Source of the DNA: a virus
Lineage: Duplodnaviria; Caudoviricetes
IMG/VR virus record: IMGVR_UViG_3300035492_000099
Location: 1 to 53,111 of that record
Length of the DNA stretch: 53,111 nucleotides
Reading direction: 5' to 3' (one strand)
Shown here: in pieces, positions 1 through 53,111 of the stretch
How the letters are laid out: each line of letters opens with the position of its first letter
Numbering within the stretch: position 1 is the stretch's first letter
Translations under genes and position numbers: made by a program
The notes under the pieces: generated by a model
Database searches by the model: none
Seen by the model: the letters and a program-made list of their open reading frames with translations, nothing else
What the model was told of the DNA's origin: nothing

Positions 1-620
1 ACGGCTTTTTGGATTTCTTGTTCCACGTTTTTAACCTCATTTTCATGTTTTGATTTATAAATAGCTTTGATCTTCTCATTACTAGAGATAGAATCAAAAG
101 ATTTGACAATAAGGCTATATACGCCTTCTGGAATTGCACCTGTGGTGCTATTGCTAGTGCTGTCAGACATTAGCAATGTCCCTGTCTTTGCTTCAAAAGA
201 AACAATACGATTGACAGGGTAAGCTACATCGCCAAGAACAACTTGGTTGTCTGACAACGTATATTCTGTATAGAAAAGTCCTTGGTCATTATAAAAAACA
301 ACATATTGATTATCAAAATCTTCTACATAGGCCCATTCCCAACGATCAATAGAAAACTTTTTAATTGCATCAGAAAGTTTTGTACGGAGTTGTTCATAAG
401 ATGCTTTCTGGATTGTTTGAATAGACTCATCTGCGTCTACTCCAAGAATTGATTTAAGCAAAGATTTAGCCTCTTCATCTAATTCGGCATCAGCCTTCAA
501 CAGAAGAGATACATTCCTACCATTTGCAGCACCACCTTGAAGATCGTTGTGTGTCACCGCTAAGTGAGGACTCATCTTTTTATCCTGCTCTTCTTTTTCT
601 TTTATAATATTAAGAGGCAC
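1..620 (-). CDS. Partial head morphogenesis (scaffold-like) protein, runs off the window start
   Basis: Open frame from GTG at 620 (RBS GGAGGGG): MPLNIIKEKEEQDKKMSPHLAVTHNDLQGGAANGRNVSLLLKA...; lies directly after the prohead protease gene. Confidence 0.55.
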   Translation of the reverse strand, partial: MPLNIIKEKEEQDKKMSPHLAVTHNDLQGGAANGRNVSLLLKADAELDEEAKSLLKSILGVDADESIQTIQKASYEQLRTKLSDAIKKFSIDRWEWAYVEDFDNQYVVFYNDQGLFYTEYTLSDNQVVLGDVAYPVNRIVSFEAKTGTLLMSDSTSNSTTGAIPEGVYSLIVKSFDSISSNEKIKAIYKSKHENEVKNVEQEIQKA

Positions 621-1098
621 TAGATTCCCCTCCATCAAATGTTACATTCGTAATTTCACCTGTTTCTTCATTAACCATTCCTTTTGCACCAATTGAAACA
701 CCACCAACTACCCCTGCTTTTTTTAATTTCCAAAGGTTTTCATCGTTGTATTTCAATTTTGCAATCCAAGTTCCAGCTTTAATCTTTTCACCTGTTGCTT
801 CTACAACAACATCCAATTCCTTTTGAATCCATGTATCTTCGACAGTGAAAGCCTCTGTATCTTGGAGATGAAAAAGATTTGACTTAACAACACCCTTTTT
901 TAGGAATGTATTAAAGTTTTCACAAGCATCAATTAAAGTTTCATAATCCATCCATTGACCATGTGCATCTTTAACTAATGGTTCATAAACTACATCATAA
1001 GAAATCATTTCCTCTTCAGGAATTATTTCATAATTCTCTTTAGAAATAATTCCATATTCTTTAAGAAGGCTTTTAAGTGCCTTTGTAAAGTCTTTCAT
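610..1098 (-). CDS. XkdF-like putative prohead serine protease
   Basis: Motifs VVYEPLVKDAHG, IKAGTW, GVSIGA; lies immediately after the portal gene. Confidence 0.7.
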   Translation of the reverse strand: MKDFTKALKSLLKEYGIISKENYEIIPEEEMISYDVVYEPLVKDAHGQWMDYETLIDACENFNTFLKKGVVKSNLFHLQDTEAFTVEDTWIQKELDVVVEATGEKIKAGTWIAKLKYNDENLWKLKKAGVVGGVSIGAKGMVNEETGEITNVTFDGGESSAS

Positions 1099-1106
1099 AA
1101 GCCTCC

Positions 1107-2564
1107 TTAGTTTTCTAAATTGCTGATAGAATTATCTTGTTTTGCAGCAGAATCTGATGTACCATTAGAACTTCCTTTAGACATTCCACCTGAAGCGCCG
1201 GAAGAATATGCTGTAGTTTGCATACGAACATCTTCAATGGTGATATCTGTATTATCAAATGCTTTGGGTAATCCAGCTTGTTCGTGTAAGAAATTAACTG
1301 CGTCTGCATCAAATTTCAAACCACCAACAGAAGCAATACGTTGAACATATTTAGAAAGTTCATCAAGAGAAGTATCTTGACTATTAACAAAATCAAAATA
1401 AGGCATGACATCCGTATTCCAACCATTCAACATGAATAATTGCTTCACAAGATCATGATTTAACTGGTCACGAAGCTCTTTCAGTCGAGCACTAATGACT
1501 GTCTTGGTGAGATGTTCTAGATTTTCGGCAAGAGCAAAACTTCCCGATCCATCTTGCCCGAGAGTGAGCATGGGACAGAGTAATCCAGTCACCACTTCTT
1601 TCCTATATCTTGAAATGACTTTATCAACATCGTGTGTAGCTTGTCCCATTACAGATTTCAGTTCAAAATCAAATAGGGGTTTACCACTGTCGTCGTAAGC
1701 CATTGGAAGAAGAACACCAGATTGTTCTCCAGCATGTAAACTTCTTAGAATTTCTCTAAATGCTTCTGCTGTTTGTTTTTCATCCTCTGAAGCATCTTCA
1801 TTAAGATAACGAGGAGGAATTTTAATAACCTTCAACCCACGCAAATCTTGTGCAATGGACGTAGATTCATACCGCTCTAATTCACTTTTAAATCTCCAAG
1901 CGACATATACAGAATTGAGTGGAGATGTTCCAATTGGACTATCTTTCTGTGGATCAGCACGGAATAGAATAAATTTATTACGAGGAATATCAACTTTTTG
2001 TTGTGTATATGAAACACTGAAATCATTATCCCATTTCGGAATATTAATCCATTGTTTCAACCCTTGTAATGATCTTCCTGATTCATCCCAATACCAAGAA
2101 GCAATGGTTTCTTGTGAAATAAGAGGAAGACTTTTTATTCCAATTAATCCATCATTATATTTACTACCGTTTGCTTTTGTTCTTCTTCGATAAACCTTTT
2201 CAACAGGAGCAAATCCATATCTATTGAATGTAGCAGATTGTCGAATAAAATCATTCCATGTATGTTCCATGTCAGACATCACTGACCTTAGAAAATCTGC
2301 TTTTTCTTTTAATTGTTCTTCATACCCTTCTGGAATTTTAACAACCCACTCTGCTTTTCCTATATCCATTTCCATTAGGTTGAGTGCAGGAGCAATTGTT
2401 GCATCCTTGAACATCACTTTGTATGTTTCCATACACCACGGCCATCGGAGGTCTGTATTCATCTCCTCCATGATCTGTCCAGCAGACACTTTCAAGCCAT
2501 TGTATGATTTTTGCCCCTTAGCCATTCTAAGAGGGGCATTTTCAATATTATCTTCTAAAGCCAT
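1107..2564 (-). CDS. Portal protein
   Basis: 485 aa after terL; YGFAPVEKVY, SPIGTSPL, GSGSFALAE motifs typical of DUF935-like myovirus portals. Confidence 0.88.
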   Translation of the reverse strand: MALEDNIENAPLRMAKGQKSYNGLKVSAGQIMEEMNTDLRWPWCMETYKVMFKDATIAPALNLMEMDIGKAEWVVKIPEGYEEQLKEKADFLRSVMSDMEHTWNDFIRQSATFNRYGFAPVEKVYRRRTKANGSKYNDGLIGIKSLPLISQETIASWYWDESGRSLQGLKQWINIPKWDNDFSVSYTQQKVDIPRNKFILFRADPQKDSPIGTSPLNSVYVAWRFKSELERYESTSIAQDLRGLKVIKIPPRYLNEDASEDEKQTAEAFREILRSLHAGEQSGVLLPMAYDDSGKPLFDFELKSVMGQATHDVDKVISRYRKEVVTGLLCPMLTLGQDGSGSFALAENLEHLTKTVISARLKELRDQLNHDLVKQLFMLNGWNTDVMPYFDFVNSQDTSLDELSKYVQRIASVGGLKFDADAVNFLHEQAGLPKAFDNTDITIEDVRMQTTAYSSGASGGMSKGSSNGTSDSAAKQDNSISNLEN

Positions 2565-2581
2565 ATCTCAATATTGCCCCT

Positions 2582-4096
2582 TTATTTAAATGGATTAGAC
2601 ACACGCATATCTTGCGTGAATGATGTTAATTGTTTACCAATATTTCCAATATTTTCTCTACTAGAAGCTAGGACATAGAATGCATCGGAACATGCGTCAA
2701 CGATGTCGTCATGGCCCGATTCTCCCTTCTTTCTTTCTCCTGTAAAGTTTTCTAATTCCTTGTATACAAAAGAAAGATCGTCGTAGAATTTATTTTCAAA
2801 ATCTGTTCCACAGTTAGAAACAAACTGTATACCACCGTTTTGAGCCATACTAGAAAACGGCCTAAACCTCTCTAGTTTAGACCTATTGGTTGATATTTTT
2901 TTAACCCACAATCCGTTTTCAGAAAGTTGTCTAGCAAACATGTCTGTTGCTCTTCTACTCGCTGCACCGGGGTCAAGAGGCAGGTAATATGATGTATTTG
3001 ATGGGTCATTAAAAGAACAATCCATTACAAATTGTTCCCAATCTCCTGCACGGATTCTGGTTCTTCTTACATCATCAATGACATACATACCATTCTTAAG
3101 TTTGTGCATCCTCACACTTGCTGTATAATCTGGTGAAGGGTTACTATCTGATTTTAATGTAACAGCGAAGTCAAAAGTTCTTACTGTTGCAACAATATCC
3201 TCTGGTTCAACAAAAGATATTTCCTCAACCCAAGAACGATTAAAGAATGTACTGTTTTGTTCCCTTGCTTCCCAATCACCCCATAAGTTTCTTCGCTTTT
3301 CAATCTCGGGCATTGCTTCGAGTGACGCAAGATAGCCAGGATTTGATTCAATTAGCGAAGGATTGTCATATATCGTACCAAGCAAACCTTGAACAGATAG
3401 TGGTTTAATCTGTAGATTATGGTCATAATCGAGTTTGGGATTTCCATATTTTTCTATTAGTTCTTCTTTGGAATCACCCCAATATATTTCACCTGCAATT
3501 CGTACAAGCCATCTCACTTTCCCATTTTTCTCTGGATCAGGCATTCCGAATTTTTCATGTCCTTCTGGATACAACCACCAATCAATCCATTTTCTCAAGA
3601 AGTGTGACGGATTCGGGTTACATGTCAACCAAATGGAAGGTGTCATCTTTGCTTTGGTTCTCAATCGAGAAATTAGAAACCAAATATGTGCTTCTTCTGC
3701 GTCTGTGCTCTCATCATAAAATACGCTGGATAATTGTAATCCACGGTATAATTCTGATGATTTGTTATTTTCATAGTGGGAAAAAGAAACACTAGCACCA
3801 GAAGGAAAAACTATTTTCTGATCTTTATATTTTGGTACAACATGGGAATCATATTGTCGATACATATCAAGGGCTTCTTCAAACAAACCACCTGATTTCA
3901 TCAGCGTTGTACTATTTTTACGAATACAATAACCACGATAATAAGGGTCATCCACCCACCTAAGATGTCTCATGAGTCCAATATAGGACTTAGAGCTACC
4001 CATTGCACCACCTGCTATGATTATGTTCGCATCAGAGTTCAAGTATCTCTCTTGGAACTTAGACCTAGGCCCAAGTGTTACAATCTGATCTTCCAT
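2582..4096 (-). CDS. terL: Terminase large subunit
   Basis: Walker A GGAMGSSKS, Walker B FYDES, TCNP motif III, C-terminal nuclease HDDIVDACSDA. Confidence 0.96.
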   Translation of the reverse strand: MEDQIVTLGPRSKFQERYLNSDANIIIAGGAMGSSKSYIGLMRHLRWVDDPYYRGYCIRKNSTTLMKSGGLFEEALDMYRQYDSHVVPKYKDQKIVFPSGASVSFSHYENNKSSELYRGLQLSSVFYDESTDAEEAHIWFLISRLRTKAKMTPSIWLTCNPNPSHFLRKWIDWWLYPEGHEKFGMPDPEKNGKVRWLVRIAGEIYWGDSKEELIEKYGNPKLDYDHNLQIKPLSVQGLLGTIYDNPSLIESNPGYLASLEAMPEIEKRRNLWGDWEAREQNSTFFNRSWVEEISFVEPEDIVATVRTFDFAVTLKSDSNPSPDYTASVRMHKLKNGMYVIDDVRRTRIRAGDWEQFVMDCSFNDPSNTSYYLPLDPGAASRRATDMFARQLSENGLWVKKISTNRSKLERFRPFSSMAQNGGIQFVSNCGTDFENKFYDDLSFVYKELENFTGERKKGESGHDDIVDACSDAFYVLASSRENIGNIGKQLTSFTQDMRVSNPFK

Positions 4097-4156
4097 TACT
4101 CTCCTTTACCATCTTTTAAGAAAAAGAGTGGCTTTCAACTATTGTTCTTTAGATTC

Positions 4157-4447
4157 CTATTCGGGGATAGTATCTTGTTTTTTAGTATCTGTCTTTTTAG
4201 ATGTCTTACGTTCTACAGCATCCTTAGCAACAACATCTTTGATACGTCCTTTCTCTTGTGGGAGCACACGGACATTTTGATTTTCCTTTACAAGAACATC
4301 ATCATCAATTTCCACTTGAGCACGAAGCATCATTCCTTTGAACACTCCCGCATCATCTGGAAGTGTAGCTCCTTGTTTACCAAGGGCAAGCAATTCACGC
4401 ACAAATGTACGACTATCCACAGAACAAATTTCTACACGTTTTTTCAT
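4157..4447 (-). CDS. Hypothetical protein (about 96 aa)
   Basis: ATG at 4447 behind RBS AAGGAGA is the likely start, rather than the longer ORF-track start. Confidence 0.7.
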   Translation of the reverse strand: MKKRVEICSVDSRTFVRELLALGKQGATLPDDAGVFKGMMLRAQVEIDDDVLVKENQNVRVLPQEKGRIKDVVAKDAVERKTSKKTDTKKQDTIPE

Positions 4448-4464
4448 ATTTTCTCCTTTAATAT

Positions 4465-4838
4465 TTAAAATCAGGTTACGGGCCACCCTATCCTGCCTCG
4501 TAACATTGGAAGAACGAGCATCTTCTTCCCTCTCCACAATTCCGATTACTAGCATTCGGATATGACACAATAGCGTATATTGAATGTCAAGCCACTATTT
4601 GTTGTGGCAGAATCCTTTCGGATGCACATGCTCTTTGTCGGTAGCGATGGGACAAAAGAGCTTCCCTAGCGATAGCCGTAGCCATAACAGTCCTAGGTGA
4701 ATTCCTGTGTAATTCCCGAATAATCGGTGAATTCCGTAAAGGAGGGTGATCAGCCCCTCCACCACTTCGCAGTGGATTTAAAACGAAGAATGCAAAGCAC
4801 TCTCGTTAGACTCTGGAGCGGATAGTCACTATCCCCGC
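4465..4838 (-). ncRNA. Candidate structured non-coding RNA between terS-like and terL-proximal genes
   Basis: About 380 nt GC-richer intergenic tract with consecutive hairpins; GNRA tetraloops on the minus strand (CCACT-GCGA-AGTGG, ATCC-GAAA-GGAT). Confidence 0.45.
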
Positions 4839-5228
4839 TTATTCTTGATCTTCGTATTCTTTAACAAGCTTTGTCGTAAAACGAACAACGTTATTTGTCG
4901 ATCCTTCACGTTTCAATTCTTGTTCTTGCTCAAGATTCTCCTGCATGTCGTTATATTCACGAATACTCTGCAAAAGAGCTTCTTCAGCATTTGCAGCTTT
5001 ATTAACAGCCACAATCGTAGTGATCACCCACTTTGACGTAGCAATCACTTCCTTATCAATGTTTTTCTTACCAACACTATCAGCAATATTATCCAATGCT
5101 TGTTGTTCCAACTCACGAAGCTTACTGAGTGTTGAACGAAGTCTACTAACAGGCTTACCTCTACCTTTAGGTCGTCCGTTAGGATTTCCTGTCTTTCCTG
5201 CTTCAAACGATGTTGCGTTCTTAGTCAT
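4839..5228 (-). CDS. Putative terminase small subunit (DUF5681-like N-terminus)
   Basis: FEAGKTGNPNGRPKG motif, helical remainder, upstream of terL. Confidence 0.6.
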   Translation of the reverse strand: MTKNATSFEAGKTGNPNGRPKGRGKPVSRLRSTLSKLRELEQQALDNIADSVGKKNIDKEVIATSKWVITTIVAVNKAANAEEALLQSIREYNDMQENLEQEQELKREGSTNNVVRFTTKLVKEYEDQE

Positions 5229-5482
5229 ACCCTCTCCATAATTTTATATTATTCTCATAAGCCACAGAAGCAAGGGAAGATGCCTCAATGTAGCAGCACA
5301 AGAGCAAAAGGAGAGAAAAGCCCTTGTGCTTTGTTGTCTTAAAAGCTATTTACTTTCTTCCCAAAAACAACGAAATTCTATTTTCTTATCTAAAATGTAT
5401 TTCATTTCTAACCAATGAAAAGTGATTATACATGTGTTTGTAACATATTGCAACTTAGGTAAGTATTGGTGTTATAAATAAC

Positions 5483-5983
5483 TCATTGTTTTTCAATAAA
5501 TTTTACATATATTGACTTGTATTCTCCATTTTTTCTTAAATTATACTTCACATATTTCCCATTGCTTGTCTCAAATCCTTTTAGAAGATCGTGGTCTTTA
5601 TTGAATACACCTTCTTTATTTAAATAATACCTGCCTTCAAATCCATCAACCCATTTACTGCCGACAGGTAATTGACAAGATGCTTCCGCTTCCCAAACAA
5701 GATTGTCCAAAAGTATGTTTTCTTTGTTTCCATCTTTAAAAGAAACACGGGAAAATAAGAATGGGTTGTCAAGGAATGTAATGGCAACAAGTTTATGCAC
5801 ATAATACCTATCTTTTACACCCCAGTTATCTGATAGATCAATAATGCAGTAACCATCCTTATCGTAATAGTGCTTTAAACGCGTTTTAAGGCCACTAGGA
5901 AGCGTTTTAAACACTTCCCCTTGTGTTGTTATGGAATACACCCCTTCATAGCCTTGTAGCCACTTCTCATTCGTTTCTCGCAT
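5483..5983 (-). CDS. NUMOD4/HNH homing-endonuclease-derived protein, probably catalytically degenerate
   Basis: KWLQGYEGVYSITTQG NUMOD4-like, VHKLVAITFLDNP, VSFKDGNKENILLDNLVW (catalytic His absent); second NUMOD4-like segment at the C-terminus. Confidence 0.7.
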   Translation of the reverse strand: MRETNEKWLQGYEGVYSITTQGEVFKTLPSGLKTRLKHYYDKDGYCIIDLSDNWGVKDRYYVHKLVAITFLDNPFLFSRVSFKDGNKENILLDNLVWEAEASCQLPVGSKWVDGFEGRYYLNKEGVFNKDHDLLKGFETSNGKYVKYNLRKNGEYKSIYVKFIEKQ

Positions 5984-6134
5984 ATCTCTCCTTTGCTTAT
6001 TCTATGACTTAACATCCTATTTTAAAGAAACAAGGTGTTATTCTTCTGTAAGATTCATTAATAAATATATTTGACTATATATTATTTAATAGATATTTCT
6101 TATGTAAGATTATTTATTAACAGAATATATTAAC

Positions 6135-6484
6135 ATTCTCCTTGGTGAAAATTCAGCAAACGAAACTTCCCTTGGGGGCTTAAGAAATCTTATTCCCTAG
6201 GGTAGGTCTCTACTGAATAGACTTGAAGAGTATTCTCCCCGGAGCCAACACAGCCCATCATGCGTGATGGAACACTCTAACGAGTGTAAGACAGGATTAA
6301 CTAATTCACACATTAATCCCCGAGAGCCTTTCCCTCTGTGAAGAGGTCTGGTGTAGTGCTCTCAATCGTGGTGTTAACCATTCGACAACTTCCCCTACTC
6401 GTGCCTACCAATCCTTATGCACATAATTCCGAGGTAAGGACAAGTGATCAACAAAAACCCTCAGAATGTAAATTTTCATTTACA
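6135..6484 (-). ncRNA. Unknown structured element, copy A (paralog of 48796-49135)
   Basis: Own sigma70-type promoter; colinear conserved blocks and covarying stems shared with copy B; no credible ORF. Confidence 0.6.
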
Positions 6485-6490
6485 AAACAG

Positions 6491-6519
6491 ATAATATCAC
6501 GAGAAATGTAATTTGTCAA
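6491..6519 (-). promoter_or_regulatory. sigma70-type promoter driving element A
   Basis: TTGACA-17 nt-TATTAT with extended TG. Confidence 0.7.
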
Positions 6520-6550
6520 CTACTTTTTAACAAATAGTTGAAAATATTTC

Positions 6551-6579
6551 TTGACAAGGCAGAGATTTTATGAAACAAT
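6551..6579 (+). promoter_or_regulatory. sigma70-type promoter for the phoH operon
   Basis: TTGACA-17 nt-AACAAT with extended TG; divergent from the element A promoter. Confidence 0.55.
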
Positions 6580-6693
6580 ATATCTTCTGTCAACATCAAT
6601 AGAAAAATAAATTGTAAAAGATTGTAATTCCCTATTGACAAAACAGAGATTGTGTTGTAATATAGCATCATTCGTTGTAGAAAAGGAGGAAGA

Positions 6694-7503
6694 ATGGCAC
6701 GTAAACGAGCTGCGGCTACAAAAGTAGAAGAAGAACTAGAAATGTATGTCCCTCGAAAAAGGACAAGGGCTGTAAAAACAGAAAAGATGATTAAACCTAA
6801 GTTTGCAGAAGAACGAGAAGTACAAATCAAACTAATTGTCGCTAAGACAGAGAATCAAAAGAAGTATCTTGACAGTTTACAAAAGAACATGCTAACTGTG
6901 GGGAGGGGAAGTGCTGGTGTTGGAAAAACATATCTTGCTGCTTGTGTTGCTGTAAATAAATATTTGAAAGGAGAAGTTGATAAAATTGTTGTGATGCGTA
7001 GTGCAACACGTATGGGAGCCAACACAGGTTTCTATCCGGGAACAATTGAAGAAAAGCTAGCTTTCTTTTTAGCCCCAATTTTGAACACAATTAAAGAGCG
7101 TGTTGGGTATGCACGGTATGAAGCAGAGTTTGGTAAATCCATTGTAATTCAACCAATGGAAGCTGTGAGGGGGATGTCATTCAAATCTAAAACATATCTC
7201 ATTTGCGATGAAACCCAAAACGTCAGCCTTGAGGAAATACGTAGTCTTGTAACTAGGTTGGAAGATGGTTCACAAATTGCTCTTTGTGGAGATGACAAAC
7301 AAAAAGATATTAAAGGGTTGAGTGGTATTGAGTATATTTGTAATCTTGTGAAACGACACCGCATTCCTAACTGTGGGATTGTGGAGTTCACAACAGATGA
7401 CATTGTACGATCAGGGCTAACAAAACGATTTGTAGAAATCTTTGAAAAAGAAGGCCCAGTTTCTAATGTAGAACGTGCTTATGAGAAAGGAGAAATAATT
7501 TGA
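6694..7503 (+). CDS. phoH: PhoH-family ATPase
   Basis: GSAGVGKTYLA Walker A, GFYPGTIEEK, RGMSF, DETQN, GDDKQKD, DIVRSGL. Confidence 0.95.
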   Translation: MARKRAAATKVEEELEMYVPRKRTRAVKTEKMIKPKFAEEREVQIKLIVAKTENQKKYLDSLQKNMLTVGRGSAGVGKTYLAACVAVNKYLKGEVDKIVVMRSATRMGANTGFYPGTIEEKLAFFLAPILNTIKERVGYARYEAEFGKSIVIQPMEAVRGMSFKSKTYLICDETQNVSLEEIRSLVTRLEDGSQIALCGDDKQKDIKGLSGIEYICNLVKRHRIPNCGIVEFTTDDIVRSGLTKRFVEIFEKEGPVSNVERAYEKGEII

Positions 7504-8165
7504 AAACAAAAAATAATAAAGATATTACACAGGGGAACCCTCCTTTAGAACAAGTGTTTATTGTTGTAGAGCAATTGGTAAGCAACATCTACCATGTACA
7601 CCTTGACGAAGATATTGAGGATATGCCATACTATCGTAATGTCATCAGTGTTCTTAACAATGCTTCTCCAGATGATGTTGTTGTTTTCCATATTTCATCT
7701 GTTGGTGGTCATGTAGATACAGCAGTGAACATTTGTAATGCAATTCGATCTACAGAGGCACAAACTATCTCTGTGATTGAAACATATGCTATTAGTGCAG
7801 CATCTTTGTTTGTCATGTCAACTGACAGTGTTATTGCTATGCCACACTCCTACATGATGATTCACCCTGCCTCTTACGGCTATGTAGAAGATATGAAAAA
7901 ACTGCGTAAATTTGTTGAATTTCATGATAAACGATTGATGGAAATTATGCATGACTTCTATGAAGGGTTTCTTTCTAAAGAGGAAATTGAGAGCACCGTA
8001 GAGCACAGTATGGAAATCTGGTTGACAGCAGACGAGGTGATTGAGCGCCTTACAAATCGAGATGAACAACTGGCTGTTCTTGCAGATGGTGATGAAGATA
8101 TTGATGATATAATTCAGGAGATAACAGAATCTCCTAAACGTAAGAGAGGTAAGAAAAATGATTGA
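7500..8165 (+). CDS. ClpP-like protease
   Basis: ISSVGGHV, AISAASL (catalytic Ser), MMIHP (His), EIWLTADE. Confidence 0.85.
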   Translation: MKTKNNKDITQGNPPLEQVFIVVEQLVSNIYHVHLDEDIEDMPYYRNVISVLNNASPDDVVVFHISSVGGHVDTAVNICNAIRSTEAQTISVIETYAISAASLFVMSTDSVIAMPHSYMMIHPASYGYVEDMKKLRKFVEFHDKRLMEIMHDFYEGFLSKEEIESTVEHSMEIWLTADEVIERLTNRDEQLAVLADGDEDIDDIIQEITESPKRKRGKKND

Positions 8166-8325
8166 TTTTGATGTTAGCCCTTCTGGACTTGATGGTTATT
8201 ATGATTTCTCTGTATTTGTAGATAATTGTGTGGTGCACTATGGTCTTGTTCAAAAAGAAGTGTTGATTGGAATCCTTGTTGACTTAAAAGAGACAATTGA
8301 TGCAGAAATGGAAGAAATTGCTTGA
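8158..8325 (+). CDS. Small acidic hypothetical protein (55 aa)
   Basis: ATG overlaps the end of the ClpP-like gene; open to TGA at 8325. Confidence 0.55.
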   Translation: MIDFDVSPSGLDGYYDFSVFVDNCVVHYGLVQKEVLIGILVDLKETIDAEMEEIA

Positions 8326-8350
8326 CAAAGTAAACAAAGTGTGAAACAAT
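8322..8350 (+). promoter_or_regulatory. sigma70-type promoter upstream of the tRNA-like RNA cluster
   Basis: TTGACA-17 nt-AACAAT with extended TG. Confidence 0.55.
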
Positions 8351-8404
8351 AAAGATATGTTGATTGACATATCTTTATCCTGCACCGGGCGAGTGTGCAG
8401 GACT

Positions 8405-8551
8405 ATCATCAAGGCGGCGGCGTGGAAGGACACACACTGAATGGCATCAGCTAGTTCAGCCCCTCATAGGTATGGTGCAAAGTGGGTTCGACTCCCGCCA
8501 GAGGGACGCCACTGAACCAAGCCGGTTTCGAGTCCGGCCCGCCTTGATGGT
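8405..8551 (+). ncRNA. tRNA-like RNA with a second T-arm module nested inside
   Basis: 13-bp closing stem ATCATCAAGGCGG/CCGCCTTGATGGT; terminal T-arm GCCGG-TTTCGAGT-CCGGC; inner GTGGG-TTCGACT-CCCGC. Confidence 0.55.
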
Positions 8552-8575
8552 GGTTGCTCTTAACAGAGTAAGGGT

Positions 8576-8656
8576 TGGCTCTGAATGGCTAGTCAGCAGG
8601 GAGAAATCCTGTCGAAGCTGAATCCAAGCGAAGTTCGATTCTTCGCAGAGACATCA
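8576..8656 (+). ncRNA. Degenerate tRNA-like element
   Basis: T-arm GCGAAG-TTCGATT-CTTCGC, CTCT/AGAG closing stem, CAGG-GAGAAAT-CCTG hairpin; no canonical D-arm or CCA. Confidence 0.4.
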
Positions 8657-8857
8657 TCAAAAACAAATTGGGGCGTCACGGATATGTTGCTCATTCCCTA
8701 GAGCATTATCCGCATCAGGACGGACGGTTAAATTCCGTCATAAAATGTACAAACAATTGGCGAAGTTTGTATTCCTCTTCTCAGCTATGGGATCGTCGTC
8801 CCGAGACAAAAGACCTGTTCTGAAGATTTTAGGGGATTGGATGAACAGCCTTATTTT

Positions 8858-8895
8858 AGCCCTGTGCAGCAAATGTTGCATGGTGCTTTTCTTTT
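8858..8895 (+). terminator. Intrinsic terminator
   Basis: GCCCTGTGCAGC-AAAT-GTTGCATGGTGC hairpin followed by TTTTCTTTT. Confidence 0.6.
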
Positions 8896-8932
8896 GTGTT
8901 ATACTAACAGCACAGAAACAACAGGGGAGCAT

Positions 8933-9166
8933 ATGACATACGAAGAAGCTATGAATAAGATTGGAAAACATATTGTTATTATTCCTGAAGATGTACATTG
9001 GGAGGATGGATTTAAAGACCCAACAAATTTCTTCTTGACAAATGCCTTTGGTGAGCGTTATTATTTCAAAACTAGGAGCAGGGCTAAAGCCCAAGAGTGG
9101 GCTAATATGCTTTACGGTAATAATTTCTATATTGTTCGTCCTGTGTTGAAGGCGATAACACGATGA
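8933..9166 (+). CDS. Hypothetical protein
   Basis: ATG at 8933 after RBS GGGGAG; coupled to the next gene. Confidence 0.65.
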   Translation: MTYEEAMNKIGKHIVIIPEDVHWEDGFKDPTNFFLTNAFGERYYFKTRSRAKAQEWANMLYGNNFYIVRPVLKAITR

Positions 9167-9570
9167 AAGAAAAACACAAAAAAGCATACATGGAGTGTGC
9201 AGAGGCGTTTGCAAAATGCTCTGTCGGTAAAAGGCTAAAAGTTGGTAGCGTGATTGTTAAAAACAATAGGATAATCTCTTGTGGGTATAATGCACTACCT
9301 GAACACATAAATGGTGAATTGGAAAACGAGGAGGGTAGCACAAAACCTGAAGTTAGACACGCTGAAAAGAATGCACTAATGGGGTTAATACGTTCAAATG
9401 AAAATGCTGTTGGATCAACAATGTTTACCACCCACAGTTGTTGTAAATTTTGTGCTATTGACATCGTAGATTCCGGTATTGTAAAATTTATCTATAAAAA
9501 TGAATACCGATCATCTGAGGGTATACAATACCTTGTTGAAAATGGAATTTTAGTGGAGAAATTTGAATGA
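9163..9570 (+). CDS. dCMP deaminase
   Basis: KVGSVIVK, GYNA, HAEKNAL, CCKFCA zinc motif. Confidence 0.9.
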   Translation: MKEKHKKAYMECAEAFAKCSVGKRLKVGSVIVKNNRIISCGYNALPEHINGELENEEGSTKPEVRHAEKNALMGLIRSNENAVGSTMFTTHSCCKFCAIDIVDSGIVKFIYKNEYRSSEGIQYLVENGILVEKFE

Positions 9571-9839
9571 TTACATTAGCTCAAATCGTGATGGATGTTG
9601 CTAACAATGAAAGTCTTTGTTATAATGGACACAGTAGTTTTGTTCTTACACACCTGTCCCTAGAGGATGCAATACAGCTTTGTAAAGATTTAGAAGAAGT
9701 GGATGAAAATCATAATTCCTATACAATTGAGTTGTGGACAGATGGAAGTTTAACAATCTATTGTCAAGATTATTGGAGAAGTGGTGAACACCCTCTTGGT
9801 CATACAGCAAAACTAATACTTTCAGTGGATAGGCCGTGA
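9567..9839 (+). CDS. Hypothetical protein
   Basis: ATGA-coupled ORF within the operon. Confidence 0.6.
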   Translation: MITLAQIVMDVANNESLCYNGHSSFVLTHLSLEDAIQLCKDLEEVDENHNSYTIELWTDGSLTIYCQDYWRSGEHPLGHTAKLILSVDRP

Positions 9840-10393
9840 ATTTTAAATATACAATCTTAGTAATTGGAATTATATTTTCTACTTTTGTTGCTGTTTTGTT
9901 TTATAGTAACCCCGAAAAGAAGTTGACAAGTCAGCCTATTCCTCTTATAATAACTTCTGAAAATGAGTATGATGCAGTTGAATATGGTAAGAGATGGTGC
10001 AAAATAAACAAGGATTGTTCAATCCTCGCGTCTGTGGGCTACTATGAAAGTCGGAATCAAAGTGATGTCGGTGTCATTGGAGTGATGCGAGTGGTTTTAA
10101 ACAGAGTTTCTAATCCTAGGTTCCCAAATACAATAAAAGATGTTGTATATGATGGATGTCAATTTAGTTTTGTGTGTGATGGGTCATTAAATAAAGCAGA
10201 ACAATCACATAAACAGTGGGATAGAATGTATTCTTTAGCTTATCGTGTTTTAGTATTAAAGGAAGGGAAAGGAGACTTCCATTACAGTACACACTACCAC
10301 ACTACAAATGTAAACCCGTTTTGGGCAAAGAAGTTTAAGCCTGTAGTTGTATTGGATGACCATATTTTCTACAGGTGTGTTGGTTATTGTTAA
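9836..10393 (+). CDS. Cell wall hydrolase (SleB/Hydrolase_2 family) with N-terminal membrane anchor
   Basis: YYESRNQ, VVLNRVSNPRFPNTIKDVVY, CQFSF, HYHTTNVNPFWA, HIFY. Confidence 0.9.
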   Translation: MNFKYTILVIGIIFSTFVAVLFYSNPEKKLTSQPIPLIITSENEYDAVEYGKRWCKINKDCSILASVGYYESRNQSDVGVIGVMRVVLNRVSNPRFPNTIKDVVYDGCQFSFVCDGSLNKAEQSHKQWDRMYSLAYRVLVLKEGKGDFHYSTHYHTTNVNPFWAKKFKPVVVLDDHIFYRCVGYC

Positions 10394-10400
10394 GATTTTT

Positions 10401-10436
10401 GCTCCTCAAGCTTAAGTGGTATAAGCGTCCGACTTG
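10401..10436 (+). pseudogene. 5' half of an interrupted tRNA (probably Thr-UGU)
   Basis: Acceptor GCTCCTC, D-arm GCTT-AAGTGGTAT-AAGC, anticodon stem TCCGA then CTTG; matches the 3' half at 10881-10922. Confidence 0.75.
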
Positions 10437-10455
10437 GGGAGCAATGTGAATATAT

Positions 10456-10530
10456 ATCCCCCTAGCTCAATGGGAGAGCAGCGTCCTCATAAGACGTTGG
10501 TACTTGGATCGAAACCAAGGAGGGATACCA
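10456..10530 (+). tRNA. tRNA with CAU anticodon (Met or Ile2)
   Basis: ATCCCCC/GAGGGAT acceptor, GCTC/GAGC D-stem, GCGTC-CTCATAA-GACGT, CTTGG-ATCGAAA-CCAAG, ACCA end. Confidence 0.88.
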
Positions 10531-10544
10531 ATTAGGTAAAGTAA

Positions 10545-10880
10545 ATGAAAGATTATGAATTCAATGGTAAAATTTATAAAATAAGCCAAAACGGTATAGT
10601 TTATTCCCCAACTGGAAAAATTATGGCATTGATTGATAATGGTACTGGGTATTTACAGGTTACATTAAACAGTGGTAATATGAGAAAGAAAATCTATATT
10701 CACAGGTTAGTATGGGAAACTTTTAATGGTCAAATCCCAACCAACTTAGAGGTAGATCATTTGGATGAAAATAAAAGCAATAATAATTTGTCCAATCTAA
10801 CATTAGTTACCAGAAAGGAAAATATGACTAAAATGTTAAAAAGTAATCCACACATACTATTGAACCTTAAACAATATTGA
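10545..10880 (+). CDS. HNH homing endonuclease
   Basis: GYLQVTL, IHRLVWETFNG, EVDHLDENKSNNNLSNL. Confidence 0.9.
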   Translation: MKDYEFNGKIYKISQNGIVYSPTGKIMALIDNGTGYLQVTLNSGNMRKKIYIHRLVWETFNGQIPTNLEVDHLDENKSNNNLSNLTLVTRKENMTKMLKSNPHILLNLKQY

Positions 10881-10922
10881 TAATCGGGTGACAGACAGGT
10901 TCGAGTCCTGCGGGGAGCACCA
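10881..10922 (+). pseudogene. 3' half of the interrupted tRNA
   Basis: TAA-TCGGG anticodon stem 3' side, CAGG-TTCGAGT-CCTG T-arm, GGGGAGC-A-CCA complementary to GCTCCTC at 10401. Confidence 0.75.
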
Positions 10923-10929
10923 AGTAAAT

Positions 10930-11005
10930 GCGTCTGTAGCTCAGTGGATAGAGCAGTTGGTTTCTACCCAACGTGGCGGGGGTTCGAGTCCCTCCAGACG
11001 CGCCA
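10930..11005 (+). tRNA. tRNA-Arg(UCU)
   Basis: GCGTCTG/CAGACGC acceptor, GTTGG-TTTCTAC-CCAAC, GGGGG-TTCGAGT-CCCTC, GCCA end. Confidence 0.93.
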
Positions 11006-11029
11006 GATTTTTAAACAAAAGGAGAAGTT

Positions 11030-11254
11030 ATGAAAGATGTATTTTGGGTGATTTCAATTATTCTGTTTTGGATTTTGATGATTATTTTGGGGCCATATTT
11101 TACAATCATGTCCTTAAATGTTTTATTTGGTACACAAATTGTGTTTAATATCCATTCTTGGCTTTCGTGTTTCTGGTTGGGAACAATGTTTATCTCTTGG
11201 GTGAAAGCCGGAACAAAGATGGCAATTAAAGAAACATCTGAGAATCAAGTATGA
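11030..11254 (+). CDS. Small membrane protein
   Basis: RBS AGGAGA; two hydrophobic segments. Confidence 0.65.
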   Translation: MKDVFWVISIILFWILMIILGPYFTIMSLNVLFGTQIVFNIHSWLSCFWLGTMFISWVKAGTKMAIKETSENQV

Positions 11255-11481
11255 ATATTGTAATTTATAAAGGTGAGATCATTTATGAAGATGAGGGGTG
11301 GGAAATTCTCACCTATCCATCTAAAGCACATAAGGATGTCTTGTTGAAGGATGATCGTGAGTGCCTTCTGGATGCTTTGGAAGCCACAGGATACGATGTT
11401 GCACGATTGCAGCAATTTAAGACAGAAGAGCTAGAGCAATTCTGTTTATCCCGTGGAATGTACGTACAATTGATTGATTAA
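11251..11481 (+). CDS. Hypothetical protein
   Basis: ATGA-coupled ORF. Confidence 0.6.
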   Translation: MNIVIYKGEIIYEDEGWEILTYPSKAHKDVLLKDDRECLLDALEATGYDVARLQQFKTEELEQFCLSRGMYVQLID

Positions 11482-11499
11482 GGATAGAGGAACACATTT

Positions 11500-12396
11500 A
11501 TGAATATGATTATTGTCGGGAGTGTGGCAGGAATGAAGCATAAGTGTGTTCCTCCACGAAAATTAAAAGATGTTGATGTTATTGGAGAATATGCTTCAAC
11601 CAAAGCATTTGCATCCTCCTTTGGAGAAATCAATGAGGAAAAGGAGACAGCAAAGGGAACAATCTTTTTCACAGAGAACATGATTGTTGAATTGGAGGAT
11701 ATTGACAAATCTGAACATAGTAGTAGACTATTTTCCGATATGCAGAAGGATGCAGTTGACAAAGTGTATGCCTCTGCTGAATGGCTCTACTTCTTTAAGT
11801 TGTCCCATCGTTTCAAGAAGGATAGCCCTCACTTCTGGAAAACAGTGAGAGATATTTTCTACATGCGAAGCAAAGGAATCACCCTTCCTAACAATTCTGA
11901 AGGTTTGATGAAGGAAAGGGAGGAGTTGACATACACAAACAAACTCCCTAAACTCAATGTAAAGAAAACAGATTTCTTTAAAGAAGAGGAAGTATATTGG
12001 AAGTACGAGCACGATGACATCCACGTTGCTGTAAAACTATATGACAAGCCTGCATACACATACTTTCTAAAAGACGGTGAAGAAGTTATGACTGATAAAA
12101 ATAAATTCTTTTCTCTACCAAAGGATATTCAACTTGCATCTTGTTGTGAGGAAGCCATTACACTCACAGCAGAGCGTAGTTTAATTCCATTTGACTTCAG
12201 ACCTGATCCAGATAAGATGTTTCTGTTTTCATTGATGAAGGTATGCACAAGTATTACATCCGGGTATTTTAGGGAATTCTCGTATGATAATATTTATGAT
12301 ATTATCAAGATGTATGATCAGAAGTACAAGGGTTGGTGGGTAGACAAAGTGAAGGAGGGTATTTCAAATGGCTCTATCAGAGAGGTACAAAATTAA
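11500..12396 (+). CDS. Phage protein with Pol-beta-like nucleotidyltransferase signature
   Basis: N-terminal IVGS...KDVDVI (hGS...DhD); HDDIH; SITSGYFREF. Confidence 0.55.
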   Translation: MNMIIVGSVAGMKHKCVPPRKLKDVDVIGEYASTKAFASSFGEINEEKETAKGTIFFTENMIVELEDIDKSEHSSRLFSDMQKDAVDKVYASAEWLYFFKLSHRFKKDSPHFWKTVRDIFYMRSKGITLPNNSEGLMKEREELTYTNKLPKLNVKKTDFFKEEEVYWKYEHDDIHVAVKLYDKPAYTYFLKDGEEVMTDKNKFFSLPKDIQLASCCEEAITLTAERSLIPFDFRPDPDKMFLFSLMKVCTSITSGYFREFSYDNIYDIIKMYDQKYKGWWVDKVKEGISNGSIREVQN

Positions 12397-12410
12397 AGGA
12401 GAACTTAAAA

Positions 12411-12689
12411 ATGGATAAATCACAAATTAAGAATTATGATGAATTGAAGCAGAAAGTTGACAAGATCAATGAAACTATCCTATCCTTGAAAAAGGAATAT
12501 GATGAGAATAATCTTGAACAACGGATGTATGAAGCAAATGAAGAAAAGTATTCCATCCAAGAGGAAGTTGTAGATGCCATTATCGGGGTTGTTGGTGAAG
12601 ATTGTTTGGTATCTTGTTCTGTAATTGCTAATCACATAGGTCTTGAAGTGGAAAGCACCTATTGGATGCCTTCTAGTGCAATTTGTTGA
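12411..12689 (+). CDS. Small acidic protein ending YWMPSSAIC
   Basis: ATG at 12411 after RBS AAGGAGA. Confidence 0.7.
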   Translation: MDKSQIKNYDELKQKVDKINETILSLKKEYDENNLEQRMYEANEEKYSIQEEVVDAIIGVVGEDCLVSCSVIANHIGLEVESTYWMPSSAIC

Positions 12690-12699
12690 GGAGAATTTA

Positions 12700-13044
12700 A
12701 TGGCGTATATTCCTGAAGGATGGGTGGTCTTTAAGATCAGAGATGTGTATAAAGTGTTTGGATCATGGGGTGGTGGGTATTTGGATGGTGATTCTTGGCG
12801 CATCAATTCGGGAATTGAAAGCATTGAAGAGGAGGTTGACGCCTTGGTATTCAAGGGATACTCTGGGAGTGAATACTTTTGCTTAAAGGGGTCGTATGGG
12901 CGAATTTCAGGGTATAACCTCAGTGTTTTAAATAATTTTATTGAGCGTTGTAAAAATCAGGGATATGATATGTTTGTATATGGGTCTGTGTCTGATTTCA
13001 TGCAAGATTGGAATGAATCTTTGGAAGGAGGTGGAAATGACTGA
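12700..13044 (+). CDS. Hypothetical phage protein
   Basis: YKVFGSWGGGYLDGDSWRINSGI, FKGYSGSEY; ATG at 12700 after GAGGAG. Confidence 0.75.
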   Translation: MAYIPEGWVVFKIRDVYKVFGSWGGGYLDGDSWRINSGIESIEEEVDALVFKGYSGSEYFCLKGSYGRISGYNLSVLNNFIERCKNQGYDMFVYGSVSDFMQDWNESLEGGGND

Positions 13045-13222
13045 ACAAGAAATTAAAGAGGAAATGAAGAGACTTGTATATGAAGCGGAAGCTAAACTTG
13101 TTGAAGCTGAGAGATTTGCAGAAGAAAACAAAATTGGCTTTAGTTGGGAGCCAGCTTACGGGATGGGTGGTTGGTATGATGGTGAAGAACAACAGTGGTA
13201 TCCGTCTAGTGAGTCTTGTTAG
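13037..13222 (+). CDS. Small acidic protein ending WYPSSESC
   Basis: ATG at 13037 after GGAGGTGG. Confidence 0.7.
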   Translation: MTEQEIKEEMKRLVYEAEAKLVEAERFAEENKIGFSWEPAYGMGGWYDGEEQQWYPSSESC

Positions 13223-13232
13223 GAGAATATAT

Positions 13233-13436
13233 ATGTCTAAACTTGTTATGAATGTTCTTGTTAATAAAATTAACGAGGATATTAGAAAAGCGGCAGAATA
13301 TGCTGTTAAAAACAAAATTGATATTGATTTATACAACATTGAATCTTTAGAAGACTGGGTGCCCTCGCAGGAATGGGAGAGTTCTGGGTGTATGGATGAT
13401 GACTTTGAGTGGGTGTCTTCTGGATTGGATTGTTAA
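13233..13436 (+). CDS. Small acidic protein ending WESSGC...WVSSGLDC
   Basis: ATG at 13233 after AGGAGA. Confidence 0.7.
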   Translation: MSKLVMNVLVNKINEDIRKAAEYAVKNKIDIDLYNIESLEDWVPSQEWESSGCMDDDFEWVSSGLDC

Positions 13437-13451
13437 ACAAGGGAGAAAGAA

Positions 13452-13805
13452 ATGTATACAAAAGAATTTATTGAAAAACTTCCAGATGAAGCTTTGAAAG
13501 AGCTTATTGATGAGGGTTGGAATTTTAAAGCGATTGAACTTCTTTCAGAAGAACACAAATCTTTGTATGAAGAAGCTAAAAAAGATGTCTCTAAATACGA
13601 ACAAGAAATTGAGCAAAATGCTTTCTTGATTAAAGATCGGGTGATGTCAATCATCGACAACACTAATGACGAGGATGAAGTAGAGTGCTTGGATAATAAT
13701 CTTGTAGAATTCATGGATGCTGTTGCCTATGATCTGGATATGACATACTCTCATGAGTATGGTGATCGACATCCTGACGCTTTCTGGGTTCAAAGTACAT
13801 GCTAG
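13452..13805 (+). CDS. Small acidic protein ending FWVQSTC
   Basis: RBS GGGAGA. Confidence 0.7.
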   Translation: MYTKEFIEKLPDEALKELIDEGWNFKAIELLSEEHKSLYEEAKKDVSKYEQEIEQNAFLIKDRVMSIIDNTNDEDEVECLDNNLVEFMDAVAYDLDMTYSHEYGDRHPDAFWVQSTC

Positions 13806-14032
13806 ACGAAAATGACATTATCTGCCGCCTGCGTAAACGGGCACAAATACGTAGGCAAATTCCAACACGCAAGTCTGTACAAGAGGGACTACCGGATCGT
13901 TTAGCTGATCTTCTCGATGAGGCAGCAGATGAAATTGGGACGTTGAGGGAAGTAAGAGATTTTTATTTGGCAATGGCTAGGAATAAAGGAGAGGTTGATG
14001 AAATTTCCAACTCTATACACAAAGGACAATAG
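13799..14032 (+). CDS. Hypothetical phage protein
   Basis: RLRKRAQIRRQIPTRKSVQEG-PDRLADLLDEAA; overlaps flanking genes by a few codons. Confidence 0.7.
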   Translation: MLDENDIICRLRKRAQIRRQIPTRKSVQEGLPDRLADLLDEAADEIGTLREVRDFYLAMARNKGEVDEISNSIHKGQ

Positions 14033-15110
14033 TGGGGACATTCGTGTTTGGGAAATCTCAACGGATGAAGCTGAGGTTATTGTAAAGCATGGCAAAGAAG
14101 GCGGTAAAATCACTTCCAAATCATATTTTGCTGAAGCTAAGAACACAGCTAAATCGAATGCTACAACCCCCTCTGAGCAAGCGGAAAAAGAGGCTGAAGC
14201 AAAACACACTCTCCAGCTTAAGCGGGGGTATTTTCTAACGAGAGAAGAAGCCCTAAACAGTGTTGCTTGGGAACCAATGAAGTGCCAAGATTATAAGGAC
14301 TATGCACACAAAGTGTCCTTCCCATGCTATATTCAACCAAAGCTCAATGGTCTTCGTATGATGATCACTTCTGACGGAATGGCATTCTCAAAATCAGGTG
14401 AGCCTTACACACTTCCAGAACATATAAAGAAAGATATCAACGATCTTAAAGTGAGGGGCTTACTAAAGCATGGCCTAGATGGTGAAATATATGCTGGCTT
14501 GAATAGTCTTTCATTGCAAGAGATTATTTCTGCATTCCGTAAGCCAAATGAGAATACAAAGAAACTAAATCTTTGGGTATATGATATTCCTGTAGCAAAT
14601 ATGACTTTCGTTGAACGGTTAAAACAATTATTTGAGGTGGCTCAGGCTACAGGCGTCTTACAAAATATCAAAATGAACAAAACAATTAAAATCTATTCTT
14701 GGGAAGATGGGAACAACGCTTACACTGGTTGGGTGAAAGGGGGATATGAAGGGGCTGTTTATCGTAATTCGCAAGGCTTATATGAGCATGGTAAACGAAG
14801 TTATGATGTGATTAAGCGAAAGCCTCGCTTAACAGCGGAGGCCCTAGTCCATTCCGTGAAAAAAGATAAGTCTGGACAGGGTATTCTTTCATGTGTTGCT
14901 GTCAATGGTGTGCAAGAAGGTGTTGCTTTCAAGTGTTTGATGAAAAAGGATGCGGATAATGATATTAATTATCGACTATATGAAAATGCGTGTACATTGA
15001 CTGGGAAGCATGTTGAGTATGAATATGAGGAGTTGTCTGACAAAAATATTCCTACAAAACCTTGTGGTGTTCGTGTTCGGGAAATGAAAGGAAATATTCC
15101 TCGTGAATAA
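13995..15110 (+). CDS. ATP-dependent DNA ligase
   Basis: QPKLNGLR (motif I), LDGEIY (III), YEGAVYR (IV), GKRS...KRK. Confidence 0.9.
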   Translation: MMKFPTLYTKDNSGDIRVWEISTDEAEVIVKHGKEGGKITSKSYFAEAKNTAKSNATTPSEQAEKEAEAKHTLQLKRGYFLTREEALNSVAWEPMKCQDYKDYAHKVSFPCYIQPKLNGLRMMITSDGMAFSKSGEPYTLPEHIKKDINDLKVRGLLKHGLDGEIYAGLNSLSLQEIISAFRKPNENTKKLNLWVYDIPVANMTFVERLKQLFEVAQATGVLQNIKMNKTIKIYSWEDGNNAYTGWVKGGYEGAVYRNSQGLYEHGKRSYDVIKRKPRLTAEALVHSVKKDKSGQGILSCVAVNGVQEGVAFKCLMKKDADNDINYRLYENACTLTGKHVEYEYEELSDKNIPTKPCGVRVREMKGNIPRE

Positions 15111-15121
15111 AGGAGAAATAA

Positions 15122-15478
15122 ATGAATAATCTACGAATTGTGCGCTATGCACGTCCTAAACAAAAAGAAATTCATAACGATAACCTATACGGAATCACTT
15201 TCGTATATGACATTGATTATGAAGATCGTATCGTATGGGCTTCTTGGTCTATATGTAATGGGGACAACTTTGAGAAGAAGGTTGGTGTTGAGCAGGCCCT
15301 TAAACGAAAGAAGTTAACATTTCCTTTAGACGATGTTAAAAATACAGGGCTTACAAAAGCATTTATGAACCGATTGTTTGGAAAAGATGTTGGTGGTATG
15401 GTGGTTGGAAATTATACCCTTATGCACCATGTGCTTTCTGAGGTTACACGCTATATTAACAGTGAGAAAACAATATGA
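15122..15478 (+). CDS. Hypothetical protein
   Basis: RBS AAGGAGA; WSICNGDNFEKKVG. Confidence 0.7.
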   Translation: MNNLRIVRYARPKQKEIHNDNLYGITFVYDIDYEDRIVWASWSICNGDNFEKKVGVEQALKRKKLTFPLDDVKNTGLTKAFMNRLFGKDVGGMVVGNYTLMHHVLSEVTRYINSEKTI

Positions 15479-15572
15479 TAGATTATTTATATTGTTTCTT
15501 TCACACAATCATTTGCTTAGATGTTATAATGAATCTTGTTAGGGTATTTTTGCTATATGAGTTAAAAATCAT

Positions 15573-16040
15573 GTGAGGAATGGTATGTATATTAGGAATT
15601 TACGGCTTTTTAGCAACAAAGTGATCCCACAGGATTCTTTGTTTGTTGTATGTGAATCTTATAAAGAACTGGAAGATAGCGTGGAGGAGACAATTTCTAC
15701 AATGAAACACAGTGATTCACATTCTCTTGTATTCATGTCAAATATTGAAGATTTCAAATATCAATGGGAAGCAAACCAAGCCGTGTATAAATTCCTCAAA
15801 GCTGTAAAACCTGAGCATGTAATGTGCTCTGGACAACGGGGTGTGGGGTTGGCTGTAGCAAGCGTTGCTCCATTGCTTGACATTCTTACAGATGTTGTCT
15901 ATAATGGCGGATATTACGTGGCATCACACGATGGACAATTCATCGAGGTGGGTTATGATAATTGTTATGCAACAATCCTTTCTCAGTATTTTATATTCAA
16001 AGCTTCTCTTGGAGGAAACACAAATGCAAACATTGCTTAA
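15573..16040 (+). CDS. Hypothetical protein
   Basis: 155-aa ORF behind a TATAAT element. Confidence 0.6.
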   Translation: MRNGMYIRNLRLFSNKVIPQDSLFVVCESYKELEDSVEETISTMKHSDSHSLVFMSNIEDFKYQWEANQAVYKFLKAVKPEHVMCSGQRGVGLAVASVAPLLDILTDVVYNGGYYVASHDGQFIEVGYDNCYATILSQYFIFKASLGGNTNANIA

Positions 16041-16257
16041 TCTGATTAGGTATACAAAACAAATTCATAAAGAGAGGTGGGATTTCCCTCTTGACACTAT
16101 AGTGGTGAAAGATTTTGAATTTGAGTCTCTTGCAAAGGATAACTATTGTTTCATAGAAGGTGTTCGTATTATCCCAGAGTCAGCCATGCTGGAAGATTCT
16201 TTGGATTATGATATTGAAGTGGATTTGGGCAATTGGGCAGCATTGCTGAGGAAATAG
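16024..16257 (+). CDS. Hypothetical protein
   Basis: ATG at 16024 after GGAGGA. Confidence 0.6.
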   Translation: MQTLLNLIRYTKQIHKERWDFPLDTIVVKDFEFESLAKDNYCFIEGVRIIPESAMLEDSLDYDIEVDLGNWAALLRK

Positions 16258-16290
16258 TTTTAGATTTTAAACAAAACACAGGAGAAATAT

Positions 16291-16566
16291 ATGAAATTTC
16301 AAAAAGAATTAGACGACTATGCAGGCTTTCTAATTAAAGCACAAGAACAGATGCAAATCTTGAAAGACCGATCAGATGAACAGGGTGCTATTGAGATATA
16401 TCAGATGTGGCTTGAGAAACGAAAAGACCTGCTGCGAAATATTGCAGAAGATTTTCGTAAAACAGGTGTACGCGCTGTAGCCACGGAGGATATTCTCATG
16501 TTGGGGGAGCTAGACCATTCGTGGTTTGTCCTTCCTGAACCAAAAGCCCACCGTGTTGTGAAGTAA
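16291..16566 (+). CDS. Hypothetical protein
   Basis: RBS AGGAGA; followed by a terminator. Confidence 0.65.
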   Translation: MKFQKELDDYAGFLIKAQEQMQILKDRSDEQGAIEIYQMWLEKRKDLLRNIAEDFRKTGVRAVATEDILMLGELDHSWFVLPEPKAHRVVK

Positions 16567-16569
16567 TCG

Positions 16570-16596
16570 TAGGGAGCCTTTGTGCTCCCTATTTTT
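16570..16596 (+). terminator. Intrinsic terminator
   Basis: TAGGGAGC-CTTTGT-GCTCCCTA followed by TTTTT. Confidence 0.7.
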
Positions 16597-16611
16597 CGTA
16601 TGGAGAATTCG

Positions 16612-16782
16612 ATGACATATGTTCTATACATGCTTGTTGGAATATTGATTGACGGAACAGCTATCCCAATGTATGCTTTTAATAGTAGATTAGCTTGTGA
16701 GTCTGCTGTACAATACATACAAGAGCAATCAGTAAAAGATGCTCATGTTTATTGTGTTGAATTGAAAATTAAGGAGATATGA
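16612..16782 (+). CDS. Small hypothetical protein
   Basis: ATG at 16612 after GGAGA. Confidence 0.55.
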   Translation: MTYVLYMLVGILIDGTAIPMYAFNSRLACESAVQYIQEQSVKDAHVYCVELKIKEI

Positions 16783-17015
16783 TGGAATATGTTTTTATTT
16801 ATATCATGATTGGTATTCTAATATCGTTTGGGATATTGGCATACGTTCACCACGAGAGAGACAGGGATGTCACTGTTAGTGATGTTCTTGCTGCTACAGG
16901 TTGGGTGTTTATTTGGCCTTTCATGATTGTTGTTATTCTCAATGACATAAATGAGAAGATAGGGGATAAGGTGCTCCTGAAGTCAAATAAGAAAGAATCT
17001 CGGTGGGATGATTGA
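16779..17015 (+). CDS. Small membrane protein
   Basis: Two hydrophobic segments, WPF motif. Confidence 0.6.
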   Translation: MMEYVFIYIMIGILISFGILAYVHHERDRDVTVSDVLAATGWVFIWPFMIVVILNDINEKIGDKVLLKSNKKESRWDD

Positions 17016-17566
17016 AATGTTTGTAGATATTTCTTTGTTGTTATTTGGCATCCTGTGCATTATTATGTTGATTACAGAACGGAGATATGATGTAATGACA
17101 TTGGGGTCTTGCATTCTTATCGGTGCGGTGCTCGTATTACTAACATTTTAGGGGAGAGGTGGATGATGACACTGAATGACTTTAGGAAGACATGGGTGGG
17201 ACGTACATTCAAATGTAGAGACACTGAAGAGACATTCACTATTCCAGAAGAAGAATGTGACCACTCTTATGCACGAGAAGGGTGGAAATGTCCCGAGTGC
17301 GGGAAGGATGGTAGAGACTGCTAAGGAAATGCTGTTTAAACACATTTAGAAGCCCCTACAAGGCTTTTAATCTGTTTGTTGGTGTGTAGGTAGCCCCTAC
17401 ATATTTAAATTGAATATAGAGCGTTTTAGACCGTTCTGTGAACACAAGGGGAAAAACATGGTGGTGTTAATTGTAGGGATCATATTTATTTGTGTATTGA
17501 TAGCACCAGAAAATATGAGCAGCAAGAAGCACGTAACAAGATTAAATCTATTCTAGGAGAGAAACA

Positions 17567-17791
17567 ATGAATCAAACAGAACACACTATTACACTTGACA
17601 GTATTTTGTATTGGGAAGGAAATGACAATACAGAAACCTCTTGCACAAAGACAACAAAAGAGCCTATGACTGTTTTTGAAATCACAGAAGTGTTTTACAA
17701 TTTTCTTCTTGGACAGGGGTATTCTATTGATGACATCATTATTGTTAAAGAGAACAAAGAAGAAGTGTCTATTAAGAATGGGTGTTATTAA
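17567..17791 (+). CDS. Hypothetical protein
   Basis: RBS AGGAGA. Confidence 0.6.
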   Translation: MNQTEHTITLDSILYWEGNDNTETSCTKTTKEPMTVFEITEVFYNFLLGQGYSIDDIIIVKENKEEVSIKNGCY

Positions 17792-18083
17792 GGGGGGAGG
17801 GGCGTCACTAATGTCGCTAATATCACCAACGCTGACAAAGCTCTACACTCCTTTACTTCTTGCTTCCATTACAGCAATGTTTCCCATGTCAGCATTAGCC
17901 TCTTCCACATCGCAGGTTGCGGCCATTGAATATGATGGGTGTAAGGCTTATGAGAATCCCTCTGGAGACATCTATGTCTTGTGTGAAAATGAAACAAAAG
18001 AGCTATTAAAAGAAAAATACATTCCTACGATGAGAGTTTGTGGGAAACGCTGTGTTATAATAATTACAGATAGAGGTTTTTGA
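17778..18083 (+). CDS. Hypothetical exported/membrane protein
   Basis: Hydrophobic signal-like segment; exact start uncertain. Confidence 0.5.
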   Translation: MGVIKGGGASLMSLISPTLTKLYTPLLLASITAMFPMSALASSTSQVAAIEYDGCKAYENPSGDIYVLCENETKELLKEKYIPTMRVCGKRCVIIITDRGF

Positions 18084-18652
18084 AAATTGAATTTAGAAAG
18101 AAAGAAGCGAATAATGGATAATGAACAGAAGCGCAATTACGACACTATTATTGAATTTTGTATTCCACAGTTTCGTAGTGGGAATGGCATCCCTGTGACA
18201 CGTAACACTGTGTCTCGGGAAGATTTGTACAAACTGTTAGACTATGTTTTGGAGATTTGGATCGATGATTAGTTATATTAAAGATTTGTTTAGTGAAGTG
18301 CGCCCTGAAATCAAACATCTTGCAGAACGTCTTAAAGAAGGAGATATTTACTATGATGTTTTTACGGGCCTGTGCAGATATGAAATTGAAAGCCTTGTAA
18401 TGAAAATAGAGAGTGTAAAGGAATTGACAAACTCCTATCCATAGAATTTAGAGCTTTCTATAAAATAATATAGGCAATTGAGACAAGAATTGGATGATGT
18501 CCTGCGATATGCCTGTGATAACACTGTGAATACGTTCATGGGAATTCCCATTGTAATTAAAGAACAGAGCAATTAAATGCGTCACACTATTGGAAATCTT
18601 TAGAATAGAACATAGCCCCCACAAGGGGCTATTAACATTTCAAAGGAACATA

Positions 18653-19930
18653 ATGCAACAAGAAAATAAAACAACATCAATAAGCGTTTTAGATGCTCCT
18701 ATGGGCACAGGAAAAACAACAGCTATTATTAATTGGATGAATAAAAACCCAAACAAGAAATATCTATATGTAAGCCCTATGTTAACGGAAGTGGAGGAGC
18801 GTATCCCCACGGCCTGTGCAGGTCTAGAGTTTGTCTATCCAACAATGAAATATAACAGTGATACTGGTGTATCTTCTAAAGGCTATTCTTTATTGTGCTA
18901 TTTACGAGAAGGAAAGAACGTAGCCTTTACACACGCCTTATTTAAGGAGATGACGCCTGAACACACAAAATTAATCAAAGAAGAAGGGTACACTCTAATC
19001 ATTGATGAAGAGATTCCTTTCATCGACCCCTATGATGGGTATTACAAAAGAGATGATATTGTCTCTTTAGAAAGCAAAGGGTTTATATTTGTTAATGAAG
19101 ACAACCTAGGGAGGGTGGAGTGGAAATGGGATGATATGCTTCCCAACACAGCCTATCAGGATTTACGTAGAATGTGTGAGATGGGACATTTGTATTGTGC
19201 AAGAGGTGAAAGAAAGATGCTTGTAACCCACCTACCCATTTCTTTGTTAGAATGCACAAAAGAAACAATCATTCTCACCTACCTGTTCAAAGGCAGTGTA
19301 ATGAAATCTTTCTTGGATATACACAACATCTGCATCAACAATTTAGTTGACACACATCCAGAAATAGATTTCTCATACGATCTTACACAATGGAAACAGA
19401 ATGTAAGAAACCTTGCAACACTGACTGATAGTCCATCAACACTGCAAATAAAAAGAAAGAATATGAATATGACATCTAACTGGTTTACTAAAACAGCAAC
19501 AAAAGATGAATTATCTTTTCTTGGTAAGGCTATACGTTCTATCATACAAAAACATGGCAGGGAAAACATCTTATTAACAACAAAGAAATCTTCATTGATG
19601 AGGAGAACAAGGGATAACAAATCAAACACAAGGTGTATCCTTCCAAAAGGATTGAACGTAGATGGTTGCTTTCTACATTCAGGAGCCAGAGCAGTGAATG
19701 ACTACGCAGACAGAGATGTAGCTATACATGCCTATAACAGGTATTTACACGTATCAACAAAAGCCTATCTACAAGACTATGGCACTCCTCCAGAGGATGA
19801 TGATTATGCCTTATCAGAGATGGTGCAATGGCTTTGGAGAACAGCTATACGTAATAATCACCCAGTTACATTCTACATATTTTCTGACAGAATGGAGCAG
19901 ATTTTAAAGGAGTGGCTTTACGACAGCTAG
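18653..19930 (+). CDS. SF2 helicase-like / origin-binding-like protein
   Basis: DAPMGTGKTT Walker A, LIIDEE Walker B, MVQWLWRTAIR motif VI-like; ATG at 18653 after AAGGA. Confidence 0.7.
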   Translation: MQQENKTTSISVLDAPMGTGKTTAIINWMNKNPNKKYLYVSPMLTEVEERIPTACAGLEFVYPTMKYNSDTGVSSKGYSLLCYLREGKNVAFTHALFKEMTPEHTKLIKEEGYTLIIDEEIPFIDPYDGYYKRDDIVSLESKGFIFVNEDNLGRVEWKWDDMLPNTAYQDLRRMCEMGHLYCARGERKMLVTHLPISLLECTKETIILTYLFKGSVMKSFLDIHNICINNLVDTHPEIDFSYDLTQWKQNVRNLATLTDSPSTLQIKRKNMNMTSNWFTKTATKDELSFLGKAIRSIIQKHGRENILLTTKKSSLMRRTRDNKSNTRCILPKGLNVDGCFLHSGARAVNDYADRDVAIHAYNRYLHVSTKAYLQDYGTPPEDDDYALSEMVQWLWRTAIRNNHPVTFYIFSDRMEQILKEWLYDS

Positions 19931-19939
19931 AGCTTCATT

Positions 19940-20049
19940 TTATGTTGTATTTTAACAGCATCCAAATTATACTTTGTAACTTATTGATATATATGATATA
20001 ATTTTCAATATCCTTGAAATACAAAGTAGTGTGTTAAAATACAAAATAA
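19940..20049. repeat. About 110-bp imperfect inverted repeat containing an IHF consensus site
   Basis: TTATGTTGTATTTTAACA / TGTTAAAATACAAAATAA, TACTTTGTA / TACAAAGTA; TATCAATAAGTTA on the minus strand at 19977-19989. Confidence 0.65.
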
Positions 20050-20400
20050 CATTACAAAATAATGTAAATATACATGGGAATAACGAATATATCCTATGAA
20101 CAACATAGTCTATATTCTATGGGAAACCATTTCCCAATTCCCCTATAAAAGCATATAGCAATTAAATATTAATTCCTATATTCCAAATATCAAAATATCC
20201 TTAGAACATCTCTTTAAAACATCTATAGGGCTGCTAATATTCGTCGCTTTAGTGTCTGGTCTTAACGCCCCAAGGCGTAGCCCTATCACATATTACCATA
20301 ATTGTCAAATATCCTAGTGTAACAGAATATTTATTACGTAACTAATTGTAAATCTATTTGACTATTCTTTGAATATATGCTATAGGGCATTAGCCCTATC

Positions 20401-20540
20401 GAGAATGATTCTCATTCTCTCATAATATTAACATCATTCTCCTTTATCATTGTTTCACATGAAACATTGTAAATAGAAATCATTCTTATTTGTATTACAC
20501 TGTTATAATGTAATAATGTAAATGAGAATAATTGTTATTT
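20401..20540. promoter_or_regulatory. Fur-box-like sites (left cluster)
   Basis: GAGAATGATTCTCATTCTC (20401-20419, 15/19 to GATAATGATAATCATTATC), AATAGAAATCATTCTTATT, AATGAGAATAATTGTTATT. Confidence 0.6.
20451..20466. promoter_or_regulatory. parS-like site 1
   Basis: TGTTTCACATGAAACA, 15/16 to TGTTTCACGTGAAACA. Confidence 0.7.
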
Positions 20541-20661
20541 GTGTTTTATTGTACCTGTTGTGTAAAAACAACAGCTATTAAATGTAACTAAGTATTTTCT
20601 TTGTTAAACAATTGTAAATGTAACAATACATTTAAATTGTAACAGAGTGTAATTGTCCTTG

Positions 20662-20710
20662 ACAACCACTATATCTTGTGGTTGTTACAAAGTGTAACAC
20701 TATATAGTGT
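20662..20710. promoter_or_regulatory. NrdR-box-like palindromes
   Basis: ACAACCACTATATCTTGTGGTTGT and ACACTATATAGTGT. Confidence 0.55.
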
Positions 20711-20770
20711 GTAACAGAGTGTAAGAGGCTTAGTCCATCCATACCTTACGGCATGTATTCCCTGCGCTAT

Positions 20771-20786
20771 TGTTCCACGTGAAACG
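20771..20786. promoter_or_regulatory. parS-like site 2
   Basis: TGTTCCACGTGAAACG. Confidence 0.7.
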
Positions 20787-21046
20787 TGGATTATATAGGC
20801 TTATTCCCTACCATAGGCAATTACGCCAGTTTACATCAAAAGATATTATATGTAATTACATTATATAAATTTATATATTGTTCTTTTCTTATATATCCTT
20901 TTGTTATATAAATCTAATGATTTATTCCCTGTTTTATTTGTATTGTTTTTGTGTACAGCCGTTTTAAGCTGTTTTTATGCTTTCCCTATGGTTACCTATT
21001 GGTAGACAAAGAAAAACGGCGCTATGGCCGTTTAAATCGTTTCTGT

Positions 21047-21295
21047 TTAGTCTTCCCCGTGATTGAGTATTCTTTGCAATTTATCTATTGTAACCCTTAA
21101 CTTGTCTTTGTCTTCCATCCATGCGAGCAGCGCTTTGTATTCTTGGTTTCTTGTTATGTCTAATTTCGCAAGCTTTAAAAGGCCGTCTAGCTCTTCCCCA
21201 AGAATATCGTCAGAGTGTTGCTTTGCCTCTTTTTCGTTAGTAAACAGTTTTCCATCGTATGTTTGGAAGCATTCAACAATTTTGTAATTCATCAT
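21047..21295 (-). CDS. Hypothetical early-region protein
   Basis: FQTYDGKLFTNEKEAKQH; last ORF of the minus-strand cassette. Confidence 0.65.
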   Translation of the reverse strand: MMNYKIVECFQTYDGKLFTNEKEAKQHSDDILGEELDGLLKLAKLDITRNQEYKALLAWMEDKDKLRVTIDKLQRILNHGED

Positions 21296-21539
21296 TTAAT
21301 TACCCCGCTACTAACATGCTATTGTTTTTTATATTAATATTCATGATTTAACCCACTCATATTCACAATAAACCAAATAAGCTTTAGCTAAAAATGGTAA
21401 TGATAAAAATTGTCTTCAGCAAATAATCTTATCATATCCATAATAGGCTTGTCTGCATATTCCGGGTATGCTTTATGTACATCCCTTAAAAGGCTTTCTG
21501 TCCTGATAACCCAATTTTCCGAAAACGGATTGTAATACA

Positions 21540-21788
21540 TTATAAAAGCTCCTTCGGTTTAATAAACTGTATTTCAGTAAACCCGCAATTGTAGGCGTGC
21601 AATGAGGCTTCCGCAACTATATCTGTATACTGGTAAGCTTTACCTGGTGAATCACTTTGTACAAAGCTTTTAATAACTTTGTTGTAACACTCTACGCTTG
21701 CACGCCATTGATATGTACCAAAAGCTTGATAAAGTCTAATTTTACATTTCATTTCCATTCCCCAAAAAACAACTCGGACAGGTAGCAT
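21540..21788 (-). CDS. Hypothetical early-region protein
   Basis: ORF in the minus-strand cassette; start uncertain. Confidence 0.5.
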   Translation of the reverse strand: MLPVRVVFWGMEMKCKIRLYQAFGTYQWRASVECYNKVIKSFVQSDSPGKAYQYTDIVAEASLHAYNCGFTEIQFIKPKELL

Positions 21789-21925
21789 ATGCCAGCGCCA
21801 ATACCTGCAACCACCATTGTAATAAAAGCTGCAACCACTACCGCGAAAAGAATATTACCGAATAACATATTAAATACTCCTTTTGAATGGAAAGCCCCAA
21901 AGGGCTTTCCGTGTTTAATTACGCA

Positions 21926-22123
21926 TTAACCCTTGTATCCGTAAGCAGTGGCAATTGCTATTTCTCCTGGTGTTAGCTTACGTTCCTTTGACCATTCTTG
22001 AGCCTTTTCCCTTATTTCCTTACCACCAATTGCTTTAACCACTGTTTGCTCGAATTTATTATTACATTTCCCAAGATCAAGAATTAAAGCATCGTGCAAT
22101 TGTTTGATAGACCAAGCTTGCAT
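21926..22123 (-). CDS. Hypothetical early-region protein
   Basis: RBS AAGGAA; directly behind a promoter. Confidence 0.65.
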   Translation of the reverse strand: MQAWSIKQLHDALILDLGKCNNKFEQTVVKAIGGKEIREKAQEWSKERKLTPGEIAIATAYGYKG

Positions 22124-22160
22124 ATTAAATATTCCTTTTTGAATGGAAAGCCAGTATGTA

Positions 22161-22190
22161 ATTCTACTCTTATTTTTAGCTCATGCAAGC
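22161..22190 (-). promoter_or_regulatory. Early promoter
   Basis: GCTTGCAT...TAGAAT, same pattern as 24515-24543. Confidence 0.55.
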
Positions 22191-22275
22191 ATTATTTATA
22201 GGTTTTACAAATTTTTACATTCTGAATTGTTTTGTTACATAATACACAAAAGAAAAGCCACTATAAATAGTGGCT

Positions 22276-22291
22276 TGTTTCCCGTGAAACA
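22276..22291. promoter_or_regulatory. parS-like site 3
   Basis: TGTTTCCCGTGAAACA, intergenic. Confidence 0.65.
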
Positions 22292-22402
22292 TTAAACAGG
22301 ATTATTTGAATATGGAAGTTAACGCAGCGTACACCGGCACTAAAAGAATCGGTGCATACCCCAAACAAACGATAACGGCCAAAATTATGATTAGTGTTTT
22401 CA

Positions 22403-23005
22403 TTAGTAAATTTCGCCGTCGATTGTAAACTTGTATTCGTTGCCTAAAATATAATCTACAATCGCCTCATCGCTCATTAAATATTCATATTCGTTTTCAA
22501 GCTTAGAATAAATTTCTTGTGAAATTGTACGTACAATTTCTGTTATTTCTTTTTCAATTTCGCTGACAGATTGCAGAGTGTTAACACTATGATAGTCTAA
22601 ACTAAAAGCAATCGTGTTTTCGTGTACGTAGTAGTTACTAATTCGTTCTACTTTGCCGTATATTTTATAAAAATATTTTCTTTGCAATTCTTGTAATTGC
22701 TTTGCCGCACCAATAAAAACAGTTTCATTAGGCGCATATTCAATTAATTTTTTAACGCCACCTTTGGCATACTCATAATTTCCCGTAAAGCTTGCACCGT
22801 CGCCTTGCGAACAAAACCCACTAAATTGTATATTGGCATCAGTGAATCCGATAAATTCAAGCATTGTTTTAATATCATCACACGTAGAATACCACCAGTC
22901 ATAATCTAGATAATACGTGTCGTTTTTAAACTTTTCAATGGCTTTGTTTTTAGCATCATCGCTCAATTCGTTAAAATTGAATAGTTCAATAGTGATAGCT
23001 TGCAT
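22403..23005 (-). CDS. Early-region phage protein of unknown function
   Basis: LFNFNELSDDAK, FSGFCSQGDGASFTG, YEYLMSDEAI...NEYKFTIDG. Confidence 0.75.
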   Translation of the reverse strand: MQAITIELFNFNELSDDAKNKAIEKFKNDTYYLDYDWWYSTCDDIKTMLEFIGFTDANIQFSGFCSQGDGASFTGNYEYAKGGVKKLIEYAPNETVFIGAAKQLQELQRKYFYKIYGKVERISNYYVHENTIAFSLDYHSVNTLQSVSEIEKEITEIVRTISQEIYSKLENEYEYLMSDEAIVDYILGNEYKFTIDGEIY

Positions 23006-23006
23006 T

Positions 23007-23384
23007 TTAGTTTTCCCTTACGAATACAAAATAAGCATATACAGAATAATCGTTGTCTTCCGTTTCTTTTTCTAAATCAGTGAAAAACCTACGTTGTCCT
23101 TTTTTCTTTGGCGTTATCCTGTTGACAGCCGCATATGCCGCCTTAGTAAGCTTATCGGCTAATGCTTCACTCTCAGGTGGAATAAACGAATAAGATAATA
23201 GCATGGTGTCGTTATCGTTACCCGCAATAGCGCCATGCTTAATTTCATTTTTAATTGATTGTTTAATGTCTTTTAAAGACATACCATGCCAAACAGGGAT
23301 GGAAACATGCGGTAAATGGTGGCCGCTCCAATAATCCGGTAAGCATGTATCAGCATGGACACACTCGAATTTAATACGTGACAT
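23007..23384 (-). CDS. Hypothetical early-region protein
   Basis: HADTCLPDYWSGHHLPH; abuts the next gene. Confidence 0.7.
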   Translation of the reverse strand: MSRIKFECVHADTCLPDYWSGHHLPHVSIPVWHGMSLKDIKQSIKNEIKHGAIAGNDNDTMLLSYSFIPPESEALADKLTKAAYAAVNRITPKKKGQRRFFTDLEKETEDNDYSVYAYFVFVREN

Positions 23385-23396
23385 TTTAAACCCCTA

Positions 23397-23729
23397 TTAA
23401 AAACCTAAATAAACGATTGTATTGTTATCAGTCACGCCGACAACAAGTGTTTCCTTTTCCAATTGTTCGCTAACATATTCGGTTATTTCTTCTTTTTCTT
23501 CAAGATAATCAGGGACATCAATATCATATTGTTCTACAATATCATCAATTGTGTTTTCCGAGTAGTCGCAACAAATAGCGATAACATAAAGCTCAATTTC
23601 TTGTCCCGTTTCTTCTTCTACGCTTTCCAAGTGTTCAAACAACAATTGCAAACCTTCATACGAAAAATTATCAGGGCGAATTTCCTTGAAAGCATCATAA
23701 AATTGATAAAAGTTAATTGTTTGTTTCAT
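23397..23729 (-). CDS. Acidic hypothetical early-region protein
   Basis: RPDNFSYEGL...VIAICCDYSE; very D/E-rich. Confidence 0.7.
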   Translation of the reverse strand: MKQTINFYQFYDAFKEIRPDNFSYEGLQLLFEHLESVEEETGQEIELYVIAICCDYSENTIDDIVEQYDIDVPDYLEEKEEITEYVSEQLEKETLVVGVTDNNTIVYLGF

Positions 23730-23781
23730 GTCTGAAAATTTCCTATAAGGGAAGAAAAGAGAATTAATTATAACACAAAAA

Positions 23782-24000
23782 TTATTCTTGCACTATTTGA
23801 AATAATGCATTTTCTGCTAATTGGTGCATACCGAAGCTGTCAAGTAATTTACCCATGCGCCACAATGCCAAAACATTGTTAATTTCGGGAATTGAAAACA
23901 AGCTTGATTCGATTATTTCATTCCCGTGATGGTAGCGTAAACGCGCTACGGGTTCATTGTGGTATTGTTTTATAACAATTTCATAATATTGAATTTTCAT
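23782..24000 (-). CDS. Hypothetical early-region protein
   Basis: RBS AAGGGA. Confidence 0.55.
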   Translation of the reverse strand: MKIQYYEIVIKQYHNEPVARLRYHHGNEIIESSLFSIPEINNVLALWRMGKLLDSFGMHQLAENALFQIVQE

Positions 24001-24014
24001 TTTTAAAATCCCTT

Positions 24015-24030
24015 CGTTTCACGTGAAACA
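24015..24030. promoter_or_regulatory. parS-like site 4
   Basis: CGTTTCACGTGAAACA, fills most of a 30-bp intergenic gap. Confidence 0.75.
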
Positions 24031-24297
24031 TTAAAAATTATATGTTTTGCCACCAATTGAAAGCCGTTTAATTGTATCACAATTAACGTTTCTATAAACA
24101 GGCTTTCCGTTATCGTGGCCCGCAATAACGGTAATATATTCTTTTTTGTGGCTTACCGGGTTATGTCCCGTATGCTCAGGATGCAAATAAACTTGCCCGG
24201 TTAACGTCCTTTCTTCGCCGTTTTTCTTGATAAACGTAACACCAAAAAATTTAGCGCCGTTTGCCTTGATTAATGCTTTAATTTCGTTTGCGTTCAT
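24031..24297 (-). CDS. Small SH3/WYL-like-fold phage protein
   Basis: FFGVTFIKKNGEERTL...YRNVNCDTI. Confidence 0.6.
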   Translation of the reverse strand: MNANEIKALIKANGAKFFGVTFIKKNGEERTLTGQVYLHPEHTGHNPVSHKKEYITVIAGHDNGKPVYRNVNCDTIKRLSIGGKTYNF

Positions 24298-24482
24298 GTG
24301 TATAATTCCTGTTTAAACTGTTTGTAGAATTCGGCGTTTTCTTCGTGCAATTCTTTGCCAATATTTAATAACATCATAGCATGAATTGAATTTAGATTGT
24401 AATATTCTGAAAATTTATCTATTGTCAGAAAATTATTTAAATAGTCCAAATGCAATTCTATTAATTGTTTCTGTATGCTCAT
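24294..24482 (-). CDS. Hypothetical early-region protein
   Basis: DYLNNFLTIDKFSEYY; first gene behind the early promoter. Confidence 0.65.
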   Translation of the reverse strand: MSIQKQLIELHLDYLNNFLTIDKFSEYYNLNSIHAMMLLNIGKELHEENAEFYKQFKQELYT

Positions 24483-24514
24483 AACTGGCCCTTGTTTGTT
24501 AACGCATGAGTGAA

Positions 24515-24543
24515 ATTCTACGCATTAAATTTAAAGCTTGCAA
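24515..24543 (-). promoter_or_regulatory. Early promoter
   Basis: TTGCAA-17 nt-TAGAAT. Confidence 0.6.
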
Positions 24544-24741
24544 GCATTCTACACAAAACAATTGTAAGAAAGTGTAAACACTTCGCTAACAGGAAATAAC
24601 GCGCCAGCGTATGCGTGCGCGATTTTAACATAAAACAAGTGTATTGTGAAGCATTATTTTACTTGTTGTATTTATTCAACTGAGGGAAACCCCCTATTTA
24701 CAAGCTAATGGAAAACGTGTTAAAATCACGCGAAAATTGTA

Positions 24742-24816
24742 AATGAGAATAATTCGTATTTATGAAATGTAATGAGAACTATTCTCATTCAGTGTCAATT
24801 GAGAATGATTATCATT
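24742..24816. promoter_or_regulatory. Three tandem Fur-box-like sites (right cluster)
   Basis: AATGAGAATAATTCGTATT, AATGAGAACTATTCTCATT, ATTGAGAATGATTATCATT. Confidence 0.65.
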
Positions 24817-24886
24817 TGCATTCGATATAGTAATATTTCGTTACAAATTTTTAAAATTTCCTCTATAGAAATTTCTATACAAACAA

Positions 24887-25000
24887 GATGCTCCAGCTAG
24901 GACAGGCTCGTTAGGATGCTCCCGTTGGGATGGTCTAGCTAGGATGCTCTGGTTGGGATTCACTGCATAGATGCTCCAATTAGGATAGTCTGGCAGGGAT
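24887..25000. repeat. Degenerate 14-bp tandem repeat, 8 units
   Basis: GATGCTCCAGCTAG GACAGGCTCGTTAG GATGCTCCCGTTGG GATGGTCTAGCTAG GATGCTCTGGTTGG GATTCACTGCATA GATGCTCCAATTAG GATAGTCTGGCAGG. Confidence 0.8.
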
Positions 25001-25360
25001 ATTTTTCAAATAAATTAAAATAGATGGTGTGGTAGGGGGTGCATATAGATATGCACATCAACATTATATTTATATAGTAGCCCTAAAAGGCTCCAGAATC
25101 GCTTGTATTGCATTTTCTATAGATAGGCTAGTGTTCATGTGTATAAAAAGGAAAACGCCTCTAAAGGCGTTTAAATGGCTCCTACATGCTCTAGCTAATT
25201 CCTATGCAAATTTCAAATTTTACATGGAATTTCATAATTGTATGTCAATTGCCATAATTTCATCGACAGCCATAATATTTTCATAATTAATTGTGGAATG
25301 TCATAATTTATATGCAATTCTAAATTGATATGTAAATCGTCATAATATTTTTCCAGAACA

Positions 25361-25549
25361 CTACAGATTGTAATACAACAACCTGTTTGCCTCTTTCATT
25401 GCATTCTCATAGTTAATTTCTAAAGGGCATGGCTCATCATACTCATGCCGATCTTGCCTTTTGTGGTGAAAACTATTGCAAGGAAGATAGGGTGGGCAAG
25501 ATTTGTATAAATTCAATAAGGCTTTTATCAATTCTTCTTCAAGCGTCAT
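25361..25549 (-). CDS. Hypothetical protein
   Basis: Cys/His-containing small ORF with RBS GGAG. Confidence 0.55.
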   Translation of the reverse strand: MTLEEELIKALLNLYKSCPPYLPCNSFHHKRQDRHEYDEPCPLEINYENAMKEANRLLYYNL

Positions 25550-25802
25550 AATTTACTCCCAATTCTAATAGAGAATTTTTTATATCATCTATTTTTTGTT
25601 GAATGTGTCTATGCATTATTTCTCTAACTGCAAGTATAACATCTCTATCTCTACTTCCTTGCAGGGAAGCGTGATTAACTCCGGGAGATGGGTAGTCAAA
25701 CCGAACAACCTCTATCAATTGAGATTCCATTAACTGTTCTTCCAGTATTTTGATTCTCTCAATCATGTGATAAATTTTATCAAAATCATTTTTCGTTAAC
25801 AT
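25539..25802 (-). CDS. Hypothetical protein
   Basis: ORF within the minus-strand operon. Confidence 0.55.
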   Translation of the reverse strand: MLTKNDFDKIYHMIERIKILEEQLMESQLIEVVRFDYPSPGVNHASLQGSRDRDVILAVREIMHRHIQQKIDDIKNSLLELGVNYDA

Positions 25803-26000
25803 GGTTTAGAAATCCCCATCACACTCCTACAAACATCTGCTCTATGAAGGCCAAGGTATTGAGAACTCAGTGTTCCGTCATTCAACATATTTTGGACGAA
25901 CTCTGTTTTGTCCATCCATTCATAATACAGCTTCTTGTATGTGCTCATCTGTTGCCAAAGCGTATATATTTTCTCATATGTATTGACATCAACAACTATT

Positions 26001-26411
26001 TCATTTTCCCTCCACCCAATTTGCCGCTGCTCTTAGTGCCACTGGATTATCTTTAAACAGCCCAAGACCTTTGTTGCAACCATTGCACAACAGTCCCCGA
26101 AGATTTCCCGTAGCATGGTCATGATCCACCACAGCAACATCTAATGGTTGACCCCTTCGTCCCACTGAGGATTTTAAATCTATCTTACAGATTCCGCACT
26201 TGCCCCTAAAGGCTACCCACAAAACCCCAAACCCCTCCTCATCTATCTCATATTTCTTTTTTAATCTCCAATTTCTCTTATATTGTTTCCCCGACTCAAC
26301 ACCCCTCCCTCTCAGTATTTCCATATCTTTCTTCCAACATTCCCTACAGCGATTCTTTCTCGTAAGGTTGTCACACCCATCGGTCTTGCACTTTACTTTC
26401 TTTGATGGCAT
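26001..26411 (-). CDS. Endonuclease VII-like (homing) endonuclease
   Basis: CGIC, VDHDHATGNLRGLLCNGCNKGLGLFKD. Confidence 0.9.
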   Translation of the reverse strand: MPSKKVKCKTDGCDNLTRKNRCRECWKKDMEILRGRGVESGKQYKRNWRLKKKYEIDEEGFGVLWVAFRGKCGICKIDLKSSVGRRGQPLDVAVVDHDHATGNLRGLLCNGCNKGLGLFKDNPVALRAAANWVEGK

Positions 26412-26572
26412 TAAAATGCCTCACAGAAAATGATCTTCTCACCTACTGAATAGCTTCCTTTCTCTACAACAGATTGCCAACCATCAACATGTGCTAATTC
26501 AATAGCATCTGCCCCTTCAATTGGAGAGATTTTAGAAATCCTTCTCACTGTAGCCATTTTACGTTCAGACAT
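26411..26572 (-). pseudogene. Truncated N-terminus of a DRB0094-family RNA ligase
   Basis: MSERKMATVRRISKISPIEGADAIELAHVDGWQSVVEKGSYSVGEKIIFCEAF* (53 aa); stop overlaps the EndoVII start (TAATG). Confidence 0.7.
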
Positions 26573-26593
26573 TTAATTCTCCCTCAACCTCGG

Positions 26594-26821
26594 TTAGTTT
26601 TTACAACGATCTATATAATCAATCAGCATATCATACATGAATTTGCCAATAGCTTCGTAGTCTTTGTTTTCAATGTGTGCTCCAAGAATACGTTCTTTCT
26701 CATTAAGAATTTTATAGAATTCTTCATTGCTCATATTCTTGTGATAGAAAGCATCTGGCCCAAGCCCCTCCCAAAGAAGGGGATTGTCCACCCAAGATTC
26801 GATTTGTTCATACGAGGCCAT
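26594..26821 (-). CDS. Hypothetical protein
   Basis: ATG at 26821 after AGGAGA. Confidence 0.6.
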   Translation of the reverse strand: MASYEQIESWVDNPLLWEGLGPDAFYHKNMSNEEFYKILNEKERILGAHIENKDYEAIGKFMYDMLIDYIDRCKN

Positions 26822-26822
26822 A

Positions 26823-27140
26823 TTATTCTCCTGTGTAAAATACATTTTTAATTCCGCATTCGTTGATGTAATATTGACATATCTCACACGGCTTTGCAAG
26901 CATTTCTTTTCCATTGTTGTCAAAACGAGACACGTAAATGGAGTGTGCTTTAGAAATGTCCTTAACACGAAGTAATGCTAGGATTTCTGCATGTAAATAC
27001 TCCTTGTGAGGAAAGCCCATCTTTTCAGCAAGAGCTTTTTGTAGAGGATGGCTCTTGCTATAGGAATTACTAGCAGAAGATAACATCCTTCCGCGTTTGT
27101 CTGTCACAACAGCAGAAATAGAATATCTTTTCTTAGGCAT
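26823..27140 (-). CDS. Cytidine/deoxycytidylate deaminase-family protein
   Basis: LHAEILAL and KPCEICQ zinc motifs. Confidence 0.8.
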   Translation of the reverse strand: MPKKRYSISAVVTDKRGRMLSSASNSYSKSHPLQKALAEKMGFPHKEYLHAEILALLRVKDISKAHSIYVSRFDNNGKEMLAKPCEICQYYINECGIKNVFYTGE

Positions 27141-27209
27141 TTACATCAACCAGTGTTTTCATGGCTTCTACTCCGGTTCTGGTGAGTTTGAAGACTGTGA
27201 GTCTAAAGA

Positions 27210-27544
27210 CTATGCGGCTTCGAGCATGGCTTTGTAGATTACGGTAGGACTATTGCCGTCGCACTCGTCCATATACTGCTTCGCTGCTTTGGCCGCTTCC
27301 ACGATCATTTCTAGGGTCGGCTCAACCGGCGCCAACTTGTATCCCTCGGGGATTTGTTGAGGTTGTGGGGTGGCGTAAAGTTTCGTTCCTGCTGGCAAAG
27401 TTGCTGTAAGCATGGCATGGCAGCGAACATCTTACGGACAGAGATTAAAAGATATTGATCGTCCTCATAATCCCATATTGGAATTTGCCCGAATCGCTCT
27501 TTACACCACGCCTCAAAATCGGCTCGTTGTTGGTCTTGGTTCAT
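27210..27544 (-). pseudogene. Chimeric or frameshifted ORF pair, partly GC-rich
   Basis: MNQDQQRADFEAW... and MLTATLPAGTKLYA...IPEGYKLAPVEPT lie in different frames and meet at GCCATGCCATGC. Confidence 0.4.
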
Positions 27545-27926
27545 CAGTCTTTTCCTTTATATACATTCTTGGCAATATTCTCAAGAATCACGTTTGTTTT
27601 GCGACATTCATCATAAATAAGAGTGAACACACTCCACATGCCAAACATTATAGCACATCCAAGAAATGCAAGCATTACAACGAGAATCCCGCCTCCAACA
27701 TATGCCATCAATAAAATCAGAATTGTTGATAGTATCATGAGAATATTACATACCTCCACCATTGTTTTACGCATCGTTATTCTCCATGATGTAGGCAACG
27801 CAATCTTCAAGAAGATCGAGAAGCTGTGCATTAGACATTGTAGGAAGAACAGATACGGGAGTGAACATAAATTCTTCCAATCGAGGATAGAATTTATAAT
27901 AGCTCACAATACGCTTAATTGTCAAT

Positions 27927-28283
27927 TCACGCATTTTCTTCTTCCTCAATTTCAACCACTTTAATGAATTTACAATCTACTGTTTCATACATGGTTGAAA
28001 CAGTTTCTGCTTCCTGTTTTGATTTAAACCAGATATTTTGTAAGTAGTAATATTTGTTATTTTCACTCTTATAAAGTAGCAAATATTTCTTGACAATGTT
28101 CTTTTTCACCCGATATTCATCTTGTTCATGAAACCCCGGATAGTCAATTGTCTCCCACCCATCATCTCCTTTATGATACAGAGGACTACGCCATTCGATT
28201 GTAGCTCCATTTGCATAAGCAATAATTACATCGTAGTGTTTATGTTTTTTCTGTTCCATACTTTCTCTCCTTATTCTTCCCAA
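27927..28283 (-). CDS. Hypothetical phage protein
   Basis: HKHYDVIIAYANGATIE...EYRVK; start probably slightly internal. Confidence 0.65.
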   Translation of the reverse strand: MGRIRRESMEQKKHKHYDVIIAYANGATIEWRSPLYHKGDDGWETIDYPGFHEQDEYRVKKNIVKKYLLLYKSENNKYYYLQNIWFKSKQEAETVSTMYETVDCKFIKVVEIEEEENA

Positions 28284-28470
28284 TTACGTTTAGCATCACG
28301 AAGTTTACGCTTATCTGTCTTATTTTTCTTATTGTCTTCAAGAGCTTTATATGTCTTGAATTTACGATTAGTTTTGATTTCTTTGTTTGTCATCGAAAAG
28401 AAATTTTGTTCCACAATATTCATCCTTTAATTTGTTAGGCAGAACAGAATGTTGCTGCCATGTATGTATA

Positions 28471-28902
28471 TTAGTTTTTCTTGTCTTCTGTGTCAACACC
28501 TTTGTTAAAGGATTTTTGAATTTCTTTTTGTTTGTTATATTCATCATACACATCTGGGAGGGCTTGACGAAATTCTTGCAATGTTTGAATCAGGATGTCT
28601 AGCTTAGAAAGACGTTGTGCTTGCTTTTCTTCCCCATCAGCATAAAAATCCAATGTCACTGTCTTGTAGCAATCCTTGATCACCAATTCTGCTGATAAGT
28701 CGGTTGAACGTCCAAAGGGAGGCTTCTCATCCTCATCTCGATAGCTCGACACAATAGCCCAAGCAGAAACACTTCCTGTTTCATAAGGATCATTTGACAG
28801 GAAACGCTTTTCTACGAATTGTTTAATAATATTTTCACTCATTTTATTCCCTTTAATGGATTGAAGATGTAGGCTGTGAGACAAATTTAAAATCAACAAC
28901 AT
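28471..28902 (-). CDS. Hypothetical protein
   Basis: IKDCYKTVTLDF; real start probably MSENII. Confidence 0.6.
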   Translation of the reverse strand: MLLILNLSHSLHLQSIKGNKMSENIIKQFVEKRFLSNDPYETGSVSAWAIVSSYRDEDEKPPFGRSTDLSAELVIKDCYKTVTLDFYADGEEKQAQRLSKLDILIQTLQEFRQALPDVYDEYNKQKEIQKSFNKGVDTEDKKN

Positions 28903-29214
28903 CTCCAGAAACAGCTACACGAGATAGAAGCATTAGTCTCCACCCAGAGATGTACGTAATAAGCGATAACGTAGTCACTTCGTCCCTAGAAACATCATAA
29001 TAAAGCATTTCACTTTCTATGTCAACAACGTTGTTACATTCCTTATCAGTCATTGCCTTCCTCACAATTATCACTAAAACGCTTTAAACGGGCTTCTGAG
29101 GCGTTTTCTTTAGGAGGGTGTGCCAACACCCCATCACCTATGAAATAATCCAACCAAGGACTTTCTGGAGGCTCCCAGAGCCATTGCGTTAATTCTTTTA
29201 CATAGAATTCGTGT

Positions 29215-29820
29215 TCATTCATCATCTTCCTCCACAAATGGATGGTTTCTACTTTCTTTTCTATCATACATTTTCCAATCATAATAGAAAAGATAGTTGT
29301 GTGCATTACCTTTAAGATTGTATTTGTGTTTTGACACTGTTATTTTCACAAATGCCCTCATTCCTGATTCTTTAATAGGGGCCACACGATGAATAATTGT
29401 GTTGTCCAACCGCAACAAAGAATTTTCTGGAAATGTGATAATTTCCTTTGGTTCATATTCTTCCATCTGTTTCAAACTTTCCTCGTGATCTTCAGATAGA
29501 TTGGGAATAGTTCCCTTCATAATCTCTGTAGGAAATTTATCATACCAAATGTAATTTATATCATCACTCCCATATCCATCAATGTGCCAACCGGGACGAT
29601 TTGATGAGCATCCTTCCGATACGTAAGTGTGCTTCACTGTGACATACATGTAATCAAATAAATCTCCAACATCATTGTACACCCTGTAGACTAAGGGTTC
29701 AATCCATCCAATGTTCCTCGGGATTCTAATTGACTCCAAAGCCCTCATTTTTACAGGAAGATATTGTACGAAGCACATCTCTGTTGGAGACAAGTTGAAT
29801 GTATCAACTAAGATATTCAT
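29215..29820 (-). CDS. 2OG-Fe(II) oxygenase-like phage protein
   Basis: RPGWHIDG (HxD), IHRV, and a downstream Arg. Confidence 0.55.
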   Translation of the reverse strand: MNILVDTFNLSPTEMCFVQYLPVKMRALESIRIPRNIGWIEPLVYRVYNDVGDLFDYMYVTVKHTYVSEGCSSNRPGWHIDGYGSDDINYIWYDKFPTEIMKGTIPNLSEDHEESLKQMEEYEPKEIITFPENSLLRLDNTIIHRVAPIKESGMRAFVKITVSKHKYNLKGNAHNYLFYYDWKMYDRKESRNHPFVEEDDE

Positions 29821-29821
29821 C

Positions 29822-30205
29822 TCATTCCCATTTTGTAATCAAAGAAGAATTGTCTTTATGCATCTTCACTGCTGAAGGATTATCAAACTCATTGTTTGGA
29901 TATTGGTAGATATATAACATTAATTCCATTTGGACAAAAATAGCAACTTGCCCAATATACTTAGCTTGCACAATATCATCGGGCATTGCACCACCTGTTT
30001 TAAACATATGATATTCATGCCATTTTAATTCTTCTTCTGGATTCACCATAGCCCAAATATAGGGTATTCCATCTACAGAATCAACACGCACAGGAATAGC
30101 ACAGGAGGGCATTTGAACACGCACAATGTCTCCGATAGGTAGGATATATTTATAAATTACACGCACCCTATTCTCCCAATAAAATGAATAATTGTGAAAT
30201 TGCAA
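29822..30205 (-). CDS. Hypothetical protein
   Basis: IYKYIL...IWAMVNP...FKTGG; start probably the GTG near 30164. Confidence 0.6.
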   Translation of the reverse strand: MQFHNYSFYWENRVRVIYKYILPIGDIVRVQMPSCAIPVRVDSVDGIPYIWAMVNPEEELKWHEYHMFKTGGAMPDDIVQAKYIGQVAIFVQMELMLYIYQYPNNEFDNPSAVKMHKDNSSLITKWE

Positions 30206-30364
30206 AAGAGGATAGTAGGATATTCATTGCCAAAAGAAGGAAATCTTCGCTGTGTCTACTCAGCACACCAATGATAGTGAAGCCACTAAGAGCAAGAATA
30301 ATTATGTACAATAGAATCATTTTATTTCCCATACAAAAAGGGGCTTTATAAGCCCCTTATTTAA

Positions 30365-31336
30365 TTAAATGTCGTTGTAATCCACAACACCCGCTACGTA
30401 ATAGGAGCATACACGAGCTTTGGCATTATTATAGTCACGAGGGATTGCCACAAAATCTGCTGGATCAACATGTACTTCAAGAATAACATCTTCACCGGCA
30501 CTACCAAAATGCGGTAGATAACTCTTAGAACATACATGAAGCCCATAAGAGCACGTTGTATCACTATCTTCATCCACCCGATTGCGTGGAACAGACACCA
30601 CTGTCCCTACGCTGTTATCCATTGTATTAGAATGGATGTCTTTAAATGTAGAACGCACTTTCTTAAAACAGCGCACCTTACCATCAGCAAGAATCTTGAT
30701 GTCCGATGCTTCCAAGAAATCAAACAACTCATTCACTGCCCGATGCGAAGGGTTTTTGGACAAGCGTTTAGCAAAAGCAACAAGAGAAATAAATTTCTTG
30801 CTAAGATCACCCTTTTTCTCTAGGGCTTTTACAACACGTTCCACCAAACGTCCGTGGAATTCAGTTTCAACACCCTGCTCATCACGATATTTCAATTTCC
30901 CTTCATCACGATCAATGATGATTCCATCTTTTTCATACACCTCAAGCTGTGCCTTCAAACTCCCAAGAGCAAAAGCATCTTTCAGGATTTCATTGTTATA
31001 CGCAATATCATCAACAGACAGGTTTTCAATTAGAGTCTGTGCATCCTCAAATTGAGGGTGATCTTTTTGAAATACAACACGTTCATTGTCAATAAGGCGC
31101 GTAATCGCAATTACATTGCTTGTAGCAACATACATGTATTTTGGAAACTTGTCCAGTTCATCATCAGTGTAGGCATCGTATACCTCTTGCTCTTTTTGCT
31201 TCATTTCTTTTAGGATACGTCGAATGGTTTTCTCCGACACTTCAAACCAGTCTGCAATACGTTGGTTTGACCAACCATCTTCGTGCATTTCAATCACTTG
31301 AAGTTTATCGGAATGGTTAAGAATTTGTACAGCCAT
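30365..31336 (-). CDS. rIIB: rIIB-like protein
   Basis: N-terminal HTH; NPSHRAVNELFDFL, PRNRVDED...TCSYGLHVCS, VDPADFVAIPRDYNNAKARVC. Confidence 0.92.
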   Translation of the reverse strand: MAVQILNHSDKLQVIEMHEDGWSNQRIADWFEVSEKTIRRILKEMKQKEQEVYDAYTDDELDKFPKYMYVATSNVIAITRLIDNERVVFQKDHPQFEDAQTLIENLSVDDIAYNNEILKDAFALGSLKAQLEVYEKDGIIIDRDEGKLKYRDEQGVETEFHGRLVERVVKALEKKGDLSKKFISLVAFAKRLSKNPSHRAVNELFDFLEASDIKILADGKVRCFKKVRSTFKDIHSNTMDNSVGTVVSVPRNRVDEDSDTTCSYGLHVCSKSYLPHFGSAGEDVILEVHVDPADFVAIPRDYNNAKARVCSYYVAGVVDYNDI

Positions 31337-31369
31337 TTATAGCTCCTTTTAAAATGTTGTGGAGTGATG

Positions 31370-33352
31370 TTAATCTGATTTCTTTTCGTTGTCAAGCACT
31401 AATTTCACAAGTTTCTTAAAAACCGCATCGTCGGTAACCTTACCTAAGAAGAAATACTTTGATTGCATTCCCTTGCAAAAGTCTTCCACTTCTCCTATCA
31501 CACCACTAATGTCGTTTGAATTAAGTTCCTTAGCAAGAACCACATAAGAGTAGTTGGATGTCTCAGTTTTTCCAAATTTCGTAAATTCACTATCGTTGTC
31601 AATAATGAAATTCATTTTTGTAATCTCCATTTTACACTGAACGCTGTGATCTTTGTAATGTTTCAACAACAGAGATTTATTGTCTTCAAGAGCCTTGTTA
31701 CAGACATCTGCAACACTAGGAACACCTGCCTTCTCAATCTTCTTTGCATTCTTAGTGGTTTTCTTAATAAACTTATAGTCTTTTATGAAATCAAAATACC
31801 TGCCAATAGCGCGACTATCAAGTATGCCACTATAATCGGAAGTGTAGTAGGCATATTTTCCATCATTTAGGTCAAGAACAGATTCGCGCATCAAATTGAA
31901 ATCATGTGTTCCTGCTATATAGGAAACAGCCCTCACCTTACTATCTTCCAATCGTTTCCCCGTAGAGGCTCCTTTGGCGCGTTTAACGGCTGCTGGAGCC
32001 ACGTATTGCTCAAACGTAGGGGATAGGCCCAATACAGTAAACAAACGTCGTACAGACGATTCTGATGCATTCTTGAATACAAGGATTATACTATCATATC
32101 CACTGTTACGAGCCTTTTCACGCCCATATTGCATTACACCTATCTGCTTCGCTTTAGGTGGAACAAAAATAACATGAAGGGATTTCTCTGCCAGTGTGGG
32201 CAGAGCCACAGCACTACCCATGATAGCCTTACGACGAGGAACACTGTAAAGATAATTACACTTCAAAGATTTACGCAGCGGCTTATCCACCTTACCACCA
32301 CGATATGTAAATGTGTTGCTCAAAACATTCAAACTACCAAAATTCTTCTGAATATACAAACCTGCTTGATAGACATTCGGACAAGCATCAATTTGCTCTT
32401 GTGTTATTTTCTTCAAATTTGCAAAATATTCATTTGCCTTCTCTGACAGATTTTTCTTTGTCCGTTCTGTCATAGAAAGAGATTCCCTACTAGGAGTCAC
32501 TTCCAAGTCACCAATATTGTATTTCAGGAACACAGTGTTGTTATAACGATAAATGATTTGGTCATAGTATTTCTTGTTTTCATCATTCAAATCTAGGTCA
32601 TATTGAGTGACAGGATAACAAACACCGCCCATCACAGCATAGATGGATTTGTTGTAAAGATTGCTTCCCGTAAGGGACACTTTCCGAGAAACGATTCCCT
32701 CCTTTTCAATCATCCCTGCAATATCTTCCATTGCAAACTTAAATTCGGATGAGCCTTTTACAATTGGCTTTGTCTTAAAGAAAGATAGAATGAAGGATGC
32801 TTCCCATGTAAATTCACTGACCCTACTTGTGCTAATAGGAACAGAAATCTTTACACCATTTTCTTTCTCTGTATTGTCTTCGTACACCAAAGCCACTTGC
32901 GGAGCACCATCCTCACCAATGAATGCCTCGTATACACGTTCCATCCCATTTTTACGAGCAGTGATGGAGAATGTGTCGGACATTGTGAAAGGAGTTTTAC
33001 TTCCCAACCCAAACATTCCAACCGCATCATTTGTGGATTGCTTAGTCGATGTGAAGTAGGAAGTGAAGATGGAACGCACACCCTCATCATCCAACCCCAA
33101 CCCAAAATCTTCCACTTCAAAGAAAGGATTAATGAAATTAGGAAGTGTCACAACAAATGGAACATCTTCCTTTCCAGCTTGTACGTGGCTATCATAAGCG
33201 TTGCAAGACACTTCACGAATAATTGCTGCCACTTTGTGCTGATACAAACCATCAGATAGGATACGAAAAGCATGTCCTGTAGCATTGATTGTGAATTTAC
33301 TTTGCTGTGTGGTGTTTGTTTTGACAACAGACTTGGTTCCTTGAACAATCAT
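31370..33352 (-). CDS. rIIA: rIIA-like protein (HATPase N-terminus)
   Basis: LSDGLY...IREVSCNAYDSH, EDFGLGL, STK, GMFGLGSK. Confidence 0.92.
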   Translation of the reverse strand: MIVQGTKSVVKTNTTQQSKFTINATGHAFRILSDGLYQHKVAAIIREVSCNAYDSHVQAGKEDVPFVVTLPNFINPFFEVEDFGLGLDDEGVRSIFTSYFTSTKQSTNDAVGMFGLGSKTPFTMSDTFSITARKNGMERVYEAFIGEDGAPQVALVYEDNTEKENGVKISVPISTSRVSEFTWEASFILSFFKTKPIVKGSSEFKFAMEDIAGMIEKEGIVSRKVSLTGSNLYNKSIYAVMGGVCYPVTQYDLDLNDENKKYYDQIIYRYNNTVFLKYNIGDLEVTPSRESLSMTERTKKNLSEKANEYFANLKKITQEQIDACPNVYQAGLYIQKNFGSLNVLSNTFTYRGGKVDKPLRKSLKCNYLYSVPRRKAIMGSAVALPTLAEKSLHVIFVPPKAKQIGVMQYGREKARNSGYDSIILVFKNASESSVRRLFTVLGLSPTFEQYVAPAAVKRAKGASTGKRLEDSKVRAVSYIAGTHDFNLMRESVLDLNDGKYAYYTSDYSGILDSRAIGRYFDFIKDYKFIKKTTKNAKKIEKAGVPSVADVCNKALEDNKSLLLKHYKDHSVQCKMEITKMNFIIDNDSEFTKFGKTETSNYSYVVLAKELNSNDISGVIGEVEDFCKGMQSKYFFLGKVTDDAVFKKLVKLVLDNEKKSD

Positions 33353-33393
33353 CTTGATTCCTTTTGAGTAGATAAAATAAAAGCGACAAGGAC

Positions 33394-33423
33394 ATAATAG
33401 CCCAAGTCGCTTAGTGGTGTCAA
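33394..33423 (-). promoter_or_regulatory. sigma70-type promoter for rIIA
   Basis: TTGACA-18 nt-TATTAT. Confidence 0.6.
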
Positions 33424-33435
33424 CTGTTTATTTTA

Positions 33436-34194
33436 TTATTTCAAAAATTTGTTTAGTTGAGTTTCTTGTTGTTCAGTTGATAATTGTTGCACAATGGTAT
33501 CTTTTGATTGTGGCAAATAATTTGCCATTCGTTCGACACCGATGTCAAAGTATTTTTCATTCAACTCTATGCCAACAAACTTTCTACCGACGTTCAAACA
33601 AGCGACACCCGTCGTAAAACTGCCACTAAAAGGATCAAGGACAACCTGCGGGTTATAATCCGGTTCCGTGATTAATTCCTCAAGCAATGGTATGACTTTC
33701 TCTGTTGGGTGTACCATTTTTTGCCCAGATAAACGGCGATATTTTAATATATTACTTTTATCGTTAGATTTTGTCACAAATCTACCTTTAGTTAATAGTA
33801 GTATAAGTTCAAAATTCGGCCTCCAGTTTCCACCCATGCCGAACCAATCTTTATCCCAAACTAACAGATTTTTAACGTCGAATCCTGCGTTTTTGCCAGA
33901 TTCGATAAATTGACCGACAGAATGATGCGAGCAAAAGAAAAACCCCGCACAGTCTGTTTTGGGCAAAACTCGATAACATTGTTGGAAAAACTCATCTGCC
34001 CAAGATAAATCTGAGTCATTTGCGATTTTAACATTATGAAACTTACCCGATTGACGCTGTGGGGTTAAATCCATTCCGTATGGAGGGTCAGTGAGAATCA
34101 TATCCACACTACCGTCAGGTATTTCTTTCATCCTTTCTAGGCAGTCACCATATAATAGTGAGTATCTTTCTGTAATTACGTCTTTTTCGCTCAT
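33436..34194 (-). CDS. Orphan N4-C/N6-A DNA methyltransferase (beta class)
   Basis: GDCLE, TDPPYG, HPTEK, VLDPFSGSFTTG, GIEL. Confidence 0.92.
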   Translation of the reverse strand: MSEKDVITERYSLLYGDCLERMKEIPDGSVDMILTDPPYGMDLTPQRQSGKFHNVKIANDSDLSWADEFFQQCYRVLPKTDCAGFFFCSHHSVGQFIESGKNAGFDVKNLLVWDKDWFGMGGNWRPNFELILLLTKGRFVTKSNDKSNILKYRRLSGQKMVHPTEKVIPLLEELITEPDYNPQVVLDPFSGSFTTGVACLNVGRKFVGIELNEKYFDIGVERMANYLPQSKDTIVQQLSTEQQETQLNKFLK

Positions 34195-34345
34195 TTTAAA
34201 AATAACACCTTTAAATTGATTGTTTTATATAGGCAGGGTATATGTAGATATGCCCTAGAAAATTATGTGCATTTTTGTGAGTCAAAACAGCCAAAACACA
34301 TATTAAAAATGCACATTTTTAACAGCGGTTCCCCCTGAACATCTC

Positions 34346-35359
34346 TCAAAAATCATCCCACCCTTTGACACTTCCAGATTGTGAATACTCTGTCACTGTC
34401 GTTTCAAAGAAATTCTCACGCCTATCTGAATCCAAGTATTCATAAGGGTCTTTATTATACCCTTTATAGATCACCCCTGTACCAACAGCCTTTGACCTCT
34501 GATTGGCTAGATACTTGTTGTATGCCTCTGTAGAGGCTTCAGAGATGCCTAGAATACGATTACCGTAAACCTCTTTCCCCCAAGCAATCTCTTGTTCCGT
34601 AGCCTCTGTGAGAGTGTCAACAATCAATTTCTTATCGTGCTCATTCTCAAAGTCAAACACTTCTTTGAGAAGATAGTTCATGAATGAGACATGTGTTGCC
34701 TCATCATTATCAATATATTTAATCATCTTAGCCACTTGCACGGCTTTATTGCGAGAAGCTAATTGATAGAAATATTTAAACCCATTATAGAAATAGATGC
34801 CTTCTAGGGCAAAGTCTGCTGCCAATGCCACTTTAAAATTCTCTTTTGTTGGATTATCTGCAAACAATTGGTATTTACGAGCAATAGCTTTGTTTCGTTC
34901 CAACAACAGTGGGTTGTTACGCCAATAATTGTAAATTTCTTCCCGTTCAAAATTTGGAAAAAGTTCTTGTAAAATATACTGATATGACTGACTATGAATC
35001 AACTCCTGAAATTCTTGCAATGTAAAGATAGCAGAAATCTCTGGTGCAGTAATGTAAGCAGAAAGTTTTGGAAGGTTGGCAGTTTGCATACTGTCCAAGG
35101 CAATTAAGAATGATAGTGTATTCTTAAATGCTTCCATTTCCTCTGGTGTCAGTTCTTTGATTGTTGTCTTATCTTCCACCAAAGACACCTTTTGCGGAAT
35201 CCAGTGGTTGTTAAGCATAATCTGAAAGAGCTTAGATGCCCAAGCGTAGCGCACTGAATTTAAGTTGGCAATCCCTGTGGTGTTTCCACCAATTACACTC
35301 CGATGCTCTGTACTATCATCCCCATTTTCATTAAACACTAGACGTTCTTTTAATAGCAT
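34346..35359 (-). CDS. nrdB: Ribonucleotide reductase class I beta subunit
   Basis: WIPQKVSL, QELIHSQSY, LEGIYFYNGF, DEATHV, NFFE. Confidence 0.95.
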   Translation of the reverse strand: MLLKERLVFNENGDDSTEHRSVIGGNTTGIANLNSVRYAWASKLFQIMLNNHWIPQKVSLVEDKTTIKELTPEEMEAFKNTLSFLIALDSMQTANLPKLSAYITAPEISAIFTLQEFQELIHSQSYQYILQELFPNFEREEIYNYWRNNPLLLERNKAIARKYQLFADNPTKENFKVALAADFALEGIYFYNGFKYFYQLASRNKAVQVAKMIKYIDNDEATHVSFMNYLLKEVFDFENEHDKKLIVDTLTEATEQEIAWGKEVYGNRILGISEASTEAYNKYLANQRSKAVGTGVIYKGYNKDPYEYLDSDRRENFFETTVTEYSQSGSVKGWDDF

Positions 35360-35405
35360 ATTCTCTCCTAGAAAACAAAATAAGGGAGCACGATGCTCCC
35401 TTGAA

Positions 35406-37577
35406 TTAGCCGCTACAGGCTACACAATCATCCTCTCGTTCTTTCACTGAACGAATATAATAGATGGTTTTTAATCGTTTGTCAAACGCATAGTGGATTG
35501 CATCATACAAATCTTTAGCATTGAAGCCCTGCTTGTTCTGATCGAACATGAGTTCCATACTAATTCCTGTATCCACCCACTTTTGCATCTCTGCAACAGC
35601 ATCAATAATCTCCTTAGCATCAAATTGAGATTGTGTTTTCATATAACCAATTGGGTTTTCCTTTAGGAAACGAGAACCCACCTTCAATAACCCATTTTTA
35701 TTGTCCTCCGCAAAGAATGCTTTAAACACAGGCTGAACAGAGGCAGAAGCATCTTGATAGATTGATGTACTCGTTGTTGGTGCTGGACTTGTCAATTGAC
35801 TATTGAAAATTCCATGCTCATCAATTTGTTGTTGCAAATAACCCCAATCACATTTACCACCATGCGAAGCAAATCGTTTTGTCATGTTGCCATTCTTCCA
35901 TTCTGAAACATCATATGCTTCAAACGTCCCATGTTTCTTGGCAAGATCAACACTTTCCAATGCTGCGTTATATTCAATCACTTCAAACATATCAGAGATT
36001 GTTTCAAGATCATCAAATGTCTTATACTCCCTTGCAAGATAGTCATGAATCCCCATCACTCCAATTCCAATAGTGCGGTAGCGTTTGTTATGTGCTTCTG
36101 TAATCTCATTGGGATTTTTTGTTAAATCAACCCCACGATTTAAAATACGACACGCCATGCGTGATACATAAGCAAGATCATCAAAATCTTTGATATTCCC
36201 CATGTTAATACTACCAAGATTGCATACATGTCCGTATACATCTGGCTTTACATTTGAATACGATTCCGTACAAAGGTTTGCGCAAGGGATTCCATATGCT
36301 TCTTTATCCCCTTTATTTGGATTCGCTTCATTCATCCTATCTGTAAAAGCAAGGTAAGGTAAGCCAGTCTCAAACTGAATACGCATGATCTGTTTCATAA
36401 TGTCACGAGCATTGGGAATGATCGAGGACACTTTCAACTTTCCAGATTGTGCTGCTTGTTCAATCTGCAAATAAGCTTTTGTAAAATCTTCTCCATATAG
36501 CCCACGAACATCAATACCAAGCTTTTGTTTCACTTCAAACGGGCAGAACAACACCCACTGCTGTTGATTCTTGTCTCGTTCCATGAACACATCAGGGACA
36601 GTGATTTGTGGGAATACATCATATGCTTTCATACGAATATCCCCATGTTCTGTTTGCATGTTAAGGAAATCGAACAAATCATTATGCCAAATTGGAAGGG
36701 CAACCGTACCAGCACCAGCACGTTTACCTCCCTGATTTACAGCAACGAGGGTGTCATTGAAAATCTTAACCCATTGAACAATACTCCCTGCTGCATTCTC
36801 GTTTCCATTGACAACACTCCCCTTTGCTCGAAGATAGCCTAAGAAAATACCAATACCGCCACCATTCTTGCTAATCTCGGCAACACGCTTAACATTGTCG
36901 AAGATGGAGGAAAGGTCATCTTCAACTGAAACAATAAAACAAGAAGCTGTGTTACCACCATGCCTCAGATTCAGCATGAAAGGCGTAGCCAAACTGAACT
37001 TCCTATTAGACAGGATATCATAAACAGATTTTACAAACTCCATGCGGGTTTCTACTGGCTCCGCTTGACCAAATCGCATGGCATTTCCCATGTGCATAAT
37101 CTGGTTCACTTCATTCTTCCCGAGATATTTCTGCTTTGCTGTTAACAAAGAGGCATATGAATGGTTCAAATCCCTATTGTAATCAATATACCTTCCCAGA
37201 ACATCTAAGTCATCATCTGTGTAGTAATCTAACACCTGTTTAGTCCAAACACCCTTAGAACAAGCATGTTTCGCCCATTGATTAAAAGTTTTCCCTTTCT
37301 GCAAAAAAGAATGAAATTCATCCATTGCGAAAGCATGTCCGGCAACCATTAACCACTCTGGGTTGCTCGCAGTGGCAAGTTGCAAAGCGTGTTGAATAAT
37401 ATTCGCTTGAATTTCTTGTGTTTTAATACCGTTTTTAACAAAGTAGTCAATCCTTGATTCCAACTCCAAAGGGTTAGCATCCGTTCCTTCGCAAGCATAC
37501 GCAATACTTCGTTTCACTTTTAAAATATCAAATTCTTCTTTTTCCCCATTTCGTTTTGTTACTAGAATATTTTTCAA
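35406..37577 (-). CDS. nrdA: Ribonucleotide reductase class I alpha subunit with ATP cone
   Basis: VTKRNGEKE ATP cone, ASCF, QGGKRAGA, NLCTE, CNLGS, PTTSTS, KTIYY, C-terminal CVAC. Confidence 0.96.
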   Translation of the reverse strand: MKNILVTKRNGEKEEFDILKVKRSIAYACEGTDANPLELESRIDYFVKNGIKTQEIQANIIQHALQLATASNPEWLMVAGHAFAMDEFHSFLQKGKTFNQWAKHACSKGVWTKQVLDYYTDDDLDVLGRYIDYNRDLNHSYASLLTAKQKYLGKNEVNQIMHMGNAMRFGQAEPVETRMEFVKSVYDILSNRKFSLATPFMLNLRHGGNTASCFIVSVEDDLSSIFDNVKRVAEISKNGGGIGIFLGYLRAKGSVVNGNENAAGSIVQWVKIFNDTLVAVNQGGKRAGAGTVALPIWHNDLFDFLNMQTEHGDIRMKAYDVFPQITVPDVFMERDKNQQQWVLFCPFEVKQKLGIDVRGLYGEDFTKAYLQIEQAAQSGKLKVSSIIPNARDIMKQIMRIQFETGLPYLAFTDRMNEANPNKGDKEAYGIPCANLCTESYSNVKPDVYGHVCNLGSINMGNIKDFDDLAYVSRMACRILNRGVDLTKNPNEITEAHNKRYRTIGIGVMGIHDYLAREYKTFDDLETISDMFEVIEYNAALESVDLAKKHGTFEAYDVSEWKNGNMTKRFASHGGKCDWGYLQQQIDEHGIFNSQLTSPAPTTSTSIYQDASASVQPVFKAFFAEDNKNGLLKVGSRFLKENPIGYMKTQSQFDAKEIIDAVAEMQKWVDTGISMELMFDQNKQGFNAKDLYDAIHYAFDKRLKTIYYIRSVKEREDDCVACSG

Positions 37578-37996
37578 TCTTCTTCTCCATGTGAAATAAT
37601 ATCTAAATGTTCATCAAATAATTCATACTCTTCTCTACTTACACGCATTTTCTCTATTGTCATTGCTGTGTAATTTGGTAGAGAAGAAATTCTTGTCAAT
37701 TCTTCTTGCAATGCAAGGTCTTTCGTCCCCACTTTCTCTATCTTATTCTCAAGTGTGCAATATTCACTTTTGAGCCATTCGTTGTCCCCTCTTTCACTCC
37801 CAACCCACCTTCCAGAATAATAAACATCGTTATCAATCATTGCCCTGTGAAAGCAAATCTGATAGTCAATAGGTTGTTTAATATCAAACCCTATGTTGTG
37901 TAATAGCACAACAAATTCTGCTTTATTGCCGCTTTGAACAATATCCCTACTTTCAGGGAATGAAAGAAGGTCAATAACACTAATTGCTCTGTGCAT
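37574..37996 (-). CDS. Hypothetical protein
   Basis: RBS AAGGAGAGG; between thyX and nrdA. Confidence 0.7.
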   Translation of the reverse strand: MHRAISVIDLLSFPESRDIVQSGNKAEFVVLLHNIGFDIKQPIDYQICFHRAMIDNDVYYSGRWVGSERGDNEWLKSEYCTLENKIEKVGTKDLALQEELTRISSLPNYTAMTIEKMRVSREEYELFDEHLDIISHGEED

Positions 37997-38005
37997 AACC
38001 TCTCC

Positions 38006-38683
38006 TTATTTTGTAAGCATTTCCTCTAAGAAAGGAAACTTCTCAACCACCGCTTCTTTAATAGCACGAGCTAGATATACATGCTCTCGTTGTGTAACAC
38101 CCTCATCATCTCTCACATTCAAATATGTGATAACACTGCGAATTGTTGCATTCAAATACATATAACTCATTGTATTTCCTTCTGGAAGAATTACACGAGC
38201 ACATTCTTTGGCAATATTGTTATCAATAGCCCATTTGTAATTCTCTTGAACTAAATCCAACACTTCTTGTTGCCTACGACCCCACTCTTCTTGAAGAGAA
38301 TTATCATCAATGATAACACTATTCTGACGATTTTTCTTATCCTGTAAACGTGCTTCGCGGATAACAAATTGCTGTGCTTCAGCATATCTTTGACTAAACT
38401 CTTGAAACTTCATAGAGCTATGTCGCAACACTTGTCTTGCAATGTCTCGTGGAACCTCTACTTCAACAACTACGTTAGCCATATCAAACACAGACCAGTG
38501 TTGATTACGCATACAATACTTTAGAAGCCCTGCTGCTGAATCAAAGTTTGTTTGATTTGATGGATTACTAACACGAGCACAATAACTGATAATTCCTTCA
38601 CTATCAGGAATAAAATCAACCACTGGCACTGTGACTCCTATCAAACGTGCTTTGATGAAATCATAATTCATATCACTCTGCAT
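38006..38683 (-). CDS. thyX: Flavin-dependent thymidylate synthase
   Basis: HWSVF, QVLRHSSMKFQEFSQRY, AKECARVILP. Confidence 0.95.
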   Translation of the reverse strand: MQSDMNYDFIKARLIGVTVPVVDFIPDSEGIISYCARVSNPSNQTNFDSAAGLLKYCMRNQHWSVFDMANVVVEVEVPRDIARQVLRHSSMKFQEFSQRYAEAQQFVIREARLQDKKNRQNSVIIDDNSLQEEWGRRQQEVLDLVQENYKWAIDNNIAKECARVILPEGNTMSYMYLNATIRSVITYLNVRDDEGVTQREHVYLARAIKEAVVEKFPFLEEMLTK

Positions 38684-38915
38684 CTTTCAACAACTCCTTA
38701 ATTTCATCTAATTTATTACCAACCACTACACCAATAACAGCATCATCGTGTCGATACACCACCGTTGTAGGAACACCACGTATATTCAAAGAACGCACTT
38801 CTTGCATATTTTTCAAAACATCTTTTTCTTCAAAAGGAATAAATTCCCCTTTCAGACGCTCTTTCAAAGAAACACAAGAGGAACACCCTGTTCCAGAAAA
38901 CACAACAACTTTCAT
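38673..38915 (-). CDS. Glutaredoxin/thioredoxin-like protein
   Basis: CSSC active site, IRGVPT. Confidence 0.85.
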   Translation of the reverse strand: MKVVVFSGTGCSSCVSLKERLKGEFIPFEEKDVLKNMQEVRSLNIRGVPTTVVYRHDDAVIGVVVGNKLDEIKELLKDAE

Positions 38916-39148
38916 TCTACCTCCAAACTTTTTATGATTTTATACGCCAATTCTTCACCAATATTGTATATGTTTTCAGGATAGTTTCCTTCATTTTCCA
39001 TAATTCTACCATTATATTGTTCAATTTGCTTCTTCACCAACGATGCTCTATCTTCCACCCTTTTATACCTCTTCCTCTCACCATCAATGTCAAAGATAGC
39101 GCCGATCACACCCAGCATCCAAATCTTTTCTTCGTTTGTCAATTCCAT
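38912..39148 (-). CDS. Hypothetical protein
   Basis: Coupled ORF in the operon. Confidence 0.55.
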   Translation of the reverse strand: MELTNEEKIWMLGVIGAIFDIDGERKRYKRVEDRASLVKKQIEQYNGRIMENEGNYPENIYNIGEELAYKIIKSLEVE

Positions 39149-39149
39149 T

Positions 39150-39641
39150 TTATTTCTCTGAGAAATACATCTTTGTTTCTAATGGAATAAACTGTGAGAG
39201 ATTGGGTGGAACGTGGTTTTTCAATTTCATCACTTTGTTATCTCCACTTCTCAACACTGTATAATACGTTGTGAATTTATCATTGTAAATGAATACAAAA
39301 CAATTTCCATAATCTTTTGCTGTTTGTTTAGCAAGGGAAATATCTTCTGTAATCTTATTGAGATTGTTCATAGCCACTTCATGCTTTGCTTTCTCAACAT
39401 CAATCCCTAGAGCCTCCAGCATATCGTCCATCCATTCACGAACATACCAGACATCTACAACACCATCCAACACTTCCTGAATATCACGATTGTTTACACC
39501 ATCCAGCACCTCTTGTACCTCTTCTACAAGACGTTCTGCTTGATTTTTCAAAGACTGCCAAACACTTTCCTTACTGTCATTCAATCCAAGCGGCATTTTC
39601 CCTGCACGGTGATTGAATTTAGTAATACGATTATCACTCAT
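39150..39641 (-). CDS. MazG-like NTP pyrophosphohydrolase
   Basis: LVEEVQE...EVLDGVVDVWYV...NNLNK...KVMK. Confidence 0.75.
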   Translation of the reverse strand: MSDNRITKFNHRAGKMPLGLNDSKESVWQSLKNQAERLVEEVQEVLDGVNNRDIQEVLDGVVDVWYVREWMDDMLEALGIDVEKAKHEVAMNNLNKITEDISLAKQTAKDYGNCFVFIYNDKFTTYYTVLRSGDNKVMKLKNHVPPNLSQFIPLETKMYFSEK

Positions 39642-39852
39642 TGTTTTCTCCTTTCAACACGTTTTCAAACATTTCATAAACCTTGTCTTCATATTCATCA
39701 TCGGAATATTGAGAAATGCTTTCTTGTAATTCATCCATCGTTGTGTATTTCAAAGCGATTGATCGAAGATTGTCCACCATATCTTGATCACCAACACACA
39801 TGTTAATCAATGCACTGATAAGTACATTTTCTTCAAGAGAATATTTTTTCAT
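39634..39852 (-). CDS. Hypothetical protein
   Basis: Coupled ORF. Confidence 0.55.
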   Translation of the reverse strand: MKKYSLEENVLISALINMCVGDQDMVDNLRSIALKYTTMDELQESISQYSDDEYEDKVYEMFENVLKGENNE

Positions 39853-40125
39853 TTACATTTCCTTATTAACAATTTCATTTACAATTTGTTTCAATATTCG
39901 TTTGAAATGATCATAATCTTTCATTTCCCGTACTTCACCTAATTCGTGAATAATAACATTCAAAGTGTTTTGATCAACATCTGAAAAGATGTCTCCTAAT
40001 GCCAGTAACCCATCGCTAGACTCAACAGAAACGATAATTGTTGAAAGAACTACTAACTCTTTATCTGTAAACTTTTTACTCATATATTTCTCCTTAATCG
40101 TATCTAATCCAACGGCCTTCTTCAT
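39853..40125 (-). CDS. Hypothetical protein
   Basis: Real start probably MSKKFTD after AAGGAGA. Confidence 0.55.
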   Translation of the reverse strand: MKKAVGLDTIKEKYMSKKFTDKELVVLSTIIVSVESSDGLLALGDIFSDVDQNTLNVIIHELGEVREMKDYDHFKRILKQIVNEIVNKEM

Positions 40126-40981
40126 TTAAAATCATTGGCTCCAGAATAGGAAGTGAATCAATTATAACACCAGTCCCTATCACAGGTCTTTTAATATTTA
40201 CATTGTTGTAGTTGAATGCGAGAGCATCGTCATCAATTAAACACCCTGCTTGCATGGCCCAAAACAGCCCGTTAGGGTTCCCCCAATAATCAATCTTTAA
40301 TGTTTCATGGTAGTGTCCTTGTACAGCACACATACCCATCTGTTGACTGAGTTTAACAACATCACTTGTCTTACCATGATGAATATAACACCTTTGCCCA
40401 TTAGGGAGTGTGATTGTCAGATCAAAACTCCATTTCCAACCATCATCCACACCAAGAACATCATTATATGATTTTATATAATGTTTTGGAATGCCGAATG
40501 TTTTTGCTTTACGCCACACAAGACTCCCATGATTTGACTCAATAATGTCCATCTTTGGAAAGATTTCAAATAAGTCTTTAATCACTGGAATGCTTTTACG
40601 CAATTCATCACCAGCACTAGGAAGGTCTGGATCAGAATCATGATAACTCAAGGCATGTTTATCAAGCTCATCTCCTAAACAAATAACTCTTGTTGGTGAA
40701 TACTTATTCTTCAGATGTTTCAAAAACGGAATTAAATCTTGATGATGATATGGAATGTGCATGTCACTAATCAAAAGAATCCTTGAATTATCTTCGTCTC
40801 TTCCCTCTTTTCTTACAGAGTATACTTCACTACTATGCTTTTCTTCAACCACCCTCTGACTAAACACTTTACGCAGATAGTCTGAAACAGTTGTACGAGG
40901 TTTATCTATTGCTAATGCAATTTGTCTCCACGACATCCCCGTTTCAGCAAGCTCCGTGGCTTGTTTGTGCCAATCGTCCAT
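40094..40981 (-). CDS. Metallophosphoesterase with N-terminal HTH
   Basis: ISDMHIP, LGDELD, SNH, HHG, GHYH. Confidence 0.85.
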   Translation of the reverse strand: MDDWHKQATELAETGMSWRQIALAIDKPRTTVSDYLRKVFSQRVVEEKHSSEVYSVRKEGRDEDNSRILLISDMHIPYHHQDLIPFLKHLKNKYSPTRVICLGDELDKHALSYHDSDPDLPSAGDELRKSIPVIKDLFEIFPKMDIIESNHGSLVWRKAKTFGIPKHYIKSYNDVLGVDDGWKWSFDLTITLPNGQRCYIHHGKTSDVVKLSQQMGMCAVQGHYHETLKIDYWGNPNGLFWAMQAGCLIDDDALAFNYNNVNIKRPVIGTGVIIDSLPILEPMILNEEGRWIRYD

Positions 40982-41533
40982 TTATTCTCCTTTCTTTAAA
41001 ATATCTTCTATCTGCTTCCTACGCTTCACCTGTGTGCTTTCTGGAACAACGCCACGATCTTCAAGCCAAAGTCTGTCCTTTTTTTCTTTAACTATTTTGA
41101 TTGCCGTCTTTTCAGCTAAAGCATCTTCAAAAGAGATTCCCTTCTTATCTGCATAAGCTAAGGAAGAGTTGCAATTCTTACACACAAGCCGTAAATCGTC
41201 CTTTGTAATGAAAAGGAGCCGTTCTACAAACCCTTGTATATCTTCCTTTCTTTGTAGACTCCCTGCCGGGACAACGTGATCTACTTGTCCCTCTCTCATG
41301 GGGAATGTACCTCCACACATCTCACAATCAAACCCCCACACAGTGGGACGGTTTCCTCTTGGGTTGGGGTTGGGTATTTGATATCTCCTACTATTGAGTA
41401 AAGTTATTTTAATCGGATTAGTTGACCAAGCCTTTCTAAGACAACCTCTCAGATACGTATAGAACGCCACTGAATTTTTCCAAGGGGTTCCTTCCCCCCA
41501 AGGTATTTTATTTTCTTTTTCTTTCTTTTCCAT
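40982..41533 (-). CDS. HNH-type endonuclease of the replication module
   Basis: CEMC, QVDH, LRLVCKNC. Confidence 0.75.
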   Translation of the reverse strand: MEKKEKENKIPWGEGTPWKNSVAFYTYLRGCLRKAWSTNPIKITLLNSRRYQIPNPNPRGNRPTVWGFDCEMCGGTFPMREGQVDHVVPAGSLQRKEDIQGFVERLLFITKDDLRLVCKNCNSSLAYADKKGISFEDALAEKTAIKIVKEKKDRLWLEDRGVVPESTQVKRRKQIEDILKKGE

Positions 41534-41810
41534 CTACTTCATCTCCTAGCGTGATAGACGCTCTTCGTAATTCCATAGCGTGATACCCCTCTTTGTGTTT
41601 CTGCCAAATTTCAATAGCACGTTCTATTTTATCTTGATTATCTAAAGATTTAATGTATTCTTCCAAAGACCCGTATTCAGCATAACGCCAATAATGATTT
41701 CTAAGCCATTTGAATGCTGCGTGTCTGCTTGCAAAAAACCATGTAAATCTTTCCCCTGACCTTGTGTTTACAAAATAATAAGCTGGAAGTTGATTTTTAA
41801 TACGTCCCAT
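41508..41810 (-). CDS. Hypothetical protein
   Basis: RBS GAGGG; within the operon. Confidence 0.6.
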   Translation of the reverse strand: MGRIKNQLPAYYFVNTRSGERFTWFFASRHAAFKWLRNHYWRYAEYGSLEEYIKSLDNQDKIERAIEIWQKHKEGYHAMELRRASITLGDEVDGKERKRK

Positions 41811-41817
41811 ACATCCC

Positions 41818-42819
41818 TCAAATTAGTTTATATCTTTTTAAAATAGAGTGGACATCAACATAGTCTTTGTCTTTGTTTCTCCACATATGCACAAGATTAA
41901 AGCATTCTTGAAACACGTAAAGAGCGTCTATTTCAATCTCATCGCCTCTCCACCCAATAATCTTTTTCTTTTCTGGATATAGGTGTCTAAAGACCTCCCA
42001 CATCACTTTCCACGCTTCTCTGTCTGACTTAACATCTTTCAAAGCATTGTAACTACTCATATCAGCCCATTTAATATCAGAGAAACAATTAGCTTTATAA
42101 TTGTCTACACTATCTCCGTTGATACATTGAAAATATTTCCAAATACGTCCATAACCATAAACATCACCATTAGGCTGAATAGACAATTCTCCAAACACAT
42201 CACAATCAATAACACCCCGGTCAGGATAGTTTGGATTAAACACTTTAACAGGACATCCGAGAGCATCCTTATCAATAGCACAAACAACACCGCCTTCTTC
42301 CAAAGCTGTAATGATGCACATGTCATCTGCTTCCAATCCTTCAACAATTTGTGCACTGTGATGTTTAATCAAATAATCTTCCATTTCCTCTTTCAATAGG
42401 GGCTTACCATCTGGATCACGATTTCCCTTATATTCAAGCAATGTAGAAAAACCGTGTCTAAAAGACTTCCCTCTCCCAATATAACCAATATATTCTGTGC
42501 AATTGGTTTGTTCCAATGCTTTATTGATCATTATCTTGGAAGTGTGCAGAGCATTTTCAATAGGCTCTGCAACACGTATTGTTTCTACAGAGAATTCTTC
42601 TCTTGTGAAAGGAGATAGACCCTTTTCAATACGCTTTGTATTTGTTTCCCCAAGCCATCCTTCAATTTCTTTCTTTTTTCTTCCCCAGAATTCCGTAACA
42701 TTCTTAAATGTTCTTTTCCTCCCCGAAGGAATATGAGTTACGATGATATTCCTGCTTTCACTAGCAAATCCAGCGGCATACAATATCCAATCGTAATCTA
42801 TTACAAGCAATTTGCCCAT
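41818..42819 (-). CDS. 5'-3' exonuclease (T7 gp6/RNase H-like)
   Basis: IDYD, YKGNR, LEADD, IDKD, GDSVDNY. Confidence 0.9.
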   Translation of the reverse strand: MGKLLVIDYDWILYAAGFASESRNIIVTHIPSGRKRTFKNVTEFWGRKKKEIEGWLGETNTKRIEKGLSPFTREEFSVETIRVAEPIENALHTSKIMINKALEQTNCTEYIGYIGRGKSFRHGFSTLLEYKGNRDPDGKPLLKEEMEDYLIKHHSAQIVEGLEADDMCIITALEEGGVVCAIDKDALGCPVKVFNPNYPDRGVIDCDVFGELSIQPNGDVYGYGRIWKYFQCINGDSVDNYKANCFSDIKWADMSSYNALKDVKSDREAWKVMWEVFRHLYPEKKKIIGWRGDEIEIDALYVFQECFNLVHMWRNKDKDYVDVHSILKRYKLI

Positions 42820-42938
42820 TCTTATTTCCTCTAAGCCACTTAAAGCCTCTCTAAGCGTTTTAAATAAGAAAGGAATACCGAAGTATCCCTTTATGATTTA
42901 AATTGAATAGAGGCCCGTTTAGAGCCTCTAAGAGCTAT

Positions 42939-43202
42939 TTAAGCGTTAGCAACAACGTCTACAACAGCTTCCAATGCTTCGAGCTTTGCTTTTTGTTCAT
43001 CTAGGTTGGCTTTAAAGATTGTTTCAATCACTTTAGTGACTTCTGCTGGAGGAATTTCATATTCCTCTTTCAAATGTGCAGCAATGTCTTTGATGGATTG
43101 TTTGCTTTCTTCAATCTGCCAACGAATCTGAACACCTTCGTTAATTGCTTTAATGATTGCTTCACGCTTGTCGAGGTTGTTAATACTGTTTAGAATTTCC
43201 AC
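42939..43202 (-). CDS. Putative dsDNA-binding protein (T4 DsbA-like)
   Basis: Helical 87 aa, IKDIAAHLKEEYEIPP. Confidence 0.5.
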   Translation of the reverse strand: MEILNSINNLDKREAIIKAINEGVQIRWQIEESKQSIKDIAAHLKEEYEIPPAEVTKVIETIFKANLDEQKAKLEALEAVVDVVANA

Positions 43203-43248
43203 TTATTTCTCCTTTAAATTAAAAACCACTTAAAACACACCTTCATGG

Positions 43249-44112
43249 TTAGAAGGGAACCCCATCAGGATCGTCATCAAATGCGCTATCTGGAATATAT
43301 ACATCATCCACTTGTTCTGGTGTTGCCTCTTTCTTAGCTGTTGCTTTCTTTGCTGCTACCTTTTTAACTGGTGCTTTAACCTCTTGCTTAGGAGCATTCA
43401 GCGACTTAACAACATCAACAGAGAAAGGAACAATATCATTGACAAATTCAATAATGAAATCAAACACTTCATCAAGATCATCACACAATTGTGCAGCAAT
43501 CACTGTGGCCTGTCCCGTCGCAACCCCAACTTCAAAATCAGACATAGAGGGGTTGGCTTCTTTCACTGCAAGACGAGCTTTGTGTGACACTTCAGCAAAG
43601 AATTTGATTGCCTCTTTCATCTCTACACCATCAAATCGAGACATCCACGCTGCTGCTGCTGTACGAGCATTGCCTGCAACAATTGGTGTGTCATCCTTCT
43701 TAGCGTATGTGTTCGAAGAACCGCCTTGTGAAGTTTGTGGAGCACGTTGTGCTTGTGCAGGTGCGCCTTGTCCTTTTTCAAGGAGTTTGATTTTGCTTGT
43801 TGCGCTGTTGTAATAAGTTTTGCCATTATACTCGCTTGGTGTAACAATGATACGCACCGTATCACCAACATCAACAGATTCCCATTTAGGGCTTACCTTC
43901 GAACCAGTGTTAATGCGAATCTGGGGTTGTATCCCTTCTTTGGTTTTAACATTGACATTGTTCACCCAATCATCACCAATTCGGATACCGAATTTATGTG
44001 TATTATCAAACTTATCATTAGCGAGTTCTTTCACAGAAAGTTGTTCAATAACACCTTCAACAAGAGTCATTTCGCTATCATCAACTGGATTTGTTACTGT
44101 TTTAATTGCCAT
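43249..44112 (-). CDS. Putative single-stranded DNA-binding protein
   Basis: OB-like N-terminus, acidic tail ending DDDPDGVPF, in the replication module. Confidence 0.55.
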   Translation of the reverse strand: MAIKTVTNPVDDSEMTLVEGVIEQLSVKELANDKFDNTHKFGIRIGDDWVNNVNVKTKEGIQPQIRINTGSKVSPKWESVDVGDTVRIIVTPSEYNGKTYYNSATSKIKLLEKGQGAPAQAQRAPQTSQGGSSNTYAKKDDTPIVAGNARTAAAAWMSRFDGVEMKEAIKFFAEVSHKARLAVKEANPSMSDFEVGVATGQATVIAAQLCDDLDEVFDFIIEFVNDIVPFSVDVVKSLNAPKQEVKAPVKKVAAKKATAKKEATPEQVDDVYIPDSAFDDDPDGVPF

Positions 44113-44132
44113 ATTTTAATTCCCCTTTTAAA

Positions 44133-44318
44133 TTACCGTACAAATTTTTGTGCAGCGTATTGCACAATCTTCAAATTCTTCAAACCTTTATTAATTTCAA
44201 GGCTTCCTTTACGAGCACGGGCTTTCTGCCGTGTATTCACAGGAGCGCCATACACATATCCTGTAGAACGATTAACAACAACATAGAGGTTGATTGGAAT
44301 TGATTTATTTCGATTCAT
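44133..44318 (-). CDS. Small basic hypothetical protein
   Basis: RBS AAGGAGA. Confidence 0.6.
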   Translation of the reverse strand: MNRNKSIPINLYVVVNRSTGYVYGAPVNTRQKARARKGSLEINKGLKNLKIVQYAAQKFVR

Positions 44319-44331
44319 TTATTTCTCCTTA

Positions 44332-44535
44332 TTAATTGATACAAACAGCATTCAGAGGATCATCACCACTAAAATCCATCTCACCCTCAAACAAAGTTCC
44401 TGCTGAGGCGCTGTGATAGACCTTGTGGTAGTCATTCCCTTCATCGTCAGAGGCATATACAACATCTAATTCTGCCCATTCCGGGTTTTCTTTCAATTGT
44501 TTTGAGAGGATTCCCACATAATCTTTAAACTTCAT
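44332..44535 (-). CDS. Hypothetical protein
   Basis: VVYASDDEGNDY; RBS AAGGAGA. Confidence 0.65.
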   Translation of the reverse strand: MKFKDYVGILSKQLKENPEWAELDVVYASDDEGNDYHKVYHSASAGTLFEGEMDFSGDDPLNAVCIN

Positions 44536-44565
44536 TTTCTCTCCTTTAATGAGACAAGAAACGAT

Positions 44566-44594
44566 ATTGTTTCATACTTTCAAGAATTTGTCAA
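44566..44594 (-). promoter_or_regulatory. sigma70-type promoter
   Basis: TTGACA-17 nt-AACAAT with extended TG. Confidence 0.55.
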
Positions 44595-44610
44595 GCACTT
44601 TATAAAATAT

Positions 44611-46701
44611 TTAGTGCGTTTCTTTCCAGTTTTTTCCATGTTTTCCTTCTCCTGCTAGTTCAACATTGAGTTTAAGATATTGTCCTGCTTTTTTAATAGC
44701 CTTTTCAATCATCTTACTCACTTCTTCTGCAATAGGCTCTTCACATTCGTATTCGGCCTCGTCATGAAAATAGCCGATGCGTCGAACAACATAGTCCTTG
44801 TAGAGATAATATGGTCTGCGTTTATCATCCCAATAAATCTTTCCAAGCCAACTATCCATAAAGCAACAAGCATAGTCCATAACAATTCCACCACAAGATT
44901 GGAATATTGTGTTTAACAAAGCACTCTTTTTCCTTGTGATAAGAATACGCCCATCAATTGCAGGAAGATATTTCTTTTTCCCCTTACTTTCCCAATATTT
45001 CTCAAGAGCATCTTTGAGTTTCTTAGTGCCTTCGTTTGCTTTCCAGAATTTCTCTGAAATCTCCTTACCCCTGCTTTCTGGCAACCCTGCTGTTGAGGCA
45101 ATCTTGGCATCTCCTGCTCCATACATCGCAGCATAATATACGTTCTTACTTCGATCACGGTAAGGTTTGAATACAGGATCATCTTTGTTGAAATTTGGAG
45201 ATGTGATGTCGAAATCTTTCAATTTATCTTCATAGACAGATTTAGCTGTCTTACTATGAATGTCACCATCAAGCAATTCTTTAGCTGTTTCACCTTGGTC
45301 GTATCTCCAACAATAATGCCCTTGCACCCTACCTTCTAAAGCTGCTGCATCTCCTGCTGCAATTAACATCCCATCTTCAGCAATCCACAATGAGCGAAAC
45401 TCATGTCCTAGAAGCACTTTATCAGATGCCTTTGGTACATTAACAACTACCTTGTGCTTTTGCCTGTGTGTGGACGCTATCCCTGTGCGTCCTGCGCCAA
45501 TCCTCCCATCATATTTTAATCGTGGATTATCTAACCACCCTTGTAGCACAGATTGTCGATTACGAAGAGATAGCCACTTAACAACAAGCTTAACTAAATC
45601 CCCATCCATTGCTTCAAGATTTGGGCAAATACGTCCTTGCTCTTGAATTTTTGGTGTTGTGGGAATCAATTGTCTTGTTACAGGATCACGCATTGGTTTC
45701 CCATCTGGCCCTCGCTTGTAATTAAACAAGGTGGGTTTCCAACCTTGCTCCAAAAACCAACTCTTCATTTGATCCTGATTTGCCATCTCCATCGGCATTG
45801 CCACATCTAAGAGAGCGCCACCAACAACTTCATAATCTTTACCATAGAATTCAATAACTCCTTCTTTGATAGCACCATTGTGCTTTTCAATGAATTTCAA
45901 CATGTGTGAAGAATACGTCCCATCCTTTTTAAACGGTTTTGCTGGCATTGTATATTCTTTCTGCTCTGTTTTCTTTAACCCACGAGGAGGAAGTTGTGGT
46001 TCAACAATAGCGCGTATTTCCTCCATCATATCACCAATTCTGTCTTTCAACTTCAATCCTGCTTCAATATCAAATTTCCACCCTGCAAGCTCTTGGCAAG
46101 ACATCAGAAAGAATGCCTTTTGTCCACACTTATATGCGTCTGTTATTTTAAAATCTGATTCGTAAATTGCTTTCCACTCTTGTTTCAAATATTGAAAAAC
46201 CTTAGCACCGACAATGGTGTCTGTAGAACAATACTCCTCCATCAATGGGTGATAGAATTTGAATTGCTCACCATCTGGAGCATCTTTCGGCAATACACCA
46301 AGATTAATAAGCTCTTGACGATAATCAAGTTTAGGAAACCCCAACAACCCACCAAAGTATTCAATACTGTGTCCTTCACGGTCTGGATTCAAAAACATTG
46401 AGAGGTAGTAGGTATCAATAAACTGGACAGGTTTCCCTTCAATCGTGTCTGGCCCAACGGTAAAATCAATATCAAGAATGTTCCTCAACACAAAGATGTC
46501 AAATCCCAGCCCATTATGGAAAACAATTTCAGGGCAATCCTCTTGAAAAATAAAAGAAATCAATTCATCTTTTGAATTCTTATTCTTAAAAGGGTTTGTT
46601 GAGAATCTCTCTTTTGTTTTTGTATTTGTTGCATGAATTGTCCAGATTTTTGTAGATTCAAAAACAAAACCATCTGATTCAATATCGATCACTACACTCA
46701 T
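44611..46701 (-). CDS. DNA polymerase family A (T7-like)
   Basis: DIESDG exo I, HNGLGFD exo II, DAAALEGR motif A, RDRSKNVYYAAMYG motif B, FHDE motif C. Confidence 0.96.
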   Translation of the reverse strand: MSVVIDIESDGFVFESTKIWTIHATNTKTKERFSTNPFKNKNSKDELISFIFQEDCPEIVFHNGLGFDIFVLRNILDIDFTVGPDTIEGKPVQFIDTYYLSMFLNPDREGHSIEYFGGLLGFPKLDYRQELINLGVLPKDAPDGEQFKFYHPLMEEYCSTDTIVGAKVFQYLKQEWKAIYESDFKITDAYKCGQKAFFLMSCQELAGWKFDIEAGLKLKDRIGDMMEEIRAIVEPQLPPRGLKKTEQKEYTMPAKPFKKDGTYSSHMLKFIEKHNGAIKEGVIEFYGKDYEVVGGALLDVAMPMEMANQDQMKSWFLEQGWKPTLFNYKRGPDGKPMRDPVTRQLIPTTPKIQEQGRICPNLEAMDGDLVKLVVKWLSLRNRQSVLQGWLDNPRLKYDGRIGAGRTGIASTHRQKHKVVVNVPKASDKVLLGHEFRSLWIAEDGMLIAAGDAAALEGRVQGHYCWRYDQGETAKELLDGDIHSKTAKSVYEDKLKDFDITSPNFNKDDPVFKPYRDRSKNVYYAAMYGAGDAKIASTAGLPESRGKEISEKFWKANEGTKKLKDALEKYWESKGKKKYLPAIDGRILITRKKSALLNTIFQSCGGIVMDYACCFMDSWLGKIYWDDKRRPYYLYKDYVVRRIGYFHDEAEYECEEPIAEEVSKMIEKAIKKAGQYLKLNVELAGEGKHGKNWKETH

Positions 46702-46710
46702 TTTCTCTCC

Positions 46711-48369
46711 TTAAAATGTTTCTGGTGCGTCCTCCATAAGAATCACATCCCATGTTTCGTCATCAAGCATGAAAGTGTCTGCAACACCTGTATAGCCCCA
46801 AGGACGATTTTTAAGAGATGTGAGGCGTACACGACCACGAGAACGATCAGGCATAATCTCAGGCTCTAGTCCGAGAACAATCCATGATAGCTGCTCTAAT
46901 GAACTACTGCCACGCATCATCTCCTTGGTGATCTTCACCCAATAAGGCTTCTCTTCCTCTCCCTCTTTCACTTTTGGAGCTTTAAACAAGTCTGCTGCAC
47001 TTCGGTTGATGTGTGATACAGCAATAACGCACACATCGTTGGCAGCACAAAATGCTGCAAGTGATGTCATGGCAACATCTAGCTCTTTACGCTCATCCGT
47101 TACTTCCAAACCAGATAGTAGCATAGAAAGGTGATCAACAATAATGTAACGACAGCCTTCTACCAAGTGCATATGTTTAATTTTGTTCATAAACTCCGAA
47201 ATACGCAAGCTTCCAAAATGATCTAGCATAACAAGATTATCATTATTAATCAAGTTGTTGTAAGCTTCTGTAATTTCTTCTACAGTGGCACAATCCAACG
47301 GATTACTCTTAAACTTCAAATAACTCACTTTCAAAGAAGAAGCCAACAAGCGTTGCATTGTTTCCTTATTATCTTCTTCAAGATAAATCATGCCAACCTT
47401 TTCTCCTGCTTCCATGAAAGCAGAAGCAAACAGAGAAGTAACCGTTGATTTGCCCACGCCCGAGGGGGAGGTCAATACAACCAACTCTCTTGTCCTAAAT
47501 CCGTGAATTTTGTCCATCAATTTAGGGAAACATTCTACATAAATCCCCTCTTCTCGTGGTGTTAAGATTTCTTCCAAAGAAATATCTGAAGCTTTGATAA
47601 TCTTTTCTGCTACATAGTCCTTCTTACCAAACTGAACAAGCTTTGCAAGATCGCCTGATTTATTGGCTTGCATGTAGTCTGAAGCGTCTTTAAACTCTCC
47701 CTCTGCTTCCACCACTTGCAATTTCAATCCTGAATCAATGAAAGCTCCTGCAACAGCGTTACGAGCTTCTTTGCCCTTCATAATATTCTTTTTCAACTCT
47801 GCTGGTGTGCAATGGTCGTTGTCAAAGAACAATGTCATTGCAGTGTGGGATTTTATATACTCTTCATTATGCAAGAGTGATTCAACAGCGTTTGCTGTAC
47901 CCATCGGGATGCTAACAACTAGAGGCTCAATCCCTTCATACTTTGTCCCTGCTACGCTGTCAACAAGAGATTGGAATGTGCTAATAGCGTCCCACTGGCC
48001 TTCAGTTACAATTAGGTTTGTGCGTTTGCGGTTAATCTTTTCTGCAACTTGTTGTCCGAACAATTTATTGGCAATATTGACACTGCCAATAGTGCTCCAG
48101 TGGTATTTCTCTTCTTTTCCTTTAGACAAGTCTTGTTTAGTATACCCTGTAATCTTTCCTTTCTGATTAAAGGAGGGGAAATAGATTGCTGTTGGGGTTT
48201 TCCCATCTTGTTCGGAGACAGCCACTTTTACACCAAATCTCTCCAAGATTTCTTTACGAATGCCGCGTTCAGGGACATCGTGTGTTCCTAGAGATTCCAC
48301 TTCCTTCACTGTTTCTTTTGCTTCTACGTTCACATTCTCTCCTTTGCTAGACTTCTTCCAATATGACAT
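46711..48369 (-). CDS. Primase-helicase (TOPRIM + DnaB-like)
   Basis: TEGQWDA, FDND, KDASD, SPSGVGKS, IVDHL, VSHI, RGS, KNR. Confidence 0.94.
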   Translation of the reverse strand: MSYWKKSSKGENVNVEAKETVKEVESLGTHDVPERGIRKEILERFGVKVAVSEQDGKTPTAIYFPSFNQKGKITGYTKQDLSKGKEEKYHWSTIGSVNIANKLFGQQVAEKINRKRTNLIVTEGQWDAISTFQSLVDSVAGTKYEGIEPLVVSIPMGTANAVESLLHNEEYIKSHTAMTLFFDNDHCTPAELKKNIMKGKEARNAVAGAFIDSGLKLQVVEAEGEFKDASDYMQANKSGDLAKLVQFGKKDYVAEKIIKASDISLEEILTPREEGIYVECFPKLMDKIHGFRTRELVVLTSPSGVGKSTVTSLFASAFMEAGEKVGMIYLEEDNKETMQRLLASSLKVSYLKFKSNPLDCATVEEITEAYNNLINNDNLVMLDHFGSLRISEFMNKIKHMHLVEGCRYIIVDHLSMLLSGLEVTDERKELDVAMTSLAAFCAANDVCVIAVSHINRSAADLFKAPKVKEGEEEKPYWVKITKEMMRGSSSLEQLSWIVLGLEPEIMPDRSRGRVRLTSLKNRPWGYTGVADTFMLDDETWDVILMEDAPETF

Positions 48370-48761
48370 GTTTCTCCTTTATTCAGTGGGCATTCCAATT
48401 TGATTTTACATAGGAATCTAAACTATCATAATATTTATATTTTGGAAATTTCTTCGTAATCTTTTGAATATATTTATCGCCATTGGAATATACATGATTT
48501 GTTTTAATCAATACTCTCGGAAAATCCATAAAGCTTATCTGCAAGAATGTCTTTATTATCTTCCAAGATGCTTTTTAGTTGAACTAGCACATCTTTTGTA
48601 TTGTTCATGAATTTCTCCTTTGAAAATTGATAACGCATATTAACATACACATCTCCACCTTGTCAACTATTTTTCTACTTCTGATACAGATGAAATATTC
48701 TTTCATTTTTACATCTTACATGAAATTTTATTTCATTTTTAACAAATATTGAAAATAATGC

Positions 48762-48790
48762 TTGACAAATCTAAACTTCCATGATATACT
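48762..48790 (+). promoter_or_regulatory. sigma70-type promoter driving element B
   Basis: TTGACA-17 nt-TATACT with extended TG. Confidence 0.75.
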
Positions 48791-48795
48791 GCCGT

Positions 48796-49135
48796 TAAAT
48801 TGTAACAAATGTATTGGGATTTTTGTTGAACCAATTGTCCTTGACCAATACATCATAGCCCAAAAGGAAGACACGGGGCAAGCAGAGGAAGTTGCTGAAT
48901 GCTAATATAGCACAGTTGGAAGCACTGCGTCAAGACTCTTCAGAAAGAGGAAGGCTTCCGAGGAATTGTTATTCTGATACGACAATTCTGTATCGTGTGT
49001 TTTAACACATTCTATCATGCGTGATAGGCTTCATTGGCTCCAATGTTAATGTAAGTGAATACCAAACTTGAGGAGAGAATAGACATCTATTTTCGCCTCA
49101 AGGGGAAGTTGTGTTCGCTTATTTCACCAATGTTA
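48796..49135 (+). ncRNA. Unknown structured element, copy B (paralog of 6135-6484)
   Basis: Colinear conserved blocks and covarying hairpins shared with copy A; no ORF. Confidence 0.6.
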
Positions 49136-49285
49136 ATGTTGTAATATATTAATTAATAATATCTTCTATCTGTTTCTTAAATGAAATAATATTTCTTCTT
49201 GTTGTAGAGATACAACATGTCTTCTGTTCATTCTGAACAACAATGTCAATGTTCTGTTGACATATCTCCATTACATCAATAAAAT

Positions 49286-50227
49286 ATGTTCATGTCAATT
49301 TCAAATAAAGGAAAGACAATGAACAACCAACATATGAAAGAATTCGTAGAAAACAATCCTCACGTTGTAATGATGAAGCCTACAAGCAAGGAAGGGCTGT
49401 ATGTATTGAAATATCGAAAGAAAGTATTCTATGACAACCTATGGACTCCAGAGCTAGAGCTTTGTCGTGGAACAATCGTAGATAAAGATTTCAATGTTGT
49501 ATCACTTCCCTTCACAAAGATTTACAATTATGGAATTGAAGATAAGGCTCCTGTTCTATCTCCAGACACAGTGGTGACAGCCTATCGTAAGGTCAATGGC
49601 TTCATGGCAGCTATTACATGGCATGATGGAGACATCCTTGTTTCAACAACAGGAAGTATTGATAGTGTTTATGTGCAATATGTAAAGGATACGATGTTAT
49701 TTCATGCTTCTTGGGAGGAGTGGAAAAATGCCTTGCAATTATATCAATGTCAGACATTCCTGTTCGAATGTGTTCATCCCAGTGACCCACACATTATACT
49801 TGAGGATGATGGGTTGCATTACTTGGGACATCGAAATAAAGATTGGGATTCTCCTGTAATACATCCTGATATTGGAAACATTGGATGGTCAGTGTGTCGC
49901 TTTCTAGGAACATATTTTGAAGAAGGATTTAAAACCTCTCTTGAAAATATTCTCACCCTAACCAAGAGTGTAGGACATGAGGGGTTTGTTTGTTACACAG
50001 AAGATGGAACAGCGTTTAAAATTAAATCACCTTATTATCTGATTAAGAAATTCTTTGCTCGTTGCAATAATACATCAAAACTGTTGCATCCAAACGTCAA
50101 AGATAAATTTGATGAAGAATATTATCCACTCATTGACCATATTCGTGCTAATATTGAATTGTTTAGAAGCATGGAAGAACAGGAACGTTTGACATACATA
50201 CGTAATTTTCTTTCAGAAATGGATTAG
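49286..50227 (+). CDS. RNA ligase 1 (T4 Rnl1-like)
   Basis: CRGTIVD, PFTKIYNY, RKVNG (motif I), STTGS, FLFEC, EGFV, FKIKS; start may be the ATG at 49319. Confidence 0.85.
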   Translation: MFMSISNKGKTMNNQHMKEFVENNPHVVMMKPTSKEGLYVLKYRKKVFYDNLWTPELELCRGTIVDKDFNVVSLPFTKIYNYGIEDKAPVLSPDTVVTAYRKVNGFMAAITWHDGDILVSTTGSIDSVYVQYVKDTMLFHASWEEWKNALQLYQCQTFLFECVHPSDPHIILEDDGLHYLGHRNKDWDSPVIHPDIGNIGWSVCRFLGTYFEEGFKTSLENILTLTKSVGHEGFVCYTEDGTAFKIKSPYYLIKKFFARCNNTSKLLHPNVKDKFDEEYYPLIDHIRANIELFRSMEEQERLTYIRNFLSEMD

Positions 50228-50346
50228 AGGCTGTAGGAAGCGTTTACATGCTTCCTCCCTATACAACACATCAGATTTCAATTTAAACCTCGTAGAGAGG
50301 CTATAGACGCTTCCTAGAGGCATTTGCATTTAAAGGAGAATAATCA

Positions 50347-50904
50347 ATGGCACTATTCGTTACATCAGACCTGCATTTTGGACATAAGAATCTTCTAAAA
50401 TTCTGTCCTGATAGTCGTCCATTCTCATCTGTTGAGGAAATGAATGAAGCCATCATCAATCGACACAATTCTCTTGTGTCTCCACAAGACACAACATACA
50501 TGCTTGGTGATATTGCTTTTTGTTCTGGAGGTGATGCTGCTAAAATGATTAACAGGATGAATGGAAAGAAGATTCTGATTGTTGGAAATCATGACAAGGC
50601 TAATTTAAAACAGCCATCTTTTCGCGCTGCTTTTGAAGAGATTCGTGACTATCTTTCGATTCGTCTTCCAGCTTTTGATAATCTGAAAGTGTGCATGTTC
50701 CACTTTCCCATTTACTCGTGGGATGAACAGCACTACGGAAGCATCCACTTACACGGTCACTTGCATGGGAAACCCACAGGGTTGAAAGGACGTATCATGG
50801 ATGTTGGTCTTGACACAAATAATTGTCACCCTCATCGTCTTGAAGATGTTGTTAAGGAAATGTTGGCAATTCAATTTAAAAATGAATGGAAGGATGGAAA
50901 ATGA
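50347..50904 (+). CDS. Calcineurin-like metallophosphoesterase
   Basis: TSDLHFGH, LGD, GNHD, HFP, HGHLH, DVGLD. Confidence 0.9.
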   Translation: MALFVTSDLHFGHKNLLKFCPDSRPFSSVEEMNEAIINRHNSLVSPQDTTYMLGDIAFCSGGDAAKMINRMNGKKILIVGNHDKANLKQPSFRAAFEEIRDYLSIRLPAFDNLKVCMFHFPIYSWDEQHYGSIHLHGHLHGKPTGLKGRIMDVGLDTNNCHPHRLEDVVKEMLAIQFKNEWKDGK

Positions 50905-51149
50905 TAATTTGGTATCCAATAGAAACAGCCCCGAAGGACAATCAATATCCTCTTTATTTGGCAAGTTTTGATGAGCATGGAAATCTTCTAGAAATAGATT
51001 TTGATGGTAGTTGGGAGTATTGGCAAGAAAGCCACGAGCTTCCGCACATCAATGGATTTTGTTGGGTAAGTAACAATGGTATTGAAGAGCCTACGCATTG
51101 GACTTACCAAGAAAACTTTTTACGTAAGGATGTATCAAATGATTCCTAA
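50886..51149 (+). CDS. Hypothetical protein (WxPIETAPKD family)
   Basis: WYPIETAPKD...PTHW. Confidence 0.65.
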   Translation: MEGWKMIIWYPIETAPKDNQYPLYLASFDEHGNLLEIDFDGSWEYWQESHELPHINGFCWVSNNGIEEPTHWTYQENFLRKDVSNDS

Positions 51150-51564
51150 ACTGATTCTTATTCGTGGACTGCCCGGAAGTGGGAAGACTACACTCGCTAT
51201 GGAAGTATCTCTATTTAGTGAAAATTGGGTGCATTACGAAGCAGACCATTATTTCATGGACGAGGATGGAAATTACAATTTTAATGCAAATAAGCTGCGC
51301 CTTGCACATATTGTTTGCCAAGAGGGAGTGGTATACGCTTTAGAACGAGGATTTAACGTTGTTGTGTCAAACACCTTCACAACACTGAAGGAGTTGAAGC
51401 CCTATTTCCTTATTGCAAAGGAATTTGGAATTGTCCCTTCTGTTGTACATTGTCAACATTCTTTTGGTAGTGTACATGATATTCCACAAGAAATAATTGA
51501 CAAGATGAAAGCTCGTTGGCAGAATGATGTTTCTAGGTTATATGATATTCTGATGGAGGATTGA
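51076..51564 (+). CDS. P-loop kinase (AAA_33 / polynucleotide-kinase-like)
   Basis: IRGLPGSGKTT, EADHYF, VSNTFT, SVHDIP; real start probably near 51130. Confidence 0.8.
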   Translation: MVLKSLRIGLTKKTFYVRMYQMIPKLILIRGLPGSGKTTLAMEVSLFSENWVHYEADHYFMDEDGNYNFNANKLRLAHIVCQEGVVYALERGFNVVVSNTFTTLKELKPYFLIAKEFGIVPSVVHCQHSFGSVHDIPQEIIDKMKARWQNDVSRLYDILMED

Positions 51565-51565
51565 T

Positions 51566-51790
51566 ATGAAAATATGGATGCTTTTCTATGATGGAGAATT
51601 CGTTGCATTTTGGAAACAACGTCCAACACGAGAATGCTTGCGTGATATGATATTTGCTGATTCTAACAAATGGAACATGTGGTTTGATGAGGAAGAGACA
51701 GAATTGACAGCATTCAATCTCTTGGAGGAACGAGAAAACAATAATGCCTACCATCTTGATGTTGTAGAAGAGAATGTTCTTTACGAATAG
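51566..51790 (+). CDS. Hypothetical protein
   Basis: RBS GGAGG. Confidence 0.6.
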   Translation: MKIWMLFYDGEFVAFWKQRPTRECLRDMIFADSNKWNMWFDEEETELTAFNLLEERENNNAYHLDVVEENVLYE

Positions 51791-51907
51791 CATTTAAAAG
51801 CGTTTTAAGGGGTGTACAATCAATTTAAATATCTGGGTGGTATGTTGGTGTCACTTTTAAAACAAATTCAATAGAGAGCGTTTAAATCGTTTTTAATTTA
51901 AAGGAGA

Positions 51908-52306
51908 ATGGAAATGTGGTATGATAATTTAGTTAACATGGAAACATTTGTGGGATTGGTTTTCAAATCCATTGATGTTTCTGAGAGTGATGATGAGATA
52001 TTTTTTGAGACAGAGTGTGGAAGGAAATTCAGGATGTTTCACTCACAAGATTGTTGTGAATCTGTGTACATCGAATCAATTGTTGGGTGTTTTTCTGATT
52101 TAATTGGAACGCCCATCCTCATAGCAGAGGAGTCTGCTAGTTGTAACGAAAACCCTGATGATGTTGACATGGAGTATCAAGCAAGTTTTACATGGACTTT
52201 CTATAAATTTGCTACAATCAAGGGATATGTCGATATCCGTTGGTATGGTGAATCAAATGGATATTATAGCGAATCTGTAGATATTCATGAAATAACCTCA
52301 CCCTAG
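51908..52306 (+). CDS. Hypothetical phage protein
   Basis: [39 protein letters not shown]. Confidence 0.75.
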   Translation: [132 protein letters not shown]

Positions 52307-52314
52307 GAGAATAT

Positions 52315-52890
52315 ATGTCTAAAATTATTTTGTTTAATGCACCACCCGGCAGCGGAAAGGATATTGCTGTAGAATACTTGTCAGATAAGTATGGAGTGTT
52401 CCCATGTAGCTTTAAAACACACCTGTTTCACATTACACAAGCAATCTATAACATAGACTATGACACATGGAATCACTGGTACACACGAGAAGGGAAAGAA
52501 CTCCCACGAGAAGAGCTTAATGGGCTATCCCCTAGGCAAGCTCTAATACACGTTTCAGAGAATGTCATTAAGCCTAATTTCGGAAAAGATTTCTTTGGAA
52601 AACATGAAGCCACTTGGTTAAAGAAACACCTGTTTGATGGTCAGATTGCAGCATTCTCTGATTGTGGGTTTGATGAAGAGGTGATTCCTCTTATTGAGGC
52701 ATTTGGAAAAGAAAATGTATTTATTTGCTTTTTATCTCGACCTAATTGTTCATTTGAAGGGGATAGTAGAAATTATGTATCTAATAAACTTCTAGATTTA
52801 TATAATTATTGGTCTATTATAAATGCTGGCACTCTTAAGGAATTATATTCAAATATAGACACACTACACGAATATGTAGAGACATCGTAA
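52315..52890 (+). CDS. Deoxynucleoside monophosphate kinase-like protein
   Basis: NAPPGSGKD, SPRQALIHVSE, SDCGF, FEGDSR. Confidence 0.8.
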   Translation: MSKIILFNAPPGSGKDIAVEYLSDKYGVFPCSFKTHLFHITQAIYNIDYDTWNHWYTREGKELPREELNGLSPRQALIHVSENVIKPNFGKDFFGKHEATWLKKHLFDGQIAAFSDCGFDEEVIPLIEAFGKENVFICFLSRPNCSFEGDSRNYVSNKLLDLYNYWSIINAGTLKELYSNIDTLHEYVETS

Positions 52891-52904
52891 AAATTCAAGG
52901 GAAC

Positions 52905-52948
52905 AAAAAGCCTCCAACCCAATTAAGGGAAGGAGGCTTAAATTTTTA
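52905..52948. terminator. Bidirectional terminator between convergent genes
   Basis: AAAAAGCCTCC-AACCC-AATTAA-GGG-AA-GGAGGCTT-AAATTTTT. Confidence 0.65.
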
Positions 52949-52951
52949 TAG

Positions 52952-53111
52952 TTATTTGTTTTTATTATCGTGTTTATTTTCTAATCTTTTTATTCTTTCT
53001 TCAAGAATTTCCATTCTTCTTGATGTACTAATTTGGTATTCGTCTTGTGATTGAGCAAGACCGTTTACCCTCTTTTCTAGATAGTTTGTCCAATTAAACA
53101 TCTTATGGTTG
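52952..53111 (-). CDS. C-terminal part of a gene entering from beyond the window
   Basis: Open frame ending ...MEILEERIKRLENKHDNKNK* (coiled-coil-like). Confidence 0.5.
   Translation of the reverse strand, partial: NHKMFNWTNYLEKRVNGLAQSQDEYQISTSRRMEILEERIKRLENKHDNKNK

Follow-up and report, generated by a model that had tools for sequence, protein, structure and literature searches.

What are the two look-alike non-coding stretches that lie far apart and on opposite strands of this viral DNA, and what might they do? A first-pass annotation described them as diverged, covarying copies of one structured element, each with its own promoter, and suggested either a trans-acting RNA or a transcript-primed replication origin. 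We followed up both suggestions in the window, that is, the whole stretch of 53,111 nt that was analyzed, and in related phages.

Two paralogous copies in one phage

The likeness of the two stretches is real. The reverse complement of 6100–6540 runs colinear with 48740–49180, and 247 of the 319 aligned columns of the transcribed parts are identical, as in diverged paralogs. RNA copy A (6120–6484, minus strand) consists of a short 5′ hairpin, a P1–P7 core, a 3′ domain, and an AU-rich tail; copy B (48797–49150, plus strand) is likewise of type 1. The 5′ half of A (6321–6467, minus) contains helices P1, P2, P3/P3a and P4/P4a and the first GGAAGTT (6387–6393), and scores 155.1 bits with model R1 and 142.8 with R2. 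Helices P5, P6 and P7 follow at 6240–6321 as far as UUGGCUCC (99.5 bits, model R3), and the 3′ domain (6129–6244) lies between the motifs S1 (6226–6244) and S2 (6129–6147), with P8/P9 assigned manually and the second GGAAGTT at 6164–6170. Similarly, B has P1–P4 and the first GGAAGTT (48887–48893) within 48809–48960 on the plus strand (R1 165.2 bits, R2 154.8 bits), P5, P6 and P7 within 48961–49042 (R3 102 bits), and a 3′ domain between its twin S sites at 49038–49143, with the second GGAAGTT at 49104–49110. This heptamer occurs exactly twice in each copy, as had been noted.

Neither copy codes for protein, in agreement with the annotation: each of the six frames has 5 or more stops in A and 3 or more in B, and no open frame is conserved between the copies or in homolog C, which also has at least 3. 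The GC content is raised in A (43.7% versus 37.3% for the whole window) and in the RNAs of the family generally (40–47% versus 37%). The minimum free energy z-score is −1.97 for A, with 4 of 100 shuffles folding equally well, and −3.14 for B, with none of 100. A contig of run X7 spans 48744–49264 and differs from the window at 17 of 521 positions across this B module. Its flanking gene pieces differ at 56/281, 25/198 and 23/189, and the nearer helicase piece (record 11, 48235–48384) at only 11/150. Upstream of the module the contig continues unlike the window, and 49265–49319 are replaced by 479 other letters. The pieces of runs X3 and X8 that match the window lie outside the RNA.

Promoters and surroundings

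A near-consensus sigma-70 promoter does stand just before each copy, matching 11 of the 12 consensus positions. It reads TTGACA-17-TATTAT in A (6491–6519, minus; extended −10) and TTGACA-17-TATACT in B (48762–48790, plus), with a TG upstream in both. A second site near A, TTGACA-17-TAAAAT, runs from 6593 to 6565 on the minus strand, and a further sigma-70-like promoter of the same sequence, matching 11 of 12 positions, stands between RNA B and the next gene (49257–49285, plus). A TTGACA promoter precedes all seven family members known to us (A–G, see below), and of the early promoter-like sites observed in these regions they rank among the strongest. Five members (B, D, E, F and G) have an additional TTGACA-type promoter inside or after the RNA, before the next open reading frame, so that transcripts starting there bypass most of the RNA. 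The position at a point of strand divergence, noted for A and B, recurs in C, D, E and G (surroundings were examined for A–E and G).

The AT-rich tracts described behind both copies are present: the one behind A has 151 nt and a GC content of 20.5%, the one behind B has 184 nt and 25.0%, and the window as a whole has 37.3%. The spacer after A (5984–6134, minus) is not conserved in homologs; a long AT-rich tract is found behind A and B only, and the next open reading frame starts 15–35 nt past the RNA in C, D and E. No intrinsic terminator was found after the copies scanned (A and B).

The genes that follow are neighbors, and membership in the element is not implied. After A comes an HNH-like protein with NUMOD4 motifs (5483–5983, minus), which shares 32% identity over 162 residues with the gene after C by BLASTP and 34% in a MAFFT alignment; both open reading frames have 164–166 aa and are NUMOD4/HNH-like. 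By eye, the first His of the apparent HNH motif looks replaced in both. After B comes an Rnl1-like RNA ligase (49286–50227, plus; phrog_562, E = 9.8e-47), which opens what looks like an RNA-repair group with a phosphoesterase (50347–50904) and a kinase-like ATPase (51076–51564). The gene is hypothetical after D, and the one after E has by eye a CX5R phosphatase-like motif.

Comparison with known classes

The annotation could not match the element to a known class, and this stands. Rfam 15 (4227 covariance models) yields only 2 tRNAs in the whole window at gathering thresholds. In E-value mode the regions 5900–6700 and 48600–49400 give 7 and 4 matches, the best at 24.3 bits against a gathering threshold of 60; these are chance matches to snoRNA or lncRNA models. 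ARAGORN finds only tRNA-Met (10456–10530) and tRNA-Arg (10930–11005) in the window, and neither A nor B as a tRNA or tmRNA. The family has no catalogued relative in Rfam 15; it might sit nameless among the over 10,000 candidates for viral structured RNAs of PMC10690425.

Homologs and distribution

Homologs were collected and models built, as the annotation had proposed, and five further members bring the family to seven sequences. Homolog C (G001/G002) was found by pattern scan. D lies in Pseudomonas phage vB_PsaM_M1 (OP714164.2, about 3170–3600; R1 25 bits at 3215–3364). Model R2 detects E in G003 (49 bits), F in L194 (52.3 bits) and G in L268 (21 bits). Model R3, for which A and B alone served as training sequences, places C, E and F exactly next to their 5′-half matches and has no match on D at E ≤ 1. 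The family is small: the seven sequences amount to about six lineages, E and F being near-identical. The PolA of G003 is about 31% identical, which indicates deep divergence among carriers. The carriers are a few gammaproteobacterial phages that are related to each other, one of which, a Pseudomonas phage, is in culture. The frame of a 57-aa coding sequence annotated over the 3′ domain of D is closed in E, which by eye has a stop at the 7th codon.

The element is accessory and patchily distributed among relatives. R2 has no match in the complete genomes G004, G005 and G006, which have terminal repeats (best E > 4). Only one of 80 helicase-anchored loci has a match, the other 79 lacking the RNA, and none was found in protein-anchored loci (36 PhoH, 4 helicase, 1 RNA ligase). 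When 50,697 phage records were searched by distant-mode blastn with A, B and D as queries, D itself was the only match. Pattern scans of viral contigs gave 117 or more chance matches, or the C contigs alone; a later scan gave six stretches, namely four chance matches, E and F; and scans of metagenomes and genomes gave the G002 contig and nothing else. An R1 match in L173 (16 bits) is a false positive made of a promoter and a tRNA, and weak R2 matches in G009, G002 (1756–1882), G010 and G008 (10.6–14.3 bits) are in coding sequence or partial. R2 gave no credible match in vB_PseuGesM_254, Cellulophaga phi17:2_18 or FelixO1. A literature search for vB_PsaM_M1 returned no paper.

Fold and covariation

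The five covarying hairpins that had been listed are all present, and are here named P3a, P4a, P5, P6 and P7. When A, B and C are aligned by MAFFT without regard to structure (A2), 56 pairs are 95.1% paired and 23 of them have both sides changed; none of 500 shuffles is as high, and partners slid along the sequence are 38–47% paired. The other alignments (A6, A11 and A13) were built to fit the structure of the model, so that pair counts from them are inflated. For P5–P7, 22 pairs are 94.4% paired and 16 are altered on both sides. For the 5′ half in all seven sequences, 29 pairs are 95.0% paired, and both sides have changed in 19 pairs and in 40 cells; again none of 500 shuffles reaches this value, and slid partners give 38–46%. 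Over all covariation tests none of 500 shuffles attains the real values, and the slid controls are 35–50% paired. G·U cells number 16, 6 and 14 against 4, 2 and 1 A·C cells, and this excess assigns the fold to the promoter-sense strand.

The family shows the compensatory changes and the transcribed-strand fold of a conserved structured RNA, and the strong base-pair covariation bears out that part of the annotation. Helices P1, P2, P3, P4/P4a, P5, P6 and P7 are conserved, together with nucleotides of the junctions and internal loops, and the 3′ domain is more variable; its helices P8–P10 were assigned manually and are inconsistent across types. A pseudoknot between the P1 and P2 loops, also assigned manually, is tentative. 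Within type 1 it shows a single compensatory change (UCCUU/AAGGA versus UUCUU/AAGAA), and its register differs in D, E and G. The P7 loops of A and B (CGCA and UGCG) are complementary to each other, which we judged not significant.

Twin motifs within each RNA

Two pairs of motifs, M1/M2 and S1/S2, are identical inside each RNA and different between homologs. The twin S sites are spaced 88–121 nt apart. In B they read CCAATGTTAATGT (49040–49052 and 49127–49139, plus), a 13-mer with these two exact copies and no others in the window. A and B differ in their S motifs, even though they belong to the same phage. By eye, S1 can pair with the segment after it in A, D, E and F, and S2 has the sequence of S1. 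A common complementary partner of the twin motifs was sought in stem lists and by eye, and the candidates seen in some homologs are not consistent across the family. Motifs that change together within each RNA present an unusual covariation by identity rather than by complementarity, one that calls for a mechanism.

Discussion

We tentatively propose, with nearly as much confidence as doubt, that A and B are paralogous genes of an uncatalogued family of structured non-coding RNAs of about 330–430 nt that are independent and act in trans. Certain lytic relatives of Pseudomonas phage vB_PsaM_M1 carry this family. Host RNA polymerase would transcribe the RNA at the very start of infection, and the folded RNA itself would be functional, as an independent or 5′-processed stable transcript. 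It may act by binding a host or phage factor, as a protein-binding scaffold or decoy, or by catalysis, and M1/M2 and S1/S2 could be read as specificity or processing determinants. Its role would be neither that of a replication primer nor that of a gene-specific leader. Selection on the RNA itself is suggested by the GC content above that of the window and by the low divergence of the X7 B module, a comparison in which the nearer helicase piece is also well conserved. It is doubtful, though conceivable, that this is a new large phage RNA class with an active biochemical role. Such an RNA could be a ribozyme or self-processing RNA, whose twin S sites would be cleavage or ligation junctions that release or circularize the 3′ domain; or else it might be made early as a decoy that disarms an RNA-targeting defence of the host, its specificity being set by the fast-evolving twin motifs.

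The RNA may instead be a cis-acting leader of an early operon, for processive antitermination of the put kind, as a 5′ stabilizer, or as a large riboswitch-like sensor in which S1, the following segment and S2 switch partners. We consider this unlikely, yet it is the likeliest of the alternatives. In every member the RNA is transcribed first from its strong promoter and shares the orientation of the downstream operon; the two diverged copies face away from each other, as putL and putR do. No terminator was found behind A or B, and in C, D and E the short distance to the open reading frame means that it may be merely the 5′ part of an mRNA. The S1 pairing and the repeat of S1 as S2 in A, D, E and F also fit the logic of a three-element switch. 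However, the downstream genes are unrelated, and terminator-like sites downstream are not enriched (6 versus 7.8 and 5.8 expected). The RNA is also 5–6 times as long as put RNAs. A put-type antiterminator should stand downstream of every early promoter and upstream of the genes that it serves, and here the extra promoter of the five members noted above intervenes. That promoter and the restriction of the AT-rich tract to A and B argue against both an obligatory cis-acting leader and an origin primer. The origin suggested by the annotation, with promoter, structured primer RNA and AT-rich unwinding element, is in our view improbable and was set aside. A and B do combine all three parts; B, D, E and G adjoin a helicase/DNA polymerase cluster at the divergence point; and a relative without the RNA (L125) keeps a very AT-rich tract and promoters at the A-type site. 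Nevertheless, no AT-rich or hybrid-forming site is conserved downstream, C, D and E having short spacers without such a tract. An antisense promoter-like site is found in B alone, and the GC-skew turns track gene orientation, which explains them. An essential origin should be conserved in close relatives, and the absence of the RNA from the three complete genomes and from nearly all helicase-anchored loci speaks against its being one.

It is similarly improbable that the RNA gene is a selfish or exchangeable module, which passes between phages by recombination or with the help of a homing endonuclease and benefits the phage little. The adjoining HNH-like genes would then target a conserved RNA gene for homing. 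The patchy distribution with two site types, the HNH-like gene after both A and C, and the X7 contig, with its kept B module, the unlike sequence upstream and the replaced stretch, speak for such exchange. Against it, B, D, E and G have no HNH-like neighbor, the HNH motif seems altered in its first His, and the many compensatory helix changes and kept junctions across deep divergence point to long-term selection on the RNA fold. The same changes, in 7–9 helices, and the G·U bias of one strand are not explained by duplex DNA. We thus regard as very improbable a DNA-level regulatory region with an incidental fold, in which the M and S motifs are operators in a tandem-promoter region. The direct repeats, identical within an element and differing between phages, do resemble operator or iteron sets, and several promoters cluster in these regions; however, A and B of the same phage carry different S motifs.

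An independent trans-acting RNA appears to be the best remaining reading. That one phage retains two diverged copies of an accessory RNA adds to its interest. The cultured pair of vB_PsaM_M1 and Pseudomonas sp. ZM01 makes expression, structure, partners and phenotype directly testable.

Structured RNAs above 300 nt that have both many covarying helices and conserved junctions are rare, and past ones have been ribozymes, ribonucleoprotein cores or large self-assembling RNAs. HK022 putL and putR share with the present family two diverged covarying non-coding copies just behind divergent early promoters. A put RNA measures about 70 nt, has two stem-loops and acts exclusively in cis, whereas the family RNA has 330–430 nt and at least 7 helices, is accessory, and in five of seven members is followed by a further promoter before the next gene. 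ColE1 RNAII, the T4 oriF/oriG R-loops and the lactococcal phage c2 ori transcript share a promoter with a structured untranslated transcript, and further the AT-rich tract of A and B and the proximity of some copies to replication genes. They differ in that here the tract is unconserved and the element dispensable in complete relatives; in the family we saw neither a conserved antisense regulator nor a hybrid-forming G/C segment. The HEARO or omega-RNA of IscB (RF02033) is also a structured RNA of about 300 nt right upstream of an HNH-family open reading frame, as in A and C. However, Rfam gives no match to it, the reading frames here are not IscB, and a gene of this kind does not directly follow B, D, E, F or G. 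ROOL (RF03087) and GOLLD (RF01998) do not match with either model even at E ≤ 10, and the family RNA is smaller, narrower in distribution and different in architecture. Like these RNAs, which PMC12286853 describes as large, ornate and often found in phages and prophages, it is large and non-coding, is carried by phages, and has many helices and conserved junctions.

Two copies of a structured RNA in the window

Two colinear copies of one RNA lie in the window, copy A on the minus strand (about 6484..6120, 365 nt) and copy B on the plus strand (about 48797..49150, 354 nt), with 247 of 319 aligned columns identical. The colinearity had been claimed in the first-pass annotation, and all of the shared blocks and the five covarying hairpins described there are found in both copies. 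Each copy does have its own promoter: a near-consensus site is located a few to ~25 nt ahead of the RNA start, TTGACA-17-TATTAT with a TG for A (6519..6491, minus) and TTGACA-17-TATACT with a TG for B (48762..48790, plus). The claimed lack of an ORF is borne out by the stop counts (five or more in every frame of A, three or more in every frame of B), and gene orientation switches at both, as had been proposed. A is flanked by plus-strand PhoH and ClpP genes and by minus-strand HNH-like, DUF5681, terminase and portal genes, and B by minus-strand DnaB-like helicase and PolA genes and a plus-strand RNA-ligase group.

The contig is of the linear class in IMG/VR (53,111 bp), with an estimated completeness of 48%. 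An antisense promoter-like site is present within RNA B (48904-48933, minus; TTGACG-18-TATATT with a TG, 10/12 consensus matches), for which A has no listed counterpart. Plus- and minus-strand gene blocks converge at 20001-21000, the kilobase with the lowest GC content of the window (29.0%).

Homologs in other phages

A third copy, C, was found by a two-block pattern scan in the viral genomes G001 and G002. It occupies the site syntenic to that of A, with a TTGACA promoter ahead and an HNH-like gene next. G002 (87,321 bp, 94% complete) carries this copy only, and coding sequence fills the region upstream of its helicase. Judged by PolA, the nearest relative in culture is Pseudomonas phage vB_PsaM_M1 (OP714164.2, 89,387 bp, classified under Ounavirinae), with 69.6% amino-acid identity. 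R1, a covariance model of the 5′ half trained on A, B and C, gave a single match there, at 3215-3364 within copy D (about 3170-3600); the gap that holds it is unannotated and marks a strand divergence. D is preceded by a TTGACA-16-TAAGAT promoter and also carries the 3′ blocks UGGCUCC and UUCACCAA. A model from A-D, R2, matches E in genome G003 (49 bits), the nearly identical F in locus L194 (52.3 bits) and G in locus L268 (21 bits). D, E and G occupy the same kind of site as B, divergent from a helicase/polymerase cluster and a few kb upstream of it. A 57-aa hypothetical CDS, UZS00817.1 (OP714164.2, L177, 3441-3614), overlaps the 3′ domain of D; since the same frame is closed in E by a stop at the 7th codon (read by eye), this CDS call is probably spurious.

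The 3′ domains of D, E and F (L177:3474-3502; L178 about 1760-1790) share a conserved TTGACAGATTCTG block, which opens a promoter-like site inside the RNA (TTGACA-17-TAAGAT / TATAGT) and could serve as an internal promoter or be conserved as part of the RNA. The entire 87,321-bp G002 contig sits inside a GTDB MAG labelled Gammaproteobacteria (L199), which either hints at the host or is an artefact of binning. An RT-like ..YIRYVDD.. motif was read by eye in the translation of L189:1480-1700 (G002 about 1735-1955), and this phage may thus encode an RT.

Covariation and fold

The covariation claimed for the element holds in a MAFFT alignment of the three copies A, B and C that was made blind to structure and not fitted to any model. 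Across 56 pairs in 8 helices, 95.1% of the cells are paired and 23 pairs have both sides changed, a level reached by 0 of 500 shuffles; with partners displaced by 1-3 columns, the paired fraction was 38-47%, with 0-6 pairs double-changed. R3, a model of helices P5-P7 derived from A and B only, finds matches directly adjoining the 5′-half matches in C (34.9 bits), E (16.9) and F (15.1), and missed D. The alignments of more sequences were obtained by fitting to the model, a procedure biased towards the structure, and gave 29 pairs, 95.0% paired, with 19 pairs (40 cells) double-changed for the 5′ half in seven sequences (shuffles as high, 0/500; slid controls, 38-46%), and 22 pairs, 94.4% paired, with 16 double-changed for P5-P7 in five. 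G.U cells exceed A.C cells (16:4, 6:2 and 14:1), and it is therefore the promoter-sense strand that folds.

Helix and loop sequences are free to vary, and junctions and internal loops are conserved (for instance the M blocks, AGCAC..CAAGAC, GGAAGGCU, UGGCUCC and UUCACCAA), which is the signature of a compact tertiary fold. Helices P8, P9 and P10 of the 3′ domain, which is larger in D, E and F, and a possible pseudoknot between the P1 and P2 loops were assigned manually and are less certain.

The RNA contains two pairs of twin motifs. GGAAGTT, said to occur twice, does so exactly, at homologous places, in A and B and likewise in C. The homologous places hold another exact twin 7-mer elsewhere, GAGAATG in D and GAGATTG in E and F, and GGAGTG is present twice in G (by eye). 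The second pair has one member after UGGCUCC and the other after UUCACCAA, 88-121 nt apart, and reads GGAGAAT in A, CCAATGTTAATGT in B, GAGAAT in C, AGAGGATAGAT in D, GGGGAATAT in E and AGTAGGAT in G (the last by eye). Within-RNA local scores of this pair (7, 13, 6, 11, 13 and 10) are set against across-RNA scores of 2-9, the near-identical E/F pair excepted; the second twin segments thus change together within each RNA. A hairpin between the first copy of this pair and the stretch after it is possible in A, D, E and F. A search for a complementary partner of the twin pairs gave none common to all homologs.

Distribution and neighbouring genes

The RNA is accessory and patchy, being missing from many of the relatives searched, complete genomes included. 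No credible R1 or R2 match occurs in three complete genomes with terminal repeats (G004, G005, G006), in G007 or in the partial records G008-G011, and no credible one in 36 PhoH-anchored and 4 helicase-anchored loci, or in vB_PseuGesM_254, Cellulophaga phi17:2_18 and FelixO1. Loci from a helicase alignment, with 10-kb flanks (1.18 Mb; some loci short), gave a match in 1 of 80. L125 is an RNA-less relative; its PhoH and the G002 PhoH are equally close to the PhoH of the window. In place of the RNA, its A-type site holds promoters and a very AT-rich tract, followed by a small ORF and what by eye resembles a tRNA; ~190 bp of almost pure A+T (L125:2990-3180) lie there between two TTGACA..TGATATAAT promoters.

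Since A, B and C are roughly equidistant (77%, 81% and 81% identical aligned columns), B is no recent duplicate of A. Divergence is much greater for D, E/F and G, and their carrier phages are also distant (~31% identity between the PolA proteins of G003 and the window). A contig of sequencing run X7 holds a B-like copy spanning 48744-49264 with 17 substitutions (17/521 positions) and with insertions only at 49001 and 49072-49095, the inner hairpin of P8. This contig departs from the window upstream of 48744, and 49265-49319 is replaced by 479 other letters. A contig of run X9 has a B-like copy over 48845-49027 with 6 substitutions. Three flanking gene pieces of X7 differ by 12-20%, yet the nearer helicase piece differs at only 11/150, so that the comparison hints, and no more, at extra constraint on the B module or its recent exchange.

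The HNH-like proteins after A (5483-5983, minus, 166 aa) and after C (L121:3094-3588, minus, 164 aa) share 32% identity across 162 residues (BLASTP). Each has two NUMOD4-like GFEG..Y modules. The first histidine of what we take to be the HNH motif is absent from both (..vsFKDGNKEN.., by eye), and they may therefore be inactive nucleases or binding proteins. Directly behind B lies an apparent RNA-repair group (49286-51564, plus) of an Rnl1-like RNA ligase (phrog_562, E = 1e-46), a phosphoesterase (phrog_547) and a polynucleotide-kinase-like ATPase (phrog_2071/505), with a dNMP kinase beyond it (52315-52890).

Possible function of the RNA

A transcript-primed replication origin had been proposed in the first-pass annotation, with a very AT-rich tract behind each copy. 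A long tract does follow A (151 nt, 20.5% GC) and B (184 nt, 25% GC), but these are the only two; C, D and E have just 15-35 nt between the RNA and the next ORF, and complete relatives do without the RNA. An origin primer is thus very improbable. The RNA could alternatively be a cis-acting leader of the downstream genes, which we regard as unlikely. Against an obligatory leader, another TTGACA-type promoter precedes the next ORF in B, D, E, F and G, placed either within the RNA or behind it, and the downstream genes differ between copies (HNH-like; Rnl1-like ligase with phosphoesterase and kinase; hypothetical; a gene with a phosphatase-like motif, by eye).

A coding role or a role of the DNA only is argued against by the stops in the frames and by the G.U bias on one strand. 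With these explanations disfavoured, an independent structured RNA remains, and we tentatively suggest that it would be transcribed early by the host polymerase and would act through its fold.

Comparison with known RNA families

That the element could not initially be matched to a known class agrees with Rfam 15, in which the whole window gives two tRNAs only at gathering thresholds. Each region searched alone, with E-values up to 10, gave only chance snoRNA or lncRNA matches, all far below gathering. ARAGORN found the same two tRNAs and nothing more, and blastn of A and B against 50,697 phage records gave no match. The GenBank record of vB_PsaM_M1 has no RNA annotation at D, and a literature search by that phage name found no paper. 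A 2023 catalogue (PMC10690425) comprises more than 10,000 candidate structured RNAs of viruses, all unnamed, and may already contain an RNA of the A/B type.

Follow-up and report, generated by a model that had tools for sequence, protein, structure and literature searches.

How does a phage come to carry a tRNA gene that is broken at its anticodon by DNA holding a second, whole tRNA gene, and what has become of the broken gene? The question is raised by positions 10401-10922 of the window, by which we mean the whole 53,111-nt stretch of phage DNA analyzed here. The original prediction described a tRNA split at the anticodon by a 444-bp insert, and direct reading bore this out, placing the parts at 10401-10435 and 10880-10922, both on the + strand. 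The 5′ part of this gene, which we call tRNA X, holds the acceptor 5′ strand, D arm, anticodon-stem 5′ strand, C32 and U33, and T10435 occupies the position of the family's wobble C34. The 3′ part holds A35, U36, A37 and A38, the anticodon-stem 3′ strand, variable loop, T arm, acceptor 3′ strand, A73 and CCA. The acceptor strands (GCTCCTC/GGGGAGC) pair in 7/7 positions and the anticodon-stem strands (TCCGA/TCGGG) in 5/5, each with one G-U, and the discriminator A and CCA are present at the 3′ end by direct reading. The two segments are two parts of one tRNA gene. Upstream, 7 nt separate tRNA X from the end of a cell-wall hydrolase (endolysin-like) ORF (9836-10393, +; PF07486, 1.2e-20), inside which the promoter scan placed a consensus promoter-like site (9923-9951, 12/12). 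Downstream lies a conserved neighbor, tRNA-Arg(UCU) (10930-11005, +; ARAGORN; Rfam 67.7 bits).

The identity of tRNA X could not be read from the joined parts. The split gene was called by ARAGORN in none of its 3 intron settings, nor by Rfam. Scripted joins of the parts were called a tRNA by ARAGORN in 11 of 192 cases, with anticodons Ile GAT (five joins), Ile TAT, Thr TGT, Pro TGG (three joins) and Pro GGG. The anticodon merely tracks the chosen junction and, ARAGORN being permissive on artificial joins, these 11 calls alone prove little. Comparison with intact tRNAs was more informative. Among 19 distinct IMG/VR tRNA(CAT) sequences, 10408-10434 (27 nt) is identical in five (L023, L026, L031, L062 and L034) and 10880-10894 (15 nt) in three (L023, L026 and L031). 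The closest intact relative in IMG/VR is L034, with 32/34 and 36/44 positions identical, and the family covariance model R1 scored 10401-10443 at 30.0 bits (E 6e-7). Identity in the D arm, anticodon arm and variable region fits tRNA X into the phage tRNA(CAU) family with D arm AAGCTTAAGTGGTATAAGC, a resemblance that exceeds chance. Neither M1 (tRNAs for Pro, Asn and Thr) nor KLEP7 (Thr), the two nearest sequenced phages, has a tRNA similar to the tRNA X halves. tRNA X is not a contiguous CAT-anticodon gene, as C34 is absent and 444 bp intervene. It is a tRNA(CAU), with the same anticodon as the tRNA within the insert; its body agrees with the family at almost every base, and the single loss is the wobble C34, where the insert now stands. 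The earlier assignment to tRNA-Thr(UGU), and its alternative Ile(GAU), do not hold, as CAT occupies this place throughout the tRNA family and in the insert-less relatives; family comparison likewise ruled out Pro(UGG).

The insert (10436-10879, +), absent from close relatives, was expected to hold a whole tRNA(CAU) and an HNH ORF, and ARAGORN, Rfam and Pfam recovered both, leaving only ~33 nt outside them. The passenger tRNA(CAU), "Met2", is intact (10456-10530, +; ARAGORN; Rfam tRNA 50.3 bits; R1 47.2 bits) and shows ~89% identity to tRNA-Met in Alcaligenes phage CASP1, where that gene lies 3 nt ahead of tRNA-Arg(TCT). It may be a Met or a lysidine-type Ile tRNA; a BLAST comparison of the passenger and L034 tRNAs with E. 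coli genomes (Met vs Ile2) gave no match at E<=0.01. Its anticodon arm, GCGTCCTCATAAGACGT, differs from the target-type arm, CCGACTCATAATCGG. The second gene (10545-10880, +) encodes a 111-aa HNH_3 endonuclease (PF13392, 71 bits, E 6.2e-20) that covers positions 2-45 of the 46 in the profile and matches phrog_59 (3.4e-32) and phrog_959 (4.2e-28) in PHROGs. It is full length relative to its KP13-26 and Milchi homologues, with alignments reaching the C-terminus of the best homologues, and is intact rather than truncated. The stop codon had been placed at the 3′ half; precisely, the TGA (10878-10880) consists of the last two insert bases and the first base of the tRNA X 3′ part.

We next ask whether the interrupted or the uninterrupted gene is the older state, using metagenome contigs of runs X2-X5, in which stretches lacking contig cover, the left junction included, are uninformative. 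Of the 8 sequencing runs found, none was listed as an RNA run. The X5 contig (2879 nt) aligns to 10370-10423 and 10893-11226 and joins 10423 to 10893 through 24 other letters, with an intact CAT anticodon arm and a CTCATAA-type loop. It matches the 3′ end of the endolysin-like ORF (10370-10400) ahead of the intact tRNA, has neither HNH nor second tRNA at the locus, and is thus an insert-less allele that keeps tRNA(CAT) adjacent to tRNA-Arg(TCT). The X4 contig has the same intact anticodon arm, joined to 10893-11048 with 0 differences, and in L034 (IMG/VR) an intact tRNA(CAT) is followed after 6 nt by tRNA-Arg(TCT). The insert is present at the same locus in X2 and X3, whose contigs span the right junction (10879/10880), that of X2 with 0 differences. 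The X3 contig begins exactly at 10436 and carries 10436-10774 with 1 difference; its tRNA X 3′ part is identical, and the 9 differences in 10863-11039 all fall at or after 10924, in the region of the tRNA-Arg neighbor. This near-constant insert beside a more divergent flank speaks for spread of the insert. The comparison with insert-less relatives proposed as a check thus yielded an uninterrupted tRNA(CAU) directly before the same tRNA-Arg(UCU). Because close-relative contigs carry this arrangement, the insert is a gain and not the ancestral state.

No known relative holds an exact empty site, as the X4 and X5 alleles replace 10424-10892 by 24-25 other letters. These alleles differ across the whole anticodon arm, and the target allele was therefore deduced from L034, L023 and L123. 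Exact-pattern scans gave no match for the tRNA X 5′ part in IMG/VR, or for the 3′ part in IMG/VR or JGI metagenomes. An endolysin-based search of IMG/VR for syntenic relatives returned 3 loci at 35-53% identity, 0 of them with tRNAs, and a search with the DUF7275 protein returned no close phage.

No contig of runs X2-X5 spans the left junction (10435/10436), which is thus given by the window's assembly alone. The window is a single 53-kb metagenome-type contig, and one could suppose that the left junction is a wrong join made in assembly. Contigs from two further samples (X2 and X3) cross the right junction, however, and the sequences on either side of the left junction have no repeat in common longer than 8 nt, far under assembler word sizes. 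We regard a wrong join as hardly credible.

Could the insert be a true intron, self-splicing or excised by some other factor, that homes by means of the HNH protein and carries the inner tRNA as cargo? T10435 before the insert and G10879 as its last base fit the U/G boundary rule of group I introns, which is weak alone. The site lies in the anticodon loop, as for bacterial tRNA group I introns, and in L123 a related tRNA(CAU) is interrupted by a genuine group I intron at a site 2 nt from this one. However, the group I core (RF00028, P3-P9) gave no match at E<=10 in 10000-11400 or 10395-10930, and among 4227 Rfam families in two window sizes only tRNA matched at E<=10, with no group I, group II or other ribozyme. 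The first reading likewise saw no group I core. Applied to two comparison phages, the same tool does find group I introns in their tRNA genes (L037, 62.4 bits; L123, 89.9 bits). The ~33 nt outside the tRNA and ORF are too little for a catalytic core, and splicing between U and A would give UAU, whereas the anticodon TAT occurs in 0/50 family loci. A true intron is therefore very unlikely.

A second possibility, raised in the original prediction, is a working split tRNA, in which processing would free the halves, the stems would pair and the phage's Rnl1-like ligase would seal them into a tRNA(UAU) or similar. The halves are complete except for C34 and their stems are intact. The window encodes an Rnl1-like ligase (phrog_562, 9.8e-47), adjoined by a phosphoesterase (phrog_547) and a kinase-like ATPase (phrog_2071, phrog_505), and the two acceptor strands are paired in the minimum-energy fold of 10401-10922. 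That fold is no better than those of shuffles (z -0.77), however, and for the 5′ half, closure on the nearby GGGGAGC is favored. If RNase P cut at 10455/10456, the 5′ half would keep a trailer of 20 nt and the 3′ half would be preceded by a leader of roughly 350 nt containing all of the HNH message; no element was seen that would trim either to position 34/35. Because the wobble C34 is missing, no junction restores CAU. In L037, a comparable tRNA split by an HNH_3 ORF alone is dead, since one anticodon-stem strand is missing. The ligase set is also the usual phage answer to host anticodon nucleases, the role known for T4 Rnl1/Pnkp. Ligation of the halves is thus unsupported, with neither a trimming signal nor C34, and we consider it highly improbable.

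The arrangement invites comparison with archaeal split and permuted tRNA genes, as in Nanoarchaeum equitans, where two pieces likewise meet in the anticodon loop and form a joint cloverleaf. In those tRNAs (review PMC3400036), leaders and trailers are complementary, and there is a bulge-helix-bulge motif as well as a splicing endonuclease; no such feature is seen at this locus. Precursor and border folds gave no helix between the insert ends, hence neither complementary flanks nor bulge-helix-bulge, and no tRNA splicing endonuclease was found among 55 window ORFs scanned against PHROGs, drawn from the 89 ORFs >=55 aa plus one shorter-listed ORF. The host is judged to be bacterial, by the cell-wall hydrolase and by relatives infecting Pseudomonas and Pseudaeromonas. 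Both halves of tRNA X are undecayed, which fits youth and fits maintenance too; they are most likely dead remains.

The left junction reveals that the insertion was not clean. C34 is lost, and the insert opens with GGGGAGCA (10436-10443, +; repeat family D11, inverted repeat I8), a second copy of the acceptor 3′ strand and discriminator that tRNA X carries at 10912-10919. This repeat had been noted at the outset, together with the suggestion that the 5′ half could close on itself, and both observations stand: GGGGAGCA and 10433-10435 close a 10-bp hairpin on the 5′ part (-17.3 kcal/mol, z -3.18, 0/200 shuffles as good). The chance of such a copy at the left junction is estimated at about 7e-4. 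A one-step simple insertion does not account for the C34 loss and the GGGGAGCA copy.

These irregularities bear on a different history, one of endonuclease-driven duplication and decay, which has the same functional outcome of dead halves and a live passenger tRNA. In the ancestor, a full tRNA X would have been followed by a spacer, the passenger tRNA and HNH. Segmental duplication through microhomology would then have put a second tRNA X 3′ portion behind HNH, and when the first copy later broke at its anticodon, repair would have cost it positions 35-65. Then 10401-10443 would be tRNA X with an inner deletion, and 10880-10922 tRNA X lacking its 5′ part. In keeping with this, 10401-10443 scores (30.0 bits) as a tRNA that keeps its acceptor stem and D arm and has its inner arms deleted, and GGGGAGCA, AAGTAAATG (10539 and 10922) and TTG at both junctions are duplicated. 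The start of the X3 contig at 10436 could mark a second upstream context for GGGGAGCAATG..., from which this account would gain, although the end of a low-depth contig may be random. Passages of PMC13096335 provide a precedent, in which SegB drives tandem amplification of a tRNA-plus-endonuclease unit, with microhomology between the tRNA 5′ end and the segB 3′ end. Yet the account requires two exactly complementary deletions (35-65 vs 1-34), its ancestral order had 0 matches in the IMG/VR and JGI metagenome pattern scans, and chance should produce repeats of 8-9 nt in a stretch of 800 AT-rich bases, where five such families were found. We consider this history unlikely.

The nearest homologues of the endonuclease lie among tRNA genes. 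At the closest annotated or readable HNH loci (44-54% identity), a tRNA lies <=35 nt away in 4/4. Milchi has the order tRNA-Met(CAT) then HNH, Maynard has a tRNA-Met(CAT) overlapped by HNH, and in L123 HNH starts 18 nt past a tRNA(CAU) that is interrupted by the group I intron after CAT and whose exons rebuild the same anticodon-arm 15-mer, CCGACTCATAATCGG, as the target type. Among more distant IMG/VR homologues (36-49% identity), 0/13 distinct loci hit by tblastn have a tRNA within 250 nt; the association is limited to the nearest homologue clade.

A script seeking acceptor-strand pairs set apart by an endonuclease ORF, run on 121 loci and the window, gave three credible split tRNAs: the window, L037 and L068 (= L121). 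L068 has a tRNA(CAT) 5′ part, HNH, an intact tRNA(CAT) and a 3′ part with matching acceptor strand. Its HNH is of another family (phrog_2255, 5.2e-27) and its inner tRNA(CAT) shares the passenger's 25-nt anticodon-arm core, and it is an independent phage contig with the same nesting. A metagenome scan with the passenger 25-mer found 5 loci, one nested (L121, the same locus) and 4 with stand-alone tRNAs. Two further script hits, in L048, were rejected as cross-pairings among three paralogous long tRNA-like units, with no split gene.

The locus is thus probably the product of an intron-less homing-endonuclease cassette that disrupted its target tRNA(CAU) and brought a replacement isoacceptor tRNA. 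This is the first of the two alternatives originally offered, a target-destroying homing cassette importing a tRNA, compared there with T4 SegB; it is favored by the presence and absence of the insert, the intact HNH and the homologues in tRNA clusters. We propose that a resident tRNA(CAU) gene originally lay between the endolysin-like gene and tRNA-Arg(UCU), and that the 444-bp cassette, which combines another tRNA(CAU) gene with a short HNH_3 endonuclease gene, invaded it at the wobble position of the anticodon. The HNH protein would nick or cut uninterrupted tRNA(CAU) genes carrying the anticodon arm CCGACTCATAATCGG, and repair of the break would copy the cassette in. Insertion would abolish the recognition site, giving immunity, and would also abolish the tRNA. 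The passenger, with its other arm GCGTCCTCATAAGACGT, would escape cutting and supply the lost decoding function, and the two halves of the old gene would be young pseudogene remains with decay still to come.

More tentatively, the locus may exemplify a recurrent and undescribed form of homing, "replace what you break", in which an intron-less HNH gene and a cleavage-immune tRNA(CAU) insert into resident tRNA(CAU) genes; we regard this generalization as possible but doubtful. No ribozyme would be needed, since the cassette would carry a spare copy of the gene it destroys. Phage tRNA(CAU) anticodon arms would diversify under endonuclease pressure. This would account for close relatives whose anticodon arms differ throughout, although the remainder of the tRNA and the flanks are 90-100% identical.

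Comparison with known systems indicates which parts of this proposal are familiar. T4 SegB (GIY-YIG) and T5 F-TflI/II/IV are likewise free-standing homing endonuclease genes packed between tRNA genes. The likeness to SegB extends to a site at a tRNA(CAU) adjoining tRNA-Arg(UCU) and to a tRNA travelling with the nuclease, whereas here the enzyme is HNH_3 and not GIY-YIG, and the cassette lies inside a tRNA gene and splits it, unlike SegB, which lies between genes. Group I introns in the anticodon loops of bacterial and phage tRNAs (tRNA-Leu UAA and tRNA-Ile CAU types) share the anticodon-loop site in tRNA(CAU), the U before and G at the end of the insert, and an associated HNH gene, and L123 presents the canonical group I arrangement in a tRNA that shares the anticodon arm of tRNA X. 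The insert here differs in having no ribozyme core, in lying 2 nt from the L123 site and in the loss of the wobble base; lacking the core and that base and carrying a whole tRNA, it is predicted to have inactivated its host gene. Intron-less or collaborative homing, reportedly seen for T4 mobE with I-TevIII and for cyanophage F-CphI with the psbA intron, is similar in its free-standing HNH, its conserved-gene target and a carrier made immune by an interrupted or variant target. Here, in contrast, the immune target copy rides in the cassette and the cassette lands in the sensitive copy. Searches of the open literature listed no account of an intron-less endonuclease cassette that splits one tRNA gene and carries another.

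Homing endonuclease genes normally spare their carrier by residing in a self-splicing intron or intein, or in an intergenic position. At this locus the endonuclease gene lies inside a structural RNA gene with no ribozyme and with a second copy of that gene's function. If this were only a fresh insertional pseudogene, it would be an ordinary by-product of endonuclease traffic in tRNA clusters. For annotation, broken tRNAs such as these and the intron-bearing tRNA(CAU) of L123 escape standard tRNA finders. Should selection be keeping the passenger tRNA in the cassette, homing elements would have a third way to invade useful genes, and the shuffling, duplication and erosion of phage tRNA sets would have a simple route.

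The window is a single phage contig of 53,111 bp with a G+C content of 37%, whose nearest replication genes are those of Pseudaeromonas phage KLEP7 and Pseudomonas phage vB_PsaM_M1, an Ounavirinae member (70–74% amino-acid identity in the primase-helicase). Direct reading of the sequence gave a 5′ tRNA part at 10401–10435 (GCTCCTC-AA-GCTT-AAGTGGTAT-AAGC-G-TCCGA-CT-T) and a 3′ part at 10880–10922 (ATAA-TCGGG-TGACAG-ACAGG-TTCGAGT-CCTGC-GGGGAGC-A-CCA). The 444-bp insert between them starts with GGGGAGCA-ATGTGAATATAT, followed by an inner tRNA with a CAT anticodon (10456–10530), a 14-nt spacer and a small HNH_3 endonuclease ORF (10545–10880; PF13392, 6.2e-20; phrog_59, 3.4e-32), which is not truncated compared with its best homologues. 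A tRNA-Arg(TCT) lies 7 nt after the 3′ part (10930–11005). ARAGORN and Rfam both call the inner tRNA and the tRNA-Arg, and neither calls the interrupted tRNA. This reading and a repeat search bear out the originally described anatomy of the locus, including the second GGGGAGCA at 10436–10443, and the split tRNA is genuine and clearly more than chance.

The original prediction identified the interrupted gene as tRNA-Thr(UGU) or, with another junction, tRNA-Ile(GAU). ARAGORN accepts script-made joins of the two parts, with the anticodon set solely by the junction picked; since it is permissive on such joins, homology is the real test of identity. The unusual D arm AAGCTTAAGTGGTATAAGC is found in 50 IMG/VR loci, which ARAGORN calls as tRNA(CAT) (23), tRNA-Asn(GTT) (19) or not at all (8). 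Among the 19 distinct CAT-loop sequences, 10408–10434 is identical in five (loci L023, L026, L031, L062 and L034) and 10880–10894 in three. The matching family members read ...GTCCGACT-C-ATAATCGGGTGACAG..., thus the wobble C34 is the one base missing from the window, and T10435 and the insert stand in its place. A covariance model of these 19 sequences gave 47.2 bits for the inner tRNA, 40.6 bits for the tRNA-Arg, 30.0 bits for 10401–10443 (E 6e-7; taken for a tRNA without its inner arms) and 10.9 bits for the 3′ part alone (E 0.59). Family homology therefore makes the interrupted gene a tRNA(CAU); the Thr and Ile(GAU) identities were wrong, and a Pro reading was likewise rejected. The relatives' intact alleles have the same odd T stem (GACAGG against CCTGC), which is therefore no sign of decay.

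Eight public sequencing runs contain parts of the window, none recorded as RNA, and contigs from four of them (X2–X5) were compared over 9800–11600. A 2879-nt X5 contig aligns to 10370–10423 with 5 differences and to 10893–11226 with 16, none of them before 11059; between the two, 469 nt of the window are absent and 24 other letters with a CAT anticodon loop take their place. An X4 contig matches 10893–11048 with no differences, and its overhang forms a well-formed arm, CCGTC-CTCATAA-GACGG. The right junction is crossed by an X2 contig (10837–11016, no differences), while none of the X2–X5 contigs crosses the left junction. In X3, 10436–10774 is present with a single difference and a further contig covers 10863–11039 with 9, all at or after 10924, so the insert and 3′ part are identical there and the adjoining tRNA-Arg has diverged. 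The insert-less relatives run from the endolysin end to an intact tRNA(CAU) and tRNA-Arg(UCU), with no HNH gene or second tRNA. The closest intact homologue of the interrupted tRNA, in IMG/VR locus L034, likewise has a tRNA-Arg(TCT) 6 nt further on. This gene order indicates that the contiguous tRNA came first and that the 444 bp were gained. The intact X4 and X5 alleles differ from the window across the whole anticodon arm, and hence are not an exact empty site.

We searched 10000–11400 and 10395–10930 against Rfam (E ≤ 10); only tRNA matched, and no ribozyme. The same search detected group I introns in a tRNA-Leu(UAA)-like gene of locus L037 (62.4 bits) and in a tRNA(CAU) of L123, an unannotated jumbo Klebsiella phage record (OU509535.1; 89.9 bits), showing that the method works on such loci. 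Without the inner tRNA and ORF, the insert amounts to only ~33 nt, and the 522 nt as a whole fold no more stably than shuffled sequences (z −0.77).

A tRNA gene adjoins the HNH gene in all four of the closest phage homologues examined (44–54% identity). In Pseudomonas phage Milchi, tRNA-Met(CAT) precedes the HNH gene by 6 nt; in Salmonella phage Maynard, the HNH gene overlaps the tRNA-Met(CAT) 5′ end by 10 nt; in Klebsiella phage KP13-26, it is flanked by an unannotated tRNA-like gene and tRNA-Leu; and in L123 it starts 18 nt past the tRNA(CAU). Of 13 distinct loci that tblastn matched among the more distant IMG/VR homologues, none has a tRNA within 250 nt. The L123 exons read ...CCGACTCAT | AATCGG..., with the group I intron after CAT, and the exon 15-mer CCGACTCATAATCGG is the same sequence that the window insert breaks, two bases upstream. 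We infer from this identity that the HNH clade recognises tRNA(CAU) anticodon-arm DNA; the L123 intron and the window cassette would then both shield their carriers by splitting the recognition site.

The intron-bearing L123 gene (742–1040) is unannotated and missed by ARAGORN, and is directly followed by the HNH_3 ORF (about 1058–1480) and a tRNA-Asn. The KP13-26 tRNA-like gene, directly upstream of the HNH homologue, spans 99 nt (L066 1304–1402), scores 39.2 bits as an Rfam tRNA, and has the loop CTTATAC together with a long extra arm. The window itself has two further HNH-family ORFs on the minus strand. One, at 5483–5983 (phrog_959, 1.4e-20), seems from an alignment with the 10545–10880 protein to lack the catalytic DH-motif His; the other is at 40982–41533 (phrog_1985, 2.3e-63). 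Thymidylate-synthase similarity (37574–38683, minus strand) extends over two adjacent ORFs, 38006–38683 (phrog_85) and 37574–37996 (phrog_3506). The G+C-rich stretch 8370–8760 has no good ORFs and several T-arm-like and acceptor-like motifs; ARAGORN and Rfam make no call in it, and the family model matches weakly at 8433–8506 (10.9 bits), 8577–8653 (12.6 bits) and 9080–9143 (15.2 bits). This stretch may represent a decayed tRNA cluster or encode unusual tRNA-like RNAs.

The anticodon-arm 25-mer of the inner (passenger) tRNA is present in a single IMG/VR locus (L068) and in five JGI loci, of which L121 has the L068 sequence. L068 is a second nested arrangement. From 170 on it contains a tRNA 5′ part whose loop reads CTCATAA; next come an HNH ORF from another family (256 to about 664; phrog_2255, 5.2e-27), an intact tRNA(CAT) (666–740), and then a T arm and AGAGGGC-A-CCA that pairs 7/7 with the 5′ part. 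A script pairing acceptor-plus-D-arm with T-arm-plus-acceptor segments more than 120 nt apart, run on 121 loci and the window, picked out the window, L037, the identical L068 and L121, and two spurious pairings in L048. In L037, a lone HNH_3 ORF (Pfam 6.9e-8) lies inside a tRNA without its 3′ anticodon-stem strand; the locus also has a tRNA-Arg(TCT) upstream and, 19 nt downstream, a tRNA(CAT) of the family. Thus, ribozyme-free endonuclease insertion into phage tRNA genes is not unique to the window, and at least one such split gene is plainly dead. On this one IMG/VR phage contig (L037 1–520 and 535–1200), the ribozyme-free split tRNA lies a few hundred bases past the intron-bearing tRNA-Leu(UAA)-like gene (group I intron 10–258). 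L048 (2300–3011, minus strand) holds three paralogous tRNA-like units sharing an acceptor stem (AGTCAGG/CCTGACT) and T arm, with differing inner segments of about 100–170 nt; two of the units are separated by a tRNA-Met(CAT), and ARAGORN calls none of the three.

The GGGGAGCA at the start of the insert is an exact copy of the interrupted tRNA's 3′ acceptor strand and discriminator, with a chance probability of about 7e-4 for the first eight bases. With CTT it forms a 10-bp hairpin with the 5′ part (−17.3 kcal/mol; as good in 0/200 shuffles). The repeat AAGTAAATG is found just past both CCA ends (10539, 10922), and TTG stands before both junctions. As 800 AT-rich bases commonly contain repeats of 8–9 nt, the 8-mer is striking for its position alone. 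Microhomology-mediated repair may have left these repeats behind, or a duplication resembling the SegB-driven amplification reported in PMC13096335; alternatively, the hairpin on the 5′ part may itself serve a function. The original prediction also offered joining of the tRNA halves by the phage Rnl1-like ligase. Such a gene is indeed present, in a row with a phosphoesterase and a kinase-like ATPase (49286–51564; phrog_562, phrog_547, and phrog_2071 and phrog_505, respectively), a possible RNA-repair set. However, these genes make up the standard phage repair set for countering host anticodon nucleases, and no element was seen at the locus to trim the halves to ligatable ends, leaving ligation a weak, unsupported explanation.

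The gain of the insert, the HNH genes near tRNA genes and the lack of a ribozyme instead support the homing element also originally proposed. The locus is likely an intron-less HNH homing cassette that lies inside the gene it probably targets and carries a spare isoacceptor tRNA. The HNH protein would nick or cut uninterrupted tRNA(CAU) genes of co-infecting relatives, break repair would copy the cassette into the target, and the carrier would be immune because its recognition site is split. A perfect TTGACA-17-TATAAT promoter-like site (9923–9951, 12/12) lies in the first 40 codons of a GTG-started endolysin-like ORF, which relatives align to only from residue 55 on, so the true endolysin start may be downstream of the site. 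Transcription of the locus probably comes from upstream. The HNH message would be cut from the tRNA precursor, as proposed for segB (PMC2330249).

The window tRNA-Arg(TCT) shares its acceptor, D and T arms with that of CASP1 (L007 1576–1652), while the anticodon arms are quite different; the broken tRNA(CAU) and the intact X4 and X5 alleles show a like pattern. This suggests swapping of anticodon arms, or their faster diversification relative to the rest of the tRNA. A CAU tRNA is paired with tRNA-Arg(UCU) in the window, L034, CASP1, ZC03 and L037, and published work on T4-like phages (PMC1524935, PMC2330249) gives the CAU tRNA next to Arg(UCU) as a lysidine-type tRNA-Ile. Codon use in 24 long ORFs of the phage is 8.9 per 1000 for AUA and 10.1 for AGA. 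With its other anticodon arm, the passenger tRNA(CAU) would remain uncut and could take over decoding. The cassette would be a variant of known homing-endonuclease elements, marked by the missing intron, the nesting and the spare tRNA.

Follow-up and report, generated by a model that had tools for sequence, protein, structure and literature searches.

The sequence analysed here, referred to as the window, is a 53,111-nt stretch of a FelixO1-like myovirus, with a completeness of 48%. Between about 19.9 and 25.4 kb it carries a minus-strand cassette of small genes enclosed by two long non-coding flanks, and sites that resemble the operators of host regulators lie in the flanks and in gaps of the cassette. 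The features of this region are, by position:

19931-21046, no strand: left non-coding flank, GC 0.29, convergent genes on either side
19974-20002, plus: promoter-like TTGTAA-17-TATAAT with TG, gene-less, overlapping the single IHF consensus of the flanks
20398-20416, no strand: Fur box D, ATCGAGAATGATTCTCATT, differing at two positions from the host-derived 19-mer
20451-20466, no strand: parS-1, TGTTTCACATGAAACA, 1 mismatch, left flank
20467-20492, no strand: weak Fur-like unit E, prefix TTGTAAAT, first copy of repeat family D2
20501-20509: extended -10, TGTTATAAT, between Fur units E and F
20521-20539, no strand: Fur box F, AATGAGAATAATTGTTATT, match to the host-derived 19-mer
20556-20573, plus: TGTTGTGTAAAAACAACA (TGTTGT-N6-ACAACA)
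20637-20724, plus: three direct repeats TGTAAS-ARAG-TGTAA (20637, 20682, 20709); a fourth at 24562-24577
20659-20712, plus: candidate NrdR operator; TTGACA 20659-20664, box 1 20666-20681, 15-bp spacer 20682-20696, box 2 20697-20712
20771-20786, no strand: parS-2, TGTTCCACGTGAAACG, 1 mismatch, left flank
20955-20972, plus: terminator-like hairpin
21014-21033, minus: cassette terminator
21047-24482, minus: cassette of 11 small, early-type genes with two promoters
22255-22276: terminator hairpin inside the cassette
22276-22291, no strand: parS-3, 1 mismatch, directly adjoining that hairpin
24015-24030, no strand: parS-4, 1 mismatch, filling the gap from a stop codon (24031) to the next ribosome-binding site
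24483-25360, no strand: right non-coding flank, GC 0.34
24697-24726, plus: promoter-like TTTACA-18-TAAAAT (TG), directed into the Fur array and away from the cassette
24742-24816, no strand: Fur array of boxes A (24742-24760), B (24771-24789) and C (24798-24816), spacing 29 and 27
24886-25000, plus: eight 14-nt repeats, GGATGCTCYRGYTR, head-to-tail
25153-25172, minus: terminator of the upstream minus-strand genes
25233-25346, plus: six CATAAT hexamers in 114 nt, all on this strand

The two cassette promoters have the form AATGCTTGCAW-16/17-TAGAAT (24543->24515 and 22188->22161) and do not overlap any Fur, NrdR or parS box; the first of them is about 200 nt away from the Fur array. When the 11 cassette genes were compared with Pfam, no family reached its curated cut-off.

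Coding potential and palindrome density of the flanks

A preliminary description of this DNA held that the flanks are without credible ORFs, and this is borne out. The longest flank ORFs encode 33-85 amino acids, and with a dicodon model trained on 22 long genes of the window all nine flank ORFs tested scored negative (-0.05 to -0.39), like the three antisense controls (-0.39 to -0.62), while 10 of the 11 cassette genes scored positive. The left flank was also correctly described as lying between convergent genes.

Palindromes were counted as perfect dyads (arm at least 6, spacer 0-8) and compared with 300 dinucleotide shuffles. There were 33 dyads in the left flank against 7.0 +/- 3.4 in shuffled sequence, and 18 in the right flank against 3.8 +/- 2.3; none of the 300 shuffles reached the observed number in either case. 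The claim that the flanks are packed with palindromes therefore stands, also when their density is set against shuffled sequence. All five dyad-richest 1-kb intervals of the 53 kb (15, 11, 10, 9 and 9 dyads, the median being 1) fall within 20001-25500. Repeats of the flanks were sought across the 53 kb, and only a 27-nt Fur unit was found elsewhere. The folding z-scores of 11 short segments ranged from +0.30 to -3.74, the best belonging to the palindromic operators themselves, and a search of Rfam matched no family.

Fur, NrdR and parS sites

Fur-like boxes occur in both flanks, as had been proposed, and the label survives tests on bacterial genomes. Five sites (10 strand-matches) are within two mismatches of the bacterial-genome 19-mer AATGAGAATNATTCKCATT, against 0.04 expected, and a pattern derived from the window gives five sites against 0.78 expected. 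Of 41 candidate-host-family genomes, 23 contain the host-derived 19-mer at no more than one mismatch, with 1-4 sites in each, whereas the control is absent from all 41. The longer unit ATTGTAAATGAGAATNATTC matched 69 loci in the species collection, 18 of them (15 genomes) titled Methylophilaceae, OM43, Methylobacillus, Methylophilales or Nitrosomonadales. Among 29 ORFs neighbouring the ATTGTAAATGAGAATNATTC loci, picked from 24 of the 69, 10 fall into families of iron uptake (FeoB 1, TonB-dependent receptors 4, Peripla_BP_2 1, FTR1 2, imelysin 1, ECF sigma 1). In the host, TTGTAA and TACAAK, which resemble promoter hexamers, stand on either side of the box; the phage copies have the box without the second hexamer. 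Being 19-bp inverted repeats of the host-group consensus, the phage boxes are candidate Fur operators. No promoter of a regulated gene coincides with them, and there is no coding gene behind the promoter-like sites nearby.

Box F is followed by TGTTGTGTAAAAACAACA in the order and orientation seen in a Methylophilaceae-type genome (G007), where 39 nt separate the identical 18-mer from a Fur box and the neighbours on its two sides are an outer-membrane protein gene and an unassigned 426-aa ORF. In the 41 family genomes the TGTTGT-N6-ACAACA pattern has 33 sites, compared with 6 for a control. The motif had been likened to that of HexR; it is indeed present at 20556-20573, but we found no link to HexR and the label is unsupported.

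The NrdR-like boxes could be confirmed in the left flank only. Box 1 (CCACTATATCTTGTGG, at 20666) and box 2 (ACACTATATAGTGTGT, at 20697) are both 16-bp palindromic. In PMC12051234 the NrdR operator is described as a pair of 16-bp boxes, usually 15-16 bp apart with 14-17 tolerated; judged by box pair and spacer, a phage genome has one complete candidate NrdR operator. Box 1 with its flanks is identical at 20 of 20 positions to sequences in three of 151 family genomes, and in the two of these three that were inspected the identical box is located about 75 nt upstream of a 720-aa ribonucleotide reductase gene (nrdA). A perfect TTGACA stands 7 and 38 nt upstream of the two phage boxes, and in host nrdA promoters the NrdR box is 39 nt downstream of TTGACS. 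The phage operator does not precede a ribonucleotide reductase operon: the phage nrdAB genes are at 34346-37577, inside a long operon 14 kb from it.

The chromosomal parS consensus, to which ParB/Spo0J binds, is the 16-bp palindrome TGTTNCACGTGAAACA. Four 16-mers of the window match it at one mismatch, against 0.00 expected, and they are spread over 3.6 kb; allowing two mismatches added no further site in the 53 kb. By this match the four are candidate ParB sites. For comparison, five bacterial genomes of 1.0-4.3 Mb have 0-2 perfect copies and 0-4 sites at up to one mismatch. The parS label survives the bacterial-genome tests. The left flank has two of the sites and the right flank none; the other two occupy narrow gaps between cassette genes.

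Fur and NrdR are encoded in all 41 candidate-host-family genomes, and ParB_N was found in 40. A six-frame profile search indicated that the window encodes neither Fur, ParB nor NrdR: FUR and ParB_N had no match, and the NrdR model matched nothing but the ATP-cone in the phage's own NrdA, with a score under the cut-off. The motif matches, from which alone the host is assigned, point to a Methylophilaceae-type bacterium, a Gram-negative methylotroph, as the likely host.

The proposal that the flanks are arrays of sites for host DNA-binding proteins therefore holds for the Fur, NrdR and parS labels and finds no support for IHF and HexR. The IHF consensus is WATCAANNNNTTR. It does occur at 19977-19989, as had been noted, but this is one of eight sites in the window and the only one in the flanks, so IHF sites are not enriched there and the match is at chance level. 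Likewise, AGGGAAACCCCCT is present at 24683-24695, but its arms are only 4 bp long and no support for it was found. DnaA boxes at up to one mismatch number 21 in the window and one in the flanks, and are not enriched either. The observation that most sites are not placed like operators of neighbouring genes is supported, and boxes and cassette promoters do not overlap.

Related phages and known host-protein sites in phage DNA

The closest named relative is the Pseudomonas phage vB_PsaM_M1 (OP714164.2), whose DNA polymerase is 70% identical. It has gene modules in common with the window and, between the same convergent blocks, a gene-free, palindrome-rich stretch of 866 bp (16474-17339) with 12 dyads against 2.6 +/- 2.0 in shuffled sequence, a number reached in none of 200 shuffles. 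However, one large module has the opposite orientation to that in the window, and M1 is without parS, Fur-type and NrdR-type sites at the thresholds used. These sites were not found in five IMG/VR relatives either, thus the feature is not required by the lineage as such. An unrelated phage contig (G006) has a triple Fur array 80% identical over 84 nt to array A/B/C, with PhoH as the only protein common to both in the 22 of its 34.5 kb compared. A 108-kb contig (G161) has, near its end, a 1.2-kb gene-free stretch in which an NrdR box occurs together with short iterons and a perfect parS, and an IMG/VR scan found clusters of perfect parS in phi29-like phage contigs, with no ParB among the ORFs scanned.

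There are precedents for host-protein sites in phages, namely the parS and Spo0A boxes of phi29 and the DnaA boxes of T5. The Bacillus phage phi29 is described in PMC2731898 as a virulent phage that has five parS as well as Spo0A boxes and encodes neither host protein; as in our case, sites for a transcription regulator of the host accompany several for its partition protein. The differences are that our phage is a FelixO1-like myovirus with a probable Gram-negative methylotroph host that forms no spores, that the regulators are Fur and NrdR, and that the boxes are in gene-free arrays and not at early-gene promoters. The iss region of T5, according to bioRxiv 10.1101/866236, is an untranslated part of the terminal repeat with ordered DnaA boxes; large size, position by early genes, repeats, inverted repeats, palindromes and ordered host-protein sites are common to both, but DnaA boxes are not enriched in our flanks.

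Two further comparisons concern the regulators themselves. In the FURTA assay Fur boxes on multicopy plasmids derepress the Fur regulon. Titration by many Fur boxes is the mechanism proposed below for the phage, but FURTA is a laboratory plasmid assay, and we know of no natural phage-borne equivalent. CtrA sites in lytic phages of Alphaproteobacteria reportedly control phage genes (PMC9437464); there too, sites of a global host regulator in a lytic phage couple expression to the host state, but in our case no regulated gene is evident.

Possible roles of the site cluster

In the 5.4-kb region the sites are present, lie far above chance, match host operators and are clear of the cassette promoters. 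Since the flanks are packed with near-perfect copies of host Fur, NrdR and ParB sites, the phage seems to recruit or sponge host regulators. Our main reading, to which we give a probability of about 0.4, is that the region, with five to six Fur boxes, one NrdR operator and four parS, is a candidate cluster of sites for three proteins that the host and not the phage encodes, and would act mainly in trans, sequestering NrdR and Fur and serving as a loading place for ParB. It is supported by the site counts and operator matches given above, by the three regulators being encoded in the candidate host family and not in the window, by the Fur array shared with G006, with PhoH as the only common protein in the part compared, by the lack of an nrd gene behind the NrdR operator and by parS-3 and parS-4 being squeezed between genes. 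A host chromosome has no more than 1-4 strong sites per kind and each replicated phage genome would add about that many, so the phage sites would outnumber those of the host during DNA replication. NrdR and Fur would then be titrated away from the promoters of nrdAB and of iron uptake in the host, which would provide more ribonucleotide reductase, plus iron for it, when the phage needs dNTPs, and ParB of the host would be loaded at the parS sites of the phage. Derepression of the iron and dNTP regulons would fit the site counts. In a more far-reaching form, which we regard as possible but rather doubtful, about 2 kb of gene-free decoy DNA made of host-operator copies would strip NrdR, Fur and ParB from the chromosome as the genome multiplies, inducing dNTP synthesis and iron uptake and disabling chromosome partition; host regulation would then be changed without any phage protein.

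Several observations count against the main reading. There is a single NrdR operator per phage genome, and Fur is abundant in well-studied bacteria, so that a sink would need many genome copies. ParB is outside the dNTP logic, M1 and the five IMG/VR relatives manage without these sites, and the host assignment depends on the motifs themselves. Moreover, the promoter-like settings (TTGACA before the NrdR boxes, the extended -10 between E and F, the promoter-like site facing the right Fur array) would suit regulation in cis. In that case the boxes would gate flank promoters of non-coding or antisense RNAs, which would be on only when iron (Fur off) or dNTPs (NrdR off) are short, and the phage would thus read the state of the host, while parS would position or hand down phage DNA as in phi29. 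We consider this unlikely. In its favour, besides the elements at 19974-20002, 24697-24726 and 20501-20509 beside the boxes, the TTGACA layout is like that of the host, a plus-strand terminator-like hairpin is present at 20955-20972, and phi29 is described as having Spo0A boxes at promoters together with five parS (PMC2731898). However, behind the flank promoters there is no ORF with a coding signal, Rfam gave no match, TTGTTA makes a poor -10 for the NrdR promoter, no matching promoter accompanies the array of G006, and the best folding z-scores belong to the palindromic operators.

It is less probable still that the flanks hold a replication origin and/or centromere through which the phage genome would replicate, or be partitioned by the host ParABS, in a carrier or starved state. 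Four parS in 3.6 kb, the eight 14-nt direct repeats, the GC content of 0.29 and the gene-less promoters would suit such a module, as would the parS clusters of the phi29-like contigs and the G161 stretch, and a neighbouring 446-aa gene has weak matches to origin-binding or replication families (the Walker-A stretch of Pfam Herpes_ori_bp, E 3.9e-5; phrog_4913, E 8e-4). But the cumulative GC skew has a peak, not a minimum, at the left flank (confounded by gene direction), the 14-nt period is out of step with the helical repeat, there is no enrichment of DnaA boxes, and the Fur and NrdR sites would be left unexplained. In addition, the phage looks strictly lytic, no integrase or repressor having been found among the 43 + 27 + 19 ORFs scanned. 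The proposed nearness to a genome terminus is unsupported, and we think it very improbable that this is a terminal region where proteins of the host would retain or coat the first-entering DNA by analogy with T5 iss: assembled contigs from two runs cross both flanks unbroken, both ends of the M1 record are elsewhere in the gene order, and no flank repeat other than a 27-nt Fur unit was found in the rest of the 53 kb, even though a large untranslated, repeat- and palindrome-rich stretch adjoins small early-type genes, M1 is palindrome-rich at the same place in the gene order, and bioRxiv 10.1101/866236 reports eight DnaA boxes in a comparable stretch of T5-like phages. We have equally little faith in the palindromes being operators of phage-encoded proteins that merely resemble host sites. 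Half of the genome is missing, the cassette proteins are without functional assignment, and several further palindromes and repeats of the flanks have no assigned binder; against this, every one of the three unrelated motif classes resembles operators of the host, two of them share identical stretches of 18-20 nt with candidate-host-family genomes, the profile search of the window yielded only the NrdA ATP-cone, and the Fur array is shared with a contig (G006) that has only PhoH in common in the 22 of 34.5 kb compared.

Of the remaining repeats in the right flank, the 14-nt units carry GGA and were considered as a CsrA-sponge small RNA; this was rejected, as CsrA is present in only one of the 41 family genomes and Rfam gave no match. 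The six CATAAT hexamers are equalled in no other plus-strand stretch of 130 nt, and the maximum on the minus strand is two.

The non-coding flanks

The two stretches bordering the early cassette (11 small minus-strand genes, 21047-24482) had been described as free of credible ORFs, and the dicodon model agrees with this: 9 of 9 flank ORFs were negative, as were 3 of 3 antisense controls, and 10 of the 11 cassette genes were positive. GC content is 0.29 in the left flank (19931-21046) and 0.34 in the right flank (24483-25360). Perfect dyads (arm of at least 6, spacer 0-8) number 33 in the left flank vs. 7.0 +/- 3.4 in 300 dinucleotide-preserving shuffles, and 18 vs. 3.8 +/- 2.3 in the right flank. 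Because none of the 300 shuffles reached the observed counts in either flank, and the five densest 1-kb dyad windows of the 53 kb all fall between 20001 and 25500, the motif density claimed in the preliminary description stands well above that of shuffled sequence. Judged from the motifs, about 4% of the sequenced phage DNA would consist of sites for host proteins.

Features of the flanks, the cassette and the rII-like genes
19974-20002 and 24697-24726: promoter-like sites without genes, beside boxes
20451 and 20771: parS-like sites in the left flank
20501-20509: extended -10 element, promoter-like, beside boxes
20659: TTGACA, promoter-like, beside boxes
21014-21033 and 22255-22276: cassette terminators
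22276: parS-like site directly before a terminator hairpin
24543->24515 and 22188->22161, minus strand: near-identical cassette promoters, AATGCTTGCAW-16/17-TAGAAT
22302-22403, minus strand: ORF of a 33-aa hydrophobic cassette peptide
22403-23005, minus strand: 200-aa cassette protein, phrog_5162
23397-23729, minus strand: very acidic 110-aa cassette protein, phrog_9974
24015: parS-like site occupying the 30-nt gap from a stop codon to the next ribosome-binding site
24886-25000: eight 14-nt repeats
25233-25346: six CATAAT hexamers
30365-33352, minus strand: rIIA- and rIIB-like genes, the rIIB-like protein with an N-terminal helix-turn-helix
Strong palindromes: TGGGAAACCATTTCCCA, TATAGAAATTTCTATA, GTGCATATAGATATGCAC

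With permissive thresholds, Rfam gave only two chance-level matches on 19700-25600. Megablast found no close relatives of the flanks in the phage collection, sensitive blastn returned only matches of 77-81 nt in 11 records, and an iteron pattern search gave one chance match, in coding DNA of GC 0.52. BLAST of the left flank against 151 genomes of the candidate host group (Methylophilaceae-type genomes, hereafter the family) yielded short matches only, the useful ones being parS and NrdR boxes and the remainder AT-rich noise. Two further motifs were only weakly enriched in the family, the flank repeat TGTAAS-ARAG-TGTAA (39 vs. 9 in the control, both strands counted) and TGGGAAA-N3-TTTCCCA (18 vs. 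6, forward strand), and their genomic contexts point to no regulator. A CsrA-sponge RNA was considered for the 14-nt repeats and rejected, since CsrA occurs in 1 of 41 family genomes.

Predicted sites for Fur, NrdR and ParB

Repeat analysis revealed a 28-32-nt unit, TTGTAAATGAGAATAATT.., in both flanks. Scanning one genome per prokaryote species for ATTGTAAATGAGAATNATTC gave 69 loci, 18 of them (15 genomes) titled Methylophilaceae, OM43, Methylobacillus, Methylophilales or Nitrosomonadales; other loci were in Betaproteobacteria, SAR86 and gamma-proteobacterial MAGs, and the matches in Bacteroidota and Firmicutes were intragenic, encoding IVNENDS. The methylotroph form of the unit, ATTGTAAATGAGAATCATTCKCATTACAAG, is a Fur-type palindrome flanked by TTGTAA and TACAAK. 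Ten of 29 neighbour ORFs, hand-picked from 24 of the 69 loci, belong to iron-uptake families, and 8 have no family. The derived 19-mer is present in 23 of 41 family genomes at 1-4 sites each (control matches: zero), and the window has five sites within two mismatches vs. 0.04 expected. The earlier Fur label is thus well founded, and we regard the five sites as predicted Fur boxes. When IMG/VR was scanned with the 17-mer core of the unit, 46 stretches matched, and in only one of them, on the 34.5-kb phage contig G006, were the units arrayed. There, three tandem copies start at intervals of 29 and 23 nt, and over 84 nt they share 80% identity with window 24736-24818. Like that of the window, the G006 array is located between convergent transcription units; in the 22 kb of G006 compared, PhoH is the only protein that the window also encodes.

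The preliminary description had compared TGTTGT-N6-ACAACA with a HexR motif. This sequence, TGTTGTGTAAAAACAACA, starts 16 nt after Fur box F (20521-20539). A copy identical over all 18 nt, loop included, occurs in a family genome (G007), where a double Fur box lies 39 nt away and the order and orientation are those of the window. In G007 the copy is situated between two divergent reading frames, an outer-membrane gene of the inverse-autotransporter type and a 426-aa ORF without a Pfam match. Because the identical 18-mer accompanies Fur boxes in G007, the HexR label need not be invoked; Fur box F and TGTTGTGTAAAAACAACA look like a host-like module.

Between the NrdR-type boxes CCACTATATCTTGTGG (20666) and ACACTATATAGTGTGT (20697) lie 15 bp, which is within the usual spacing of NrdR box pairs according to passages of PMC12051234. 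The 20-mer around box 1 has an identical copy in 3 of 151 family genomes; in the two of these examined, an ORF of 720 aa with a ribonucleotide reductase barrel domain follows at a distance of about 75 nt. The spacing and these copies speak for the NrdR label, and the pair can be taken as a predicted operator. Since 10 IMG/VR contigs that vary in GC carry the 20-mer too, it is a widely conserved box, which taken alone does not mark a host. Metagenome contigs yielded no exact match to the box pair, and an initial pattern search of four genomes for NrdR boxes did not outperform its control.

For ParB we used the parS consensus TGTTNCACGTGAAACA. The window has four sites with one mismatch vs. 0.00 expected and no further site at up to two mismatches, which upholds the parS label for these predicted sites. 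Bacterial genomes of 1.0-4.3 Mb have 0-4 such sites per whole genome. None was found in Pseudomonas phage vB_PsaM_M1 (M1) or, at one mismatch or fewer, in five IMG/VR relatives, and 535 kb of other phage loci contained two single sites. More than 119 IMG/VR stretches contain perfect parS, and among the matches listed at least eight have 3-5 sites. Seven of these eight were scanned (40 ORFs): four bore hallmarks of the phi29 type, and no ORF of the 40 matched a ParB family at E <= 1e-6. The perfect-parS clusters in phi29-type contigs reproduce the phi29 case as described in parts of PMC2731898. In locus L187 (2657-3444; contig GC 0.51), five perfect parS lie within 800 bp, adjoining an Sf6-type small terminase gene.

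Possible roles of the sites

The site-cluster feature is real. ParB is encoded by 40, and Fur and NrdR each by all 41, of 41 family genomes. Phage-encoded binders would be conceivable in that half of the phage genome is missing from the window, but they are very improbable: six-frame searches of the window found neither ParB_N nor FUR, and the NrdR model matched only the ATP-cone of the phage NrdA, with a score under the cut-off. We give just as little credit to the flanks being a terminal or injection-control region.

As described earlier, most of the sites are not placed as operators of an adjacent gene: about 200 nt separate the right-flank Fur array from the first cassette promoter, which is downstream of the array and does not overlap it, and there is no nrd gene downstream of the NrdR operator. 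We favour, with a probability of about 0.4, the reading that the flank sites may serve in trans as a sink for host regulators. NrdR and Fur being repressors, drawing them off would increase dNTP synthesis and the supply of iron, and the phage carries its own iron-dependent NrdAB and ThyX. A sink is further suggested by the lack of a regulated gene in view, by the arraying of Fur boxes in two unrelated phages (the window and G006), by the phage copies retaining the binding core without the host's second promoter hexamer, and by a number of strong sites per phage genome similar to that of a whole host chromosome. Against it count the promoter-like settings beside some boxes, the single NrdR operator per phage genome, and ParB, which has no role in the dNTP and iron logic. 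The promoter-like sites without genes keep alive a somewhat less probable reading, namely that the boxes gate non-coding transcripts in cis according to host state. That the flanks are an origin or partition module seems unlikely.

Phage takeover of the host is usually explained by phage proteins. A sink would be an example from nature of viral DNA titrating regulators, and would tie the replication of the phage to the supply of iron and nucleotides in methylotrophs with small genomes. Regulation in cis would widen the phi29 idea, that of a virulent phage which senses host state via host regulators and rides on ParB, so that it covers Gram-negative hosts as well as Fur and NrdR. Host-protein site clusters in virulent phages are of an already known kind, on which the window is a new variation. 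Under either reading the motifs offer a sequence-only hint at the host of an uncultured phage, and they supply fragments that are short and synthesizable.

The phage and comparable regions elsewhere

At 53,111 bp, the window is a linear fragment from IMG/VR (completeness estimate 48%) with two tRNAs (Rfam, gathering score) and genes for large terminase, Mu-type portal, PhoH, ClpP, DNA ligase, rIIA/rIIB, DNA methylase, NrdAB, ThyX, family-A DNA polymerase and DnaB-type helicase. The phage NrdA is no host clue because its identity to host NrdA is 24%. No relatives of the 446-aa and 200-aa proteins were found in IMG/VR, nor of the 446-aa protein in JGI metagenomes.

The closest named phage is M1 (Ounavirinae; seawater origin; polymerase identity 70%), with which the window has gene modules in common. 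In comparison with M1, the block reaching from PhoH/ClpP/ligase to terminase/portal has been inverted (window 1-19930 vs. 25361-53111; M1 record OP714164.2), and one breakpoint is the site of the flank/cassette region. Where the same convergent blocks meet in M1, 866 bp are free of genes, with 12 dyads vs. 2.6 +/- 2.0 (reached by 0 of 200 shuffles). As this stretch is palindrome-rich yet without the window's parS, Fur and NrdR motifs, a dense non-coding hub may be a lineage trait with host-dependent content.

Near the end of an unrelated 108-kb phage contig (G161; L320, 7617-8816), 1.2 kb or more is devoid of genes. This stretch carries the NrdR box 20-mer of the window, a perfect parS at a distance of 790 nt from it, short iterons ATAAATGGAA and inverted repeats GAGTGCTAA; it has 18 dyads vs. 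5.4 +/- 3.1. In G006 (L065, 9810-10256), a strong promoter-like site, TTGATA..TGTATAAT, with a terminator about 90 nt downstream, lies between the convergent units; the pair looks like a small RNA gene, and three CTATATTCYAG repeats and three Fur boxes come after the terminator.

Contigs of two public runs, both labelled tar pit metagenome, contain the region nearly unchanged. In run X1, short contigs with a depth of 4.6-7.3x match only at window 20066-20162, 20615-20653, 24720-24755 and 25203-25239, pieces that bear motifs and have 4-9 differences each; single flank modules seem to be common to other phages of the same sample. In window 26001-27140, an endonuclease VII gene adjoins a 53-aa ORF whose match to an RNA ligase family is confined to that family's first 56 residues, and a nearby 105-aa ORF matches only the middle of a dCMP deaminase family; both may be split or decayed genes.

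Follow-up and report, generated by a model that had tools for sequence, protein, structure and literature searches.

Why would a virulent phage carry the centromere of a bacterial chromosome when no partition genes are found beside it? The question is posed by a 53-kb virus record, the window, a term that denotes the whole 53,111-nt stretch of DNA that was analyzed. The record is ~48% complete and derives from a virulent-type phage with a gene set that includes rIIB-like, PolA (family-A DNA polymerase), DnaB-like helicase, ribonucleotide reductase (RNR), ligase, and endonuclease VII genes. Its closest cultured relatives are the Pseudomonas phages vB_PpS_SYP (SYP), phiPMW, and M1, and the large terminases of relatives are 54-60% identical to that of the window. 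The clade belongs to a ~100-kb phage class with Pseudomonas as the known hosts. Further relatives were found in IMG/VR by means of a four-sequence terminase alignment, while IMG/VR scans with a single protein (helicase or large terminase) returned no relatives.

Four parS-Like Palindromes

The window contains four 16-bp palindromes, each one mismatch away from the chromosomal parS consensus TGTTNCACGTGAAACA. A motif scan recovers them exactly where the initial annotation had placed them, at positions 20451, 20771, 22276, and 24015. The 14-bp core, GTTNCACGTGNAAC, is perfect in parS-2 (20771..20786, TGTTCCACGTGAAACG) and parS-4 (24015..24030, CGTTTCACGTGAAACA), which deviate only at the outer positions 16 and 1, respectively. 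It has one mismatch in the other two sites, located centrally (CACATG) in parS-1 (20451..20466, TGTTTCACATGAAACA) and at position 7 in parS-3 (22276..22291, TGTTTCCCGTGAAACA). The cluster spans 3,580 bp, all four sites are non-coding, and no fifth copy with two or fewer mismatches occurs anywhere in the 53,111 bases, which bears out the earlier description of intergenic sites lying within 3.6 kb and having no full copy elsewhere in the window.

Counted as strand-matches, the window has eight against an expected 0.22; the maximum among 100 shuffles was four, and none reached eight. Given that 14-20% of the window is non-coding, the probability that all four sites would be so placed is ~4e-4 to 2e-3. 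The half-site GTTTCAC on its own is not enriched in the window (12 vs 8.4 expected), and five of these 12 lie inside the full sites. A centromere of the V. cholerae chromosome-II type was also considered, and the pattern scan for it gave no matches. All parS sites are unchanged in the contigs of a second DNA run (X2), which represent a near-identical strain and are too similar for selection to be read from them.

The Convergent Junction and Its Neighboring Genes

parS-1 and parS-2 are located in a non-coding, ORF-poor junction of 1.1 kb (19931..21046) that also holds several repeat families and is apparent from the ORF list, a turn in GC skew, the repeats, and the strand map. The junction separates a plus-strand gene block (~6-20 kb) from a convergent minus-strand block (~21-48.5 kb), and the parS sites stand at and beside it, amid small ORFs without assigned function. 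The last gene of the plus block, which borders the junction, encodes an SF2-type helicase (18590..19930, plus strand; phrog_2467) with a weak Herpes_ori_bp N-terminal match and yonV-like relatives. On the opposite side, parS-3 and parS-4 are interspersed with a run of small minus-strand genes without assigned function (21047..24482), none of which reaches the cut-off for a Pfam family or is ParB-like. This includes the 200-aa protein (22403-23005) encoded between parS-3 and parS-4, which was rejected as a candidate ParB; its structural neighbor is a cluster automatically named antitoxin.

Each of the sites follows a stop codon, precedes a terminator, or separates two cistrons. parS-3 starts 10 nt past the stop codon of a 33-codon ORF (22302-22403, minus strand) and abuts an intrinsic terminator hairpin with a T-run (22255..22276, minus strand) directly downstream of it. 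parS-4 falls within the 30-nt gap between the stop codon of 24031-24297 and the ribosome-binding site of 23782-24000, both on the minus strand. A megablast of positions 19000-25000 against GenBank phages gave no match.

Recurrence in Related Phages

Among the cultured relatives, SYP carries five to six parS sites (its six matches include two in a 351-bp repeat at the termini of the record), compared with three in phiPMW and none in M1. Of 34 long IMG/VR relatives, 15 carry parS, with 28 sites in total, and a reversed palindrome of the same composition, used as a control, occurs in none of the 34. A single site is present in seven of the 15 positive genomes, and clusters in relatives comprise two to five sites over 0.2-8 kb. 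These sites recur at the convergent junction and in the next 2-8 kb, and the junction architecture of the window is also found in SYP and phiPMW. The flanks of the sites in the window and in relatives do not align, and the neighboring small genes are mostly non-homologous (three tblastn matches, with two of 35 window proteins vs 16 loci).

The expectation of conservation in relatives that accompanied the initial annotation holds in part: the sites recur in 15 of the 34 genomes at the same kind of junction, but they are missing from the other 19, including the complete G011, G016, and G019 of the SYP/phiPMW-like subclade, so the trait is dispensable. In these three genomes, no replacement palindrome family surrounds the copies of the 84-aa gene that is found near the sites elsewhere in the subclade. 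A possible decayed parS site occurs in G011, and in G019 two other similar palindromes lie ~100 nt apart. No site, even at two mismatches, is present in five Ounavirinae that infect E. coli, Salmonella, or Erwinia, enterobacterial hosts that are not known to have ParABS. In the literature searched, parS is not described for any Plaisancevirus-like or other lytic Pseudomonas phage, and the main texts of the phiPMW and SYP papers mention neither "parS" nor "ParB".

Conservation of the Site Sequence

Loci totaling 262 kb hold 22 perfect, 15 one-mismatch, and three two-mismatch sites, and this excess of perfect over mismatched sites is the opposite of a chance distribution. Related 16-bp palindromes are known as the Noc-binding sites (NBS) of Firmicutes, which are distinguished from parS by positions 2 and 7. 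The TTTCCC half of parS-3 is similar to an NBS half-site; however, the 74 phage half-sites have G at position 2 without exception and A at position 7 in 73 cases. T3, T4, and C6 are likewise invariant, C8 is present in 70 half-sites, and position 5 is either T (25) or C (49) and nothing else.

The phage half-sites thus reduce to GTTTCAC and GTTCCAC, the two that are reported to be bound by P. aeruginosa ParB (PMC7022226). Phages of P. putida-group hosts carry TGTTCCACGTGGAACA, the published parS of P. putida and P. aeruginosa (Table 1 of PMC4368675, which catalogs natural parS variants; Table 1 of PMC7022226), although this match to the host variant is only weak evidence since T or C at position 5 also tracks phage G+C. 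The Pseudomonas variant in relatives and the site-less enterobacterial Ounavirinae both support the initial suggestion that the host probably has ParABS and is not an enterobacterium.

Absence of Phage Partition Genes

Profile searches of the window detect neither parA nor parB, in agreement with the initial annotation, although the half of the genome outside this ~48% complete record may still encode a ParB. ParB_N (PF02195) has no match in the set of four records or in the set of 34, of which 29 are at least 90% complete. HTH_ParB (PF17762) and, above cut-off, the ParA-type ATPase (PF13614) are each absent from all 17 records searched, as is an integrase; the ~48% complete window shows no integrase either. 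Ten conserved small proteins neighboring the sites belong to no Pfam family. The window sites resemble chromosomal-type parS in that the palindrome tolerates one to two changes and several copies cluster within a few kilobases. A cognate parAB on the same replicon, which chromosomal parS has, was not found, and the window sites are therefore orphan sites.

Proposed Loading of Host ParB

The best explanation, to which we assign a probability of about 0.5, is that the four palindromes are orphan host-type parS sites that would load host ParB, allowing the phage genome to hitch-hike on the host ParABS system. On injected DNA, chromosomal host ParB would recognize the phage sites and load as CTP-dependent clamps to form a partition complex around the junction of the convergent blocks. 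Host ParABS could then place the phage genome within the cell and partition it, with or like the chromosomal origin region, and infected cells that do not lyse immediately (starved, slow-growing, or in a carrier state) would hand it to their daughters. Binding of the window sites by host ParB is probable. Given such binding, a benefit in segregation or persistence has, by analogy, slightly better than even odds.

The analogy is with phi29, a ~19-kb protein-primed podovirus of a spore former. This Bacillus phage has five parS sites, through which host Spo0J is described as segregating its genome into the prespore (PMC2731898). Like the window phage, phi29 and Nf are virulent, have no ParA or ParB of their own, and carry several copies of the host chromosomal parS; the window phage likewise shows no partition genes or integrase in its ~48% complete record, and multiple host-type sites are conserved in its relatives. 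Hitch-hiking is the most likely benefit because of this precedent, which the initial annotation did not mention. Its view of the palindromes as chromosome-type parS meant for host ParB appears strengthened by the relatives, by the lack of a detected phage ParB, and by phi29 itself. The two cases differ in that the benefit in phi29 is spore entrapment, linked to Spo0A boxes by which the lytic cycle is halted, whereas Pseudomonas forms no spores; with Pseudomonas as the known hosts of the relatives, spore entrapment cannot be the benefit. The window phage, of a ~100-kb class, moreover encodes a family-A DNA polymerase, a DnaB-like helicase, and a ribonucleotide reductase, and its sites are located at a convergent junction.

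Besides the patchy occurrence in relatives and the incomplete record, three observations count against ParB loading or its usefulness. Two of the four window sites, parS-1 and parS-3, have core mismatches that may alter affinity. The parS sites are embedded in predicted transcription units and would be traversed by RNA polymerase. Finally, SYP, which is described as forming clear plaques, has a 20-minute latent period (PMC10580904), and in rich medium so short a cycle gives segregation scant opportunity to matter.

Alternative Explanations

The leading alternative, though an unlikely one, is a ParB sink, in which the phage sites would bind host ParB and titration would drain the origin region, to the detriment of host segregation, of SMC loading, or of transcription that depends on ParB. 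The case for ParB recognition is shared with the best explanation, several sites per genome (as in SYP) would multiply with copy number beyond the chromosomal handful, and the loose exact position and variable flanking genes fit selection on site number alone. Yet a single site, as in nearly half of the positive relatives, makes a poor sink, the consistent location at convergent junctions is needless for a pure sink, and a gain from disturbed segregation is hard to see with so short a latent period.

A role in DNA organization or silencing appears a shade less likely still. ParB would recruit SMC or would condense or insulate the junction, which may compact or individualize genomes or silence small genes. 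On chromosomes, ParB is described as spreading, recruiting SMC, and exerting silencing close to parS (PMC7022226; PMC10197239), and the phage sites do flank runs of small genes. These neighbors differ among genomes, however, and offer no conserved target for silencing.

It is improbable that the palindromes are operators of a phage-encoded DNA-binding protein that shares the parS sequence by coincidence or evolved as a competitor of ParB. The window covers about half of the genome, many small ORFs without assigned function surround the sites, and the SYP/phiPMW-like subclade conserves an 84-aa family in their vicinity. This family was rejected as the binder because it tracks the clade rather than the sites, being present in the site-less G011, G013, G016, and G019 and absent from the site-bearing G001 and G027. 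A DndB-like (ParB-superfamily) protein encoded beside a SYP site was rejected as well; it occurs in SYP only and is absent from phiPMW, M1, and the window. Neither ParB_N nor HTH_ParB was detected in the records searched, and none of the four window sites stands in operator position upstream of a gene start, though promoter-like matches overlap parS-1 (one per strand) and parS-3 (one). The sequence equals the host site and stays constant across phages with diverged terminases and unalignable flanks, which also argues against an operator.

An RNA-level element, in which selection would act on the palindrome as a hairpin in the transcript (a terminator component or a processing site), is far less credible. 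A terminator hairpin with a T-run follows 10 of 36 sites at a distance of 0-5 nt, as opposed to 1% of random positions, and all terminator-tested sites are predicted to lie inside transcripts; this adjacency is nevertheless largely as expected from the scarcity of non-coding space. The sequence rather than the pairing is conserved, with 14 core positions fixed and no compensatory variants, and of the eight terminator-adjacent sites that are asymmetric at positions 5 and 12, seven have the orientation that would give a C-A mismatch in RNA. Rfam gave no match in positions 19000-26000. That the palindromes have no function, as chance occurrences or neutral leftovers of recombination with the host, would suit a trait patchy enough to be missing from 19 of 34 relatives but is very unlikely in view of the shuffles, the reversed-pattern control, the excess of perfect sites, the exclusively non-coding placement, and the recurrence in unalignable flanks.

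A Fur-Box-Like Palindrome Near parS-1

A Fur-box-like palindrome, GAGAATGATTCTCATTCTC (20401..20419), overlaps a promoter-like site (20399-20426) and precedes parS-1 by 31 nt. The only junction sequences common to the window and its relatives are parS and the 14-mer core of this palindrome. Similar palindromes occur near junction parS sites in five relatives, and six of nine matches in the 262 kb lie at most 400 nt from parS. The palindrome is possibly a second, putative host-factor site, and its membership in the parS feature is uncertain.

Together, the parS cluster and the Fur-box-like palindromes might even be the Gram-negative equivalent of the Spo0A/Spo0J module of phi29, a proposal that we consider doubtful. 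A "strictly lytic" phage would then sense the state of its host (iron or starvation) via Fur or a similar regulator and pause, while its ~100-kb genome would be partitioned by the host ParABS as a plasmid-like episome until conditions improve. If so, orphan host centromeres would generally reveal, at the level of sequence, a hidden carrier state.

Relation to Other Partition Systems and Significance

The chromosomal parS sites near oriC, such as those of B. subtilis, P. aeruginosa (parS1-4), and P. putida, are described as the same palindrome and its variants, with several copies within a few kilobases; the window sites differ in being on a phage, without a parAB operon or a known origin adjacent. 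P1 parABS and N15 sopABC are partition cassettes of plasmid prophages. ParABS is also reported to be encoded by extrachromosomal mycobacteriophages (PMC7157519). As may be the case in the window, such cassettes place on phage DNA a centromere that serves segregation. They belong, however, to temperate phages that supply ParA, ParB, and a distinct centromere sequence themselves, whereas here the centromere is that of the host and ParA, ParB, and integrase are missing from all 17 records. Neither adjacent parA and parB genes nor a temperate or plasmid lifestyle was found for the window or its relatives.

The principle of orphan host parS on a virulent phage is already known from phi29, the one model, in a spore former, on which it has rested; what appears to be new is its extension to ~100-kb phages with sporeless Pseudomonas hosts. 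If host ParB is indeed used in this way, the borrowing of host centromeres does not depend on sporulation, and a molecular handle would be gained on the carrier or pseudolysogenic state of lytic phages, which matters for ecology and phage therapy and the existence of which is under discussion (PMC12768965). The idea is directly testable as phiPMW grows on P. putida, a species with well-established parA/parB/smc genetics and ParB ChIP-seq. For uncultured phages, orphan parS sites may further aid host prediction, pointing to ParABS-bearing hosts and away from Enterobacteriaceae.

Such sites extend beyond this clade. Orphan host-type parS is also present in an Otagovirus, and at least 119 IMG/VR stretches have an exact parS match, a number that is not a census. 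Among the matches listed, 22 viral records have multiple parS sites; eight encode a phi29-type protein-primed polymerase, so that the scan recovers the known kind, and the other 14 are not phi29-like.

Orphan parS sites in the phage genome

Four 16-bp palindromes (parS-1 to parS-4) start at positions 20451, 20771, 22276 and 24015 of the window, each with a single mismatch to TGTTNCACGTGAAACA. A motif scan reproduces exactly the positions given in the initial annotation and bears out its statement that there are no further copies, with none at two or fewer mismatches elsewhere in the 53,111 bases. The eight strand-matches observed compare with 0.22 expected, and eight were reached in none of 100 dinucleotide-preserving shuffles of the window. 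Because their mismatches fall at outer positions 16 and 1, parS-2 and parS-4 retain a perfect 14-bp core, while parS-1 and parS-3 have one core change each. The outer positions are also variable in functional chromosomal parS; P. aeruginosa parS1 and parS4, for instance, have C as their last base (PMC4368675, Table 1). By itself, the half-site shows no enrichment in the window (12 vs 8.4 expected), and five of the 12 lie within full sites. All four sites are unchanged in a near-identical strain from a second DNA run, the similarity of which is too high to reveal selection.

The ORF lists of the window agree with the annotation that all sites are intergenic. parS-1 and parS-2 reside in a 1.1-kb ORF-poor stretch (19931-21046), parS-3 lies 10 nt past a 33-codon ORF and is directly followed by a terminator hairpin, and parS-4 occupies a 30-nt gap separating two co-directional genes. 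Given that 14-20% of the window is non-coding, four of four non-coding sites correspond to a P of about 4 × 10−4 to 2 × 10−3.

The hexamer CACGTG is present in only two places in the 53-kb window, both within parS sites, and is broken (CACATG or CCCGTG) in the other two window sites and all three sites of the Pseudomonas phage phiPMW, which may reflect restriction-site avoidance. In a 769-letter contig of a related variant from DNA run X1, 397 other letters replace window positions 20163-20614, a stretch that contains parS-1 and a Fur-box-like palindrome; the variant's flanks are only ~85-90% alike. The contig carrying this stretch has 30,200 letters, and the longest record of X1, with 93,852 letters, is at most a candidate for the same phage.

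Phage type and closest relatives

The window spans one whole IMG/VR virus record with a completeness rating of 48%. Its genes specify a large terminase, a Mu-type portal, a family-A DNA polymerase, a DnaB-like helicase, both ribonucleotide reductase subunits, DNA ligase, a DNA methylase, endonuclease VII, an rIIB-like protein and two tRNAs. By terminase, the closest cultured phages all infect Pseudomonas: vB_PsaM_M1 (M1; 60.5%), vB_PpS_SYP (SYP; 55.8%) and phiPMW (54.0%). Neither an integrase nor ParB_N, HTH_ParB or a ParA-type ATPase was found in the window at its 48% completeness, in line with the reported lack of visible parA and parB. The designation of the phage as lytic is likewise well supported by its gene content, the missing integrase, and the clear plaques and 20-minute latent period described for SYP (PMC10580904).

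Distribution of parS among relatives

The implied conservation of the sites holds in part: SYP, phiPMW and 15 of 34 IMG/VR records carry them, and the other 19 records are site-less. These 34 records of 51-107 kb belong to 79 related IMG/VR loci found by terminase alignment. At one mismatch or fewer they contain 28 sites, and 14 of the positives are among the 29 records with a completeness rating of 90% or more. The 15 positive records include phiPMW itself and one (G007) whose only site is doubtful, having A at its unconstrained position. A control palindrome of the same composition (parS read backwards) has no match in any of the 34 records. SYP matches TGTTNCACGTGNAACA at six places, five of them without mismatch and the sixth with one; two of the six represent the same site in a 351-bp terminal repeat. 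In phiPMW, which infects P. putida, the three sites (15422, 20515 and 20735) are non-coding and all have a CACATG core, and M1 has no parS site. One site-less record (G011) contains an apparent decayed parS pair (L241 13434-13458), each member of which has three mismatches, no farther than 2.3 kb from its gene for an 84-aa protein. This suggests that parS was lost there and not absent from the outset.

The 262 kb of loci analysed hold 22 perfect sites, 15 with one mismatch and three with two, the reverse of the chance expectation. Across 74 half-sites, G2, T3, T4 and C6 are invariant, A7 is kept in 73 and C8 in 70, and free position 5 is T or C only. The two resulting heptamers are the half-sites reported for P. 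aeruginosa ParB (PMC7022226). Phages with known P. putida-group hosts carry TGTTCCACGTGGAACA, the published Pseudomonas parS (PMC4368675, PMC7022226). Whether position 5 is T or C could be no more than a reflection of G+C content.

In a terminase tree (FastTree, query-anchored alignment, midpoint-rooted, branching read without support values), 13 of the 18 SYP/phiPMW-like subclade members carry sites, as do one of nine in the M1-like clade and two of the nine remaining, deeper lineages; the branch of the window falls outside both named clades. Five more distant phages were compared, three of Pseudomonas, one of Acinetobacter and one of Rheinheimera, the last two hosts being taken as ParABS carriers. 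Only the Pseudomonas phage Otagovirus psageK4 (NC_073681.1) has a perfect site, a single one at 109-124 near the record start, and the other four have two-mismatch matches only, at the rate of the control pattern. The parS trait is thus clade-restricted and not universal. None of five Ounavirinae of E. coli, Salmonella and Erwinia has a site, even with two mismatches allowed. Erwinia, which is outside the Enterobacteriaceae, presumably has no chromosomal par genes. The latter are missing from Enterobacteriaceae, and ParABS is documented for Pseudomonas (PMC7022226).

Placement of the sites

Two or three of the sites in each of the window, SYP and phiPMW fall in the most extensive non-coding stretch of the neighbourhood, where plus- and minus-strand gene blocks converge or right next to it, and more sites follow within 2-8 kb. 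Crude ORF strand maps suggest the same placement in most IMG/VR relatives. The small flanking genes are mostly unrelated to those of relatives (three tblastn matches, from two of 35 window proteins against 16 loci), and the DNA of the window junction (19931-21046) is common to relatives only in parS and one other short palindrome.

The window junction is also rich in repeats, namely TGTAACA (six copies), TGTAAAT (five), ATATCCT (five) and TAGGGC (four), each exceeding by 9 to 15 times the count that the length of the junction would predict. Small hairpins with GCGTAGC-like loops are found there and in the SYP and phiPMW junctions, and an Rfam search over the window junction returned nothing. 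Possible roles of the repeat-rich junction are as an origin, as a packaging site or as a region for non-coding RNA. The SYP GenBank record ends in a 351-bp direct repeat of its start (L015 1-351, identical to the last 351 bases of L230) that contains parS. The break of that record is inside the non-coding junction, and several IMG/VR relatives have a record start or end no more than a few kb from theirs; therefore, the physical genome ends may lie at the junction.

Proposed role and alternatives

The best-supported reading is that the sites are putative orphan host centromeres that load host ParB. The chromosomal ParB of the host would bind the phage parS sites, and the phage genome would, as we favour, hitch-hike on ParABS, thereby being positioned and inherited in cells that escape immediate lysis. 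A rival that likewise assumes ParB binding is ParB-dependent compaction or silencing. The sites could also act as a ParB sink, but a pure sink is mildly disfavoured by the regular occurrence of sites at the junction and by the large number of genomes with just one site.

Promoter-like consensus matches do lie over parS-1 (one per strand) and parS-3 (one), but the placement of the sites argues against an operator. None of the four window sites precedes a gene start in operator position, 10 of 36 sites have a terminator hairpin with T-run 0-5 nt after them (vs 1% of random positions), and others sit between a stop codon and the following ribosome-binding site. An RNA-hairpin role is unlikely because the sequence and not the pairing is kept, and seven of eight asymmetric terminator-adjacent sites would have a C-A mismatch in RNA.

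Loading of host ParB would not be a wholly new device, since phi29 has five parS sites and its genome is segregated into the prespore by Spo0J, the Bacillus ParB (PMC2731898). The two cases share orphan host-type parS on a phage, with host ParB as the published user in phi29 and the presumed one here. They differ in that phi29 is segregated into prespores, whereas the known hosts of the present clade are Pseudomonas, which do not form spores, and the benefit must therefore be a different one. Thus, the principle is already known, and what would be new is its occurrence in this phage clade. The main texts searched contain no report of host-type parS for these or other Pseudomonas lytic phages, and the terms parS and ParB do not appear in those on phiPMW and SYP.

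An exact-match scan of IMG/VR yields at least 119 stretches with parS and at least 22 records (G035-G056, loci L111-L228) with two or more perfect or near-perfect sites. Among the matches listed, ParB_N is found in none of these 22 records and a phi29-type protein-primed polymerase in eight, which fits the phi29 precedent. The other 14, again among the matches listed, include records of 116 kb, 77 kb and a complete 59.7 kb of unknown type. Judged from such matches, orphan parS may be widespread.

Candidate phage-encoded partners

ParB_N occurs neither in the window, M1, SYP or phiPMW nor in any of the 34 IMG/VR relatives. In 17 records (the window, M1, SYP and 14 of the 15 site-bearing relatives), there is no HTH_ParB, no ParA-type ATPase above cut-off and no tyrosine integrase. 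SYP gp20 (L015 7671-9125) is a 484-aa DndB-family protein of the ParB/Srx superfamily, the end of which directly adjoins a SYP parS. As a partner, this family was rejected, being found in SYP only and missing from phiPMW, M1 and the window. The 84-aa family, which comprises the best-conserved neighbour genes (18 of 37 records), tracks the subclade and not the sites. Between parS-3 and parS-4, the minus strand encodes a 200-aa member of phrog_5162 (22403-23005). Its Atlas model has a pTM of 0.84, and the closest structure (TM 0.87) belongs to a cluster auto-named “putative antitoxin of toxin-antitoxin stability system”.

A Fur-box-like palindrome near parS

The palindrome with core AATGA-N3-TCATT has two window copies (20401-20419 and 24801-24819), with the window sequence GAGAATGATTCTCATTCTC, which matches 15 of 19 positions of the Fur-box consensus. 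The copy at 20401-20419 overlaps a promoter-like site and sits 31 nt ahead of parS-1. Apart from parS, only the 14-mer core of this palindrome is common to the window junction and relatives. By analogy with the Spo0A boxes of phi29, the palindrome may be a site for a host regulator. It also occurs near the junction parS of five relatives (L098 6101, L103 5544, L104 5691, L015 112 and L097 5500), and of its nine matches in 262 kb, six have a parS no more than 400 nt away.
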